From: Emiliania huxleyi CCMP1516
Lineage: Eukaryota
Assembly (NCBI RefSeq): GCF_000372725.1
Contig: NW_005201493.1
Location: forward strand, 138,830-202,829
DNA: 64,000 bases
Direction: 5' to 3'
Part shown: positions 1-64,000 of the stretch, in pieces
How positions within the stretch are numbered: position 1 is the first letter of the stretch
Layout of the letters: every line of letters begins with the position of its first letter
Notes under the pieces: model-generated
Seen by the model: the letters and a program-made list of their open reading frames with translations, nothing else
Database searches by the model: none
Told to the model about the DNA's origin: nothing
Program-made: the position numbers and the translations under genes

Positions 1-492
1 AGGGGAGGGGACGGAGGGGCGACACGCAGGAGGAGCGAAATCGCTAACGGCCCGAGCAGAGAGGGCGACGGCGGGGCACGAGGGAACAACGGAGATGCTA
101 CCGATGACGCGAACCGAGGCACGGACGCCGGCGGGGACGGGGAGGGCGACAGCGACGTCGAGGTTAACGCAACCGTATCGAGAGCGCCACCCAAAAAGGG
201 GCGGACAGCCATGGAGGTCACCGAATGGAGGGCGAACGGCACGATGCGAAAAGGCAGGGCGAGGCGGATGGAGAAAGAAGTGCCGAGAAGGCCATGGTGG
301 AGGGGAGGGACGGGAGGACGAAAGAAGGGCGAGGAGGACGAGCGGCCCGCACAGACCGCGAGCAGACAGCGCCTGCTGGCCATTTCGAGACATTCGCCAA
401 GAACGCTAGCTACATGGGAGGGCTTCGTGAAGGATGGATTGAAAAACATTCGAACAAAGAAGAGGCGACGGGAGGAACCGGCGGAGGATGCA
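1..492 (+). repeat. Partial copy of a dispersed repeat (second copy inverted at ~52024-52514)
   Basis: 1-492 is nearly identical to the reverse complement of 52024-52514; both copies run into a (CA)n tract. Confidence 0.9.
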
Positions 493-501
493 GTGACGTG
501 A

Positions 502-765
<264 letters not shown>

Positions 766-906
766 GGTAGCTGGTCGGTACCGCGTGTAAACAAGAATAT
801 TTTTTCGACCCTCGAGTCTCGGCTCTCGCTCCACCCGTGAAACTCTCTGAAAGTAACTCACCTGCCAGTTCCTCAACGCTCAAGGCTAATTAGCGCTGCA
901 TCAGCG

Positions 907-3162
907 TCAGCCCGACTGGGTTGCTGCGGCTCCGCGCTCCGCCCACTCGGCCGGCTTGCAGTCTACCCGTTCGCCGAGGGCGTCGCACTGCAGCTCGTCG
1001 AGCGAGGCGAGGAAGCCCTCCCGCTCCCGCCGCTGCTCCGCCTTGATGCCCTTCTCGCGCTCGCGGCGCGAGCGCAGGAAGGCCTGCATCGCCGCCGACG
1101 GAGGCGCCTTCTTCCTTCGCCTCTTGCCGACCGAGTCCGAGGCGAGCTCGTCCGCCACGGCCGACGGCGCCGCGGCGGCGTCTCGCGGATGGCGTCCGCG
1201 GCGGCCACCTCCCGCTCCTCCGCGGAAATCGTCGCCGCCAGAGCCGCTCGCGCCTCCGCCTGCCGCGCCTGCAGCGCGTCGACGTCCGCCTGCAGCGAGG
1301 CCGCTCTGTCCTCGACGAGCCTGGCGAGCGGCTGAAGAAGAGTTTGCTAGGCAGTCACGGAGAAGTGCAAAGTCGCCACCTCCGTCGGGACAAAAGCGGC
1401 AATGGTACCGCCCTCGCGCCCGCNNNNNNNNNNNNNNNNNNNNNNNNNNNNNNNNNNNNNNNNNNNNNNNNNNNNNNNNNNNNNNNNNNNNNNNNNNNNN
1501 NNNNNNNNNNNNNNNNNNNNNNNTGCACAGTCAACCACGACATGGCGTGCGATCAGTCCATCGCCTCGAGCGACGCGATATGCGAGTGCGCTGCGCTTGC
1601 GCCGCTCTCTCCGGGCTGAGTGCCGCGCATGGCGGCAGTGGCGCGGGGGGGGGGTGGAGGAGGGTGAGGGGAGAGGAAGAGGGGCGGTGGTTCGCCTCGA
1701 GGGTAGCCCACCGCTCGGCGAGCTGCAGCGTGCGCGGCGTGTAGAAGATGTGGTCGAGCGCCCACTCAACGCAAGGCCCCTAAGGCCAGGTCAGGTCAAG
1801 GACGCTTCTCCACACACACGAAGGTGGTGGGGCGAGGGCCAGGCTAGCCCTCGCGACTCCACGTCTAGACAGGCAGGAGCCCCACGGCATGCAAAGTGCA
1901 AGGCCCAGTGCGCGTGGTTGAGCGGTGTGTGTGCGTGCGTGTGTGCGTGTGTGCGTGTGCGCGTGTGTGCGTGGGTGTGTGGGTGCGTGGGTGTGTGGTG
2001 TGCGTGTGGGTGTATGTCAGTGGGTGTGTGCGCGCCTCCCTAGCGCCGTGCGCGTATGCCGCGCGGGTGCCGCCCGTCGGCACTCGCGCCTAGCCACACC
2101 TCTGTGTCTGGACGCGCTTCTGTTTCTCTCGCGGCGGCCGCCCGTCGACTCACGCGCCAAGCGCACGCGGTGCGCAGAGGCGCAGCCGGCCGCAACCTAC
2201 TCTCGGACACTCTCGTGTCACCTCGCGCCGCCTCGCGGGACGCAGCCTGCGCACTGTCGTCGCCACACCGCGCGCAGCTCCTCCCACGCGGAAAGCTGTG
2301 CGGCCGTCGGCATGCCGCCGCCCCCCCCTCCCTCGCCGCCCCCTCCCTCGCCGCCGCCTCCCTCGCCGCCGCCTCCCTCGCCGCCGCCTCCCTCGCCGCC
2401 GCCTCCCTCGCCGCCGCCCAGCCGCAGCGCGCTCGCGCACTCCCTCGCGATGTCCTCTGGGGAGGGCTGCGCCGCCGCGGCCGCAAACGCGCCGACGCAA
2501 GAGCCGGGCAGGCACTCGGTGTTCATGTCGCCGCACACAATCAGCTCGCGTGTGCCGAACGCACTCGCCTGCTCCACGCAGCGCGCAAACGCCTTGACAC
2601 GCTTCGCCTCGTCCGTCGCGTCCAAGTGCACACTCGCCACCGCCGTCGGGCCAAGAGCGGCGATGGCGCCGCCCTCGCGCCCGCGCACAACGACCTGCAC
2701 GCGTGTGTTCGAGCTCCTCTTCCCGTCGTCGAGCACGCAGAGCCGGTCCGAGCGCACAAGCACGGCGTTTCCGACGGCGACCTCGTGCCGCAGCACGCGG
2801 AGGTTTCGGCTCGCGATCTCCGCCAGGTCGCGCTGCGGCGGCACGTGCAGCGCGTAGCCGTCGAGCCGCAGCCAGTCGGGCAGCGCAAAGACGCCGTCCG
2901 CGCCCGCCTCGTACTGCACCTCCTGCAGGCAGATGACGTCGGCTCGCGACGCCTGCAGCTCCGCTCGCAACCGTGGCCGCCTCACGGCCCAATCCAGCCG
3001 CTGGGCCGCCGGCTCCGCCCACTCGAACGCCGCGAACGCCTGCACGCTGCCAGTGCGTTCGTCGACCGGCCGCACGTACAGGGGCGCGAGCAGGTTGTAC
3101 GAGAGGACAGAGAGCCGCGACAGGCACGCGTCGAGCGCCGCGCCCTTTGCGATAACGCCCAT
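907..3162 (-). CDS. Endonuclease/exonuclease/phosphatase (CCR4/nocturnin/PDE12-like) protein, spliced, interrupted by a gap
   Basis: SYNLLA, ADVICLQEVQ, SVHL and IVCGDMN motifs in 2218-3162; WALDHIFY exon at ~1700-1780; probable C-terminal exon 907-1158. Confidence 0.8.
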
Positions 3163-3268
3163 CCACTCGATTGGCCAGAGGCTGGTGTCCGGTACCCGGG
3201 TATTGCCCCGCGGCGCCCTTCACCTTCTTTTGGCGGGCAAGCGTCCGGCAGCGTGGCCGTTGAGTATT

Positions 3269-3488
3269 TGAGCGACCCAGCTCGAGGGTTGCTCTCGACT
3301 CTGGCCTTTTCGGGTCACGTAGCCACACCTCGCCTCCTCGGTGCGAGTGGCTGCCAGTTCGACTCTGGGGAGGATCGAGCGATCCAGCTCGAGGGTTGCT
3401 CTCGACTCTGGCCTTTCGGGTCACGTAGCCACACCTCGCCTCCTCGGTGCGAGTGGCTGCCAGTTCGACTCTGGGGAGGATCGAACCA
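3269..3488 (+). repeat. Tandem dimer of a ~108 bp structured, tRNA-like unit
   Basis: Two near-identical copies, each with four hairpins including CCAG-TTCGACT-CTGG; second copy is followed by ACCA. Confidence 0.7.
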
Positions 3489-3579
3489 TTAACAGGCCCG
3501 GCGAGAGCCGGACGTTGACATTTTTTCTAAGTTTTTTTCATTTTTTTGAGCTGATTGCGTCACGGCACCCCGTACGACT

Positions 3580-3930
3580 TCATTGCGCACCTCAGCTCGG
3601 TTGAGCGGTACGATCCCGCGACAAACATGTGGGAGACAGTAGCGCCGATGTCGGGGGGGATGACGGGGCGGGGCTGCCACGGCGTGGGAGTACTCGAGGG
3701 CAAGCTGTATGCTGTGGGAGGAGTGGATTCCGACGAGTATGGCGAGGGCACCCTCAGCTCCGTCGAGCGCTACGACCCGGCGTTGAACGTGTGGGAGGCG
3801 GTGGCGCCGATGGCAGAGAAGCGGTACGGTCACGCCGTTGCGGTGCTCGAAGGCAGGCTGTACGCTGCGGGCGGGTGGGATGACAGCTTCAGCCCGCTCA
3901 ACTCGGTCGAGCGGTACGACCCTTACTGCG
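3580..3930 (+). pseudogene. Kelch-repeat gene fragment (about 2.5 repeats)
   Basis: [15 protein letters not shown]...GKLYAVGG repeats; no proper N- or C-terminus, AT-richer flanks. Confidence 0.75.
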
Positions 3931-4468
3931 AGAGGGGTAAAAAAGAGCAGGTCCCCGCCCATGGGCGATCTTTGTGCAGGGTTCTTGCTCGAGGTTCTTG
4001 AGAGAGATTTTAGGAAACCAACAAGATATCTCTAGTTCTTTCGGTTCTTTGACTTTGTGGGAGAATATTGTGATAGGAACGAGTGTATCGCTTTGACGGA
4101 TCGACCGTGCTTGTTATCAAGACCGATGTGACGCACACAGTGACACATCAGACGACACATATTCTCCCACCCGCCGGGACGCAAAACGCTCTCGACGAGA
4201 GCCACAAGAAGGCGTCCGCACAGCAAGCCGCTCGTCGGACAGGCGTGCTCGGCTGCTCGCTCGATGCCGGCGAGCGCATTGCGCACGCTTTGGACGGTGG
4301 CGAAGCCAAAACACCGATGGTGGCCGTCCGCTGGCGTGAGCGGCGGCGGTCGAGACCTCACCCTTCGCGCCGACGACCCAACCTCACGGGGAACAACCCA
4401 ACCCAACCAAAACCCAAATGAAAAAGAAAACAACCCCCTGAAAGCACTCAGGCTCGCGATCAACATTG

Positions 4469-6559
4469 ATGGTGATTGTGCTTTGCTCCGACGCGGTCGT
4501 GCTAGCGGCTCATCGAGGGGACGAGGAGGCGGTGCTGGCGTGGCTCGAGAGCGGCGGGCGGGTCGACGCGACGTACGGGAGAGACGGCGTGAGCGGCCTC
4601 ACGCTGCTGATGGGCGCCGCCCACTACGGCCACGAGCAGGTGGTCGACCTGTTGATTCGGCGCGGCGCGAAGGTCAACCTGCAGAGCAGCGACGGCGGTA
4701 CCGCGCTGATGCTCGCCGCTGGCAACGGCCACGAGCGGATGGTTGAGTTGCTGATACGGCGCGGCGCTGAGGTCAACCTGCAGAGCAGCATCGGCGCCAC
4801 CGCCCTGATGCTCGCCGCCCAGAAAAGCCGCGAGCGGGTGGTCGAGCTGCTGCTCCAGCACGGCGCTGAGGTCAACCTGAAGGACAGCAAAGGTTACACC
4901 GCGCTGATGCTCGCCGCCCTCCACGGTCACGAGCGGGTGGTCCAGCTACTGATTCGGCGCGGCGCGGAGGTCAACCTGAAGGACAGCGACGGCTTCACCG
5001 CACTGATGCACGCCGCTGGCAAAGGCCACGAGCCTTTGGTCGAGGCGCTGCTGCAGCACGGCGCTGATGTCAACCTGCAGGGCAGCGGCGGCTTCACCGC
5101 GCTGATGAACGCCGCTGGCGGAGGCAGCGAGCAAGTGGTCGAGCTGCTGCTGCGGCACGGCGCGGAGGTCAACCTGCAGTACAAGAACGGTGGCACCGCC
5201 CTCATGAGCGCCGCCTACAGCGGCTGCCCCGCCGTCGTGCTCCGCCTGCTTCGGGCTGGCGCAGATGCAAAGGCTCGCGCTGCAGACGGCAGGTCCGCGC
5301 TGCAGATCGCCAAGGCGGAGGCGGCCAAGGTGCTAGCTACCGCCGACGCCGCCAGTGCTCCTGAAACGGACCACGCCGGGTGCGTGCGCGCTCTCACAGA
5401 GCACGCAGCGGCGCTGAGGGAGGCGGAGGCGGCCGAGAAGGCGGCCGAAAAGGCGCTTGAGGCCAAGGGGCGGCGCGAGCAGCGCGAGCGGGAGGCGGCG
5501 GCGGCGGCGCGAGAGCGCGAGCAGGCGGCACGACAGCGCGAAGCAGAGCGAGCGGCGGACGAGGCGCGCCGGGCGGCGGGTGCGGCGGCGCTGGAGGAGC
5601 AGAGGCGAGCCATTGCGGCGGAGGCGGAGGCGAAGCTGGCCGCTGAGCGAGCGGCAGCAGAGGAGACGCTGCGGGCGAGGGAGGCGGAGAGGCTTGCGGC
5701 GGAGGAGGCGCAGCGAGAGGAGCAGCGGGCGGCCGCGGCGGCGCGCAAAGCCGCTCAGGTAGAGGCGGCGCGGCGCGAGAAGGAGGCTGCTGACAAGAGG
5801 GCGGAGGAGGAGAAGGCGAGGTGGCGCGCAAAGGCGGCGGAGGCAACGGCGGCCAAGAAGGAGGCCAAGGCGAAGAAGAAGGAGGCCAAGAAGGCGCCGT
5901 CTGCCTGCACGCTCGAGGAGGAGCGGAGGGCGAAGGCTGCGGCAGAGGTTCGCGCACAGGAGGAGAGGGCGGCGCAGCTGGCTGCTGAGCAGGAGGCGGC
6001 GAGGCGGGCGGAGCGCGAGGCGGCAGAGCTAGCGGGTGCGGCAGAGCAGGCGGCGCTGCGCGAGGATGCGGAGTTGGCAGAGGCGCTGCGCCGGTCAGAG
6101 GTGGATGCAGAGGAGGCGCTGGTGCGTCGGGTGTCGCGGTGCGAGGAGGCGGTGAGCAGCGAGACGACCGGCGGCGGCGGGGACTTGCTGCGGCGTGTCG
6201 AACGGCTGGAGGCAAGCCTCGGCACGGCGACCGAGGGCAGCCTCGAGGAGCGGGTCGGCGCCATCGAGCGCTTGATCGGGTCAGAGGCGGGAGAGGCGGC
6301 GGAGCAGCATCTGCCAGTCACCGAGCCGTTTGCTGCCGTCTCACTAGCCGACGCCGGCCTCGACACGGGGCGGCCGGCTGCCCCCGAGTCCACGATGGGG
6401 GGAGAGACCACGTGTATCGTGTGTTTCGCGAGAGTCAAGTCGCATGCTGCGGTTCCGTGCGGGCACTTGTGTGCTTGCGGGCCATGCTCTGAGCTGATGC
6501 GAGAGTGCCCTTACTGCCGCGAGCCAGTGATGATGTGGATGGTTCCGCGTCCGGTCTAG
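4469..6559 (+). CDS. Ankyrin-repeat / coiled-coil / C3HC4 RING-finger protein (putative E3 ligase), intronless
   Basis: About 7 G.TALM.AA..G...VV.LL..GA.VN repeats, an E/A/R-rich helix, and C-terminal CIVC...VPCGHLCACGPC...CPYC. Confidence 0.9.
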   Translation: MVIVLCSDAVVLAAHRGDEEAVLAWLESGGRVDATYGRDGVSGLTLLMGAAHYGHEQVVDLLIRRGAKVNLQSSDGGTALMLAAGNGHERMVELLIRRGAEVNLQSSIGATALMLAAQKSRERVVELLLQHGAEVNLKDSKGYTALMLAALHGHERVVQLLIRRGAEVNLKDSDGFTALMHAAGKGHEPLVEALLQHGADVNLQGSGGFTALMNAAGGGSEQVVELLLRHGAEVNLQYKNGGTALMSAAYSGCPAVVLRLLRAGADAKARAADGRSALQIAKAEAAKVLATADAASAPETDHAGCVRALTEHAAALREAEAAEKAAEKALEAKGRREQREREAAAAAREREQAARQREAERAADEARRAAGAAALEEQRRAIAAEAEAKLAAERAAAEETLRAREAERLAAEEAQREEQRAAAAARKAAQVEAARREKEAADKRAEEEKARWRAKAAEATAAKKEAKAKKKEAKKAPSACTLEEERRAKAAAEVRAQEERAAQLAAEQEAARRAEREAAELAGAAEQAALREDAELAEALRRSEVDAEEALVRRVSRCEEAVSSETTGGGGDLLRRVERLEASLGTATEGSLEERVGAIERLIGSEAGEAAEQHLPVTEPFAAVSLADAGLDTGRPAAPESTMGGETTCIVCFARVKSHAAVPCGHLCACGPCSELMRECPYCREPVMMWMVPRPV

Positions 6560-7571
6560 GCGTCTAGATTTGTACTAACTGAATTCCAACATGTTGTATG
6601 CCGGCCTCTTCGACGACCCATAAGGGGCCGTCGCCTGCTGTGCGGCATTTCTAGTGCCCGTGTCCGAGCCCGCAGATTCCAGATAGGCCAGAGCGCAGTC
6701 TGCTGTGAGAGGGGCTTGTATCGTTAGAATATTCTTCGGCAGGCGGCGGACCAGCTGAGTAACAAACTTTCGCACGCTCAGCACCTCGATGAGGTCACAT
6801 GGACCACCAAGAACTGGCACGGGCTGCAGATGCAGCGCTTGTCTGTCGTTCTCCACACCGCCGTGGCGTGGCAGACGGTGAACGAGCTAGCGTGCGGGGA
6901 CAGCGGCATTGTGCACGGAGCTAAGTGCATTGCCGTTCTTAACGGAGTCGCTTAGGCGGCTCCGGTGGTGTGCCGGTGATAGTACTAGCACGCGCCAGTT
7001 CGCACCTGTGTCGAGCCTGTGTCCTGTGAGAGAGAGTTGTTTGTTTAAATTCTTCTTCCGTCTGGTGTGCCGGTGTGTGCGCTAGTCTCCCCGCGAGTCC
7101 GCGCCCTTGTCGTGTCAGAGAGGGTGGAATTCTATCTAAAATATGTGTATCGCGCGGCGCCTATCTAAAATTCGACTTAGGGAGCGGTTCAGCTGCTGGG
7201 CGGGCTTCAGGGTGGTGCTCACGCGAAAAGGAATCGACGCGATGTACAAAGCATACAAGAAGAGGAGAAAGAAGAGGAGAGGCGCCAGTGATGACGAAGC
7301 TGAAGCTAGTGCAGACGAGGGCAGGGCAGACCCGGGGACGGCGGAGTCGGACCCCATCGGGAGGACGACCCCGGGCTAGTCGCCGACCACACCCACAAAG
7401 AACCCTGCACAAAGATCGCAAGGGCGGGGACCTGTTCCTTTTTACCTAGTAGAGAGGTGTCGTTTTTATTTATTACGACTCTTTCTTTATTTCTGAAATC
7501 TGAAAAAAAAACAGTCCACCGCGTCGGCTACTGACGTCCCGCTAGGTACCCGGCCACAGTCGTCGGCAAAA

Positions 7572-9179
7572 ATGGCCGACGGCAAGCGCTTCGCTTTCGT
7601 CTTCACCACCGCATCCGGCCACACCAATCCCTCCTTGCCAATCGCGCGCCTGCTTGTCGGCCGCGGCCACGAGGTGATCTACCTCTCTTCGGCCGTTTTC
7701 CAGACTGCGATCGAGGGCACCGGCGCCGCGTTCGTGGACGAGACAGCGGTGTTGACCGACCTCTATCACTCCGGCATGGACAACTTCATGCTGATGTTCA
7801 AAGGACTGGTGACTGAGTTTGGGTGCGAGACGGCTCCTTTCGTCAAGCAGCAGCTCAAGGTGAAGAATGTCATTGTCGAACGTCAGCTGCCCGGCCTCAT
7901 CCGGTTCCTCAAGGAGGCCTCACCTCCATTCGACGCCGTGGTCTACGATCCCATCATGATGAACGCGGCCGGCATCGCCTGCCTGCTTCTCGACCTTCCA
8001 GCTGTGGCTCTGCTCACGGTCGCAGGCCCAGGCGCGGCTGAAGCGCTGTACCATGACCTGGCCGGCAAGGCTGGCATGCGCCTGGAGGATCTTGACCGAG
8101 AGTACCACGAGGACGAGACGAACACGGGAGCCATAGAGCGCATGCGGGCGCGCTATCCAGGGATCTTCTTGCCTGGCGCACACCCATACTCGCTCCCGAT
8201 GACGCACAGCTACGTGGGCGGGCGTCGAGCAGCGGCACTGGTGACAACGATCGAGCCCCTCTGCGACACCATGAGCAAAGAGATGGCTGCAGCGCTGGAG
8301 GAGCTGCAGATCCGTTTCTTCTACATCGGGCCGAGCCTCGACGTTGAGGGCGCAGTGCGCGCTGGGGGCTTCAAATCTACAAAGGAGGAGGGGGGAGGGG
8401 TGGGCGAGGTGGAGGGCGCGCCGTCTCCGACGCCGCTGCCACCGTTCCGTTCGGATGTGGGAGACACGAGCGGCGCGGCGCTCGCCGCCGTACGGGAGGC
8501 CAGCGCGCTGGGCGCCCCAGTCCTATACGTCAGCCTCGGCACCGTGCTCACCTCCGACCTGCCGTTCAACGGATGGAACAGCCGCGAGAAGGACGGCGCG
8601 CGGGAGTTCGGCATCACCGGGAAGCAGCTCGTGCAGAGCGTCCTCCGCGCGGCGTTTGAGGAATTTGGTGCGCCCGACGAGGCGGAGCCAGCGAGGCGAG
8701 GCTCCGTGTCCGACCTGGCGTGCGTCTGCCGGGGCGAGCCCCTGCTCGTGTGCAGCACCGGCCCCCAACCAGACGCGCTCGAGGGGCTGACCGTCCCGCC
8801 GAACGCCGTGTGCCGCAGCTACATCCCGCAGGTCGACCTCCTCTCCTCAGGCGCGGTGGGCATGTTTGTGACGCACGGCGGCCAAAACTCGTTCACAGAG
8901 AGCATGGCGAACGGCGTCCCGCTGGTCGTCGTCCCCGGGTTTGGCGACCAGCCAGTAAACGGCCGCAAGGCGGAGCGCTTGGGCTTGGGCGTCGCGGTGC
9001 CCCGCCCGCAGGAGGACAGCGCAGCGGTAATCGAGGAGTACGTGCGCGACTTGCGCCAGGCGATGCGTGGCGTGCTCGAGGGCGAGTCGTATGTCGCAAA
9101 GGCACGGGCGATGGCGGAGGCGATCAAGGGCGCCGGGGGAGCGGAGAGAGCGGCGGAGATCGTGGTTGGGCTCGCATAG
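7572..9179 (+). CDS. UDP-glycosyltransferase, GT1 family (MGT/UGT-like), intronless
   Basis: N-terminal GHTNP motif and C-terminal YIPQVDLL...FVTHGGQNSFTESMANGVPLVVVPGFGDQPVNG signature. Confidence 0.92.
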   Translation: MADGKRFAFVFTTASGHTNPSLPIARLLVGRGHEVIYLSSAVFQTAIEGTGAAFVDETAVLTDLYHSGMDNFMLMFKGLVTEFGCETAPFVKQQLKVKNVIVERQLPGLIRFLKEASPPFDAVVYDPIMMNAAGIACLLLDLPAVALLTVAGPGAAEALYHDLAGKAGMRLEDLDREYHEDETNTGAIERMRARYPGIFLPGAHPYSLPMTHSYVGGRRAAALVTTIEPLCDTMSKEMAAALEELQIRFFYIGPSLDVEGAVRAGGFKSTKEEGGGVGEVEGAPSPTPLPPFRSDVGDTSGAALAAVREASALGAPVLYVSLGTVLTSDLPFNGWNSREKDGAREFGITGKQLVQSVLRAAFEEFGAPDEAEPARRGSVSDLACVCRGEPLLVCSTGPQPDALEGLTVPPNAVCRSYIPQVDLLSSGAVGMFVTHGGQNSFTESMANGVPLVVVPGFGDQPVNGRKAERLGLGVAVPRPQEDSAAVIEEYVRDLRQAMRGVLEGESYVAKARAMAEAIKGAGGAERAAEIVVGLA

Positions 9180-9444
9180 GGGGCGTGACCTTCGCGCGCC
9201 CCGAGCGGTGCGCGGTCTTTGTGTGTCTGTGCGCGCTAAATTTCCTTCTCCCTTGAAACGCTGCAGCTCAACCGCGCGCATTCTTCACTGAGAACATGAA
9301 CAACATCTACAACGAGGGGACGCATATGCACAGCGAAACATGGAAGGTCCGCAGAATCTCACATTGGGTCTCCCATTGTTGAAGCAGATGCGCGCCAGCA
9401 AGTCAGCACTGTCGCGAGCCGGGCAAAGAGCTATGCACGGCGCA

Positions 9445-9912
9445 TCAGTAGAAGGGCATGAAATCGAACGCGTCGAGCACTGCAGCGGTGTGTGAGGACT
9501 GCGGCCCATGTCCCGCCACCATAGCGTCCTGCATGGGTGGCTTGGCGGCCTTTGCGCCAAAGTCTTCAGGCCGGCTCCTCTCGGCCACTTGCCGGCCGCG
9601 GTCGGCAAAAACAACGTTCATGTCGGGCTTGTAGCCCTGTTCGGTGAGATATGGGTCCCACCACATGCCTTGCGTGGAACCTACGTTGCCTCGGCCTTTG
9701 TAGTTCCAGCCACCGCTCCCCGACCCCGTGTAGCCCGGTGTCGAAGTCGGCATGCCTGCTGACGCGTGGTAGCTGGGGCTCCGTGTGGCTGGGCGGCCAA
9801 AGGGACGGCCGCGAACCGTCGGCTCCCAGCCGAAGGGGAAAAGCTCGTTGCGAGAAACCGGAATTTGAGTTCCCGATGACGCATCTTCATCTAAATTGGG
9901 TGTTTCGGCCAT
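9445..9912 (-). CDS. Hypothetical protein (155 aa)
   Basis: ATG-initiated ORF with protein-like composition (W/Y/M/D-rich, not the R/A/P shadow pattern); no recognised motif. Confidence 0.45.
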   Translation of the reverse strand: MAETPNLDEDASSGTQIPVSRNELFPFGWEPTVRGRPFGRPATRSPSYHASAGMPTSTPGYTGSGSGGWNYKGRGNVGSTQGMWWDPYLTEQGYKPDMNVVFADRGRQVAERSRPEDFGAKAAKPPMQDAMVAGHGPQSSHTAAVLDAFDFMPFY

Positions 9913-10570
9913 TATTCCGCATACAGGCTAACCTGGGTGAACCCGCGCACGGGGAAGCTTCACGCTGCTTTTGATCGCGCGGTCGGTCAGTTACTTACTC
10001 GATGGACAAACCAAAAAAACCCTACCAAGGTAATGTGGACTGCTGACAGGGTTTGCGATGAGGAGCGAAGGGTTCTTCGGGGTTAGCGCACCAGTGTGTG
10101 TCTCGCGCCTTGCCCGGGGGGGGGGGGGGGGGCGAAAAGTAAGGAAGGAGGAACCTCTTCCCAAAAAGCACCACTCTTGGAGCGCCGCCACCAACCACGC
10201 CACCCAGGGCTGCAAGCAGCGCCGGGAAATGACGGCTTGCCACCCACCCAGCCCCCCCTCGGCAAACCCCAGCAGCCAATGGGTGACGGCTCGAGCCCCC
10301 TATAAAGTCACCACTAACCCCCTCCCCAAAAGCACTAGCGGGCTCATACTCTAGCACCCCACCTCGGGAAAACCTCCCGAGCCTCGTCTGAACTGTTTTT
10401 TGTTTGGAGCGCGCCATGTCGCCGCGCGTTTCATAAATAAAATATATAACGGATGCATCTCCATCAAGATCTGCCTTCGGTTTCTTTTCCGATACCGCAG
10501 CGGACGGCGCCAGAGTTGCTCAACGTCGACACCGATTGCGCCTATTTCTCCACCCCCCGGCTGAGAAAAT

Positions 10571-11277
10571 ATGTTAGCCGCCGACAAGATGCTGCTGCGC
10601 TCGCAGGTCAAGCAGCAGGCCATTGCGCTGCGGGAGAAGGAGCTTAACCTCTTCAACAGCAACTTTTCGGCAGTGGCGACGCAGGCGGCGCTGCTCGCCG
10701 GCTTCTCGATGGCGTTTTTGGAAATGTCGGTGCATCTGCACGGCACGCACTACAATCCGGTCGCCAAGGGTCTGCTCCACCTGTTCGCCACCATCTGTAT
10801 CTGCACAAACATCTACGTCGTGAGCGTCATCACGTTTGTGTCTGTGTGGGGTTCGGGAAAGGCGCTGCGGGGACGGGACGGCTCGATGGCCAAGGTGGTG
10901 GATGGGATGAACAAGGAGCGATGGCTCATCTTCATCACGTTTGGCATCGGGCTCATCTCGCTCCTCTCCGCCGTCGCCTGCTCAACTTGGCTGCTCATGC
11001 AGTGGGAGGCGCACGGGGCTCGGCTCACCCTCGGCTCCCGCGAGGAAAGGGAGAGAGTGGGCCCTGGCCGTAGGTGGCGGCGGTGGCGACGTCGCTGCTG
11101 AGCGGGACGTGCTACGCGCTCATCACTTCGGCGTGGCGCATCTTCAAGAAGTTTGAGCTTGCGCCCGGGGAGCTGGTGCGCTTCGACGACTTCCTGCGCA
11201 GCCTACCAAAGCAGCAGGAGGACGCTGACTTCGACGAGGAGGAGATGCCAGAGTCGCCGAGCAGTATGGTGATATGA
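10571..11277 (+). CDS. Orai/CRAC-like four-TM membrane protein; exons 10571-11008 and 11074-11277 (GC-AG intron)
   Basis: TM1 QAALLAGFSMAFLEM resembles Orai TSALLSGFAMVAMVE; four hydrophobic segments; GAG|GCGCAC...CCGTAG|GTG splice restores frame. Confidence 0.7.
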
Positions 11278-11658
11278 CGGGGAGCGTACTGTACGGCACG
11301 GGGCGGCGCGCTGTTCTCTGCTCGTGCGAGAGGCGGACGTCGCGCGAGAGCGGCGGCGTTTGGCAAGCGTTGCCTAGCTCCCCTTACGCGACTAGACACT
11401 GTCGCGCGAGATGACGCGCGCGCACGACACCGACACGACCACGAGCATGACGCACGAGAGCCGAGCGGCCCCGGGCCGCGCGTGTGCTCTCCGGCGGCGT
11501 GTGCACAGCTCGGCGAACTCGCGAGCGCCGAGAGAGTTTTGATATGCGCACACGATGTGCGGTGTGTACTGTGACTACTGTATCATTCTTTGGCCCGAAA
11601 TAAGCAAAATCGTGTACCATGGCCCCGGCGCTCCCGCCCGGCGCTGGTGGCGCACCGC

Positions 11659-12729
11659 CTAGGTGTCCAGATTGAGCCCCTCCTTCCGCCTCTCGCCCCA
11701 GTGGCACAGCAGGGCCGCCGCCGGCGCCGCGCGGCCACCGCGGCCGCCCCGCGTCTCGACGCGCCCCGGAGCGGGGTCGCGCAGAGCGAGGTGCCGGACT
11801 GTCACAATGGCACCGGGGTGCGCCGTGTAGTGCAGCAGCTTGCGCCGCCGCCAAAAGCCGCGCAGCGCCGCCTCGCCTGAGCCGAGACGCATCTTGCGCG
11901 CCACCCCGGTGCGGCGGCTGCTGCGGAGGCCGGCGGCGGAGCGCTCGTTGCGCCTCTCGCGCTCGCGCCGCTCGGCGACGACGCGCCGGCAGGCGAGGAT
12001 CGAGTCGACGTAGAAGCGGAACGGAATGTCCGACATCTTGCGCTGCAGGCTCGCATAGTGCATGAACTTGTCGCGCCAGCGCCCGTACGGGCACGACTCA
12101 AAGTGCATCAGCATGGCGCTCTCGAGCGGGACCAGCCACTCGACGCCGGTGAAGCGGTGCGAGCCGCTCGCCGCGGTTGAGCCGACTCGCCCGCCCGCCT
12201 TGCCGTTGACGTAGCACAGGAACAAGTCGTCGTCAAGGAAGAAGCGCGAGATGGTCGTGAAGTCGGAGCCGGCGTGATCGGGCACCGCCTCGACGTTGGT
12301 GAGGACGAGGCAGTCAGCATCACGCGGAACGCGCCGCACCACCTCCTCCCACGGCTCACAAAAGTGGAGCAGCTCGTCGTCGTCCACATGGAAGAGCCAG
12401 TCGACCCCGTGCACCGCGCACCCGGCGAGCGCCGCGTTGACGTGCGCCTCCTGGCGGTCGATGAGGGTGAAGTAGGGATTGGACTGCTCGCTCGCCACCG
12501 ATAGCGTCACGAAGCCCGCCGCGTGCGCCTCGCAGTACGCGACCACATCGGGAGACTGCTCGACCGCGAGAAAGACGTGCGCCGCGCCGAGCCGCCGGTA
12601 GTAGTCGAGCCACGCGCCGAAGCGGTGAGGGTTTCGCGTCACCGTGGCGATGGCGAACGAGGGCGCGGCGGTCGTGGGGCGCTTCACACGGCGTGCGTGC
12701 GTCGGCGGAGAAGAGGGTTCCATGCACAT
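11659..12729 (-). CDS. Glycosyltransferase family 2/92-like protein (GT-A fold)
   Basis: AWLDYYRRLGAAHVFL and DWLFHVDDDELL (DxD) motifs, NGK and HF motifs. Confidence 0.75.
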   Translation of the reverse strand: MCMEPSSPPTHARRVKRPTTAAPSFAIATVTRNPHRFGAWLDYYRRLGAAHVFLAVEQSPDVVAYCEAHAAGFVTLSVASEQSNPYFTLIDRQEAHVNAALAGCAVHGVDWLFHVDDDELLHFCEPWEEVVRRVPRDADCLVLTNVEAVPDHAGSDFTTISRFFLDDDLFLCYVNGKAGGRVGSTAASGSHRFTGVEWLVPLESAMLMHFESCPYGRWRDKFMHYASLQRKMSDIPFRFYVDSILACRRVVAERRERERRNERSAAGLRSSRRTGVARKMRLGSGEAALRGFWRRRKLLHYTAHPGAIVTVRHLALRDPAPGRVETRGGRGGRAAPAAALLCHWGERRKEGLNLDT

Positions 12730-13151
12730 GGGGGCCAAGGCGGCGCCGTTGGAACCGCGGGAGACTGGCACGGGGTCTCTTTTTTTTGAGCTTTGCCTTC
12801 GATGTTGGAAACAAAGCAGGCGGACATGGCATATCGCTCTCGGGCCCACAGACATCCCGCACACCTGCCGCCCCCGCGCGCGCCCCACCCCGGCCGGGAG
12901 AAAGGGGAGTGACAGCTTGGGATTGAAAGCCGAGAACCTCGCACTCCATGTGCGAGAACGCAGGGTAAATGTAATCCGGATGGCTCACAGGCCACGTCTT
13001 GCGCCCCGAGCTCACCATCTACCGCACTGAACACTTGCGCCCCCTCGCTCCCAACCCATCCACCTCGGGCCGCGCCGCGCGATCTCGGGCGATCTCGCGC
13101 TATCTCGGGTGATCTCTCGGGGCCGCGCTGTTCAGTGTTCTCTTTTTTCGT

Positions 13152-13320
13152 GACAGGCGGCACGCGAAGACTGGTGGCAATCCCGCCGACCGCAGTCCAG
13201 GATGATGTGTGCGTGGTCATGTAGTGGGTCTCGGAAGCTCTCCTCTCTCGGCACTCGGGCTAGGGGCCTGTACCCCTCTCCCTTGCCCTCGGAACAGTGT
13301 TGTGTCCGAGTCCGAGGCCT
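13152..13320 (+). repeat. Dispersed repeat (second copy ~46175-46330)
   Basis: Shared GACAGGCGGCACGCGAAGACTGGT...GTGGTCATGTAGTGGGTCTCGGAAGCTC...CCCTTGCCCTCGGAAC. Confidence 0.85.
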
Positions 13321-13459
13321 CTTTCACACAACCCCGGCCTCCTTCACTAACGTAGCTAGGATTCCATCCTCTGCCATTTAGGCCGCAATTTTGCACAATA
13401 TACACCATCACACAAGATCCTGACATCAAAACAAACTCTTTGTCCTCCCGCTCAGATCT

Positions 13460-15250
13460 CCCCCGAGCGCGGGTCGCCAGGGTACACGCCGAGCACGTTG
13501 AGCACGTCGCGGAAGTTGAGGCCGACCGCGCCGACGTGCAGCTTGACCTCGCCGTGGACCGGCTCGGAGTCGTCCTCCTCTTGCGACACCACCCGCAAGT
13601 TGCTGACGGCGCCGCGTGCGTCGAAGTAGAGCTTGATCGGCCCGCCCAGCGAGCCGGCCGCCTCGGTCAGGCGCGGCACGCGCTGGCTCGAGCCGTCAAG
13701 GTGAGCACCACCAGGCTCATCACGCCAGACACGGCAGGCTGCAGCGTCGCCTGGAAGGCCAGCGTGCCCTGCTCCAGGCTGATGAGGCCGATGCCGCTGG
13801 CCTGGATGCGAGCGTTGATCGACTCGTCCGCCGCCATGCCGACGGCCGCCCACGGGCCCCACTCGACCGACGTCGCGTTCATGGCGCGCGTCCGCCGGCA
13901 GGCGCCGAGCGAGTCGAGCATGCCGTTGGCGGCGGCGTAGTTGGACTGGCCGCCGCCGCCGATCAGAGCGGCGATGGACGAGAAGAGCACGTACGTGTCG
14001 AGCGGCGACGTCGCGGCCGCCTGCTGCAGCGCCCACGCGCCGGCGACCTTGGGCGCGAAGACGCGCTTGACCGTCGACGAGTTCTGCGCGCGCAGCAGCC
14101 CGTCCGACAGCACGCCCGCCGCGTGCCACACGCCCGCCAGCGTGCATCCCTTGGCCAGGATGGCGCCGACCATGCGGGCCGTGTCCGTCAGCTCCGCCGC
14201 GTCGCACTTGACCACGCTGAAGCCGCACTTGGCGATCTTCTTGAGCTTCTCGCCGTCCGCGGGGGCGACCTTGCCGCCGCGGGCCGCGAGCACCACCGAG
14301 GAGACGCCGCTCTCGCCGAGCCACTTGCCCGTGACCAGGCCGAGGCCGCCCGTGCCGCCGGACAGCAGGTGGGCCCCGCGCGGCGGCGTCGGGGCCGTCT
14401 TCGGGATGCGCACTACCACCTTGCCGGTGTTGGTGCCGCTCTGCAGCGTGCGGAATGCTTCGAGCACGTTCTTCTCGAGGTCGAAGGTCTGCAGCGGCAG
14501 GCCGTGGAGCACGAACGCATCCGCACGGCCCGAGAGCAATTGCAGAGTACCGCGGACCCAGACAGGCATCTGGTCGATGGTCGAGTCGAGCGCGATCATC
14601 GTGAAGTTCGAGTGCAACGCCGCCGCGTGCCGCTCGTAGCTCCACACCGCCCGCTTGCCGATCTCGCACAGGCGGCCGTCCTGCCGCAGCAGCGCAAACG
14701 TGCACGCGATGAAGTCCGCAGACAGGCTGTTGAGCGAGAAGCGCAGCCGGCCGGAGCCGAGCAGCTTCGACGCCCCCAGCGCAAAGGCACCCATGTCGCG
14801 CGAGCTGAGCAGCCGCCCGGTGAGGCCCATGCGCGCGAGATAGAAGTGCTTGTACGGCCGACCGACATCGGCCATCGCGCGGTTGCCGATGAAGTGGCAG
14901 TACTCTTGCGAGGCGAGGCCGACGCCGCCCGCGCCAGCGTGCAGAAGCACGTCGTGGCCAGAGGTCGGCCGGGCCGCGAGCAGCGACATGTGCACCGTCG
15001 CCCAAGTGGTGGGCAAGGTGCAGGCCTGCTCGAACGAGAGCGACTTGTCGATCGCAGCCATCAGGCGCGAGTCGGAGCGCGCCACCGAGGCGAGCGCAGC
15101 CAGGCCGTGCCCGAGCGCCGCGTCGCCAACCTTCAGATGCGAGACGCCGGCGCCGCGCGCGGCGATGACCGCCGCGCAGTCGGAGCCGGGCGGGCCCGGG
15201 TCGCCGGGGTAGGCGCCGAGCACGTTGAGCACGTCGCGGAAGTTGAGAGG
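13460..15250 (-). pseudogene. Type I polyketide synthase fragment (enoylreductase + ketoreductase + start of another ER)
   Basis: NFRDVL, LLHAGAGGVG (ER), LLSGGTGGLG, HAAGVLSD, NYAAAN, WGPW (KR); no KS/AT/ACP; frame-shifting junction at ~13700. Confidence 0.85.
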
Positions 15251-15622
15251 CGATGCCACGGGGCGATGCGGAGCTGTTGACGCAGCGAGCCTTGCCGATG
15301 CGAGAGAGCCGTGCCGGGTGCTCGTGCACCGCTGTTGGAGCGGCCGTTCCTCTGCCGGGTGGCAAAGATGCGGCGCGCACGCCGGCGTCGTGACCTCGCC
15401 CTGCTCTACTTAGTAGAAGTCGGCCGATAAGTTCGCGGACGAGATAACTGTTCAGATAGGAATCGCCGAGATTCATTATGGGTTGTCGCAGGGGTACTAA
15501 ACTTAAAGGGATTTTTTAAGGCTAAAAGGCGCTTCCCGGTTCGAGGTAGTGTGCGTTTCTGTGAAGACGAGCCTGTCGCGCCAGTGACGCGGCCTCTCGA
15601 CCAACCGCTGCACACAGCAGCC

Positions 15623-17081
15623 ATGGCCGTGGCTCTTCTTCTCGCGCCGCCGCTCACCGCCTGCTACACGCCGCCCGGGCTGCTCGAGGGCCTTGTCGCG
15701 CAGAAGCGCAGAGAGGTGGAGAGGCTGCGGCGGATGCCCGAGGCGCGGGAGGACGGTTCGTGGGCCTTGCGGCTCGGCTACCCCACCTCTGACACGTCTT
15801 TCGCGCTGACGCGCGCGATCGGCTGGAAGCGCGAGCGGCCCGCCGTGCTGGCCGACCTCAAGCGGATGTCGCCCGGCGCCAAGCTCGGGCAGACGGACGT
15901 GGTCTGCGAGGTTCTCGATGCCGCCATCGCGATAGACGACGCGATCGACGCCAACCTGGCCGGCGCGCTGGTCGCGATCGACCGGACGAGCTACGGCGGC
16001 AGCGCCGAGGACCTGATCGCGGCGCGCCGGCGTGCCGACGAGGCTGCGCGCAAGGGGCTACCGACGCTGCCTCTCGTAGCCAAGGACTTGGTCATCGACC
16101 CGCTGCAGGTATGCACACATGCACATGCACATGACACATGCACATGACACATGTGCATGTAGGAAGGTGAAGAACAGCCAGGCTCGGACTGGACACCAGC
16201 GTGGTATGGGTGGACGCGGGACAGATGACGACGACACGCTCGAGCGACACACAGACACACACAGGCTCTCACACGCAGGTTGCCCGCGCCGCCTCCCTCG
16301 GCGCCGACGCCGTGCTCCTCGTCGCCGGCGCGTGCGTGGACGACTTTTCGCTGCTGCTCGACACGTGCACGCTGCTCGGCGTCGAGGCTCTGGTCGAGGT
16401 TCACACGCCCGAGGAGGTCGAGCTCGCCGGCAGAGCGCGGCGCGGCGCGCCATTTCTTTTTCAGCGCGTTTCTTTTTTACAGGTGCTCGCCGGCAGAGCG
16501 CGGCGCGGCGCGCCATTTCTTTTTCAGCGCGTTTCTTGTTTACAGGTCGAGCTCGCCGGCAGAGTGCGGCGCGGCCCGCCATTTCTCGTTCAGCGTTGTT
16601 TCTTTTTCCAGGTCGAGCTCGCGGCGGAGTGCGGCGCGGGCCTCTTCTTGGTGACGGAGCGCGACCGCGCCACCGGCCGCGTGCAGCGAGGACAGGCGCT
16701 CTCCTCCCCTCTCCTCTCCGCTCTCTCTCTCCTCTCTCCTCCTCTCCTCTCCGCTTTGTCCTCCCTCCTCCCTCCTCCCTCCTCCCTCCTCCCTCCTTCC
16801 CTCCTCCCTCCTCCCTCCTGCTCCTTCCTCCCTCCTCCCTCCTCCCTCCTCCCTCCTGCTCCTTCCTCCCTCCTCCTCCTGCTCCCTCCTCCCTCCTCCC
16901 TCCCCCCTCCTCCGCACCTCTACTCGTCACCGGCCGCGTGCAGCGAGGGCAGGCGCGGCGGATGGCGCCGCTGCTGCCGCCCGACGCGATCAGCCTCGCC
17001 ACGGGAGGCGTTGCCAGCATCGACCAGGCACCGTGCGCGTGCGCACACACATGCACACACACACACACACACATGCACTTG

Positions 17082-17116
<35 letters not shown>

Positions 17117-17117
17117 A

Positions 17118-17212
<95 letters not shown>

Positions 17213-17436
17213 GCACGCGGCCTTGCACCCTCAATGCCGCGCCAGCGCCTGCCGTTGGACGCGGAAGTCGCGAGGGCTGCCCGGCCCTTTCCCCACCGCC
17301 TCGTCCACGTCCATGTCCACGTCCGTTTGTACCTTGCCTCACCTTTCCCTCCCCCAGGTTCGGGAGCTGCACGCCGCGGGCTACGACGGAGTGGTCCTCG
17401 GCCGCTCGTACCCAGGCCCCCCCTTGCCCCGCCACC

Positions 17437-17507
<71 letters not shown>

Positions 17508-17755
17508 GTGCGTGCGTGCGTGCGTGCGTGTGTGTGGAGACATCTACCTGACCTCCCCTTCCCTTGCCCTCGCCAGGCGCCTCTGGCAGGAGGCTGGTCG
17601 AGGAGGTGCGGGCAGAGGAGCCGCGCCTCCGCCTGGTCGAGCCGATCACGGTCCGCGAGCCCGGAGACCCGCTCGAGCCGCTCGTCGAGGAGGAGGCGGA
17701 GGCGGGCGGCGGAGGGCGGGCGGGCGGCGGGGAGGGCCCCGTGTTTGACGTGTAG
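15623..17755 (+). CDS. Indole-3-glycerol-phosphate synthase (TrpC)-like protein, multi-exon, possibly plastid-targeted
   Basis: LADLKRMSPG, YGGSAEDL, VAKDLVIDPLQ|VARAASLGADAVLL, LVEVHTPEE motifs; introns at ~16109-16278, 16417-16611, ~16696-16952, ~17029-17358, ~17416-17576. Confidence 0.8.
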
Positions 17756-18136
17756 CGACGTGAGGGCGCGGGGGAGGGGGCCAGGGCCCGGCTGAGGTCT
17801 CGTGAGTCGTGTTCACACTGTTTCAGCGGAGAGCGGAGACCGGCCGTCTCCCTCTTTCTCTCTGCGCGAAATATCTACGCGTAGAGCCGTGTTTCCAATG
17901 CTTGGACAGTCCACACATGACAGGCACGGGTCACGGCCGAGCCCAGAGGCCGCCGCGCGCGCGCTAAGACACATGTCATGGCGTTTGGCGGTGGCCGGTG
18001 GAGGGCGATCCATGTTTCCCCCTCTCACATAGATTCTGATCATGATTCTGACTCACAAGAGGCTGACATGTGGGGTACTAATCTGACGGTCGACTGATCT
18101 AGCGCTCCTTGCACGTGCACTTCTCCCGGCGCAACC

Positions 18137-18901
18137 TCACAGGATCTCGCTGAACGACTGCCGCTTGTTTTTGACCGGCAAGTGCGTGCTGCGCGGCGTG
18201 GCCGCCACGGCGTCGGGCAAGATGGGAGCGACCACCTTGGATTGGACGAGCGAGCCGCGAAGCGAGGTGCGAAACACCGACTGTCGGACCGAGTTGTCGA
18301 TGCGCCGCGTCGGGCTGCCGGCGCGCTGCTTGACAACCCACTCTTTAGGGGGCGGTGGGAGCTTGGGCTGCTGCGGCTTTGGGCGCGGCGTCTGGCTCTC
18401 GAGGTCGCCGGATGAGGCCGTCGACTGGAAGGCGTAGCTCTTGCTGTTCCAGCGGAGCCTGAACTTTGGCGGCTGGCCGTCCGAGCGCTCGGACCGCGCG
18501 TCGATCAGCCCTATGCCGCGCGCAGCTGCACTCGAGGAGCCCTGGCGGTACCGCAAGGCAATAGCCAGCGCGAGCAAGGCGGCAGAGGCGGCAGCGAGGA
18601 CGTAGGCATGCTCGGTCGCGAAGCGCATCACCACGACATCCAGCTGGTCGTCGGCGAGTGTCCCGTTGGCGGCCACAAGAGGCGGCTCTACGGAGCTACT
18701 CGCCACGTACGGCTCGAGCGCAGCGAAGTGGCGGGTCTCCTCGGCGTCGGCACACCCGCCAAGACGGTCGGACCAATATTCGAGCCACTCCAAGGGGTTG
18801 ATGTACTCCAGCGGGTGGTAGAGCGGGTCCAAAAGGTTGGTGCAGACTCGCGACGATGCGGCGGAGGGAGAGGCTGCGGCGGAGGAGGAGGAGACTGACA
18901 T
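18137..18901 (-). CDS. Hypothetical single-pass membrane protein
   Basis: 254-aa ATG ORF with a hydrophobic segment YVLAAASAALLALAIAL. Confidence 0.5.
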   Translation of the reverse strand: MSVSSSSAAASPSAASSRVCTNLLDPLYHPLEYINPLEWLEYWSDRLGGCADAEETRHFAALEPYVASSSVEPPLVAANGTLADDQLDVVVMRFATEHAYVLAAASAALLALAIALRYRQGSSSAAARGIGLIDARSERSDGQPPKFRLRWNSKSYAFQSTASSGDLESQTPRPKPQQPKLPPPPKEWVVKQRAGSPTRRIDNSVRQSVFRTSLRGSLVQSKVVAPILPDAVAATPRSTHLPVKNKRQSFSEIL

Positions 18902-19144
18902 GGACGTAGGTGGGTCGGATTGGCCGTGCGAGTTTGGCGAGGCGCCCTCCTTGCCTCGTGCAATATGGGATTTTTTCTTTTCTCAATGGCTCTTTATACG
19001 TACATTCCCGTAGGAGGACTCTGCTGACAGGGTTTGCGATGAGGAGCGACCCGAAGGGTTTCTCGGAGGTTAGTGCACCACTAACCGCCGAAGCACAAGC
19101 ACTTGGAGCAAGAGAACTACGTACGTACGACCTGGATCGACGAC

Positions 19145-20167
19145 CTATAAATAAATAAATAAAACGGGCACGCCAAACGAGGGGTGGGAGAGGGACAGGG
19201 GATCTTGCCATAAAACTCGGCGATGGGCACGTTGTTCTGCATCCGCCATCCGACGAGCGTCTCGACGGACTGTGTGCCGGCCGATTGCGGCGGTCAGCCG
19301 GGGTGGGGCGGGAGGGGGCGAAGGGCGGGAACATTCTTGATGCAGAAGGGGGGGGGGGGGCAAAAAAGGCCCCGGCTGCCGGGCGTGGGACGGCACCTGG
19401 CCAGCCCCAGCGAGCAGGACGTGCTCGAGTGCCTCGAGAACGGCGACGCGGACGGACGAGTGGCGATGGTGCAGGTGCGGCAGCACCGCTTCGATGAGCC
19501 TCGCAGAGTACGGCTGCACCGCCTTGCCGCCCATCGACTTCACCATCGGCGGCAGCACCTCGCGGCCCACCAGCACCATCAAGGCGCACGCGCCGCGCAG
19601 AGCCGGCGGGTAGTTGTCGCGGCAGACGCCGAGGACGATCGAGCCTATCTCGGCGACGTACGGGCGCAGCAGAGCGCGCACTTTGAACAGAGCCTTCGTC
19701 GTCAACGAGACGAGCGCCGACCGCAGCTCTTCGGAAGGCTCCGCAGTCGCCTCGGTGCCGAGCCGCTCGACGAGCACCGGCAGGAGAAAGGGCAGGGAGC
19801 CGGAAACGTCGGCTACGTCGGCGCCCTCGACCCACTGCTCAAAGATGCTCGCGGCGAGCTCGCGGCATCGCTCGGACGGGTCGGCGAAGCGGAGCAGCAG
19901 AGGGCGGAGCAGAGACTTGCGCTGGTCGCCGCCCAGTGGCAAGCCGCAGAGCTGCTGAAGCGCGGCCTGCCTTGACGCGGCGGTGGGGTCGCCGAGGAGG
20001 TTAACGAGCCGGTCAAAGGTGGCGGATCCGCTGCCGGGCGCAGTGTCGGCATCCTCCGCCTCATCCTCCTCGTCATCCGAGTCTTTGGAGGAGTGCAAGC
20101 CCCGAAGCTGGCCAGCGGCGGCTGCCTTGCCAACTTGTGATTTGCGCAGGGCCAGCACCGACTTCAT
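19145..20167 (-). pseudogene. DNAAF5: Dynein axonemal assembly factor 5 (HEATR2)-like, N-terminal part only
   Basis: LLRPLLLRFADPSERCRELA, LPFLLPVLVERLG, EPSEELR HEAT motifs; intron 19270-19396 then SVETLVGWRMQNNVPIAEFYG; no further coding sequence seen before the next gene. Confidence 0.65.
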
Positions 20168-21513
20168 TCGGTCGGCGGCCGCCGCCTGTTGGTCCGATGG
20201 CTTTCGGACCGATGAGGGTTGCGACTCCTCTCCCTCGCTGTGATTCTGTGGCAGGTTCGGTGTTGCAGATGCCAGGGCCGAATGAGGGCGGAATCGGGGT
20301 CACGGTCGCCTACGCCGGTGGCGATGCCGCTCCCTTTGCGGCTGGGGCGAATCTGCCACGTGCTCGGGATCAAGCCGGGCCCGAACCTTGTGCTCACCGC
20401 TCGCATGGCGGCATCGGCGGTGCACGTCGACCCGAGCGGCGGCCTGCTGCACCAGGTGGCCCGGCTCGAGCACCGCGTCTGCGAGTGGGGCCTCGGGGAG
20501 GCGCGAGGCGCGTTTCGCCCCGTCTGCGCGTGCGGCCGCGTCCCGTGTGGCTACGCGTCCCATCATTACTGCCGGTGGATCGCTCCAGAGGCGGTGGGCG
20601 GCCACTAGAAGGCGACTCGTTAGCGAGTCGAGTGGCTCGCACATGCCGGAGGGGCTGTCGCGCGTCTTTGGAGGTAAGGTCGCACCGTCCACCATCATGT
20701 TACTTCGATACGCTTGATTCCGGCGCTTGTTTTTTGCGCGCTCTCTGACTCTCTGTACACAGTAACACACATAAACAGAAGCGTCCTCTCCTCTCTCGCG
20801 TCCACCCATAGCGCTTTGGTGTCCAGTCCGAGCCAGGCTGTTCTTCGCCACACAGTGTTCGCAGTGATGTCTGATCACGAGTGAACCGCACAAAATCTCG
20901 CTGCGGAGTTCTGAGGGCCGCCGGATTTTTTAAGACCTTTTAATAAATGAGGAGGTTTGGCGGGGCCGCCGCTGAAATTGTCGTTTAAGAGATTGCACAG
21001 GCACGGGGGCGGGGGACCGCGGTTTAAGAATTTTACAACAAAAAACTCTCGTCCCTCGCACGACACTGGGCACGGGACTGGCGCGCACTGGCACTAACAC
21101 ATTCATAATATTACTACATATAGCATAAAAGGAGCAAGTGTACGGGTAAAAGCTAAAACTCTTCGGCGGCCTCCGCAGCCACCTCAGCCACCGCCCCGGC
21201 GGCGTCCAAGGCCAGCTCGGTCACATCGACGGCATCTGAGAGAGCTCTCTGGTACGAAATGGGGGGTACGAAATGGAAAAGGAGCATTTCGCGAGAAGTC
21301 CCCGCCCACATTGCAGTCTTTCGGAAATTCGAAACTTTCGTCAATTCGTCTATTCTGTAATTTGAAATTCGAGAACGATCAACAGAGGAGAGCTCAATTA
21401 TAGAGGTGACATCGCGAATCCGGATCGTGAAACGAAGGAGCGTCCTTCGGGCTTCGCTAACCCCTAACGCTGAACGCGCGATCAGATGGCAGGTCTACAT
21501 GCTCCGAAAGGGG

Positions 21514-23852
21514 TCAGCTGCTGGAGGGCGGCGGCGCGTCAAAGAGCGCGTTGCCCATCGCGCGCAGGCCGTAGACGGAGCGCAGCTCCGTGTCGAAGTA
21601 CGGCACCTGCGTGACGTCGACCGCGCAGCGGGCCGCGAGGTCGTCGAGCTCGGCGAGGCACTGCCGCTGCCCGTTGGCGAGCCTCGCGACGTACCCGTCC
21701 GCCACGTCGGTCGCGATGAGCCGGTTGACGACGCCGCGCCGCACCGCGATCCCCTCCCGCCTCAGCTCGAGCAGCAGCCGCTCCGCCTCGTTGAGCGAGA
21801 GGGCCGTCGCGATGGTGACGATACAAAACTCGGTCGTCTCCGGGTCGTGCAGCAGCGCCTGCAGCGCCTGCATCTGGGCCTGGAACTCCTTGAGCTTCGT
21901 CACCGCCGTCGGCTCGTCGGGCGCGTCTGCGGGTGCGCCTCCGCCTCCACCGCCGCCGCCGCCGCCGAACACCTTGCCCAGCAACTGCTGCGCACCGCCC
22001 AGCATGTTGGCGGCGCCGTCGAAGCGCGAGCGGAGGACGAGGAGGCGGGTGATGAAGCGGTCGAGGAAGTCGGGGAAGGTGAGCAGCCGCAGCGTGTGGC
22101 CGGTCGGCGCCGTGTCGATGACGACGCGGTCGAAGTGGATGCCGTAGGCGTCTCGCTGCGCGAGGGCGACAATCTTTGAGAGGGCGATGAGCTCGTCGAC
22201 ACCGGGCGGCACCGCGTCGAAGATGTCCGCGAAGTCGGAGAGGCCGAGACCCTGTGCCGAGGCGGCGCCTCCCTCGTCTGATGAGACGCCGCCCACCAGC
22301 CGCTTGAACTCGGCGACGGCGTCGTCCACCTTGACCTCGCACGCGTACAGCGACGCGCCCGCCACGCCCTCCACGCGCACAACCTCGCCCGACGAGAGGT
22401 CCGTCTCGAGCGCATCGCCGAGAGAGTGCGCGGGGTCCGTCGAGACGAGCAGCGTCGAGTGGCCGTCCGTCGCGAACTGCACCGCCAGCGAAGCCGAGGT
22501 CGTGGTCTTGCCGACGCCGCCCTTGCCGCCGACGAGGACGAACCGGTCCTTTTGGTCGGCCAGCAAGTCCTCCCATGCGTCGGCGTTTGTGCCGCGGAAG
22601 GCCTGCGAGGCGACGTACTGCAGCGGGAAGACGCCCCGCATCTCGAGGTCGAAGAAGGGCAGCCGCGAAAGCGCGAGCTCGCCGAGCGGGGAAGAGCCGT
22701 CCAGCCGCTTGAGCTCGCGCCCCTGCTCGGCCCGGATGCGGTCCAAGTAATCTCGGGTGATCTCGAGTGATCTCGAGTGATCTCGGGTGATCTCGGGTGA
22801 TCTAGGGAGATCTCCTGCTCGGCCCGGATGCGGTCCAAGTATGCGGTGGAAGAGGCACCGTCCACGACCTGGTTGACGATCAAGTGCGAGACCGGCACGC
22901 CTTGGTCGGCGAGGGCAGACAGCAGCCGCGCGCACTCAGCGACGGCGAGGCGCGACGGGATGCCGACGACGACGAAGTCGGTCACGTCTTCGTCGGTGAG
23001 CAGCTCGCGCAGCGAGGCGACGCGGTCTCGCCAGCGCTGGAGGCGCGCGACGGCGGCCTCGATCTTGTCGGTGGGGTCGTTGCCTCCCAGCACGCCCTTG
23101 AGCAAGCCGATGGCGGCGAGGAGGCGCGCCTTGAGCGCCACGACCTTGCCGAGAAGGCTGTCGAGGAACTCTGGAAAGGCGAGCAGCCGCAGCGTGTGGC
23201 CGGTGGGCGCCGTGTCGAAGACGACGCGCTCAAAGCCTGTGAGCGAGGCTGCGCCGTCGCTGTCTGGCTCGGCGCCGCGCACGACCGCCAGCGTCTCAGC
23301 GAGGGCAAGCAGCTCGTCGAGGCCGGGCGGCACGTTGTCGAGGATGTCGGCAAACTCGTCGAGACCGAGCTGGCCGAGCACCTCTTCTGCGAGTCCGCCC
23401 AGCCCGAGGTCGGCAGCGCGGAAGCCGCTGACTGCGGCGCGGAAGCGGTCGACCGCGTCGGCCGTCTCGACCTCCATCGCCTGCAGGTTCTCGCACCCGG
23501 CCACGCCGACGGGCGAGCCGCCAGACACGTCCTGCATCAGCGCATCCGAGAGAGAGTGCGCCGGGTCGGTCGAGACGATGAGCGTGGAGAGGCCCGTGTC
23601 GGCGAGCCGCACTGCGATGGCGCTCGAGCTCGACGTCTTGCCGACGCCACCCTTTCCACCGACCAGGATGAGCCGCTGCGCAGCGCCCTGCCCCGTGCCG
23701 GGCTCCAGCAGCGAGGCGAGAGGCGTCGCGGCCGGAGCCACGCAGCGCACCGCGGCGGCACGGTGCTGAGGCAGCGGCGAGGTCCAGCGCGTCGGCAGCG
23801 TCCGGTGCGACGCAAGCAGCGTGAAGACACTCAACTGGACCGATTGGAGCAT
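21514..23852 (-). CDS. Tandem two-domain ArsA/GET3-family ATPase with N-terminal targeting extension; intron 22723-22814
   Basis: Two sets of GGKGGVGKT, STDPAHSL, PPG.DE and DTAPTGHTLRLL motifs; removing the 92-bp intron joins the two long ORFs. Confidence 0.9.
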
Positions 23853-24477
23853 ACACACGACGGAGCGGGACGACTGGCGAGCACACGCCTGGGGCCACCC
23901 TCCATCGAGGTCTCGTGGAGCAGCCCTGCAAAACCTCAAACCCCAATACCCTCTCGGATCCCTTGATATGAACCGCCAAATGCACATACCTTGAAGGTGG
24001 TCCGATGAAAGCCCACCCATGTAGCTCTGTGTCTTGGTTTGCCAACAACATACCTAAAACGAAAATGTAGGACCGACACTGGACCGACGGGCGACTTGAC
24101 GGGCGCCGGCCGCCGCGCCGCGTGCGGACAGGCCGCGAGTCCCGCTCCCCCGACGACGGCGGACCACCTCGCCTCAAGTCGAACGAACCCTCGATGTGCG
24201 GGGGCAGTGACTCGTGGAGGAGCTCTAGAGTTTTACAACAAAGCTCCCTCGCACGAGCTCTAGAAAGCTGCCGCCGGGTCCAACCGACCGGACGGACGCC
24301 CAGTAGCGCCGGGGGCGGCAGACAGAGAGAAGAGAGAGTTGTTTGGTGCTCATCCTTCTGTGTTTTAGGTCTATGTGTTCGGCGTCGCGCTGGTTTCTTT
24401 ATTTATGTCAAAAAGAAAATGAAATTCAATCGGGATTTGCCGCAACGGTTTTTTTCAGGGAGCTAAAAAAAACGCTC

Positions 24478-27011
24478 ATGAGTGGACTTGCAAACACTCG
24501 AAAACACCTGCATTGGATCCCGCATTTCAACACGCACCAAACAGGCGCCAAGACCCGTCAGTGCAGCTCATCTCCGATGGTCAAGCGCCTGCGCATACAC
24601 CACCGTTTGAACGTCACCGTCGTGGCGCAGGACACCCGTGGTCCACCATCCAGTGGCGGGGGTCAGAGGGCCCCCGATGGCGGCGACATTGATGGCAGTG
24701 GGGAGAGCCTGCCGCGCCCCCCGCGCTGTGCTCCAGGCTGCGGAGTCCACGGGACTTGCGACGAGTGGCGGTCGCGTTGCGACTGCCCAATCGGCTTCAC
24801 TGGCGAGGCCTGCCAGATAGCGACGCTTCCTGCGTGCCAGCTGGGCAATCACCTCCTGCCCATTCGATCTTGGATCCTGCTGGCGCTCTTTCGGCTACAC
24901 CGCGGGGGGAAGGCGAAAGAGGTGTCAGACCGAGGCATCGGGCCGGTGCCATGTGCTTGCCTGCACGCTCTGGTCGAGACACCCTTCCTCCTGGAGCGCA
25001 CACGGCTCGAGGACCTCGCCAGCTTTGAGCCGCACTGCGTGCACCTTCCGCCCAGCCTGAGTCTGAAGAACTTTCTCACCGTCCCCGCAGTGTTCACCAA
25101 CGTGAGCTGGCATCGCTTCTCATTCGCCGCGGCGCTTGCGGCGCATCGTCTACAACTTCCCGCCTCACTGTGGAGCGAGACGGTATGGCCTATGAACGCG
25201 ACGCTGCTGGCGAGTGCTGACGCGCATCTCGAGCAGCAGTTTGACCTTCGCTTCGACGCCCGGGATAGAAGAGATGCAGTGGCGTTTGCGCGACGCACCG
25301 TGCGCGGCTCGGCGCCCCCGCTGCTGCGTAGCTCGCCTGCGCCTGAGCGCTCTCGCCTCCTACCCCTGGACGCGTGCAGCAGTCAGTGCGGGGGCCGAGG
25401 CTGGTGCGCCGAGTCCGCCGAGTCGGGTCACGGCCAACGTGTTGTGTGCGGCTGCTTCACTCCGCACGGGCTGTATGAGCTATACGAGGAGGAAGGGCAC
25501 GCTCAAACTGACGGTGCGTGCCCCTTCGAGCCACGCGCCTCGTCGCAGCCCGGCGCGCTCATGCTCTCACCGCGCTGCCTGATCGACTGCGGCGGCAACG
25601 GTGCGTGTGACTGGATGGGGTTCTGCAAGTGCAAAGCAGGATTTTGGGGGCCGGACTGTGGCGTAACCCACGCTGCGCACCGGCACTCACTGCCGCACGG
25701 GCCCCGGATCGTCAGAGCTGCGCGTGACCCCAGCACACGAGCACGGCCGCGCGGCACATGCCCGCGCATCCACGTGCCGACGCTCCCGCCGTTGCTGCGC
25801 TTCGGGATCTCGATTGGCGAGGAGCTGCACCACCGACTGATCGAGCGCGTTCTCACCTCCGACTGCCGCGAGCCGACGCTGGAGCGTGCGGACTACGTCT
25901 GGCTGCTGGCGCCGCAGTTCGCGGTGCATTTCCTCCCCGCCCGCCCGCCTCCCTGTCCCCTCGCCCGCCCCCCTGCGGCCCAGCGCGCACTGAGGGCCTT
26001 TCGTTGTGGTGCAGAAAGATGTCCACCGAGTACTTGCTTTGCGCCACCACTTGCTGACGGCGGAGCCGCTCGGGCTCGGAGCGCGCTACCTGCAGGTGTT
26101 GCCTGCGGACCGTGCATTCAGCGAGTCGCTAGAGCTCGCTGCGCCTTGGTTCGAAGTCGAGGAGGTCTGGTGGCCCGAGCTCTCGCGAGCGCCTCACGTG
26201 CTCGCGCTGAGAGACCTCGGGTGCAACCGGCCTGCGCGGCTGGTCTCACCGGATCCGCGGCTTCGAGGCAGCGAGGCGGTGGCGGCGGCGAGCGAGGTGG
26301 CCGAGATCTTCGTGTCGAATAGCTTGGACGCGCTGCGCCCGCTCCTCAATCGTGTCTTCCAAAGGTTGCACGCAATGCCGAGCTCTGTGTGGCAGGACGA
26401 CTGCAACGAGCTGGACGATTGGATGCCGTGGTCGCGCACGAGGCGTTGGGCGGGCCTGCAATTCATCGGCAATCGGGACCACCCGGTACACTTCCAGCAG
26501 GGCCTCGACGTGGTCCTGCCGGTCTACTTGCTGTGCCGAGTGCAGGCGGGATGGGGGGCAGTGGTGCCCGGGGCAACGGCCGGGGTGACGTTCTTGACTG
26601 CCCCTGAGCACACCTGCTCTTGGCGCTCTACCCGCCATGTGCGTGAGCCCATCGCTGCCTCCCCCTCTCTTGCCTTGATACTCCCGGCCTCCGTTGACAG
26701 GGTGCCACACAGGCAACTCAACCTGGGGCTACTGCGCCGACGACTTTTCTTCCTGGTATCATGAGGTCGCCGTGCAACACACTGAGAACCTCGACGAGTC
26801 GGACACAATCGAGGGGTGGACCTTGACGTGTATGTGGGGGGCGGCGTTTGCCCCGGCGGTCCGGTCAGCGTCTTCAACTTCGATGCGTGGCCTGCGCCGC
26901 CGGAGGCGACATACGACTACGTTGGCCCCGTGCGCTTCGAGGTTACCCCGGCCGCATAGACCCTTTAGGCGGGTATCGGTCGTAGTCTCCGGCCGGATAG
27001 GTGCCGTGTGA
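24478..27011 (+). CDS. EGF-domain exostosin (GT47)-like glycosyltransferase, spliced
   Basis: EGF-like CAPGCGVHGTC...CDCPIGFTGEAC and CGGNGAC...CKCKAGFWGPDC; PRIHV..LPP, ADYVW, DVVLP segments typical of algal exostosin-like proteins; start and exon limits uncertain. Confidence 0.55.
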
Positions 27012-27251
27012 CAGCCCGCGCCGGCGCGTGGAGTGTGCTGAAGTCCCTCGCCTGAGTGTGCTACGCGTGCGTGCGCCCACCCCGATGTGTGTAAATTTTG
27101 CCCCGTGAAGGAAGAAGCAAGAACGGAAGAGGAGACGCGTATGTACACGCCCCTCGTGATACGACGCCGGGAGATGGCACGGCAATGGCACTTGCAACGG
27201 CTGATGCGCGCGGCGCTCTCTCTCTAGCTCTCTCTCTGTCAGATCTGGCAT

Positions 27252-28493
27252 GGCCGAGCGTTTTTGATCTCTCGGTAAGTGGGGGGCCGAGCCGCCTCGG
27301 GGTGGCGGGCGGGCGGGCGTGTTGAAAAACAGAAAACAGAAAACAGAGGGGGGCCAGGGCCCCCACTACGATTAGACACACGCACCTGGCTCCTGGGTCA
27401 AGGCGAGAACGCGCAGCATGTGCAGTACCGTTCAGCGGAGGGGGGGGGGGGAGCCGAGGGGGCGACGTCCCGACACGGCAGCTTGGAGCTGACCCCGGGA
27501 GAGAGAGAGACGAGCGATGGCACGCCCCCAATGACCCTAGACAGACATGACGAGCCGACAGCGATGCAGCGGCAGCGAAGGCGGCGAGGAGAGCCCGCGC
27601 TGCAGAGCTCCGCCGGGCGGCGGCAGCAGAGACATCGGCGGACGGGGGAGCACGGGACACGTCGGCATAGGAGCCAGGGGGGTGGGAGAGTTGAGTCGTG
27701 CAGCAGCACCGTCTCGGCAGCGAGGCCGACGATGGCGACGGCGGCGACGTAGGCGAGACGGTGGCGAGGGTGGCGACGGTCACGATGAAGGTGGCTTGAC
27801 GAAATGGATGACGCCATCGCGCAACATGACATCCTCGATGTCGTCGTCCTCGAGCCGGTTGAGCTCCTTCATCAGGAAGTGCATTGCCGTCGCCCGCTCC
27901 TTTTGCGGCGTCGCATGCGTCATCAGGTTGGGAAAGACTTTGACGAAAAAGTCATCGACGGAGAACTCGTCCTGCTCCTGCTCCTGCAGCTCCGAGATCG
28001 CATCTCGGATCCTCGCGCGCGCAGCCGACATCCACGGGATGATGGGGCGGTCGCCGCTCTCGTCCGACGACGTGTCTCCAACCTCCTCCACGGCGGACCC
28101 GGCGGCCTCAGGCGGCTCGGTTGGCAGCGTGATCGTGTCCGTCTGGAGCGAGTAGGTGAGCTTGCCCTCCTTCTCCAGCGTTGCGAGCGCCGCCTTCCAC
28201 TCGCCCTTGTCACCAAAGCTGCGCTTCGGACTCACGGTGTCGAGTCCCGTCACCTCTTGGCGAAGCATTGAGCGGTAGAAGGACGTCTTGCCGCGGTCGG
28301 CGAACTTGGTCAGCGCCAGCAGGATCAGCTCGGAGAGGCTCGGCGGGCTGGCCGCCGCCGCTGCGGCGGCCTTCTTTGCGCGCTTGCGTGAGGCGGTTTC
28401 TTGTTTTTGTTTTTGTTTTCAGACTAGGGGGCCCGACCCCCTCAGAGGCGGCGGGCGGGCGCCCACTTACCGAGAGATCAAAAACGCTCGGCC
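27252..28493. mobile_element. Non-autonomous TIR element (32-bp perfect TIRs) carrying a gene fragment
   Basis: GGCCGAGCGTTTTTGATCTCTCGGTAAGTGGG at 27252-27283 and its reverse complement at 28462-28493; absent from the duplicate locus at ~30530. Confidence 0.85.
27780..28375 (-). CDS. Cargo ORF inside the TIR element, two possible winged-helix-like modules
   Basis: SELILLALTKF...WKAALATLEKEGKLTY and IRDAISEL...ELNRLEDDD.EDVMLRDGVIHFV resemble MCM-type C-terminal WH folds; no clear start. Confidence 0.4.
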
Positions 28494-28803
28494 CATCTGC
28501 TGTCTCGTCTGACTCCGCGGGGGCGCTCTCCGGCTCTCGGGTGGTGTCGAAAGGGGGACTCGGAGCGAGCGTCGTGGAGGTCAGGACGAACGCAGAACTT
28601 TCTCTCTTACTCTCACACCTCAACCCCCGCATGCCAACCAAGAGAGAGTACACCGCGCCACGAATCACCCAGCCCACGTCTCCGGTGCTGCGAGTGTTTT
28701 GCGTGAGAGCGCGCGCGCGGCTGCGGATATATCGCGCCAAGCCGTCCGTTGGGAACGGCGCGCGTAGCGGGCTGCAGCATCAGGGGCGAGCAAGCACCCT
28801 TTG

Positions 28804-31800
28804 CTAGCTCCCGCCGCCTCTGCCGCCGCCGCCCCCCTTGCCGCCGCCCTTGCCCTTGCCACCGCCGCCCTTGCCGCCTCCTCCCCCGCCCTTGCCGCCG
28901 CCGCCGCCGCCGCCCTTGCCGCCGTTGCGTCCTCCTCCACCGTCGCCCCGCGTCACGTTCAGCCCGGGCACGCCCTTGAGGCCCATCTTGCCCACCGTCT
29001 TCGCCTACAACAAAGGATCCGGCGTCCCACACACACACCAACTCGCATCGCCGTCTTGCCCACCGTCTTCGCCTCCAGGGCGGGGGGCGTCGACAGGCCA
29101 AGCACAACCGAGGCGTACTCGTTTGCGCGCTCGACCAGCTCCTCCTTGGACCAGCCGAGCCGCTTGAGGTACGAGTTGTAGAAGCCGAGCCACGCCTGGG
29201 GAGATATGGGGAGATGAGGGGGAGATGCGGGGAGATGTGGGAGATGCGGCGAGAGGGAGATGTGGGGAGATGGGGGAGGTGTGGGGAGATGTGGGGAGGG
29301 ATGTGGGGAGATGGGCCGAGGTCCGCCGAGGTCCGCCGAGGTCCGCCGAGGTCCGCCGAGGTCCGCCGAGGTCCGCCGAGGTCCGCCGAGGTTCGCGAGT
29401 TCGCTGAGTGAGATTCGCTGAGATTCGCCTGGTAGCCGCAGCCGAGCGTGACGGACGGCAGCTTGGAGAAGGCGTCGGCGATGGAGGGCATCATCGAGGC
29501 GGCGACGCCCGCGGCGAGCGGCGGCCGCTTCTTGAGGGGCAGGTCGCGCAGGTCGTGGAGGAAGAAGGACTCGAAGTCGGCGAGCAGGAGGTAGCCGCCG
29601 CCGTTCTTGCCCGCGCGCGCCGTCCGGCCGAGGCGGTGGATGTACTGCGCCCTGTCAGACGGCATGCCCACCTGGGCGACACGTGGAGAGGGTCCGGGGA
29701 CGGGGGCGTGGCGCGGGCGTGTGTGGAGGGCGTGTGTGGATGGCGTGTGTGGCGGGCGTGTGTGGTGGGCGTGTCGTGGAGCGTGGTGTCCCGTCTGTCG
29801 GATGATCCGGGGAGATGTGGGAGATGTGNNNNNNNNNNNNNNNNNNNNNNNNNNNNNNNNNNNNNNNNNNNNNNNNNNNNNNNNNNNNNNNNNNNNNNNN
29901 NNNNNNNNNNNNNNNNNNNNNNNNNNNNGTGAGCCATCGCTGCTCCCCCTCTCTTGCCTTGATACTCCCGGCCTCCGTTGACAGGGTGCCACACAGGCAA
30001 CTCAACCTGGGGCTACTGCGCCGACGACTTTTCTTCCTGGTATCATGAGGTCGCCGTGCAACACACTGAGAACCTCGACGAGTCGGACACAATCGAGGGG
30101 TGGACCTTGACGTGTATGTGGGGGGCGGCGTTTGCCCCGGCGGTCCGGTCAGCGTCTTCAACTTCGATGCGTGGCCTGCGCCGCCGGAGGCGACATACGA
30201 CTACGTTGGCCCCGTGCGCTTCGAGGTTACCCCGGCCGCATAGACCCTTTAGGCGGGTATCGGTCGTAGTCTCCGGCCGGATAGGTGCCGTGTGACAGCC
30301 CGCGCCGGCGCGTGGAGTGTGCTGAAGTCCCTCGCCTGAGTGTGCTACGCGTGCGTGCGCCCACCCCGATGTGTGTAAATTTTGCCCCGTGAAGGAAGAA
30401 GCAAGAACGGAAGAGGAGACGCGTATGTACACGCCCCTCGTGATACGACGCCGGGAGATGGCACGGCAATGGCACTTGCAACGGCTGATGCGCGCGGCGC
30501 TCTCTCTCTAGCTCTCTCTCTGTCAGATCTCAGCTGGCAATATATTGCTGTCTCGTCTGACTCCGCGGGGGCGCTCTCCGGCTCTCGGGTGGTGTCGAAA
30601 GGGGGACTCGGAGCGAGCGTCGTGGAGGTCAGGACGAACGCAGAACTTTCTCTCTTACTCTCACACCTCAACCCCCGCATGCCAACCAAGAGAGAGTACA
30701 CCGCGCCACGAATCACCCAGCCCACGTCTCCGGTGCTGCGAGTGTTTTGCGTGAGAGCGCGCGCGCGGCTGCGGATATATCGCGCCAAGCCGTCCGTTGG
30801 GAACGGCGCGCGTAGCGGGCTGCAGCATCAGGGGCGAGCAAGCACCCTTTGCTAGCTCCCGCCGCCTCTGCCGCCGCCGCCCCCCTTGCCGCCGCCCTTG
30901 CCCTTGCCACCGCCGCCCTTGCCGCCTCCTCCCCCGCCCTTGCCGCCGCCGCCGCCGCCGCCCTTGCCGCCGTTGCGTCCTCCTCCACCGTCGCCCCGCG
31001 TCACGTTCAGCCCGGGCACGCCCTTGAGGCCCATCTTGCCCACCGTCTTCGCCTACAACAAAGGATCCGGCGTCCCACACACACACCAACTCGCATCGCC
31101 GTCTTGCCCACCGTCTTCGCCTCCAGGGCGGGGGGCGTCGACAGGCCAAGCACAACCGAGGCGTACTCGTTTGCGCGCTCGACCAGCTCCTCCTTGGACC
31201 AGCCGAGCCGCTTGAGGTACGAGTTGTAGAAGCCGAGCCACGCCTGGGGAGGTATGGGAAGGGGAAGATGCGGGGAGATGTGGAGATGCGGNNNNNNNNN
31301 NNNNNNNNNNNNNNNNNNNNNNNNNNNNNNNNNNNNNNNNNNNNNNNNNNNNNNNNNNNNNNNNNNNNNNNNNNNNNNNNNNNNNNNNNNNCGAAAAGGA
31401 GCACGGTGCAAGATCTGTCGAGCTCCTTCCAAAAAGAGGGGGCGTGACAATTTATCCTGTAACACAAATGAGGCACCACTGAGTTCACATATACTTCGCC
31501 CTACGGCCGCCAACGTATAGCGGAGTTGCTGCTCCAAGCTCGGGTCTGAGGTTCGAACTTCCAGGAAATTCCCCCCACTGTTACGGCCATTTCCCTCCAC
31601 GTCCAGACAACGTACAAGAAACTTTTCGCCAGCGGGGGGAGGGAGGGGAATGGAGAGGTGTGGAAAGGAGAGAGAGGGAGGTGTGGGGAGGAGAGAGAGG
31701 GGGATGTGGAAGGGAGGAGGTGTGGAGAGGGGGGAGGCGTGGAGGGAGCGAGGTGGGTGGAGGAGAGACCGGTGTTTGGAAGAGAGGGAGGCGTGAGCGA

Positions 31801-34800
31801 GGGAGGTGTGAGCAAGGGAGGCGTGAGCGAGGGAGGTATGAGCGAGGGAGGTATGAGCGAGGAAGGTGTGAGGGGAAGACGACGGCGACCTTGTAGCCCG
31901 GCTCGGCCGTTGCCTCTTGGACGAGCGCAAACAGCTCGGGCGCCTGCCAGGGGAGATATGGGGAGGTATGGGGAGGTATGGGGAGATATGGGGAGATATG
32001 GGGAGATGTGGGGAGATGTGGGGAGATGTGGGGAGATATGGGCAGATGCGGGGAGATATGGGGAGATATGGGGAGATGTGGGGAGATGTGGGGAGATGTG
32101 GGGAGATGCGGGGAGATATGGGGAGATATGGGGAGATATGGGGAGATGTGGGGAGATGCGGGGAGATATGGGGAGATGCGGGAAGATATGGGGAGATATG
32201 GGGAGATATGGGGAGATGCGGGGAGATATGGGGAGATGCGGGGAGATGCGGGGAGATATGCACCTGCCCGCCGAGCGACGTCACGGTGGAGGCTTGCTCG
32301 ACCTGCGGACATGTCTCGGACATGTCGCGGACATGTCGTGGACGTGTCGTGGACATGTCGTGGACGTGTCGCGGACGTGTCGTGGACATGTCGTGGACGT
32401 GTCGTGGGCGCTTGCCCGACCTGCGCGTTTGTGTTTGTCTCCTCGCCGACCGTGTCGACGAGCTTGGTGCGGTCTGGGCCTCGCGTCGCGATCTGCGCCA
32501 CGGAGAGCGGGTGGTCTCGGGTGATCTCGGGTGATCTCGGGTGACCTCGGGTGATCTCGGGTGATCTCGGGTGATCTCGGGTGATCTCGGGTGATCTCGG
32601 GTGATCTCGGGTGATCTCGGGTGATCTCGGGCGATCTCGGGCGATCTCGGGTGATCTCGGGTGACCTCGGGTGATCTCGGGTGATCTCGGGTGATCTCGG
32701 GTGACCTCGGGTGATCTCGGGTGACCTCGGGTGATCTCGGGTGACCTCGGGTGATCTCGGGTGACCTCGGGTGATCTCGCGTGATCTCGGGTGATCTCGG
32801 GTGACCTCGGGTGATCTCGGGTGCTCTCGGGTACTCTCGGGTCATTCTCCGAAGTTCAGATCGCCTGCGCCACGGATAGGACGTCCTTGGGCAGCGTCGC
32901 GGAGAAGAGCAGCGTCATCCGCCGCTGCGACGAGAGGCGGCGGGGGGGCGGAGGTGGGTGGAGAGGAGGCGGGGAGAGGAGGCGGGGAGAGGAGGCGGCG
33001 AGAGGAGGCGGGGAGAGGAGGCGGGGAGAGGAGGCGGGGAGAGGAGGCGGGGAGAGGAGGCGGGGAGAGGAGGCGGGGAGAGGCGGCGGGGACAAGAGGG
33101 AGCCAGAGCGGTGAGGAGAGCAGCAGCGGCGGTGTGATGGCGGCGCGCGCCTCCCGCGACGGCGCCAGCGCCTGGAGAATCTTTTGGATGTCGGGCCGGA
33201 AGCCCATTTCGAGCAGCTGGTCCGCCTGCGCGTGAGAGAGAGACTCGAAGATGAGCGGCGATCTCTCGGCTGCCTCTCGGCGATCTCTCGGCTGCCTCTC
33301 GGCTGCCTCTCGGCTGCCTCTCGGCTGCCTCTCGGCTGCCTCTCGGCTGCCTCTCGGCTGCCTCTCGGCTGCCTCTCGGCTGCCTCTCGGCTGCCTCTCG
33401 GCTGCCTCTCGGCTGCCTCTCGGCTGCCTCTCGGCTGCCTCTCGGCTCTATCTCTCGAGCAGCTCGTCTTCCTCGTCGAAGATGAGCGCCATCAGCCCGG
33501 CGCACGACTGGTCGAGAAATAGCCGAGGTATGGCCGAGGCACAGCCGAGACATAGCACCGAGGTGTGGCCGAGGTACAGCCGAGGTGTGGCCGAGGTGTG
33601 GCCGAGGTATGGCCGAGGTATGGCCGAGGTATGGCCGAGGTATGGCCGAGGTATGGCCGAGGTATGGCCGAGGTATGGCCGAGGTACAGCCGAGGTACAG
33701 CCGAGGTACAGCTGAGGTACAGCCGAGGTACAGCCGAGGTACAGCCGAGGTACAGCCGAGGTAGCGGCCTGGTCGGCGCCGTAGTTGTACAGCAGGTCGT
33801 TGAGCCGGCCGGGCGTGGCGACGAGCAGCGAGGGCGGCTTGGTCTGGAGAAGGGGGAGAGGCGGCGGCGGTGAGGAGGAGGTTGGAAGAGGCGGCAAGGT
33901 GAGGAGGGAAGAGGTTGGGAGAGGCGGCGGCGGTGAGGAGAGGGAGAAGCAGCGGCGAGGGGAGAGAGGGAGGCAGCAGAGGTGAGCAGGAGAGAAAGAG
34001 AGAGAGAGAGGGAGGCAGCAGCGGCGAGAGAGGGGTGCGGCAGCGGCGAGGAGAGAGGAGGTGTGCGTCAGCGGCGAGGAACGGGGAGAGGCAGCAGCGG
34101 CGAGGAGAGAGGTGTGCGGCAGCGGCGAGCGGGTGCGCGGCTCGCGCCTGCAGCATCCGGACGTCGGACTTGATATTTGTGCCTCCGACGACGACGGCGG
34201 TGGTGAGGGCGGGCTTGTGGAAGGTGATGAGCTGCTCCGCCTCGTCGCGGATCTGCGACGCCAGCTCGCGCGTCGGAGAGATGGCGAGCGCACGCACGCC
34301 GCCGCCGGTGGCGGGCTTCAGCAGCACTTCGATCGTCGGGAGCAGAAAGGCGATGGTCTTTCCGGTGCCGGTCTTGGCCTTGGCGATGACGTCGAAGCCG
34401 GAGAGGATGACGGGCAGCGTCTGCGCCTGCACCACCGACATCACCTCGTAGCACAGCACCTCGGCGATCGCCTTCTTGGTCAGCGGGTGGATGTCGAGCG
34501 ACGCAAACGAGTTGCCGGTCAGGTGGGCGCGCGTCGTGCTCGAGGTGCGCGAGTTTGGGTTGGCCTTGGCGGCTGCCGGCCCGGCCGCCGGCGGAGCGGG
34601 GAGTGCCGAGATGGTGTCTCCGTTTGCCTCCGCGGGAGCGGCTCCGTTGGCGCCGCCGTGGCCGTGGCCGTTGCCGCCGCCGCTGGCGCCGCCATTGGCG
34701 CCGCCATTGGCGCCGCCATTGGCGCCGCCACCCCTGTTGCGGCCACGGCCGCCGCGCGGGCGGCGACGAGGGCCGCCTTCGCCCTTGCCGCCTCCGCCGC

Positions 34801-34813
34801 CGCCGCTGTCCAT
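28804..34813 (-). CDS. DEAD-box RNA helicase (Mss116/RH25-31-like) with Gly-rich termini, many minisatellite introns, split by gaps
   Basis: AKTGTGKT, SPTRELA, ATPGRL, DE|ADQLLEMGF, LFSAT, QYIHRLGRTARAG and YQ|AWLGFYNS motifs. Confidence 0.9.
29929..31290 (+). repeat. Gap-flanked near-identical duplicate of 26643-27246 + 28498-29210 (probably the other haplotype)
   Basis: Sequence identity by inspection; bounded by 100-N gaps on both sides. Confidence 0.85.
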
Positions 34814-35903
34814 GTCTCGAGCGAGGAGTACGAGTCCTGTGGACCGAAATAAAAGAATTTTAAAGACTGACTCGGACTGGCACTACAAATGGCACAGCAG
34901 GCGACGGCCCCTTACGGGTCGTCAAAGAGGCCGGCGTACTCCTCCGGCCGCTCCTCCCCCTCCCAATCCTCCCCGGGCTCTGGCTCCTCCTCCTTCGCCC
35001 GCGCCCTCGCCCCCGCCGGCGGCGGTTCCGTGCGGCCGTCGCCCCCGCCCCCTCCCCGCCCCCATCACGGCCGGAGCCGTACCACCCCGCGCGCACGAGG
35101 AACGAGGACTGAGCCTCAACCTCGTCCACCCTCACCGCCCTCACGGCGGCGTCGCACGCCTCAGCCCGCGAAGCGCCAGCAGCATGCGCCGCGGCGTACG
35201 CCGCGTCGCCTACCGCCTGCCTCGCGAGAGACGCGGCGCGCCACTCGTCCTCCAGAGCCGCCGAGCCCCACGCAGGGTCTCCCGCAAGCAAGCCCTCCTC
35301 CCCCCCGTCCGAGTCGCCATCCGAGCTCAACTCGCCCTCGCCCTCGCCCTCGCCTCGCGCCTCGCCGCTCCCATCCTGCGGCTGCGCCACGCCCCGCGCC
35401 TCGCAGCAGCCCCATCCTTGGCAGAGCCCGCCGCACATGCTATGCGCGACGTATGCCTGGCGCAGGCCAGGCACCTCCCACCCATCGTCAGTGGTGGCGA
35501 GATAGGGCGCCGCGCAGCGGCCTGTCGAGTTAGCCCACCGCCACGCGCCCGCCCTTCGCGCGGCGGAACAAATGCTGGGGGCAGCTAGAGCTCCCCCAGA
35601 GGAGCACTGTTACTAGAGCTACTGCCCCCCAGAGGAGCTGAACAATGTTGCTAGTGTTAACAGTAACAACAGAACAACAGTGGGATCCGCCAACCGCGAC
35701 AATAGTCAACGTTAGGCCGGCAAACAACAATACCAAAGAGTTAGGGAGCGCGAACAACACTCGCGCCTGCCCCAGCCACTGGCCAGACACGCTCTCAGCG
35801 CGTCTGTGTTGTCCGCGCGCGTAGATAGACAGATAGACAGCGTCACAGCTGATCGTAGCTAAAACAAAAATCCGCTTCTCTACCTCGCATTCCTATTGCA
35901 ACA

Positions 35904-36071
35904 CCCTCGCCGGCGGGTTGGACTCGCGCAGCAGCGCCGAATAGCACAGCCACCGCACGGCGCAGCTCTCACCTTCTGGCTGCGCCGGCAGCTCGAAGCC
36001 GCGCTCTTGCGCCCACAAGCGGAGATGCCCTCCGCCTCCCCCGCGAGCGAGGCGTGGAAGAGCAGCGAGAC
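35904..36071 (-). repeat. Inverted, diverged copy of part of the F-box/RCC1 gene (matches 36253-36412)
   Basis: Minus strand encodes RLWAQERGFELPAQPEGESCAVRWLCYSALL, almost the same as the plus-strand gene. Confidence 0.9.
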
Positions 36072-36111
36072 ATTGAGCTGCGCACTTCGGAATAGAATTC
36101 TTTTTCTCCCG

Positions 36112-37542
36112 ATGTCTTTCCCACGGCGCCGCTCGAGGCGCCTCGCCGCCGCCGCCGCCGCCGCGCACTGCCCCCTCCTCGACCTCCCCACGGACCTCCT
36201 CCTGCGCGTCCTCTCTCGCTGCGACCCCGCCGACATCGCTCGCGTCGCGGCCGTCTCGCTGCTCTTTCACGCCTCACTTGCGCTGGAGGGCATCCGCTTG
36301 TGGGCGCAAGAGCGCGGCTTCGAGCTGCCGGCGCAGCCAGAGGGCGAGAGCTGCGCCGTACGGTGGCTGTGCTTTTCGGCGCTGCTGTGCGAGCACAACC
36401 CGCCGGCGCGGGCGGCGGCAGGCCAGTGGCACAGCCTCTTCATCGACGGGGAGGGGCGGCTCTCGTCGTGCGGTTCGGCAGCAGAGGACGAGGAGGACGA
36501 GGAGGAGGAGGGTGTTTCAGGCCTCCTTGGCCACGGCGAGGGCGTGACGCGGCTCAACACGCCGACCCGCCTCCCGTCGACGCTGGGCGGGGAGCGCGCC
36601 GTGAGTGTGTCGGTGGGAGACTTCCACAGCCTTGCCCTCACTGCCGGCGGAGCTGTCTGGAGCTGGGGCTGTGCGTTCGAAGGCAGGTTGGGCCACGGCG
36701 ACCAGCAGATCCAGCTGCTGCCGAAGAAGGTCGAGGCCTTTGCTAGTCAGTGCGTCGTCGCTGTCTCGGCTGGATACGCACACAGCCTCACCATCACCTC
36801 CGACGGCGCTGCCTGGAGCTGGGGCTTTGGAGCGCAAGGCAGGTTGGGCCACGGCGACGAGCAGAACCAGCTACTGCCGAAGAAGGTCGAGGCGTTTGCA
36901 GGGCTGCACGTCGCCGCTGTGTCGGCTGGAGGCAGCCACAGCCTCGCCATCACCGCCGACGGCGCTGCCTGGAGCTGGGGCGATGGAAGCTACGGCAAGT
37001 TGGGCCACGGCGACGAGCAGAACGTGCAGCTGCTGCCGAAGAAGGTCGAGGCCTTTGCTGGGCGGAGTGTCATCGCCGTGTCGGCTGGATACTCCCACAG
37101 CCTCGCCCTCACCGCCAATGGCACTGTCTGGAGCTGGGGCTCTGGAGACTACGGCGAGCTGGGCCACGGCGACTGGCAGAACCAGCTGCTACCCAAGAAG
37201 GTCGAGGCGTTGGCGGGGCAGCGCGTCGTCGCTGTGTCGGCTGGAGATTACCACAGCCTCGCCCTCATCGCCGACGGCGGCGTCTGGAGCTGGGGCACTG
37301 GAGACTTTGGCAAGCTAGGCCACGGCGACCGACAGCGGCAGCTGCTGCCCAAGAAGCTCGAGGCCTTTGCTGATCAGCGTGTCGTCGCTGTCTCGGCTGG
37401 AGAGCACCACAGCCTCGCCCGCACCGCTGATGGCGCCGTCTTCACGTGGGGCAAGGGCGAGCCCGGCTGCCTAGGCCACGGAGAGGACCTGTCGGACCAG
37501 CTGCTGCCCAAGAAGATCGAGGCGTGGGGTCCGGGGAAGTGA
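36112..37542 (+). CDS. F-box-like + RCC1-repeat protein, intronless
   Basis: LLDLPTDLLLRVL F-box-like motif; about 7 VSAG..HSLA....G.VWSWG....G.LGHGD repeats. Confidence 0.9.
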   Translation: MSFPRRRSRRLAAAAAAAHCPLLDLPTDLLLRVLSRCDPADIARVAAVSLLFHASLALEGIRLWAQERGFELPAQPEGESCAVRWLCFSALLCEHNPPARAAAGQWHSLFIDGEGRLSSCGSAAEDEEDEEEEGVSGLLGHGEGVTRLNTPTRLPSTLGGERAVSVSVGDFHSLALTAGGAVWSWGCAFEGRLGHGDQQIQLLPKKVEAFASQCVVAVSAGYAHSLTITSDGAAWSWGFGAQGRLGHGDEQNQLLPKKVEAFAGLHVAAVSAGGSHSLAITADGAAWSWGDGSYGKLGHGDEQNVQLLPKKVEAFAGRSVIAVSAGYSHSLALTANGTVWSWGSGDYGELGHGDWQNQLLPKKVEALAGQRVVAVSAGDYHSLALIADGGVWSWGTGDFGKLGHGDRQRQLLPKKLEAFADQRVVAVSAGEHHSLARTADGAVFTWGKGEPGCLGHGEDLSDQLLPKKIEAWGPGK

Positions 37543-37734
37543 TTTGCGAGAAGGGCGAAAGGGGTGATGTATGATACGGCTCTACAATACAGATAGTGGT
37601 TTTTGGGGGGTTTGCAAAGAGGACATTTGCAAAGGGAACGCAGCGTTTTCTTTCTTTACTGTTGAAACAATGAAAGCAGGCGGAACGGCGCGTACTGCGT
37701 AAGCGCTTGGTGAGCTGGTTCGGGCAGCCCCATA

Positions 37735-39150
37735 CGCTCCAACATCGCCGTCAGCCCCGACGGCGGCGCGCTGGTTGTGGCAGGTGGCAACAAGCTCCGA
37801 CTGGTGGAGGTGGACACTGGTGAGTTGACATCGCTCGCGGGCAGCGGCGAGGCTGGCGACGCCGATGGCGTGCGCGGCGCGGCGCAGTTCCACAACCCAA
37901 CCGGCGTCGCCATCAGCCCGGACGGTAGCGCGCTGTTCGTAGCGGACAATCGGAGCCACAAGATCCGGCGGGTGGAGGTGGCGACGGGCGCTGTCGCCAC
38001 GCTCGCGGGCAGCGGCGACGCAGACGACGCGGACGGCGTGGGCGATGCGGCGCACTTCAGCTACCCATCTGCCGTCGCCATCAGCCCAGACGGCGGCGCG
38101 CTGTTTGTGACGGACAGCGGCAACCACAAGATCCGGCGGGTTGAGGTGGCGACGGGCTCGGTGACGACAGTCGCGGGCAATGGCGACGAAGGCGACGCGG
38201 ATGGCGTGGGCGATGCGGCGCACTTCTGCAACCCGATTGGAATCGCCATCAGCCTGGACGGCAGCGCTCTGTTTGTAGCCGACAATGAGAACCACAAGAT
38301 CCGGCGGGTTGAGGTGGCGACGGGCGCTGTGACGACGCTCGCGGGCAGCGGCGAGGGTGGCAACGCTGATGGCGTGGGCGATGCGGCGACCTTCGATCAA
38401 CCAGTCGAGGTCGCCATCAGCGCCGACGGCAGCACTCTCTTGGTCAGCTCAGTCGGTGACCTCCGCCAGGTCTGCGTGATGGCGTCTCCTTCGCCTCCCT
38501 CCTTCGCCCCCAGCGTGGTGCCGCCCTCCACCATCCTGGCTGACTTTGCAAAGACGCGCGGTGACGCGACCCTGCCCACCGGCCTGGTCATTCCTGGTCG
38601 GCGACGACCGGGAGCGCCTCGAGCACGTCAGCAAGTCCCTGCTCTGCGCCCGGTCCGTGTTCTTTCGGACCATGTTCGGCATCGGCATGAAGGAGCGCGA
38701 CACCGCCGAGGTCACGGTGCCCCACACCGACCTCGCCAGCTTCACCGCCCTAGTCCGCTACCTCCTCACCGACCAGCTCGACCTCGGCGAGGAGGAGGGC
38801 AGGGCGCAGCGCGCGCTCGACCTGCGGGAGCTGGCGCAGATGTATCAGGTGCCGCGCCTCGAGCTGCTCTGCGCGCAGGCGCTGCAGGAGAGCGTCGGGC
38901 CGGCGACCGCCGTGCCGCTGCTCGAGGCGGCGCACACGATGGGCGACGGGCGGCTCCTCGCGCAGTGCCGCCGCTACGTGGCCGACCACGCCGCCGAGGT
39001 GCGCGCGAGCGGCGGCGTGCTGCGCGACTTTGGCGTGGCCAAGGGGCTGCTCGGCGACGCGCTCGACCAGGTGGCGGAGCTCAAGGAGACGGTGGCGGAG
39101 CTCAAGGGGGCGGTGGCGACGCGCGAGGCGGAGATTTGCGTGAATGCCGC
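37735..39150 (+). pseudogene. NHL-repeat + BTB/POZ gene, 5'-truncated and frameshifted
   Basis: P.GVAISPDG.ALFVAD..NHKIRRV repeats; BTB (LCARSVFFRTMF) in another frame after a 2-bp deletion at ~38590 relative to the paralog at 46669. Confidence 0.85.
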
Positions 39151-39563
39151 CGTTGAGCCCTTGAGACGCTTGACCCTTGACGGATGCGCCGGGCCCGGGC
39201 GGGGCTGGGAAGCTAGCTCTCATGTCACATATGTGATAGTTTTGTCATATGTGTGCGGCACCTGAGGTGTCATACATCAGCACATACGACACCTCGCAGC
39301 CACATGTAAAATAATACGATTACGGACTCACATCGTGTTTTGCGGCACTTCTAAGGAGCCGCGGGACTGGCTAGACCGCGAAACAGCAGCGCAAACCGCC
39401 GCGCGAGCGTTCTGACTCCTGTGCTCACCCTCACCCTCCACGTCTATCTCGCTACCCGACACACACGCGCAAACTCTCATACCTCCTCCCTCTCGCGGGC
39501 TGCACACTCCACAAGAGCTGCACAGCAGCCTGCAAGCGTTGGAAAGGGGGAAGGGGACTCAAC

Positions 39564-39802
39564 CTACAGCGCCTCCTCCTCCGAAGCATCACCGCCCCCT
39601 CCACGCTTCTTGCCGCCGCCGCCGCCGCCTCGCTTCTTGCCGCCGCGCCCGCCCCCCTTGCCTCCTCCGCCGCCGCCGCCGCCACCACCGCCTCCGCCGC
39701 CCCCTCCTCCACCGCCGCCGCCGCCCTCATCCTCGTCACCGTCGCCCCCCTCGTCCTCTTCGTCGCTCGGCGTAGGTGGCGCCACCGCCGTCGCCGGAGG
39801 CG

Positions 39803-39837
<35 letters not shown>

Positions 39838-42040
39838 GCAGCGCCGACAGGCTGGCTGTCGGCCGGGGCGGCGGAGGTTGGCAGAGGAGTCGAGGACTCG
39901 TTGCGCGTGCCGTTGCCGCCGCCGCGCTTCCCGCCGCGTTTTCCGCCGCGTTTTCCCTGACGGCGGCGAGCGCGGCGCGCCTGTGAGAAGGGCGCCCCGC
40001 GCCTGTCACGCCGGGCAGCTCTCGGGGCATCTCTCGGGGCAGCTCTCGGGGCATCTCGGGGCATCTCGGGGCATCTCGGGGCATCTCGGGGCATCTCGCG
40101 CGGCATCTCGGGCGCACGATGGCGGTGGGACGCGGGGGCGGGGATGTGTGTGCGTGAGTGGGGGGCGGGAGATGCCGGGGGGGGGGGGGGGGGGGCAAGG
40201 CCACTCATTTTGGGCACCTCCGCCGAGTCCTCTCCAGCCCCCCCCGGGTCGTCCCCCTCCCCCCAATTGGGAACAACCCCCCCCCCCAAAGAGGGGGAGG
40301 AGGCGGCAGCGGCCGGCGGCACCTCGGCCCGCGCCGCCTCCTGCGCCGGCGCCGCCGCAGCGGCCGGAGGCGTCTCCGCCACCGGCGCCGCTCCGGCAGG
40401 CGCCGCTTTGGCAGGCGCCGCGCCCTCCGCCGCCGCGTCGTCCGGCGGAAGCGCCTCCTCGTCCGCCGCAACGTTCGCGTTTTTGCCCGCCCGGCCGCCC
40501 CCCTTGCCGCGCCCGCCGCCCTTGCCGCGCCCTCCCCCTCTCCCTCCTCCGCCCCCCGCTCCGCCCTCCTTGCCGCCGCCCTCTCCGGCCGCCTCCTGCG
40601 AGGAAGACACCGCCTCTGCCGGCGGCGGCGGCGAGGCCAGCGGCGGCGGCGGCGAGGCCAGCGGCGGCGGCGGCGAGGCCAGCGCCGCCGCCGCCGGCGG
40701 CGGCGACGGCGGCGGCGGTGTGCTGTCGGCGGGAACCGTGGCCGCCGTTGCGATCGTTGCGGCGGGGGGAGGCGGCGGCGGGGTGCCCGCCGGCACCGGC
40801 ACCGCCACGCGAAGCTGCTGGCCGGCCGAAACGCCGGCAGGGACTCTGATCTGGAGCTGCCCTCCGAAGGGCGAGTTGATGACCTGCGTGGGTGAAGGCG
40901 GCGACGTGAGGGCGGGAAGACGGTACTGTGCGGCGTACTCAGAGCACGTGGCGTGAGTGCAACGGAGAGGAAGACAGTGAGTACGGCCGAATACGTGTGA
41001 GTACAGCGGAGTACGTGTCCTCTCGAGCGCTGGTTGGGGATACACGAACACGTCTTCCGCTTCTAGGAGTTGGTGACGATGGCTTGGCCCGCGGTCACGC
41101 CGGGCGGGATGGTGACGAGGAGATCTCGCGTTGTGGCCGCGGCGGCCGCGGGCGGCGGCGGCGACAACGAGGGCGAGGGCGAGGGCGAGGGCGAGGGTGG
41201 GGGCAAGGGTGAGGGCGAGGGCGAGGGGGAAGGCGAGGGGGAGGGCGAGGGCGGGGGCGGGGGCGGGACTGGCGGCGGCGGGGAAGCGACCACCGCTGCC
41301 GTCGCTTCCGCTGTCGCCACCGCCGGCACCGCCCCAGCCGTCGCCACCACGGGCTCCCCCGCCGCCACCGCCCCCGTTGCCGCCACCGGCCCCACTTCCG
41401 CGGCAGCAGATGCCGCCACCGCCGCCACCGCCACCGGCCCCGCCGTCACCGGCTCGGAGGTGGCGACCGCGGCGGCGGGCACCGACGCGGCGGGCACCGA
41501 CGCGGCGGTCGCCGACACCGCAACAGCCGAGGCGCAGCCGGGCGCGGGACTGCTCCGGATTGTCCACACGTTCCCGTCCGCCCACTTGATGGCGCTGCCG
41601 TTCCAGCTGCCGGTGAGCGCGGCGGGGCCGCCCTTGGCCGAGAAGTTCGCCTCGATCTCCTTGCCAGTCACGAGCGCGCGGACCGCCCAGGCTGCACCGC
41701 TCGTCCCGTCGGAACCCGTGATGTTTGCTGCGCCGCCCGCACCGGCCTCCGCAATGGCGCGAGGGCAGCCAGGATGCCTCGGGTCGTCAAAGAGGCCAAA
41801 GGGGGCCTCGTGCCGCTTCGCCAGCGCCTTCTTCAGCTCCGCCTGCAGCACCGACTTTGTGAGCTTGCCGTCCGGCGCGAGCGCGTCAAACTGGTCCAAG
41901 ACCGCCTGCAGGACGTGCTGCGGCAGGTGGGGCACCGACGACGTCTCCTTCGGCGGCCCCTTGCTCGACTCCTTGCTGCTCTTCCCGCCGCTCTTGTGGA
42001 CGCCGGACGAAACGGCGGCCAGGCAGAGGGCGAGGAGCAT
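39564..42040 (-). CDS. Secreted Pro/Ala/Gly-rich protein, spliced
   Basis: Signal-like MLLALCLAAVSSG; DPRHPGC...NFSAKGGP...IKWADGNVW globular module; VTIPPGVTAGQ/VPAGVSAGQ repeats; introns 40884-41077 and ~39985-40215. Confidence 0.6.
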
Positions 42041-42134
42041 CGACGTGCACGGCGGGCCTGGCTGCGCCACCACAGAACTTTGTGGCGGCGAAGTTTTTTC
42101 TTTTCGCCACAATTGGCCAAAGGTTACAAATGTT

Positions 42135-43399
42135 ATGTCCGCTCGCGCGAACTCGTCGGGCCACAGGCTACCGAGCGCCTCGTGTTGACCCCAGCCATCC
42201 GCAAGGACAACACGACTGGCTACAAGAAGTGTGACCTTCTACCGCCCAGCAGCAAGAAGTTCAAGGCGCAGGTGAGGGATGGCGGGAAGATGGTCCACCT
42301 CGGCTACTTCGACACCGCCGAAGAGGCGGCCACCGCCTACGCTCGCTCAGAGTGCGGCCGCGCCGACGCCGCCAAGCTACTGCAGCCTCACCCGGCTCCC
42401 ACTGCCGCTGGCCTCGAGGCGATACGGCAAGCGGAGAGGGAGGGCCTCACCCTGGTCACCAGCGGCAGCACCAGCACCAGCTACAAAGGCGTGACCTTCT
42501 ACCCGAAGGAGCGAGGAAGCAAGAAGTACAAGCTGCAGGTTACGGTTGGCGGCAAGCGTGTCTTCCTCGGCCTCTTCGCCACCGCCGAGGAGGCGGCGCT
42601 CTTCTACGCCCGCAGGGAGGCGGGCAGGGACACCAGCGATCTCACCGCGCCGCCGCCGCCGCCGCCGCCACCCGTGCCTTCCTCTGCTGCTGGCGCCGAG
42701 GCAGTCAGCCAGGCGGGGAGGGAGGGCCTGAGTCTGGCTACGAGCGGCAGCAACAGCGGCTACAAAGGCGTGACCTTCTGCCCGAAGCAGAAAGGCAGCA
42801 AGAAGTACCAGCTGTCGGTGTGGGTTGGCGGCAGGCAAGTCTTCCTCGGCATGTTCGCCACCGCCGAGGAGGCGGCGCTGGCACGTGCGCGGCACCTGTG
42901 GGACACGACCGTCCGCCTGCTCGAGCCGCAGCCGCGGAGCAAGCACCGCCGCAAGGCGCAGCAGGGCCGTCCGAGGCCAGCAGCGTCGAGGAGGAGGACG
43001 GCTTCGACCCAGCGGACATTGCCGACGCCGTGGCTAACTCGCTGCTCCCCGACCCGCCTTCCGCGAGCGAGCAGAGGGCGGCGAGGCGGCAGGCGCGCGC
43101 AGCACGCAGAGCAGGCGGTGAGGGCGGGGGCGGCGGCGATTTGTGTTGCCCCGCCGTGCGACGACGAGGTGAAGGCGGAGGTGGAGAGCTATAGCGAGGA
43201 GGAGTCGGAGATGGAGGTGGAGGCGGCTACCGCAGCAAGGGCGGCACCGGCTGCAGCTGAACATACCGAGTGCGTCATTTGCTTGGATGACCTGAGCGCA
43301 CACCCTCTTTCGCCTTTCGGCGCAACTCCGCCCTCCTCGCGGCATATTTTGGCCCCTCGAGTTTATCGAGCTCTCCTCGCGCAAGGACGACTCTTCTGA
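42135..43399 (+). pseudogene. Triple AP2-domain gene with degenerate RING-like tail, frameshifted
   Basis: Three GYKGV...LG.F.TAEEAA..YAR units; local frameshifts versus the paralog at 50031; ECVICLDD near the end. Confidence 0.75.
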
Positions 43400-43547
43400 C
43401 GCCCACTGCGATCATTTGCCGCCAAGTCATATCGTTGCTCAGGTCCACTCTCTCTTCGAACACTTGTGCCTCCACGGATGATGCTGGCGCTGGGGTCCCC
43501 TTCGGGTGCATCGTGACAGCTGACGACGGGATTACCACAGGTGCTTA

Positions 43548-44133
43548 GGGTACCTCCTCTTGGAAAAGTTATTTAGGATCACCCCCCTACCGCCGCCCAG
43601 TACGTGCTCCGCAGCTGAGCCCACGCACCCCACAGTAGCTCAGGGACACAATGAGCTCGCATACAAGTGCTGGTACGCACAGCTCGACGCGTACTCGAAT
43701 GCTGCCACTGTCATTCTAGCCGGCGAGCGGCGGCGTCACAGCGTCGACTCTCGCATCGCGATGAGACGGACTGCTTGCCCAGACGCGCGCCTTGGCGCGC
43801 TCCTGTGGTGCAGGAGGAAGGTCAGCGGTCGTGCTGCGCAGGCCCGGCCGTCTGGCTGGAGGGAGCAGCAGCTGGCGCTCAACAGCAGCGCTGTCGAGCA
43901 GCGCAGCACACCACACTCCCGCCAAGCCACGTGTCATTTCCCGCCAAGATTTGGCGCCAAAATGGCACTTTAGTGTCCACCTAGCCACGTGGTCGCGGCC
44001 TGAAGCTCCAAGCTTCTGGGACTGAGGTCCCACATCGCTGGACTCCATTTGTGTGCAGGCGGCACCCTTCCGATCGTTCGCCGATGTCCGAAACCGGGGT
44101 CGTACTAAATAACTTTTCCAAGAGGAGGTACCC
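43548..44133. mobile_element. MITE-like element with 29-bp perfect TIRs
   Basis: GGGTACCTCCTCTTGGAAAAGTTATTTAG at 43548-43576, reverse complement at 44105-44133. Confidence 0.8.
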
Positions 44134-44136
44134 CTG

Positions 44137-45172
44137 TAGGGTTCTGAGGGCCGGACTTTTAAGACCTTTTAAGAAATGAGGAGATTGGGGGGCTGAAATT
44201 GCCATTTAAGAGATTGCAGGCACGGGGGGTCCCTCTTTTAAGACCGTTTAAGAAAATCGGCCTCACCGGCCATGGCCCATGCGTCGCTGGGTTCCGCGCC
44301 GTTTTCTCCAATACCACCGTTATTAGGCACAAAACCGCCTCTGAAGACACATCTGTAAGCCATACTCGCAGAGGGGGCGCGTGCTAGCTGACTGTAGCCA
44401 GCTTCCCGGCCTCCGGCGTCTACCGGGAGCCTCCCGGACCATCGATCTCGGGAGCTCTCCCGCACCGTTTAACCCTTTTTTGCTTCATAAGGTTCCTGGA
44501 GAACAAATCTCGATAGATCTCCAGTCGTAGCGGTGGAACTTTAAAACGGCTCGGTAAATATTTAGCCATGTATGAGAGGATTACGCCACAGTGTCGTTTG
44601 AGTCGACAGTAAATCTCCCACAGCCCACGTAAATCCGTCTTTTTCAGGCACCCGGAGCCCTCCGCGGCCGCTTCTACGCCGGCGAAGCACCATCAAGCTG
44701 CTGTACGGCCCCCGCATCGCCTCCCCTGGCTTAGCTCTCAGTCAAGATATTGAGCACCTGGGTGGTCTCTACAATATACTCACTGACACTGAACCTCCCA
44801 GAGCTCGTCCCGGTCCGTCACGGCCATCCTCGTCCTCCGGCGGGCCCCCCGCCGGCCGCGGCGCGGTGCGGCGGCGTCACAAATCCGACCACAGAGCACC
44901 GGGACGCGGTCGGGCGATCTGAGGCCCAAGTAGGCGAATGCATTGCCCATCCAGGGCTATCACCTGGACCTATCAACAGGCGCCTGCGGCGCCGTGCTCA
45001 GGAGTTGGTTTTCACTCGCTCGAAATGTGTACGTAAAAGGGTTAAGCGTTTAAGACCGTTTAAGGATTCGGCGGCCCAGCAGCTCTTAAAACCTGCCTAG
45101 GCAGGTTTAAGCCGTTTAAGCCGCAGGCGCCCCAGGGCCCACCCTTTTAAGCCTAGGGGTACCCTAAGCACA
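44137..45172. mobile_element. DNA-transposon remnant with TTAAG-rich subterminal repeats (hAT-like ends)
   Basis: Starts TAGGGTT, many TTTAAGA/TTAAG motifs at both ends; left end is homologous to 20908-21035. Confidence 0.5.
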
Positions 45173-46668
45173 GGTGTTTCGTCCTCCTCGGGGTCGTCTT
45201 CCCCGGCTTCCTTGCGTTCGGCGTGGCTCACCCTCCATGCCGTGAACAGGCGCTTTATCCACCCTATATTCTTCTCTCGTTCCTCTGCCCGTGCCTTGGT
45301 CTTGTCGTTGTTTCGCACCCATGTCTGTATGGCAATCGAGGCTGCCTTCCGCTTGAGCACTTGAGCACTTGATAGGGTCGATTCCGCATGGTACGGGACC
45401 CCTCGATCGTCTCGCCCTCCCTCACTGGTGTGGTCATTGGGGGGGGTCATAACAAACACGGTACAGGATCGAGGTGCACGCTGCTGAAGGTGAAGCAGTA
45501 TGTCCCCCCTCTCCCCGACGGCGATGGCGGTGTGACCGATCGAGCTACAAGAGGAGCTTGTTCAGCAGGAAAGGCTTCCCCACTACCTGTAGTTCACTCG
45601 TCCTCCTTGTGGAGGGTGAAGGCGAGGAAGTGGGCCACCGCGTGGCGGGCCGAATCGTGCAGGAGGATCTGCACGCAGCGTGACCGTCGCCGCCGGAACC
45701 GTCAAGTTTACAACTTCACAGCCGTGGCATTGAGAAGAAGAAAACACCTCCTTCACACAAACTTCACCACTCGGCACAGGGCACCGGCTCGGCAACACGG
45801 GCATGAGTGAGTGGCAGCGCCCCGCGCCCTGCGATCGCTCGCCGTTTGGCACTGTAGTGAGAGCAGCGTGCGGGGTGTGGCAGCGCAGCGCGCGCCGTGT
45901 ACCAATTGATTGATTGATGGGAAGGCGAAACACAGTCCGACCAACGACTGGGACACCAACGCGGTATGGGTGGACGCTAGACGGGCGATGACGGTCACAC
46001 AGGAGCGACACACAGAACCACAAGACAAGACACTCAGCCAACAGGGCGGCTGCCACACATCCTGAGCGAACTTCCCTAGTCACCCGCGGCCGGACTCCAT
46101 CCGGCACGCGTCGCTGGGCGCTCAGAGCCGCGTCCCCTGCTCGCCACCCCGACGCCCAAGGCGCCCGAGCGAACGACAGGCGGCACGCGAAGACTGGTTG
46201 CAATCCCGCCGACCGCCAGGCCGCGGGATGATGCGTGCGTGGTCATGTAGTGGGTCTCGGAAGCTCCCCTCTCGGGCTAGGAGCCAGCCCCTCTCCCTTG
46301 CCCTCGGAACACTGTGTCCAAGTCGAGGCGTGTGCTTGCCGGTCGACGGCCGCGCGCGGTTGGCATTGTGACGAAGGTTGCGCGCGGCCGCGGCGCGCCC
46401 GCCATGGTTCGGCGCGGCGCGCCTACCAGCGGCAGTTGTCGAGGCACGGGAACGCTTACCCGGGGTCATCCTCTGAGCCTGGTCGTCGGCGCCGCGATGC
46501 CACGGCGGCGCATTCGACGTCGTCGGCGCGCTGCCCCGCGGTGAGCCCCGCCGCACGTGGCGACGGCCGCAGGTTGGCCCGGTGCAGCGCGCCCTGGCCG
46601 CAGTACCGCTTCGCGACGCCGTTGATTGCGCATACCCCACAAGCCCTGTCCCGAATCCACTCTGTGGC

Positions 46669-48375
46669 ATGGCATCCACCGCCGGCAAGCGCGCCCGCAC
46701 CGGCGGCGGCGGCGAGGAGGAGGACGATGAGCCCGTGCCGGTCGCGGATGGCTTCGAGGCGCCCATCTTTGGCGCGCGCGTCCTCGGCCAGGTCACCACG
46801 CTGACGCTCGAGGGTGAGGACGGCCCTCTGGCATCCCTCAGTCGCGTTGGCGTCGCGAGCGAGCACGCGGGCGCCTGGTACGTCGCGACGAAGGACTCGC
46901 TGCTGCACGTATCGGCGGCCGGGCGCGTGCGCCATGTGGCAGCCTTGCCGGCAAGTGTCGAATACTACACCGTTGCCGCCAGCCCGGACGGGAGCGCAGC
47001 GTTTGTGGCCGACCATGAGAACCACAAGATCCGGCGGGTGGAGGTTGCGACGGGCGAGGTGACCACGCTTGCAGGAAGCGGCGACGAGGGCGACGCGGAT
47101 GGCGTGGGTGTCGCGGCGCAGTTCTGCTGCCCAGCTGGCATCACCATCAGCCCAGGCGGCAGCGCGCTGTTCGTGGCGGACTATAACAACAACAAAATCC
47201 GGCGGGTTGCGGTGGCGACTGGCGAGGTGACGACGATCGCGGGCAGCGGCACCACGGGCAGCGCCGATGGCGTGGGCGACGCGGCGGGGTTCTGCGGCCC
47301 AGCCGGCATTGCCATCAGCCCAGACGGCGGCGCGCTGTTTGTGGTGGACCAAGGCAGCGACAAGATCCGGCAGGTTGAGGTGGCGACGGGCGCGGTGACC
47401 ACGCTCGCGGGCAGCGGCGCCTCTGGCGACGCGGATGGCGTGGGCGACGCGGCGCAGTTCTACAACCCATGTGGCCTTGCCATCAGCCCAGACAGCAGCG
47501 CGCTGTTTGTGGCGGACGGCAGCAGCCACAAGATCCGGCGGATGGAGGTGGCGACTGGAGAGGTGACGACGGTCGCGGGCAGTGGCACCATGGGCAGCGC
47601 CGATGGCGTGGGCAACGCGGCGGAGTTCGTAGGCCCAACTGAAGTCGCCCTCAGCCCGGACGGCAGCACGCTGTTGGTCGGTTCGGAAGGAGGCCTCCGC
47701 CATGTCTGCCTGGCGGCGCCTCCTCCTCCTCCCTCCTTTGCCCCGATCGTCGTTCCGCCCTCCACCTTCTCCGCCGACATGGCGAAGACGTGGGGCGACG
47801 CCTCCCTCCCAGAGGGGAAAGTCACCTTCCTGGTCGGCGACGACGAGGAGCGCATCGAGTACGTCACCAAGGCCAACCTCTGCGCCCGGTCCCCGGTCTT
47901 TCGGACCATGTTTGGCATCGGCATGAAGGAGCGCGACGCCGCCGAGGTCACGGTGCCCCACACCGACCTCGCCAGCTTCACCGCCCTAGTCCGCTACCTC
48001 CTCACCGACCAGTTCGACCTCGGCGAAGAGGAGGGCAGGGCGCAGCGCGCGCTCGACCTGCGGCAGCTGGCACAGATGTACCAGGTGCCGCGCCTCGAGC
48101 TGCTCTGCGCGCAGGCGCTGCAGGAGAGCGTCGCGCCGGCGACCGCCGTGCCGCTGCTCGAGGCGGCGCACACGCTGGGCGACGGGCGGCTCCTCGCGCA
48201 GTGCCGCCGCTTCGTGGCCGACCACGCCGCCGAGGTGCGGGCGAGCGGCGGCGTGGAGCAGCTGCGCGACTTTGGCGTGGCCAAGGGGCTGCTCGGCGAC
48301 GCGCTCGACCAGGTGGCGGAGCTCAAGGGGGCGGTGGCGGCGCGCGACGCGGAGCTCGAGAAGGTCCGGGCATGA
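46669..48375 (+). CDS. NHL-repeat + BTB/POZ protein, intronless, intact
   Basis: About 5 NHL repeats followed by VTFLVG...LCARSPVFRTMF...YLLTD...LAQMYQVPRLELLC BTB domain. Confidence 0.9.
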   Translation: MASTAGKRARTGGGGEEEDDEPVPVADGFEAPIFGARVLGQVTTLTLEGEDGPLASLSRVGVASEHAGAWYVATKDSLLHVSAAGRVRHVAALPASVEYYTVAASPDGSAAFVADHENHKIRRVEVATGEVTTLAGSGDEGDADGVGVAAQFCCPAGITISPGGSALFVADYNNNKIRRVAVATGEVTTIAGSGTTGSADGVGDAAGFCGPAGIAISPDGGALFVVDQGSDKIRQVEVATGAVTTLAGSGASGDADGVGDAAQFYNPCGLAISPDSSALFVADGSSHKIRRMEVATGEVTTVAGSGTMGSADGVGNAAEFVGPTEVALSPDGSTLLVGSEGGLRHVCLAAPPPPPSFAPIVVPPSTFSADMAKTWGDASLPEGKVTFLVGDDEERIEYVTKANLCARSPVFRTMFGIGMKERDAAEVTVPHTDLASFTALVRYLLTDQFDLGEEEGRAQRALDLRQLAQMYQVPRLELLCAQALQESVAPATAVPLLEAAHTLGDGRLLAQCRRFVADHAAEVRASGGVEQLRDFGVAKGLLGDALDQVAELKGAVAARDAELEKVRA

Positions 48376-48629
48376 GCGAGGGGCAGCGCCTCACGCGCCA
48401 CGCCCTGCTCGCTCGCCGTTTGGTCGAGCTTGGCACAGTGAGAGCAGTGTGCACGACACTCAGCGCAGCGCGCGCCGTGTACAGGGAGCGCGATCCTCCG
48501 ACACCGTTGATGTCCCGGGTACGTATAAGTACGTCAGTATTCTCGCATTTTCTCCTTTCCTCACTGCAGGTTTTTGGCATCACAAACCGCGACACAAATC
48601 CGTACTGGCTCGAGGTGGCGAGCAGGGCC

Positions 48630-49480
48630 TCCCTCTCACGCCCAACTCAAGTACTCTGCGCCGACGTTGGTCGCCTGCAGCGGCACATCCAGCACGCCAA
48701 ACTCGCCCGCCTCGATACAGATGCTCAACCCGAACCCGAGCGACGTGATCGCCAGCGACGGCGGCAGCTGCTGCGAGTTGTCCACCGCCGGCAGCCGCGC
48801 CGTTGGCGGCGTGGAGCGGAGTCCGAGCCACAGCGGGCTCGCCTGTTCATGGGACGTGTCGTGGACGCGTCATGGGCGTGTGCTAGGTGCCAACTGCTCG
48901 GAGTACAACGCTGAGAACAAAGACCTGTGCTCCCCATCTAGGCCTCCAGATCTGGGGAGGTATGGGGAGATATGGGGAGAAGTTGTTCCGCATCTGGCTG
49001 CACTCGCCCGCAGCGTGAGCGGCGCGGAGAGGATGGAGAAGTCGATCTCCTGCGTCGTTGTGACCCAACCGATTAGGAATACATCACTCAATGAGGTAGA
49101 GAAGGCAGATCTCCGGCGTCGCCGTGACCGCCACTGAGGTAGAGAAGAACCAATTCCCATTAGGATGACGACCCTGCGTCATCATCGTGAGCTATGGGGA
49201 GATATGGGGAGATCGATGTGTGACGAACCTGCGTCATCATCGTGACCCAGTGCGGCGTCGCGCGACGGCCGCTCTCGTCTGGCGGCCCGACACCCCTCTA
49301 ACGATGGAACCGAATCTTGAAGTCTCATGCACAGGGCCGCTCTCAGGGCCGCTCTCGTCTGGCGGCCCGACACCCCACCTCGAGCCGCGCCCCTCGCGAC
49401 GTCGCCCTGAAGTCGCGCGGCGCTCGCATGGCCGCGTGCGCGTGCTCAGCCCCCCCCGGCCGCAGGTCGATTCCGCATGG
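48630..49480 (-). CDS. Possible spliced hypothetical gene or fragment
   Basis: Protein-like segments (FLIGWVTTTQEIDFSILSAPL; ICIEAGEFGVLDVPLQATNVGAEYLSWA) separated by minisatellite and direct-repeat intron-like blocks. Confidence 0.3.
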
Positions 49481-50030
49481 TACGGGACCCCTCGATCGTC
49501 TCCAGGAATGTGGCGGTGTCTTTTGAGTCCGGCGCCGCCCGTTCGACTCTTGCTGTCGCCCTCGCCGTGTGTTTGTCAAGCTTCCGCATGAAGTAACGCG
49601 CCTCTTCCTTACTTATTTCCAGCGCAGCTGCCGCTCAGTATGTGCGCCAACGTGCAATGACGCCTGTCTGTGGTGGCTCACTGTCTTCTTGTTTCCAGTC
49701 GTCCCAGTCTCTCCGTTCTCCTATTCTCCTCCTTGCCTCGCGCGCCTCTTTTGTGGCCTCATCCCTACAGCCGCCTTTCAGAGAGAGAGAGAGAGGATAT
49801 TTGTTTGTGTGTCCTTTCAGTCGATTTCAATTTCTTGCACGCAGATAAGAGAACTTGGAGCACTTGGAGCACTTGGAGTGCAGTCATTAGCCTCACATCC
49901 AGGGCCGGGGAGCTGAGGAGCGCACCCAGCGGGCCGGATGATCGGGATCGGGCTAGATTCACATGAGGACTTTTTTCGAACACCTCATCCTTGACCTCAA
50001 AGCCCGAGCGGGCGCGGGGGCGGGCGCGTC

Positions 50031-50960
50031 ATGTTGATCCCGGCCATCCTCAAGAACAGCACGACTGGGTACAAGAACGTGACGTACAACCGCAGCAGAG
50101 AGAAGTTCGTGGCGCAGGCGCAGGACGACGGCAGGCGCGTCCACCTCGGCTACTTCGAAACCGCCGAAGAGGCGGCCGTCGCCTACGCTCGCTCAAAGTA
50201 CGGCCGCGCCGACGCCGCCAAGCAGCTGCAGCCCCGCGCTGCTCCCACTGCCGATGGCCTCGAGGCCATACGGCAGGCGGAGAGGGAGGGCCTCACCCTG
50301 GTCACCAGCGGCAGCACCAGCGGATACAAAGGCGTCTGCTACCGCCCGAAGGAGCGAGGCACCAAGAAGTACAAGCTGGAGGTGACGGCTGAAGGCAAGA
50401 GTCTCTACCTCGGCTGGTTCGCCACCGCCGAGCAGGCGGCGCTCTTCTACGCCCGCAGGGAGGCGGGCAGGGACACCAGCGATCTCACCTCGCCGCCGCC
50501 GCCGCCGCCCACCTCTGCCGCCGAGGCAGTCCGGCAGGCAAAGAGGGAGGGCCTGACTCTGACTAAGAGCAGCGGCAGCAACAGCGGCTACAGGGGCGTG
50601 ACCTTCAAGCCGAAGGAGCGAAGCAGCAAGAAGTACGAGCTGAGGGTGGGGTCTGGAGGCAAGCAGAACTTTCTCGGCCTCTTCGCCACCGCCGAGGAGG
50701 CGGCGCTGGCGCGCGCGCGGCACCTCCGGGACACGGCCGTCCGCCTGCTCGAGCCGCCGCCGCAGCAAGCACCGCCGCAAGGCGCAGCAGGGCCTTCCGA
50801 GGCCAGCAGCTACGAGGAGGCGGAGGACGGCTTTGACCCGGCGGACATTGCCGCTGCCGTCTCTCTCGCTGCTCTCCGACCCGCCGCCTTCCGCGAGCGA
50901 GCAGAGGGCGGCGAGGCGGCAGGCTCGCGCAGCGGAGCAGGCGGCGGCGGCGTTGGCTGA
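50031..50960 (+). CDS. Triple AP2-domain protein (C-terminus probably frameshifted)
   Basis: TGYKNV...HLGYFETAEEAAVAYAR, SGYKGV...LGWFATAEQAALFYAR, SGYRGV...LGLFATAEEAALARAR. Confidence 0.85.
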   Translation: MLIPAILKNSTTGYKNVTYNRSREKFVAQAQDDGRRVHLGYFETAEEAAVAYARSKYGRADAAKQLQPRAAPTADGLEAIRQAEREGLTLVTSGSTSGYKGVCYRPKERGTKKYKLEVTAEGKSLYLGWFATAEQAALFYARREAGRDTSDLTSPPPPPPTSAAEAVRQAKREGLTLTKSSGSNSGYRGVTFKPKERSSKKYELRVGSGGKQNFLGLFATAEEAALARARHLRDTAVRLLEPPPQQAPPQGAAGPSEASSYEEAEDGFDPADIAAAVSLAALRPAAFRERAEGGEAAGSRSGAGGGGVG

Positions 50961-51344
50961 AGCGGCGGCGGGTGCTGCTTCGCCATGGGACGACGAGGCG
51001 GAGGAGGAGGCAGAGGTGCAGGGGAGCGATAGCGGGTTGCGGGGGATGGAGGTTGAGGCCGGCGCCGCAGGAAGGGTGGCGGCGGAGGTGCAGCGTAGTG
51101 ACACTACTCTAGAGGTGCGAGGCAGCGACCCATTCCCGACGTTTTGGTAATTCTACGTCAGTAGACAGCAGCCAGGTCAAGTTCGGATCTCGGCGGGATC
51201 CCGCGCGGTCCCCCGCCGCCGCGCCCGGCCGCGAGGGGAAAGCCGACCGACGGACCGAGCCGCCCCCCCGCGAGCCCACTGAGCACTGCGGTTGTCCTGA
51301 GCCCGGACGGAGGCTCTGAGCCGAGCCGGGGCAGCTTAGGGCGC

Positions 51345-51961
51345 ACTTTGGCGGAGTGTGCAGTTAGTAACCTCACATCCAGGGCCGGGGGGAGAGCTTA
51401 ACTAAGAAGCGCACAAGCGGGCCGGATGATCGGCATCGGGCTACGGGCTAGAGAGCCCTGACCCCTAAGGGGGGGTGCGCGTTCGCAGGGAAAGGGCCGT
51501 AAAATAAACACGAGTCTCCGAGGGTTGGTTCTGCGCTTTGGTTGGGTGTCCCCTAGCGGCGGAACGCCCCCTCTACTCGGAGCTAGTAAACACCAGACAC
51601 GAGCATGACGTATACTCTCACCCGACATCGCCACTCAGGGCCCCTCCGCCCGATCTCCCCACCCCCCCATCCGAAAGGGCTCCCCTCTCCTCCCGGTCCT
51701 CCCTCCTGTTCGCTTTCCGATGGTCAGGCTGCGGAGCCCGCCTTCCCCTCTTATACTTCTTCGACCGCGGCTTCGCCGCCGTCTCGCCTTCTCTGTCTGA
51801 TCCCGTTGACTCCGCGGGTGGCGATCCCGTGTCCGACTCCCCGGGCGAGGGCGGCGACGTTGGGTTATATCGCCTCCCCTCCCCGGGGGGTCGGACCGGC
51901 TTTCCCTGGTCGACGAATCGCGCTCGCATCCGCGGCCTCTCTATCGTCTTTCGGCTCGCCC

Positions 51962-52025
<64 letters not shown>

Positions 52026-53040
52026 ATCCTCCGCCGGTTCCTCCCGTCGCCTCTTCTTTGTTCGAATGTTTTTCAATCCATCCTTCACGAAGCCCTCCCA
52101 TGTAGCTAGCGTTCTTGGCGAATGTCTCGAAATGGCCAGCAGGCGCTGTCTGCTCGCGGTCTGTGCGGGCCGCTCGTCCTCCCCGCCCTTCTTTCGTCCT
52201 CCCGTCCCTCCCCTCCACCATGGCCTTCTCGGCACTTCTTTCTCCATCCGCCTCGCCCTGCCTTTTCGTATCGTGCCGTTCGCCCTCCATTCGGTGACCT
52301 CCATGGCTGTCCGCCCCCCTTTGGGTGGCGCTCTCGATACGGTTGCGTCAACCTCGACGTCGCTGTCGCCCTCCCCGTCCCCACCGGCGTCCGTGCCTCG
52401 GTTCGCGTCATCGGTAGCGTCTCCGTTGTTCCCTCGTGCCCCGCCGTCGCCCTCTCTGCTCGGGCCGTTAGCGATTTCGCCCCTCCTGCGTGTCGCCCCT
52501 CCGTCCCCTCCCCTTTCTTCGTCGTCATCGTCGCTGTCGCGAAAGCCCTCCGGTCCCTCGATTCCCTCGCCTATCCCCTCCGCTGCGTCGTCCCAGTTTA
52601 TATCCTCATCCTCTGCGCACGTCGCGTTGGCTTCCTCTCTCCCCCTTTCCTCCCTGCCCCTCTCGCTGTCTGGTGTTAATGGACCCCCTTCCTCTCCCTC
52701 GCCACCGTCACCGTCACCATCCCCGTCGCTCCCGCCCTCCATCCCCGCCGCCCTTTGTCTCACACTCGTCTCTGCCATGTCCGCCGTCGCCGCCGTCCTG
52801 TCTGCTGCGCTCTGTGCTCGTCTAACGCCTCCTGCTAGCTGGGGCACGCTCCCACGCGGCTGGGGGCCGCTCTCCAGCTCGATTAGGGCGTTTTTCGCGC
52901 GATTTTACGGAATTACGGATTGGAGGGGGGTGGCGGCACATAGGGGGAGGGCCACGGAGGGGGAGACGCGCATCTACGAATCAAGTTATTGGCACCGGAA
53001 GCGCTCGCGCCTCGCCGCCGGTCTGCGCCGGTCAGGCTCT
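51345..53040 (-). mobile_element. Repeat element with an acidic/Gly-rich ORF (51618-52847) and an internal (CA)n
   Basis: Middle part repeated at 1-492; terminal part repeated at 49878-49956, where it ends in (CTCCAAGTG)n on the minus strand. Confidence 0.5.
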
Positions 53041-53207
53041 TTATGATCGTATCAATGATAGACCGCTCCACGCTCGCTGACGCTGTCACACCTTTAGCGT
53101 TAAGGACAACCTGCCATCGGACATGCAAGTACGCACTAACCAGTACAACGACCGTAGAGTACGAGTAAGTCTACCTCCAACAGTGAGACGAGACTCGGCC
53201 CAACGCC

Positions 53208-56200
53208 TCACCACGTATGTCTCAACTGGCTCCCCACGCCGCCGCCCACCCCTTGCCCGGCGCCTTGGCTCCCTAGCACGCGCGCCTCCAGCAGCTCGAG
53301 GCGCTGCTCCCAGCCTGCCGCGCGCTGGTCGGCGGTCTGCTGCGGCCCGTGGTAGAAGCGCTCGTAGTCGATGTCTTTTGGCTCCCACTCGCAGCTGTCC
53401 CAGTCCCAACCGATGCCCGAGCGTCCAAAGAGGCGTTCGGCAAAGAGCGCAATGTAGCGCGTGTCCCACTGGCCCTGCCTTCCGAGCGGACTCTCGAGGT
53501 GATTGGAGGGCGGGAAGAAGAACCAGCCCGGCAGCTCTGGCGCGCAGGCGCACGGGAAGAGGAAGCAGCCATACCGCAGCACAAAGAGGGACGTCCACGC
53601 GAGGCTCGTCCCAAACTGCGCCCAGAAGAGGCACGGGCCGCCGTGGGGGAAGCAGATCGGCCAGCCGTCGAGGCAGTACGGATACGTCTGCCAGATGACC
53701 GCAAAGTAGATGTTGGAGACGGGCACCACCTAGGGAGTGTCTCGAAAGTGTCTCGGCAGTGTCTCGGAAGTGTCTCCGTCGGTGCTGGAGGCGGGGACCA
53801 CCCACGAGTACAGCGGCGTGTAGTAGACCTACACTCATGAATCCAGCACAGGCTAGGGCTAGGGCTAGGGCTAGGGTTAGGGTTAGGGTTGGGGTTAGGG
53901 TTAGGAAGGACCGACCGTGAATGATAAGGGCCACGAAAGCACCGAGAAGACAGCTGAGTCCACGCGTCTGTGTGTCCCGCATCTAGGGCCGTAGGCGTGG
54001 AACAGGATCATCAGGGCGAAAGTCCACAGCCCGATCCACCTAGGGAGGGTCTCGGAAGTGTCTCGGAAGGGCACTTCGCTGCCATGTAGTTGACCGATGG
54101 CACATTCCACGCAAGCTTGTCGGTCGTAGTCCATCGGCCGCCTCACCATGTGTGCGTGCTAGCCCTGCGGCGTGGAATGTGCTGGAGTCCCTCGCCCTGA
54201 GTGTGCTGCAGGGTGGGTGCCCCCCCCCCGCCCCCCCCCCCCCCGCCCGATGTCTACTCACACACCAGAACAGGATGTAGCGGTACGTCCGCCGCACGAC
54301 TTTGACGCGAGGCCCGTCCACATACCTAGTCGAGATGTGGCCGAGATGTGGCCGAGATGTGGCGAGATGCACGCCGGCGGCAACATAAGCCCGTCCACAC
54401 GCACTTTGTCGTCGCGAGGTACGTCGTCGGGTCGAGGCACGCCGCGCCGGCAATGAAGCCCATCCCGCGGCTGTCGGTCGCTTGGAGGAAGCCGAAGATG
54501 GCAAAGATGATTCCGAAGTCGGAGAGGGCGTTGCCTAGTACCACACCTCTGGAGGATCGAACCCAATGTGGGTGCAGGTCCGTGGGTGGTGCGGGATCAG
54601 TCGGAGGGGGCGTTGCCGGTGCTCTCGGCCGAGATGAGGATGGCGGTGACCAGCGCAAAGTACGAGATGACGACGACGGACAGCAGCTCGGTCAGGATGC
54701 CTAACCTCGGGTACTCTCGGGTACTCTCGGGTACTCTCGGGTACTCTCGGGTACTCTCGGGTACTCTCGGGTACTCTCGGGTACTCTCGGGTACTCTCGG
54801 GTACTCTCGGGTACTCTCGGGCAGCAGCTCGGTCAGGATGCCCCAAAAGACGACGGTGCAGTAGGCGTAGGTCTGGCCCTCGTACCGGCTCGCGAGCGAG
54901 CGCAGCAGGATGCGCAGGTCGGGCCCCTGCACGAGCGAGCTGACCTAACCTCGGCTAATCTCGGGTAATCTCGGGTCACCTCGCGCAACCTCGCGCCCCT
55001 GCACGAGCGAGCTCTGACCGGCTCGCTGTTGATCGCGTCGCCGATCGCCAGCGGGATCACGATGAGCTTGCCGACGATCCAGATGAAGCGCGGCAGGAAC
55101 GGCTCGTCGAGGTACCACCACTCGACCCAGGTGAGGGTGTGGGGCACCTCCGCCAAAAAGTTCTCCACCATCATGCACTCGAGGAGGAGGATCTCGAAGG
55201 CCACGAGGATGAGGCAAAAGATGACGGCGACCCACTGCAGCACCTGCGCGCCAAGACATCGCCGAGACATCGCCGAGATACCGCCGAGAGTCCGCCGAGA
55301 TGTGGCCGAGATGTGGCCAGTCCCACGTCCCACGTCGGGGGCGCGCATGCACGCGGGGCGTGGGCACTACACACAGAGGCGGCGGAGGCGGCGGCTGAGG
55401 CGGCGGCGGCTGAGGCGGCGGCGGCGGCGGCGGTGGCGACGGTGGCGGCGGCGGTGATGGCGGCGGTGGGGAATGGCGGCGGCGGTGGCGGCGACGCCTG
55501 CGCGCCGAGCAGGAAGTACCAGCACTGCTGCGTGCACGGCCACGAGCAGCGGCAGCCGAGCCAGGGGGCGAAGAAGGTGGCCTCCTCGGCCTGCGGCACG
55601 CCCGCCTGCGGCAGGCGGGGGGGCGCCCTTCTTCACTGAGGCAAGATGGAGCGGAGCGAAGGGAGGGAGGGCGGAGCGGAGTGGAGAGAGAGGAGCGGAG
55701 CGGAGTGGAGAGAGAGGAGCGGACCGGAGTGGAGCGGAGGAGAGGAGTGGAGCGGAGGAGAGGAGTGGAGTGGAGCGGAGGAGAGGAGTGGAGTGGAGCG
55801 GAGGAGAGGAGTGGAGCGCCGCCTGCGGCACGCTAAAGACGTTGACCGGCTTCGGCTCGTTGTCGCCGAGAGAGCCGTCGTCCTGCGGCACGGCCTGGTA
55901 CTGCACCTGGACCGACTGCCGGTACCCGAAGTCCTTGAGGTATGCGGAGATGGAGACCCACATCGCCCACATGAAGACGTTCTTCTGCTCCTTGATCTCA
56001 TAGCCGAGCTTCCCCAGCGCCGAGTCCTTGCCCTTTGCTTCGAGCTCGGCCACAAGACCCGTCGCCTCCTCGTTGAGAATCGCACAGGGCAAGATCTGGT
56101 TCGGCAGCGGCAGGTCGTATGGGTGAAATTCCATGGGCCCGGTGATCATGAGCACCTTTGGCTCGGCGGCAAACCTCGCCTGCCGAACGCTGGACTCTCG

Positions 56201-56212
56201 CTCGAGGACCAA
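53208..56212 (-). CDS. Multi-pass membrane protein of unknown function, many minisatellite introns
   Basis: Hydrophobic exons (VLQWVAVIFCLILVAFEILL, FIWIVGKLIVIPLAIG, SDFGIIFAIFGFL, WIGLWTFALMILF) joined by GC/GT-AG introns; ends uncertain. Confidence 0.6.
53851..53905 (+). repeat. Interstitial telomere-like (CTAGGG)n(TTAGGG)n tract inside an intron
   Basis: ggctagggctagggctagggctagggttagggttagggttggggttagggttagg. Confidence 0.85.
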
Positions 56213-56899
56213 GTGGCTGCACCCAGCGCAGCGGCACCCCGGCCTCGGCGGTGCAGCACGACGGCGCAGGCCACGGCCTCTTCGAATAGGCCCGGCGATC
56301 GCTGCGGCCGTGTTGGTCAGCGCGGGGCAAAAGAATTTTACAAGTTAGCGCTCCCACGACACGATTCACGCGATAGCGCACCACACACCTCTCCTTAAAA
56401 TCCCTGTGTGGTGGCGGCGTGCCGTCCTCCCATCCCTCCCTTGGGTTGTCTGTTTTCTTTCTTTCTTTCTTTACGATTCACGCGACAGGCGAGGCGCGGG
56501 CGACGGCTTCCTCACATCCTCAGAAGCCGTCGCCCGCACCACAGGAGCAGTCACACCAAGAAATTGCGGCGCCAACAGGAAGCTCGATTTTTTTGTTTTC
56601 CTTTCCTTTTCGTTTTGCCTTTCCGAGAGAGAGAGATTTTGTTTTGAGAGCGCCTTCGTTGTTAATAGTACAAACCCAACGGTCCTCTGTTTTGTTTGCC
56701 TTTCCGTGCCGATGTGTGTCCTCCTCGAGCCTGGCTGTTCTTCGCCTTTCTATCTACTCTGTGAGTGCGGCCACGCCTTGTCGTGCCAGTATTATAGAAA
56801 GAACAACATGAACATCCAACCCCCAAATCCAAACATAGAATTTTGGATTTTGCTGCCACGCATTCTTTCTGCTGGCGAGGTGCTTCCAGCCTGCTGTGG

Positions 56900-57743
56900 G
56901 AACAGCTGACGCAGTCTCGAGGCATTCTGGGGAATGCTTCTCTGCCGCCGCAGCGGGCGCTGCCGCCGCCGGCGCGCCGCCCAATGCCGCCGACCCTGCC
57001 GCCACCGCCGCCGCGCTCGACGCCACGGACGAGTCGAGCGGCTTGCCCAGCGCCACCGCCCCTGCGGCCGCAGCGGGCGGCGCACCTCCGGCGGCAGCGC
57101 CCGCTGCGGCGGCAGGGGCGGCGGCGTTGGGCGAGCTGCTCTGCACAATGCCATCGGCATTGCCCGCTGCGGCGGCAGGGGCGGCGGCGCTGGGCGGCGT
57201 GCCGCCGGCGGCAACGCCCGCTGCGGCGGCCTCGGCCGACTGTGCGTGGGACGTCGCTGGCGAACGAGCGTTTGCCACGCCGGAGCGACTCGCATGCACA
57301 ATGTGAAAGATGCGGCCCGAGATCTCGGCTTCTGGGATACCAATCCAACCGTACCTTGTGGACCAGTTTCCCGCTTTATAAGCCGACTCTTGGAAGTTTG
57401 CCTTGAGTTGCTGCCTGCATCCGCTGCTGGCGGCGCCGCAGACAGCTCGCCAGTTTGCGTCGGCACTGCAGGAAAAGTTGATCTCTATGAGCGAGTGCCG
57501 ATCGCACTGGTTGCCTGGTTTGCAAAAACGGCAGGTTGCGCGTCCTTCCAAGTAGTTGACGCCGCACCTCGCACACTGAACAGCGCTGGCGGAGGCGACC
57601 GCTCGCCGCTGGAGCACCACTGTCTCTCTCTGTCTTGTCAACGTCATCCACCACAAGCAACTCAGAGGGCTGCACGATGTATCGCGCAACGAGCCGACGC
57701 GCCCGGCTGTGGTAAAACGCAAAAGAAAGGGAAGCGGGGCCAC
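56900..57743 (-). CDS. Hypothetical Cys-rich protein with Ala/Pro-rich tail
   Basis: CARC...CRFC....C..H pattern in a 329-aa ORF divergent from the SANTA gene. Confidence 0.3.
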
Positions 57744-57838
57744 GGACTGGAATTGTGCGATGGAGATGGAAGGCTACCGGGTACCACCGAAGCGAAAGAA
57801 AATTCCTTGTGATCTGACCCTTTGTCGGCGCGAGCGTA

Positions 57839-60358
57839 TATGCTCGGAGAGGCAAAGTATGCTGTCGCTGCGTTGCAGCGCACACTTAAGCGCGATGCTG
57901 ACATTTCACAGGCTTCTCTCGATTGCTTGCGACACAGACTCGACGCAGTGGCGCGTGCACGCGCGCATTTGCCCTCCGCATCGGACAGCGGTGGCGGCGG
58001 CTCGCATTGCGCACATGAAGAGGATGATTGGAGCGGCAACGCTGGCAGCGAGCACGCTGGCAGCCCAAAGGACACCGCCCATCCGAGAGATTGGAGCACA
58101 CTGCCCATCCGAGAGATCAGGAACTGGCATCCAGTGATTGACGAGGTTGACGGAGAGCTGCGGGCGTGCGTCCAAGGAGACTGCGACGGTGTTCTCTGGC
58201 GCAGCGGGCCAATCATCTCGCGGGCAGACGACAACCGGCTCGTGTGCGAGAAGGGTGGTGGGAGAGAGGTTTACATCCTAGTTGGCAGCCTCAATTTCGG
58301 TGCACGCCAACGGCTCGCCTTCCTCAGTCACACCGCTTTATCTCACTTCAGCGATGGCTTTCCCAGCAACTGGAAAGAGCGTCTAATTGTGGGAAACGTC
58401 AACCACCGGCGACCAATACTCTTTCCAGACGGCGAGTCGACCATCTGTCGTGAAGACATAGACGAGCTCGATCACCATCCAAGGGCAAACATACCCGGCG
58501 CCGCAGCTGGCCCCGCCCTGGACCTCCTCCAGCGCGTCCAGGTTGTGCCGTACTCCGTCCTAGGGGAGCAGCTCGTGCGCGGCGAGGGCGTCGTGGACCG
58601 GGCTGGCCCTCCCGACGCCGGCGTTGTGTTTTGCGACCCGGCCGGGCTGCCCTTCATCCAGCGCACCGGCCCTGGCGGCGCGGGCGGCGCGTCGGGAGCC
58701 ATCTACGACTTTCTCGGCATCCGCGACGACGACGCCTTCCCGGAGCCGGTGCGCGAGGCTGTGACGGCGGTCGGCCTCGCAAAGCACCACGCGTACCCAC
58801 AGGAGGAGGGAGGACCCCTCCACTGCATCCACACCGTCGGTCCGAACTTCAACTGCCGGTGCGCCGCCCCTCCCGCCGTCTCGCCGCGCCGCCGGCCGCG
58901 CGGGCCGCGCCTCACCGGCCGCGCGCCGCCCGGCCGCCGCCTCGTCCAGGCGCGATGACGGCAGCCAGCACTCTCGCGAGGAGGCGCAGAAGGAGCTCGC
59001 CGCGGCGTACAAGAACGTGCTCTGCGAGTTCCACGCGGCGGCGAGCGGCGAGGGCGGCCCGACACAGCTGAGGCTGCTGCCCATCTCCGGCGGCATCTTT
59101 GCCGGCCCCTTTGCCGACGAGATTGCGCCGCTGACGATGGACGCGCTCGGCGCGGCGGCGGCGGAGCTGCCTCGAGAGGTGCCTCCAGAGGCGGGGAACA
59201 CGAGGAGGGAGCTCCGCGCTAAACCCCCCCCTTCCCGCACAGGTGAGCGCCCATATCCTCGCGCCTGCCAGCCCGCCGCTGCTCCTCTGCGTCTTTCTGC
59301 GCGACGAGCTCGACGCCTTCGAGCGGGCGCACAGGATCGCCACGGGCGAGGAGGCGCCGCTGCCCGACGCGTCCGCATCCACCGAAGCGCCCGCCGAAGC
59401 GGCTGCTGAAGCGCCCGCCGAAGCGGCTGCTGAAGCGCCCGCCGAGGCGCCTGCCGAGGCGCCCGCCGAGGCGCCCGCCGACGCCGCACCGCCCGATGCC
59501 GACGCCGACGCCGCACCGCCCGACGCTGCACCGCCCGATGCCGCTGATGACGACAGTGAGGACCCGTTTGGCTTACATGAATTGTTCGCCGAGCAATCGC
59601 CCGCAGCTGCGCCAGCGCCCGCCGCCGCTCCCGCCCCCGCGGCTCCCGCACCGGCCGCGGCCCCCGCACCGGCGGGCACCGAGGTTGACGATGTCACAGT
59701 GATTCCGGCGGCGGCGCCGGCTCCGCCTGCGGCGATCGAAATCGGCAGCCGCGCGCTCTACCGCAGCCAGGTGGTGACCGTGACGGGAATCCACTGGGAC
59801 GACGAAGGGGACTACTACACCGTCAAGCTCCCGTCGGGCGAGCTGCGCGACGTCGACGGGCCGCTGCACCCGCTTCTCCCCCACCCCGCAGCCCCTGCAC
59901 CCGCGGTGGGAGCGCAGCAACCGGCGCAGCAGCCGCCGCAGCAGCCGCCGCAGCAGCCGCCGGTCGGGGTGGCCCCGTTGCCCTGGCCACCTCCGCCCCC
60001 GCCACCTCCGCCCATGCAACCGCCAACCCGCCGGCGGCCATTTAGCAGCCAGCTTCCGAGTGTGGCTAGGCTGGGGATCTTTGCCTCAAGGGGTCCAGCC
60101 CGCCTCTCAATAGAAGGAGGAGCAGCTGTATCTGGTCCTGCATTGCGCCCGCGGTGCTGCAGCTTTTGCCACATCTCGGATGGGCAGGTGCTGGCTTGCT
60201 CCAAAGATGGCTGCAAGAAGGGTGTTCACCAGGAATGTTACCACACAGCCATGAGCAAGCCACCCTGCCCGCTCCCCAACCCCTCTGCCAAAAAAGCCCG
60301 AAGAAGTGCTCCTCTCTGTGCTACACACCTCGATCAGTTGGTGCCACAAGTGTACTAA
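57839..60358 (+). CDS. SANTA + Macro + Tudor/SH3-like + PHD-finger fusion protein; introns ~58859-58950 and ~59179-59242
   Basis: IRNW...VQG....WRSGPIISR...YILVGSLN...FSDGFPSNW (SANTA); DPAG...GAGGASGAIY, HTVGPNF, LLPISGGIF (Macro); CSFC...LACSKDGCKKGVHQEC...LCATH (PHD). Confidence 0.7.
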
Positions 60359-60469
60359 GGTTTCTATATATGCAAGAGAGTATTCTAAGGCTCAAGTCTC
60401 ACACATCCCTCGTCTTGTACCAAAAAGCAGGAAAGAGACCTAGTGTACGACTAAGAAACAAACACACGA

Positions 60470-63400
60470 GCCTCTCTCCCAGTCCCTCAGGCCTTCTGGC
60501 ATCCCTTTGCGGTGCGCATTCTCAATCTGCTGCAGCGCGGGTTTGCAGTCGCATAGCACTAAGCACCGCCGCGCTTGCGCGTCGCTCGCGCTCGCCATTT
60601 TGCGTAAGTATGCGAGTATCGCGTACATCTCCGCGTCTATCGGCTCCCACATGTTCGGCAGCTTTCCTCCCCACATTCCCGCCCCAAACGCTATCCGTAT
60701 CTCCCCTTCTTCACAGGGTCCGATTCCGTTGGGATCCTTTACCTGTGCGTCTCCCGGGACGCTCTTTCCGAATCGTGTCGGTCCTTCGAACACGCCGTAC
60801 GCCACCCTAGGGTTCGGCACGTACTTTCCATCCTCCGCCCTTTTGTCTTCATGGTCCTTTCCTCCGTCCGTCGCCGCAAAGTGTGTGAACTGGTGTGAGA
60901 CGTGCAGCGCGAGGCATGTCTGCGCTACTTTCACGTTCAAGGCTCGTCCCTTCCCCGACCGCAGCGGCTCGCTGTCTTTTCCCATCTTAATTCGCTTCCC
61001 GTTGCCGTCCGTCAGCTCTCCCCCCGTCTCAAATTCGTCGTATCGGAGCAGGAAGCGCGTTAGGGGGTCCTCCTGTAGCTCCCCTACTCTGATCGCGCTC
61101 GCCCCGTGTCCGTGCCCCACGAACAGCTCGTAGTCTTCTTTCTTCCAGTTTATGTGTCTCTGGGGCGCCCCCTCTGGGAACAACGTCTCATCCGCCCCGA
61201 GGCTCCCCTCCTGTCGCTCCCTCTCCTGTCTCTCCATCATCTTTCTCACCGCGTCCTTCGTGATCTTATTTTGCTCGGGTATCTCCTCCTCCCATGTCGC
61301 GTTGGTATCGAGGCCCGGGGTCCCCTCCAGCTTTATCACTCGATTGTCCCCGTCCTCTCTCGACCCCAGTTGCGTGCCGCTGTCTTGCGCCGGTTTCTTC
61401 CCCCCGAGGTAGAGCGTCCTGGCCTTCCCCTCCACTCGGATGTCCGTCCTGGTTCGCCCTTCTTCGAACGTGTGTTCTGTCATGTTGGGTGCGCTTGTGC
61501 ACACCCCGTTAACCTCCCTGCTGTATTCAATGAATCGATCGAGCACGTCGCTCCACGACGGAGCATTACTCTCTCCATCGCACGTCTCTAGTGCTCTGTC
61601 CGCTTGCGCTGCCTCCGGCCCCGATCTACCTAGTCTTCTGCGGTGTTCTAGCCACTCTCGGAAGGACGCCGCTTGCCGTCTCGCGCCTTGCGCGTGCATT
61701 AGCTCCCGCTCCCATGTGTGGGGCATCTTATCGTGCCACACCCAGCTGTCGCTCTGCTCGCCTTCCCATTCGCAGAGGTACTCCCATCCGTGTTCGTCCT
61801 CCTCCGTGCCTCCCCCGTAGCAGGTCGGCGCCTTCCTTGCCGCCTTCACCTTCCGCACCCTATCGGGCGCCCTCCGTTCCGTCTTCTGTCCGTGTGCGCG
61901 CTCTTCTATGGCCGCCCACTTCCAGTATTGTCGCAGCTGCGCCCACTCTGGTCGCTCCAGCTGCTCCGCCAGCCTCTTGTATTCGCTATGTTCCGTCGTG
62001 TTGTCTTTGAGGCCATAGACTCGCTTCATTTGCGGCCACGTCAACACTTCCCCGGTGCCCCATTCTGACACGTCCGACCATGTCGCTATCCCGTGCTTGG
62101 CTAGGTTACGTGCAAAGTCACACGCGAGGCCTTGGTTATTCCAGCCATGACTCCTTGTCTCAAAGAGGAGCGGGCCCAGTACTCTCTTTCGGCTCTCGGT
62201 CGTTCTCCACGCCTCGGGTCTGAGCGGCCCCTTCGTGCTCTCTTCCCACCCCGCTGTCGTGACCGTCTCCACCCCACACCTCCATTTTGCCTTTAGATAT
62301 GCTTCGATCATTAGTTCGTCCGAGAGCTCCCTTTCCCAGTCCCAGCTCGGCTTCCACTCCAGCGGGTTGTCACTTCGGCATCCCAGCCTCCTCAACGTGT
62401 GCGCTAGGCTGCTCTCCACGGCCACCCTCGCTGGTTCCCCTTCCACCGCGCTGAGGGCCCGGTCCACTTGATCGATCAGCGCCGCCGCTGCGTACGTGTA
62501 CGCGTGTTCCATTCCCATCCCTCCTCTCTCCTTCACATCGTAAATTTGTAGTCGCGGGATTCCTACCGAGTACCCTTTTGCGTTTAGGGCGCTCGCCCTC
62601 ACTTGTTCGATGCTCTGGCAGTNNNNNNNNNNNNNNNNNNNNNNNNNNNNNNNNNNNNNNNNNNNNNNNNNNNNNNNNNNNNNNNNNNNNNNNNNNNNNN
62701 NNNNNNNNNNNNNNNNNNNNNNNNNNNNNNNNNNNNNNNNNNNNNNNNNNNNNNNNNNNNNNNNNNNNNNNNNNNNNNNNNNNNNNNNNNNNNNNNNNNN
62801 NNNNNNNNNNNNNNNNNNNNNNNNNNNNNNNNNNNNNNNNNNNNNNNNNNNNNNNNNNNNNNNNNNNNNNNNNNNNNNNNNNNNNNNNNNNNNNNNNNNN
62901 NNNNNNNNNNNNNNNNNNNNNNNNNNNNNNNNNNNNNNNNNNNNNNNNNNNNNNNNNNNNNNNNNNNNNNNNNNNNNNNNNNNNNNNNNNNNNNNNNNNN
63001 NNNNNNNNNNNNNNNNNNNNNNNNNNNNNNNNNNNNNNNNNNNNNNNNNNNNNNNNNNNNNNNNNNNNNNNNNNNNNNNNNNNNNNNNNNNNNNNNNNNN
63101 NNNNNNNNNNNNNNNNNNNNNNNNNNNNNNNNNNNNNNNNNNNNNNNNNNNNNNNNNNNNNNNNNNNNNNNNNNNNNNNNNNNNNNNNNNNNNNNNNNNN
63201 NNNNNNNNNNNNNNNNNNNNNNNNNNNNNNNNNNNNNNNNNNNNNNNNNNNNNNNNNNNNNNNNNNNNNNGCCCTCGCCGTTTGCCCACCCGGTCCTTAG
63301 CTCCGTTCCGAGGTATTTGTATCTCTCGTCTCCCTTCAGCTGTGGTATCGGCATGCCATCCGGCATCCTCATTTCGTAGCCCTCGACATCCCGCTCTTCG

Positions 63401-63680
63401 TTGTTCTCCCAGTACGTCGCTGACCATGCCGATTTCTTCTTCTTTTTGACCTGGAGGCTGTTGCCACAGATCTTTGTCACTAACCATGCGCACTCTAGCG
63501 CTAGCTGCATCGTGGCTATGTCGTTGCTGAGGAACAGGCCGTCGTCGGCGTACACTAGCTGCGGCACGCTCTCACCCGCCGCTGTGAAATCAAATCCTCT
63601 ACACAGCTTACTGACTGTTCGCTGCATCACGGCCAGCATGAGCTTGCTACGTGCGGGCGAAAGGAGGCACCCTCCACCTC
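60470..63680 (-). mobile_element. Non-LTR retrotransposon (LINE) ORF2 fragment: RT C-terminus, chromodomain-like motif, RNase H; truncated at both ends, gap inside
   Basis: GCLLSP, YADD and YKYLG RT motifs; ATDGG...AEMYAI...LCDCKPAL RNase H; WEYLCEWEG....SW chromo-like motif. Confidence 0.88.
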
Positions 63681-64000
63681 GAGAACGTGCAGCTGTTGTG
63701 TCACCGCGGTTTCTCTCCGCCACGGTATCGTTGCGGATGCCAAGCCGGCTCGCCTCTCGACGAGAGGCCAAGGCCATGGTCCGCCTATCGACGCTCCTAC
63801 TCGCGGCGCTGGCGCTGCCGCAGTCGTCTTTCGCGGCCGATCGCCACTCCGCAGCGCCGCGGCTGACTCGAGGCCGCAGAGGCAGCGCACCCGAGACTTC
63901 GCGCCCGCTGCTGGCGGCGACGACGCCAAAGCCCGTTGGCAGCAGCGTCACCATGACGGTCGTTCAGATTGTCAACAACGTCGCGGGCGCCGGCATCCTG

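Follow-up and report, generated by a model that had tools for sequence, protein, structure and literature searches.

Nearly half of the introns examined in a stretch of the Emiliania huxleyi genome have one end copied from the adjacent coding sequence

It is still an open question how introns originate when no transposon is involved, and few cases are well marked; a stretch of 64,000 nucleotides from Emiliania huxleyi CCMP1516 (contig NW_005201493.1, positions 138,830 to 202,829; hereafter the window) raises it in several unrelated genes. An earlier note, made from the letters alone, had listed ten direct-repeat pairs as exon edges copied at an intron end. All ten are present, seven exact and three with one mismatch (16671-16699/16928-16956, 29 bp; 22723-22749/22815-22841; 28986-29006/29054-29074, 21 bp; 32292-32307/32410-32425, 16 bp; 32493-32504/32865-32876, 12 bp; 40873-40883/41067-41077; 54681-54701/54822-54842, 21 bp; 54923-54941/54995-55013; 55243-55252/55497-55506, 10 bp; 55589-55601/55821-55833). 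Among the E. huxleyi introns examined in the window, nearly half have one end that is a copy of 9-29 bases of the adjacent coding sequence, so variable copy length, as had been proposed, is borne out (9-29 bp).

The blocks are spliceosomal introns with G(T/C/A)...AG ends that are cut from RNA, as seen in RNA contigs and transcript-derived proteins. The RNA contig comparison covered 53100-56350, where the blocks are spliced in RNA and unspliced in two DNA metagenomes; junctions in the IGPS, ArsA and helicase genes were taken from proteins and reading frame, and the introns of IGPS and ArsA, together with four others, were placed solely by homology or frame. The region compared holds a membrane-protein gene (EMIHUDRAFT_220171 region, 53211..56149, minus strand; 542 aa, nine introns) for which Pfam gave no match. 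RNA joints were found for seven of its nine introns; all nine, and eight helicase introns, fit transcript-derived proteins, and the gene models agree with transcript-derived P0011 and P0040. No presence/absence allele was seen among the 15 joints listed, which come from one gene in two DNA metagenomes (eight more joints are unlisted).

All introns of this gene lie on the minus strand. Introns 1 (55606..55822) and 2 (55244..55497) both have GC donors, the former with a 12-bp straddling copy and an RNA joint skipping 217 nt (X10, X12), the latter with a 10-bp exon-end copy, an 11-mer array and a place in the eight-piece X12 record. The 217-nt joint displaces the pair 55589/55821 as an intron boundary: the first copy of that pair is exonic, and the bounding pair is one of 12 bp (55602-55613/55819-55830). 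Intron 3 (54945..55018; in-register exon-edge copy score 18, scores below being of the same kind) takes its GT from a 26-28-nt copy of the next exon and its TAG from the filler; the RNA joint skips 74 nt, not the 72 nt proposed, because the copy has a 2-nt insertion. Intron 4 (54701..54841; 141 nt skipped; score 22), with a perfect 10-mer array and a terminal TAG, draws its GC donor from a 21-bp copy, and intron 5 (54535..54616; 82 nt skipped; score 16) draws the same donor from an 18/19 copy. Copies are decayed in intron 6 (54326..54404; 79 nt skipped; score 6; 5' copy with 11 bp exact; 11-mer array) and in intron 9 (53730..53801; transcript-derived protein; score 11), whose GT comes from a 16-21-nt copy of the next exon. 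Introns 7 (54040..54265; transcript-derived protein) and 8 (53829..53996; GC donor; 168 nt skipped) carry no copy, and intron 8 contains a telomere-type hexamer array at 53854-53905. Homologs of the gene are single ORFs of 561-567 aa on 18-24-kb contigs, which speaks indirectly for intron gain; viral contigs searched with P0005 gave no match. Of these exons, several are left out or read wrongly in the public model P0002, and copy-bearing introns account for annotation errors of this sort.

An Mss116-like DEAD-box helicase gene (28803..34813, minus strand; transcript-derived protein P0040, Pfam) has at least 11 introns, is interrupted by assembly gaps and has its 3' end assembled twice (0 mismatches over 698 bp); its 21-bp pair recurs at 31034/31102 in the second assembled end and is therefore no independent case. 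The last intron (29005..29072, 68 nt, GC donor; homolog P0052), at a unique position and with no array, has a 21-bp copy made of AG and 19 nt of the next exon. Copies are also found in intron 6 (32303..32420; 16-bp straddling copy, 11-mer array, score 13, position common to L076), in intron 5 (32493..32864; GC donor, 12-bp exon-end copy, a 10-mer in 33 copies, position unique) and in intron 3 (33226..33471; GA donor, 11-mer array, score 10). The 5' end of intron 3 is a decayed 17-nt copy of the next exon, and 13 bp from the end of the previous exon are copied internally, a layout that may reflect two rounds of the event. Shorter repeats occur in the intron at YQ|AW (29196..29428; 7 bp, 10-mer arrays, position common to L049), intron 7 (31944..32263; 6 bp, 10-mer array, protein match) and intron 2 (33508..33768; 7-bp copy, 11-mer array, protein match). 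Introns 4 (32925..33150; score 2) and 1 (33844..34147; score 4), both at unique positions, have no copy.

The remaining genes add longer copies. An IGPS-like gene (15623..17755, plus strand) was modelled with five introns by spliced alignment to six homologs and has a weak Pfam PF00218 match; its fifth intron is uncertain. Intron 2 (16417..16611; score 21) consists of three tandem 63-66-bp units, each opening with a ~30-nt copy of the next exon, which provides the GT donor. Intron 3 (16696..16952; GC donor, score 26), given by six of six homologs, has a pyrimidine-rich filler and a 29-bp straddling copy (25 nt of exon end and 4 nt) that supplies both splice sites. In a tandem two-domain ArsA/GET3 ATPase gene (21500..23852, minus strand; Pfam PF02374, E 4e-57), a single open frame runs through both domains once the one intron is removed. 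This 92-nt, frame-based intron (22723..22814; GA donor, 10-mer array, score 28) has final 27 nt that duplicate the end of the upstream exon; the repeat is as described earlier except in length, 28 bp instead of 27 bp. A Pro/Ala-rich gene without an assigned family has an intron (40884..41077, minus strand; score 8, frame-based only) that takes its GT from a 10/11 copy of the next exon start, and a putative intron in a poorly defined gene (49173..49227, minus strand) has an exact 18-bp copy of the exon end, with 10-mers as filler. The last of these (~49173-49227), helicase intron 3 (33226-33471) and membrane-gene introns 5, 6 and 9 (54535-54616, 54326-54404 and 53730-53801) had been missed by the earlier note.

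Are such copies more than chance? On the scale of the window they are: a score of at least 10 is reached by 13 of 29 curated introns against 0.07 expected, the null set being 812 shuffled donor/acceptor pairs (0.25% score ≥10). The mean score is 10.2, compared with a maximum of 6.4 in 100,000 permutations that keep the CAG|G consensus (p ~1e-5). Scores of at least 10 are held by 9/17 transcript-supported introns, and by 3/16 introns that the earlier note had not named (binomial p 9e-6). Repeats of 5-7 bp fall inside the null (95th percentile 7) and were dropped as evidence, the 7-bp helicase cases once offered in support among them. A clear copy is absent from 16 of 29 curated introns, including the unique-position helicase introns 1 and 4. 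An assembly artefact was rejected, as independent DNA metagenome contigs cross the introns and RNA skips them. That the pattern reflects misassembly or chance CAG|G matches is very improbable and already largely refuted: the region does have gaps and a duplicated gene end, and its 5-7-bp cases are within the null, but the metagenome contigs, the RNA, the consensus-keeping permutation and the same pattern in separately assembled relatives all speak against it.

As proposed, in the copy-bearing introns of the window one splice site comes from the copy, which lies exactly in register: 5' copies give the donor and 3' copies the acceptor. Exon-end CAG and acceptor CAG occur together in 6/6 introns with 3' copies; among those with 5' copies, the exon end is non-AG in 6/9 and the terminal TAG comes from the filler in 6/9. 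Some copies are perfect and others decayed, the spread expected for events of unequal age. Donors of the 29 curated introns are 15 GC, 12 GT and 2 GA. That GC/GA donors are frequent (17/29) thus stands, but they are nothing special: the mix matches the published E. huxleyi figures (56% GC, 4% GA; PMC4028052), and therefore such donors are not peculiar to copy-bearing introns. A special tie between copy and donor was likewise rejected (GC/GA in 9/13 copy-bearing introns vs 8/16 others). GC/GA donors and repeat-rich introns were known in E. huxleyi before.

The fillers had been described as often being 10/11-mer arrays, and most paired RYCTCSS cores do lie in introns (99 of 110 inside curated introns, which span 5,171 of 63,052 bases), but 29005-29072 and 40884-41077 contain no array. 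Repeat units recur between introns, and fillers are common to distant lineages. Hexamer filler occurs in 1/29 window introns (one without copy), in 3/4 introns of L076 and in L049. Of 11 pairs of repeats whose filler is mostly array, none is clearly intergenic, which random breaks do not predict. We found no template or enzyme for the 10/11-mer filler, and a scan for the array pattern returned 0 stretches in viral sequences and three unrelated ones in prokaryotes. A LINE with an RT domain lies inside the window, with no link to the introns seen.

Could the introns be mobile elements in decay, introners or retro-insertions that made target duplications of variable length and whose bodies growing arrays then overwrote? 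The co-opted splice sites have introner geometry (PMC9860276), Chrysochromulina has introners with 4-bp duplications, and the LINE and the recurring repeat units would fit. All-against-all comparison of the 29 window introns and those of 13 homolog loci, however, found matches only via simple repeats, in keeping with the earlier claim that this is no introner family; no end-to-end family turned up on the scale of the window. No window intron has a terminal inverted repeat of ≥6 bp (longest inverted match 5 bp), intron sequences contain no poly-A tail or shared template, the duplications are much longer and more variable than 3-9 bp, and the young introns that lack arrays (68, 82 nt) are unlike all the others here. 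We consider a mobile origin improbable.

Relatives bear on age. From 80 helicase loci, 11 (30-33% identity, unaligned) and three frameshifted ones were removed, leaving 66; low-complexity N- and C-terminal predicted introns of homologs were left out as unreliable, and the tree was built with a quick method. Of the 11 intron positions in the helicase, seven have no counterpart in any of the 66 loci, outgroups included, and four are shared (two with L076, one with L049, one with an outgroup clade); seven positions thus look lineage-specific in this sample. The three positions shared within the clade compare with an expectation of 1.16 if gains at AG|G sites were parallel (P 0.07). Intronless loci include L004/L005 (C. 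tobinii protein; contigs of 27 and 22 kb) and L008, in a sample that favours intronless genes (searches rank these first), includes some transcripts and covers one gene at the DNA level. L046 (copies of 16 and 14 bp) and L049, likely haptophytes, show the same pattern at other positions, L046 having 0/3 in common with E. huxleyi; likely haptophyte relatives also carry the same 10/11-mer and telomere-type fillers. In L076, with copies of up to 37 bp, introns 2-4 hold internal junction copies, one with the intron's own first 8 bases, so duplication does strike existing borders. In L031, a position common to L021/25/42/44 carries a perfect copy of 22 bp; with L076, this means that a copy is not always a birthmark.

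These copies favour an alternative that we regard as unlikely yet deserving weight, in which the introns are older, the copies arose when exon-intron borders were duplicated later on and the original end was lost or bypassed, and intronless relatives have lost their introns. IGPS intron 2 with its tandem border units, the four shared positions (among them that of helicase intron 6, with its 16-bp copy), the sampling bias and the amphioxus 'mirage' precedent (PMC3087553) point the same way. Duplication of an old border would not, we reason, put the copy at the other end of the intron and exactly in register, as 13 introns have it; it also counts against this alternative that seven positions are unique even against outgroups, that the intron-bearing relatives have no position in common with each other and that L046 has none of its three in common with E. 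huxleyi. Abortive intron loss, in which cDNA- or RNA-templated repair copies a few spliced-junction bases within an old intron before switching back, seems quite improbable, and slightly more so than a mobile origin: L076 intron 4 and helicase intron 3 have internal copies that span both junction sides, events cluster at junctions and an RT is present in the genome, but an intronless ancestral allele explains such copies equally well, most positions are unique where old introns are required, and the filler is left unexplained.

We thus place a probability of roughly 55% on the copies having arisen through staggered-break repair, or an equivalent template switch, that duplicated a piece of the gene around repeat filler. 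A staggered break would be repaired so that a short gene piece is doubled around the filler. A copied next-exon start provides a GT, GC or GA donor while the filler provides AG, and a copied previous-exon end provides CAG; splicing removes exactly one copy and the filler, and the protein is therefore unchanged. Such insertions may often survive because GC-rich phase-0 codons would offer many half splice sites and weak GC/GA donors would be accepted. New introns would probably measure 65-95 nt and then lengthen by array growth and further rounds at the same junction, as L076 and helicase intron 3 suggest; telomerase-type addition could be a lead for hexamer fillers only. The earlier reading of staggered breaks with reiterative repeat synthesis is therefore partly supported: copies, register and variable length agree with it, whereas the filler synthesis does not share that support, as no template or enzyme was found and arrays may grow later. 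More speculatively, and doubtful as a whole, haptophytes might run a transposon-free intron factory at splice-site-like sequence of transcribed genes, in which breakage or nicking at AG|G would double 10-35 bp and recur at the same junction, the space between the copies would be filled from a small common set of 10/11-mers and TTAGGG repeats by an RNA-templated or telomerase-like activity, and the products would make up most introns of intron-rich haptophytes and have driven their GC/GA-tolerant spliceosome.

In E. huxleyi the copies form a long, near-perfect mark in about half of the introns examined, and the alga is cultured, has been well sequenced and has many strains as well as close sister species; break-repair intron gain thereby becomes datable and testable genome-wide with existing data, and copy-bearing introns offer a reason for its GC-majority donors. 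The papers searched, among them neither the genome paper of E. huxleyi nor Li 2009 or Huff 2016, showed no report of exon-edge copies in haptophyte introns; term look-up in PMC2784329, PMC13508280 and bioRxiv 2024.05.26.595999 gave nothing relevant, and the main texts of PMC9860276 and PMC12130899 do not mention huxleyi.

Several known systems share parts of this pattern. Interstitial telomeric sequences are TTAGGG arrays at repair sites, with target duplication in 10/155 loci (PMC2246262, Table 1), and TTAGGG is also the haptophyte telomere repeat (PMC3622300); the former are not tied to intron formation in the account of that system. A survey of direct repeats near splice sites argues that border repeats mark insertion at breaks (PMC11782384), its long repeats being mostly 70-86% alike with register optional, whereas those here are near-perfect and in register. 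Amphioxus mirage minisatellites, discussed with the Rogers proto-splice duplication model (PMC3087553), are border duplications inside introns that IGPS intron 2 and L076 resemble; most copies here are instead single, at the far intron end, in exact register and separated by unrelated filler, and the mirage pattern misfits the 12 other high-scoring window introns. Introners, which occur in Chrysochromulina, likewise co-opt one or both splice sites from a target duplication and leave mRNA length unchanged (PMC9860276, PMC12130899), but the introns here have no alike family, no inverted repeats and variable duplications exceeding 3-9 bp. The closest description is that of Daphnia pulex neointrons, where staggered double-strand-break repair (PMC4202315; Li et al. 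2009 as cited in PMC3488318) leaves 4-12-bp repeats, in repeated rounds and with frequent parallel gains (PMC4202315); intron gain of that kind, like the E. huxleyi GC/GA donors, is thus already described. Both systems have an exon-terminus direct repeat at the opposite intron end, no mobile family, internal repeats from repeated rounds and parallel gains at one site (PMC4202315). E. huxleyi differs in copies that reach 21-29 bp (37 in L076) rather than 4-12 bp, in their presence in ~45% of all introns examined rather than in polymorphic ones only, in a shared vocabulary of 10/11-mer or telomere-type fillers and in donors that are often GC or GA. The introns are therefore best read as likely products of staggered-break gain of the Daphnia type, here with copies that are longer, fillers made of repeats and donors relaxed to GC/GA.

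Gene models were built with a purpose-written spliced aligner, and all counts cover this one window (65% G+C, 948 N) together with loci taken from metagenomes. RNA evidence was confined to the membrane gene (53211-56149, minus strand), the last exon of which is 99% identical to the EMIHUDRAFT_220171 protein of Emiliania huxleyi CCMP1516 and whose nine-intron model reproduces the 542-aa transcript-derived protein P0011. Contigs from two RNA runs (X10, X12) make exact skips of 79, 82, 141, 74, 254, 217 and 168 nt, corresponding to seven of the nine introns, and contigs from two DNA metagenome runs (X2, X8) continue unspliced through introns among the at least 15 joints listed for this region; the blocks are thus spliced introns, as the earlier note had supposed. 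Junctions in the other three genes rest on proteins or reading frame. Eight introns of the Mss116-like helicase (28803-34813, minus strand) fit the MMETSP transcript protein P0040 and a ninth fits a homolog. By homology, introns 2-4 of the IGPS-like gene (15623-17755, plus strand) were recovered with all six homologs, intron 1 with four and intron 5 with one. Taking out a 92-nt GA-donor block from the ArsA/GET3 gene (21500-23852, minus strand) yields a single open frame spanning both domains.

Introns are clumped, with at least 11 in the helicase, nine in the membrane gene and one in the 2.2-kb ArsA frame; none were seen in the glycosyltransferase-like gene (7575-9180) or in the RCC1-, NHL- and ankyrin-repeat genes of the window. 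All nine modelled helicase introns are in phase 0. A Myb domain begins after residue 407 of P0040, a switch that is probably due to chimeric transcript assembly. Identical or near-identical blocks lie beside N gaps (28500-29197 and 30548-31245; 26640-27247 and 29930-30530), and the helicase 3' end is present in two assembled versions that agree in their exons and a 68-nt intron but differ in the neighbouring 10-mer array. By eye, a fragment at 13450-15250 (minus strand) resembles polyketide-synthase ER/KR domains.

Two main arrangements of exon-edge copies were found. In nine introns the 5' end duplicates the first bases of the following exon, so that a GT, GC or GA donor comes from the duplicate; the upstream exon end lacks AG in six of these, and a filler-derived TAG serves as acceptor in six. 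In six introns the 3' end duplicates the end of the previous exon, and the CAG of the copy is used in every one. The proposal that the copy provides a splice site therefore stands for both arrangements. Copies straddling the junction also occur, and splicing in every case takes out the filler plus one copy. Some are decayed and others perfect, the perfect ones including copies of 21, 21 and 27 bp. Three tandem units make up IGPS intron 2, each an exon-start copy plus a pyrimidine tract. Helicase intron 3 begins with a decayed copy of the next exon and holds a copy of the previous exon internally, which suggests that it is the product of two rounds. At 55589-55613 an exonic 15-nt duplication (VPQAG VPQA) adjoins a 12-bp intron-bounding copy and may have added five codons as well.

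All ten repeat pairs listed in the earlier note were found in place, seven exact and three with one mismatch. For a wider assessment, the donor and acceptor regions of 29 introns (17 transcript-supported, six by homology, six by frame) were compared in register, with mismatched donor/acceptor pairs as the null. A score of at least 10 was reached by 13 of the 29, compared to 0.25% of 812 mismatched pairs, or 0.07 introns expected by chance, and the mean in-register score (10.2) exceeded all 100,000 permutations; the permutation preserves the CAG|G consensus, under which 5-7-bp cases carry little weight. Among introns that the note had not named, 3 of 16 also reached 10 (p = 9e-6), all three in genes it had chosen; none of the four introns in three genes outside that choice did so. 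The exon-edge copy pattern is thus real and strong, in excess of chance. The claim of frequent GC or GA donors held for copy-bearing introns (9/13), which use them not much more commonly than copy-free ones (8/16).

The filler arrays are nearly restricted to introns: 99 of 110 paired filler cores fall within introns, which make up 8% of the window. Of 51 repeat pairs of at least 11 bp in the window, 11 enclose mostly array, ten at curated introns and one at a putative intron, and none of the 11 is clearly intergenic. This absence is a hint that genes or splice-like sites are targeted, or that arrays grow only within introns. A putative copy-bounded intron lies in a poorly defined gene or pseudogene at 48600-49400 (minus strand), together with 10-mer fillers and degenerate internal repeats.

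A helicase-alignment scan gave 80 loci, of which 69 were spliced-aligned and 66, free of frameshifts, were mapped. E. huxleyi, C. tobinii and the loci L046, L049/51, L054/55 and L076 form one clade (SH-aLRT 100, quick tree), and its members are taken here as likely haptophytes. Many positions in this one gene look lineage-specific among the mapped loci: 7 of the 11 E. huxleyi positions (two defined by one border only, with residues 236-307 in an assembly gap) occur in no other mapped locus. The clade relatives have ten distinct positions, none common to two of them; three coincide with E. huxleyi, where gains made in parallel at AG|G sites would be expected to give 1.16 (P = 0.07), and one further E. 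huxleyi position is common with an outgroup clade. Two loci encoding the C. tobinii protein (L004, 27-kb contig; L005, 22-kb contig) and L008 are intronless, and L006, L007, L009, L010 and L011 are transcript-like and hence uninformative. As indirect evidence, membrane-gene homologs (561-567 aa) are recorded as single proteins on 18-24-kb contigs, which would make them intronless if the gene caller, as assumed, was of prokaryote type. At positions absent from E. huxleyi, copies of 16 and 14 bp accompany GC donors in L046, and a decayed copy occurs in L049. The 11-mer and 10-mer units that fill E. huxleyi helicase introns 6 and 7 recur in L046 and L076, and telomere-type hexamers fill introns of L076 and L049.

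We consider intron gain by break repair of the type described in Daphnia the best explanation, at somewhat better than even odds (roughly 0.55). Secondary remodelling of existing introns, which would make the copies later additions, appears a good deal less probable. It is favoured by L076, where internal junction copies lie 59-95 bp apart and one extends over the first 8 bases of the intron itself, so that the process strikes existing borders too. Three consecutive introns there (L076:740-1495) carry nested copies of junctions, filled with TTAGGG/CCCTAA and 10-mer repeats, and clearly record that a single site was struck repeatedly. L031, which lies outside the haptophyte clade, has an intron (1018-1130) bounded by a perfect 22-bp copy at IQ|VG, a site common to its relatives. 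L021 and L025 have an 11-bp copy there, and E. huxleyi and L042/L044 use the site as well, a possible hot spot. Helicase intron 6 of E. huxleyi likewise has its 16-bp copy at a position common with L076. Against reading the copies as birthmarks, two unique-position helicase introns have none, genes without introns are favoured by both tools used to find homologs, and lineages with small genomes may have lost theirs.

Under break-repair gain, the duplication would arise through staggered-break repair or template switching, and insertions would survive because half-sites are abundant and the spliceosome tolerant. Introns would be born at 65-95 nt and lengthen later, with repeated rounds at the same junction. 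A non-LTR retrotransposon (LINE; 60440-63963, minus strand) has a weak RT match (PF00078, E = 2e-4, below the Pfam cut-off) and, by eye, an RNase-H-like C-terminus; we found no link between it and the window introns. Its fragments (1-490, about 51480-52900) adjoin long (AC)n/(TG)n runs and may reflect microsatellite targeting. GGTTAG is the end of a vertebrate telomerase product; this permuted telomere unit also ends two 5'-copy introns, at 54701 and 54945 (minus strand), two cases only.

The E. huxleyi genome paper reportedly noted 10-11-bp intronic repeats. In the literature searched, which did not cover subscription papers, we found no account of haptophyte introns that carry exon-edge copies, and the pattern is apparently undescribed so far. 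E. huxleyi donors are 56-65% GC and 4% GA (PMC4028052), its introns are repeat-rich (bioRxiv 283549) and haptophyte telomeres are TTAGGG (PMC3622300); neighbouring systems and work include mirages (PMC3087553), interstitial telomeric insertions (PMC2246262) and a broad survey of repeats at intron borders (PMC11782384). Introners have 3-9-bp duplications and the same splice-site co-option geometry as the copy-bearing introns here (PMC9860276, PMC12130899). An introner family was rejected, in line with the earlier note: all-against-all matches among the 29 window introns and those of 13 homolog loci came from simple repeats only, and no window intron contains an inverted repeat longer than 5 bp. 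In Daphnia, neointrons have terminal repeats of 4-12 bp, 55 of 90 also contain internal repeats, and parallel gains are frequent (PMC4202315). The E. huxleyi pattern works like this break-repair gain and is characterised by longer copies, high frequency, filler vocabulary common across lineages and repeat strikes at one junction.

Follow-up and report, generated by a model that had tools for sequence, protein, structure and literature searches.

A probably young, strain-variable chimeric gene joining SANTA and macrodomain segments in Emiliania huxleyi

SANTA (PF09133) together with a CENPC-k motif is described as the ancestral state of KNL2/M18BP1, and CENPC-k is absent in beta-KNL2 and in eutherians (available part of PMC9210943). 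The Emiliania huxleyi gene examined here shares with this family an N-terminal SANTA domain above the Pfam cut-off, 35% identical to that of protein P0061, and differs from it in having no detectable CENPC-k-like motif or SANT domain and in being fused to a recently copied macrodomain. MacroD ADP-ribosylhydrolases carry NAAN before the glycine-rich loop. With MacroD-type and alphavirus nsP3-type macrodomains (PF01661 fold), the second part of the gene shares the predicted fold and HxVGP and SxGIF-type motifs that align to solved structures, while its family is divergent and has an invariant DPAG in place of NAAN. NSD-type variant PHD fingers (PF00628, PF23004) show the same C4-H-C2-H ligand pattern as its C-terminal finger and form the nearest Atlas clusters; the finger differs in scoring below the Pfam cut-off, in the 26 residues between its ligands six and seven and in having basic, not acidic, residues before the first cysteine, and histone reading by it is putative.

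With respect to gene origin, the closest counterparts are the chimeric proto-genes formed by ectopic recombination near repeats (available parts of PMC2211543 and 10.64898/2026.08.09.743762), the latter source describing "tinkering loci" in which ectopic recombination at repeats yields composite genes. These cases share with ours intron-bearing fragments joined at the DNA level, several donors, transposon remnants and a transcribed composite, but they come from Drosophila, whereas ours is a single algal locus. The locus lies on contig NW_005201493.1 of strain CCMP1516, within the 64,000-nucleotide stretch analysed in full (the window; positions count from its first letter), which is rich in GC and in repeats.

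SANTA plus macrodomain is a new combination of real domains: our protein searches found no other protein holding both, and no such fusion is mentioned in the titles and abstract openings of the papers listed for KNL2/SANTA and for SANTA with macrodomains. We found no literature on SANTA, Mis18BP1 or M18BP1 in Emiliania or haptophytes, and the strings Mis18, KNL2, Emiliania and haptophyt do not occur in the main text of PMC5579357. Our data suggest that this is probably a young, polymorphic chimeric gene that varies between strains, with a barrel-PHD tail that is likely separate and variably attached and probably has no fixed function yet. A gene still being put together is more likely here than a conserved centromere factor.

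Gene model, composition and the C-terminal tail

The gene reads as a single frame of 787 codons (787 aa), from an ATG at 57840 to a TAA at 60358, with three exons joined across two GT-AG introns. A preliminary description had set a SANTA-like motif, a macrodomain, a Tudor-like barrel and a PHD-like finger at 57839..60358; all four do lie in one frame, but that frame starts at 57840. Both introns are spliced out at the GT and AG ends given below in two of four sequencing runs (X6 and X16) and are unspliced in X1 and X9. The gene and its flanks comprise:

56372..56689, no strand assigned: very high-copy dispersed repeat of ~320 bases upstream of the locus (run depth)
57840..58499, + strand: segment S, the N-terminal 220 codons, of lower GC (phmmer, GC, GC3)
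57840-58858, + strand: exon 1 (frame joining)
58110..58382, + strand: SANTA domain, aa about 91-181 (PF09133; alignment with P0060, P0065 and P0061)
58500..59554, + strand: segment M, copied at the genomic level from a standalone macrodomain gene, with the macrodomain at aa 221-446 and an Ala/Pro/Glu linker (blastn, L001:944-2004)
58859-58949, + strand: intron 1, GT-AG, 91 nt (spliced out in X6 and X16; also in the parent L001)
58950-59178, + strand: exon 2 (frame joining)
59179-59242, + strand: intron 2, GT-AG, 64 nt (spliced out in X6 and X16; also in the parent L001)
59243-60358, + strand: exon 3 (frame joining)
59555..59704, + strand: Ala/Pro-rich spacer (parent identity ends at 59554; joint 59376->59551 in X1, X9 and X2)
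59705..59886, + strand: segment T, a predicted small SH3/Tudor/KOW-like beta-barrel, aa about 581-626 (single-sequence model, Foldseek)
60031..60440, + strand: segment P, a CpG-depleted piece that encodes a PHD-like C4-H-C2-H finger at aa 721-778 and contains the stop codon (60358) (CpG o/e, Pfam, Atlas)
60470..63571, - strand: LINE-like ORF, truncated at about 60470 and interrupted by an N gap at 62623-63270 (ORF list; weak RVT_1 match)

GC content is 56-62% in the SANTA and PHD parts against 69-79% in the intervening exonic parts, and GC3 is 0.58-0.67 there against 0.88-0.90 in the macro and barrel parts, which bears out the earlier impression that the two ends of the gene are GC-poorer than its middle. 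The shifts in GC, GC3 and CpG coincide with the segment borders. CpG observed/expected is 0.32-0.33 in segment P against a median of 1.10, and only three of 558 scored windows fall under 0.55, all of them in segment P; this piece is the sole CpG-depleted stretch of the 64-kb window and abuts the cut LINE. No second copy of any gene segment was found inside the 64-kb window. A viral origin of the low-GC parts was considered and set aside, as a search of viral_contigs, sensitive to close relatives alone, returned no relative of segment S, the barrel or the PHD piece.

A single-sequence model of the barrel (59735-59870) has four strands, with pLDDT 81-92 over residues 11-60. Foldseek rows fell among SH3, Tudor and KOW/eIF5A structures without reaching E<=0.001; the best had TM 0.63-0.70 to small SH3/Tudor targets at E 0.09-0.2. 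The model supports an SH3-like fold class, but the Foldseek rows do not single out "Tudor", the earlier label, over SH3 or KOW; the barrel has no Tudor Pfam match, its Atlas score is under 0.9, and no homologue was found among 1086 candidates of near length. The PHD-like finger has a C4-H-C2-H pattern, so that its last ligand is His and not that of C4HC3, and the Atlas gives 0.90 to PHD/NSD-variant clusters, its own model being of low confidence; its PF00628 score, however, is 19.4 bits, under the cut-off of 24.

The public 581-aa model of the locus (P0062) omits the barrel and PHD and is spliced onto a downstream transporter fragment; we saw no support for this model, which is probably wrong. 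Upstream, an overlapping frame (57580-58137, + strand, other frame) encodes two basic clusters resembling nuclear localisation signals, which are probably outside the SANTA-gene transcript because the X6 contig begins at 57828. An ORF of ~297 aa (56754-57647, - strand), whose N-terminal part is rich in Cys and whose tail is rich in Ala, lies head-to-head with the gene, beginning 193 bases from its ATG, and has no Pfam or NCBIfam match. An X6 contig covers 57234-57698 in this region, and a joint in X1 and X9 places 28 bases where the window has 56760-57168.

The macrodomain segment, its parent and the neighbouring LINE

The macrodomain, placed earlier at ~58620-59160, is present by profile and fold but extends further, from 58500 to about 59330 across all three exons. 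No Pfam Macro match was obtained with the window's own ORF pieces, and the near-identical spliced proteins P0008 and P0010 remain under the Pfam Macro cut-off (15-17.5 bits vs 22). A profile of 33 macro relatives matches solved macrodomains at E 2.4e-8, and a model of P0012 (pLDDT 82), which is a 61%-identical relative and not the window's own domain, matches macrodomains (118 chains at E<=0.001); these comparisons predict a macro fold for segment M.

This macrodomain belongs to a divergent DPAG-type family (38 relatives in one search, six in another), mostly under the Pfam cut-off, and DPAG is invariant in all 33 aligned relatives. Since DPAG sits where MacroD enzymes have NAAN, an equivalence judged from position, hydrolase activity of this type is uncertain; the NCBIfam deacetylase model scores 11 bits against a cut-off of 200. 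In the alignments of P0001-P0044, members of the family either stand alone or form the C-terminal module of a protein, in several cases following EF-hand regions. Remoter macro relatives are likewise standalone or C-terminal modules of unrelated proteins, none with SANTA. A 405-kb viral contig also carries a DPAG-family macrodomain of 42% identity (L003:2854-4059), between ORFs that by eye are ATPase-like and kinase-like.

The blastn match between the window and L001, a standalone macrodomain gene, is confined to 58500-59554; it starts at parent codon 2, includes both introns and ends 16 codons before the parent stop. The standalone proteins P0007, P0008, P0045 and P0046 begin at the parent ATG. 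Beyond the first 18 bases, window and parent differ at 21 of 707 exonic bases (3%), and among 241 codons there are 18 synonymous and six non-synonymous changes. A separate locus, sharp homology ends and retained introns are what the parent of a DNA-mediated chimeric gene would show, and L001 shows all three. Because both parent introns are retained, a retrocopy is ruled out. The suggestion of a recent chimera in the preliminary description is thereby supported, both by the standalone parent of the macro part and by the sharp ends of the borrowed piece. The first 18 bases of segment M contain four differences from the parent, compared with 3% in the remainder (post hoc p 0.002), and overall identity may therefore understate the age of the fusion.

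A second, 87%-identical copy of the start of the macro gene lies downstream of a Lipase_3 ORF (L002:2230-2689). Conserved motifs are changed in this copy, and the acceptor position of intron 1 no longer has AG; the macro gene has therefore been copied more than once. Homology between the sequence preceding this copy and the window's pre-macro linker is hinted at by tblastn and a short protein resemblance, but the DNA score is at chance (529 of 2000 shuffles).

The chimera had also been proposed to have been assembled next to a LINE, and a LINE-like ORF does adjoin the stop codon on the opposite strand, with a weak RVT_1 match (E 1.9e-4 on 63272-63963) and no RNase H Pfam match; it includes motifs that we take to be RNase H-like. 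This adjacency might be read as LINE-mediated retrotransposition or transduction having made the fusion, but that reading is largely refuted by the retention of both parent introns. Furthermore, a fresh LINE insertion keeps an intact 3' end, unlike this copy, whose ORF is broken off at about 60470. A copying role for the LINE is thus highly improbable, and the element is better described as a neighbour cut by rearrangement. At 60470 the X9 contig continues in unlike, stop-free sequence.

Upstream, the dispersed repeat at 56372-56689 reaches a summed depth hundreds of times that of the locus in X1 and X9, with many loose ends at 56372-56378 and 56685-56689; its ends are sharp, and it is present in RNA-type runs too. 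Elsewhere in the window, an inverted repeat pair (1-492 and 52023-52514; 492 bases, 98% alike) overlaps a LINE-like N-terminal ORF (51618-52904).

Junctions, transcripts and strain variation

Seven of 17 sequencing runs were compared with the locus (X1, X2, X6, X7, X9, X11 and X16), while X12-X15 (small share) and X3, X4, X5, X8, X10 and X17 stayed outside the comparison. Run contigs are simplified assemblies from which minor paths are dropped, and stretches of very high GC may be missing from them. Neither X6 nor X7 has a library record: X6 is taken as RNA because it is spliced, and X7 by inference alone, coming from the same study and having the same size as X6.

The junction between segments S and M at 58500 is bridged by contigs in three of four runs (X1, X6 and X9, from three studies), the exception being X16. 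In X6 a contig of 1102 nt begins at 57828, passes through SANTA and crosses intron 1 in spliced form; a contig spanning two genes is no proof of a single transcript, though here the S-M frame is continuous and the contig must contain the junction words. The SANTA-macro junction is real and lies on a spliced contig. In X16 (RNA), the macro and barrel parts are covered and depth is zero over SANTA and PHD, with the proviso that zero cover in X16 and X11 is no proof of absence; its macro contig has 39 unlike letters ahead of 58500.

Downstream of the macrodomain, the runs diverge. The X7 macro contig has a shorter linker and departs from the window at 59554, the same point as L001, continuing for 344 unlike letters, while X7 depth is zero over most of 59570-59729; from the exit position we infer a parent-type end. 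In the DNA runs X1, X2 and X9, 30 other bases replace 59377-59550 (174 bases) with the frame kept, followed by spacer and barrel, and P0007 and P0047 join a parent-like start to the same replaced linker. At the M-spacer junction, the parent-type and short-linker versions share four bases (59551-59554). The barrel begins at 59705 after unlike sequence in X16 (624 letters of the contig) and in X11 (51 letters). In X6 and X7 the barrel and PHD parts are on separate contigs, identical to the window, and no contig in X6, X7, X11 or X16 joins the macro part to barrel or PHD; a rarer full-length four-domain RNA would be compatible with such simplified contigs. The earlier worry that the domains are transcribed as separate RNAs thus holds for part of the gene: SANTA is genuine and lies with the macrodomain on one spliced contig, but in the RNA-type runs barrel and PHD occur on separate contigs only. 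Four 5'/3' combinations are indicated:

Parent-type at both ends: L001
Parent-type start, barrel-side tail: P0047 (its source, a metagenome assembly, could be chimeric in its own right)
SANTA start, parent-type end: X6 combined with X7
SANTA start, barrel-PHD tail: the window and, judging by its overlapping contigs, probably X1

Alternatively, the window's own arrangement may in part be an assembly or haplotype-switch artefact, in which the 97%-identical macro sequence let S-M with a parent end be merged with a distinct M-barrel-PHD copy. X6 is nearly identical to the window in S, barrel and PHD, but its macro part has the alleles of the parent, all 12 listed differences from the window there being the L001 allele; the window's long-linker junction (59554/59555) is absent from the pieces listed for the seven runs, and the barrel and PHD are omitted from the public model as well. 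In X1, however, the window-type macro allele has a depth of 804, like that of SANTA (839), and overlapping contigs lead from the macro part through the barrel into PHD. Between the final S-linked site and the first window-type allele of the macro part lie just 38 identical bases, a short stretch for a switch. We consider an artefact rather unlikely.

The frame open over 787 codons and the listed coding indels of X1 and X2, all multiples of three (-144, +24), could reflect selection. The listed strain differences in S and P are seven non-synonymous to three synonymous, as neutrality predicts (p 0.73), compared with six to 18 for macro versus parent (Fisher p 0.022), a comparison that rests on ten codons among the differences listed and sets strain differences against copy differences, which are unlike kinds. 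These counts point to little constraint on the non-macro parts. Against this stand the frame-preserving indels and the more diverged start of segment M, which is compatible with a fusion of greater age that conversion from the parent has refreshed.

Under our preferred reading of a young chimera, a genomic copy of the standalone macrodomain gene, introns kept, would have been joined behind an older SANTA-coding 5' segment supplying promoter and start codon, and its 3' end would have been joined to fragments of other origin, namely the barrel and the CpG-depleted PHD piece abutting the cut LINE. The joining probably proceeded at the DNA level, through ectopic recombination or the repair of breaks, in a region with repeats on its flanks. 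Ongoing exchange with the parent through the common macro sequence could then give rise to the differing 5'/3' combinations. If translated, the product would tether a predicted ADP-ribose-type binding module to a SANTA interaction domain.

SANTA and the centromere question

The SANTA-like motif was borne out, PF09133 scoring 31.9 bits (E 1.8e-7) against a curated Pfam cut-off of 21. A phmmer search with segment S against 1.84 billion representatives gave three matches, the gene itself (P0059) and two SANTA proteins (31% and 35%), and no relative of between 35% and 98% identity among those representatives. P0059 is a version of the locus broken inside SANTA. Since the SANTA motifs are kept at 31-35% identity to anything else, segment S has evidently been under protein-level constraint for a long time. 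The window's SANTA is 35% identical to that of P0061, a nematode SANTA protein, and 32% to those of P0060 and P0065. In the metagenome proteins P0060, P0064 and P0065, SANTA follows an AP2-like region; the SANTA match is above the cut-off and the AP2 match is weak. Because SANTA is fused to an AP2-like region in P0060 and P0065, SANTA alone is no marker of KNL2.

The preliminary description offered, as one of two possibilities, a lineage-specific centromere factor coupling ADP-ribose to CENP-A deposition, and proposed a check for CENPC-k. That reading has the SANTA match as its sole support. Three CENPC-k patterns match P0061, the control, and none matches the window; the CENPC-k motif of P0061 itself scores 25 on the window, a score reached in 244 of 1000 shuffles. 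A CENPC-k consensus was not found in the available part of PMC11879092. Pfam returned no SANT or Myb family, an animal KNL2 trait, at E<=1 on the three ORF pieces, and the searches gave no protein of another lineage with the same architecture, the six longer-protein matches being macro only. Since the gene has no detectable CENPC-k-like motif and no SANT, and its SANTA is similarly distant from P0061 and P0065, we do not file it as KNL2; it may still act like a SANTA-tethered factor.

A functional, lineage-specific KNL2/M18BP1-like centromere factor, in which a macrodomain that binds ADP-ribose was added to SANTA, along with tails resembling chromatin readers in some strains, would be consistent with several observations. 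The SANTA match is above its cut-off, and its end motifs are close to those in the available part of PMC9210943, where beta-KNL2 reaches centromeres without CENPC-k. The S-M contig is spliced in X6, the junction occurs in organisms A and B, and the indels keep the frame. The CENPC-k-like motif found in P0061 but not in the window argues against such a factor, as do the missing SANT match, the X16 run without SANTA cover, the broken SANTA of P0059, the AP2-like fusions and the want of a relative of the same architecture, and we regard it as improbable. We are equally doubtful that the transcribed SANTA-macro fusion is a working KNL2-like factor bringing ADP-ribose sensing to centromeric chromatin, with strains segregating its tails and SANTA behaving as a mobile module.

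SANTA is an unsafe marker for KNL2 in these algae. Were it to function at centromeres, the fusion would tie CENP-A loading to ADP-ribose signalling. As a chimera, which is the reading we favour, the locus would clearly exemplify a gene in the course of being born, here in a marine alga, with one donor known, its borders defined to the base and alternative ends between strains.
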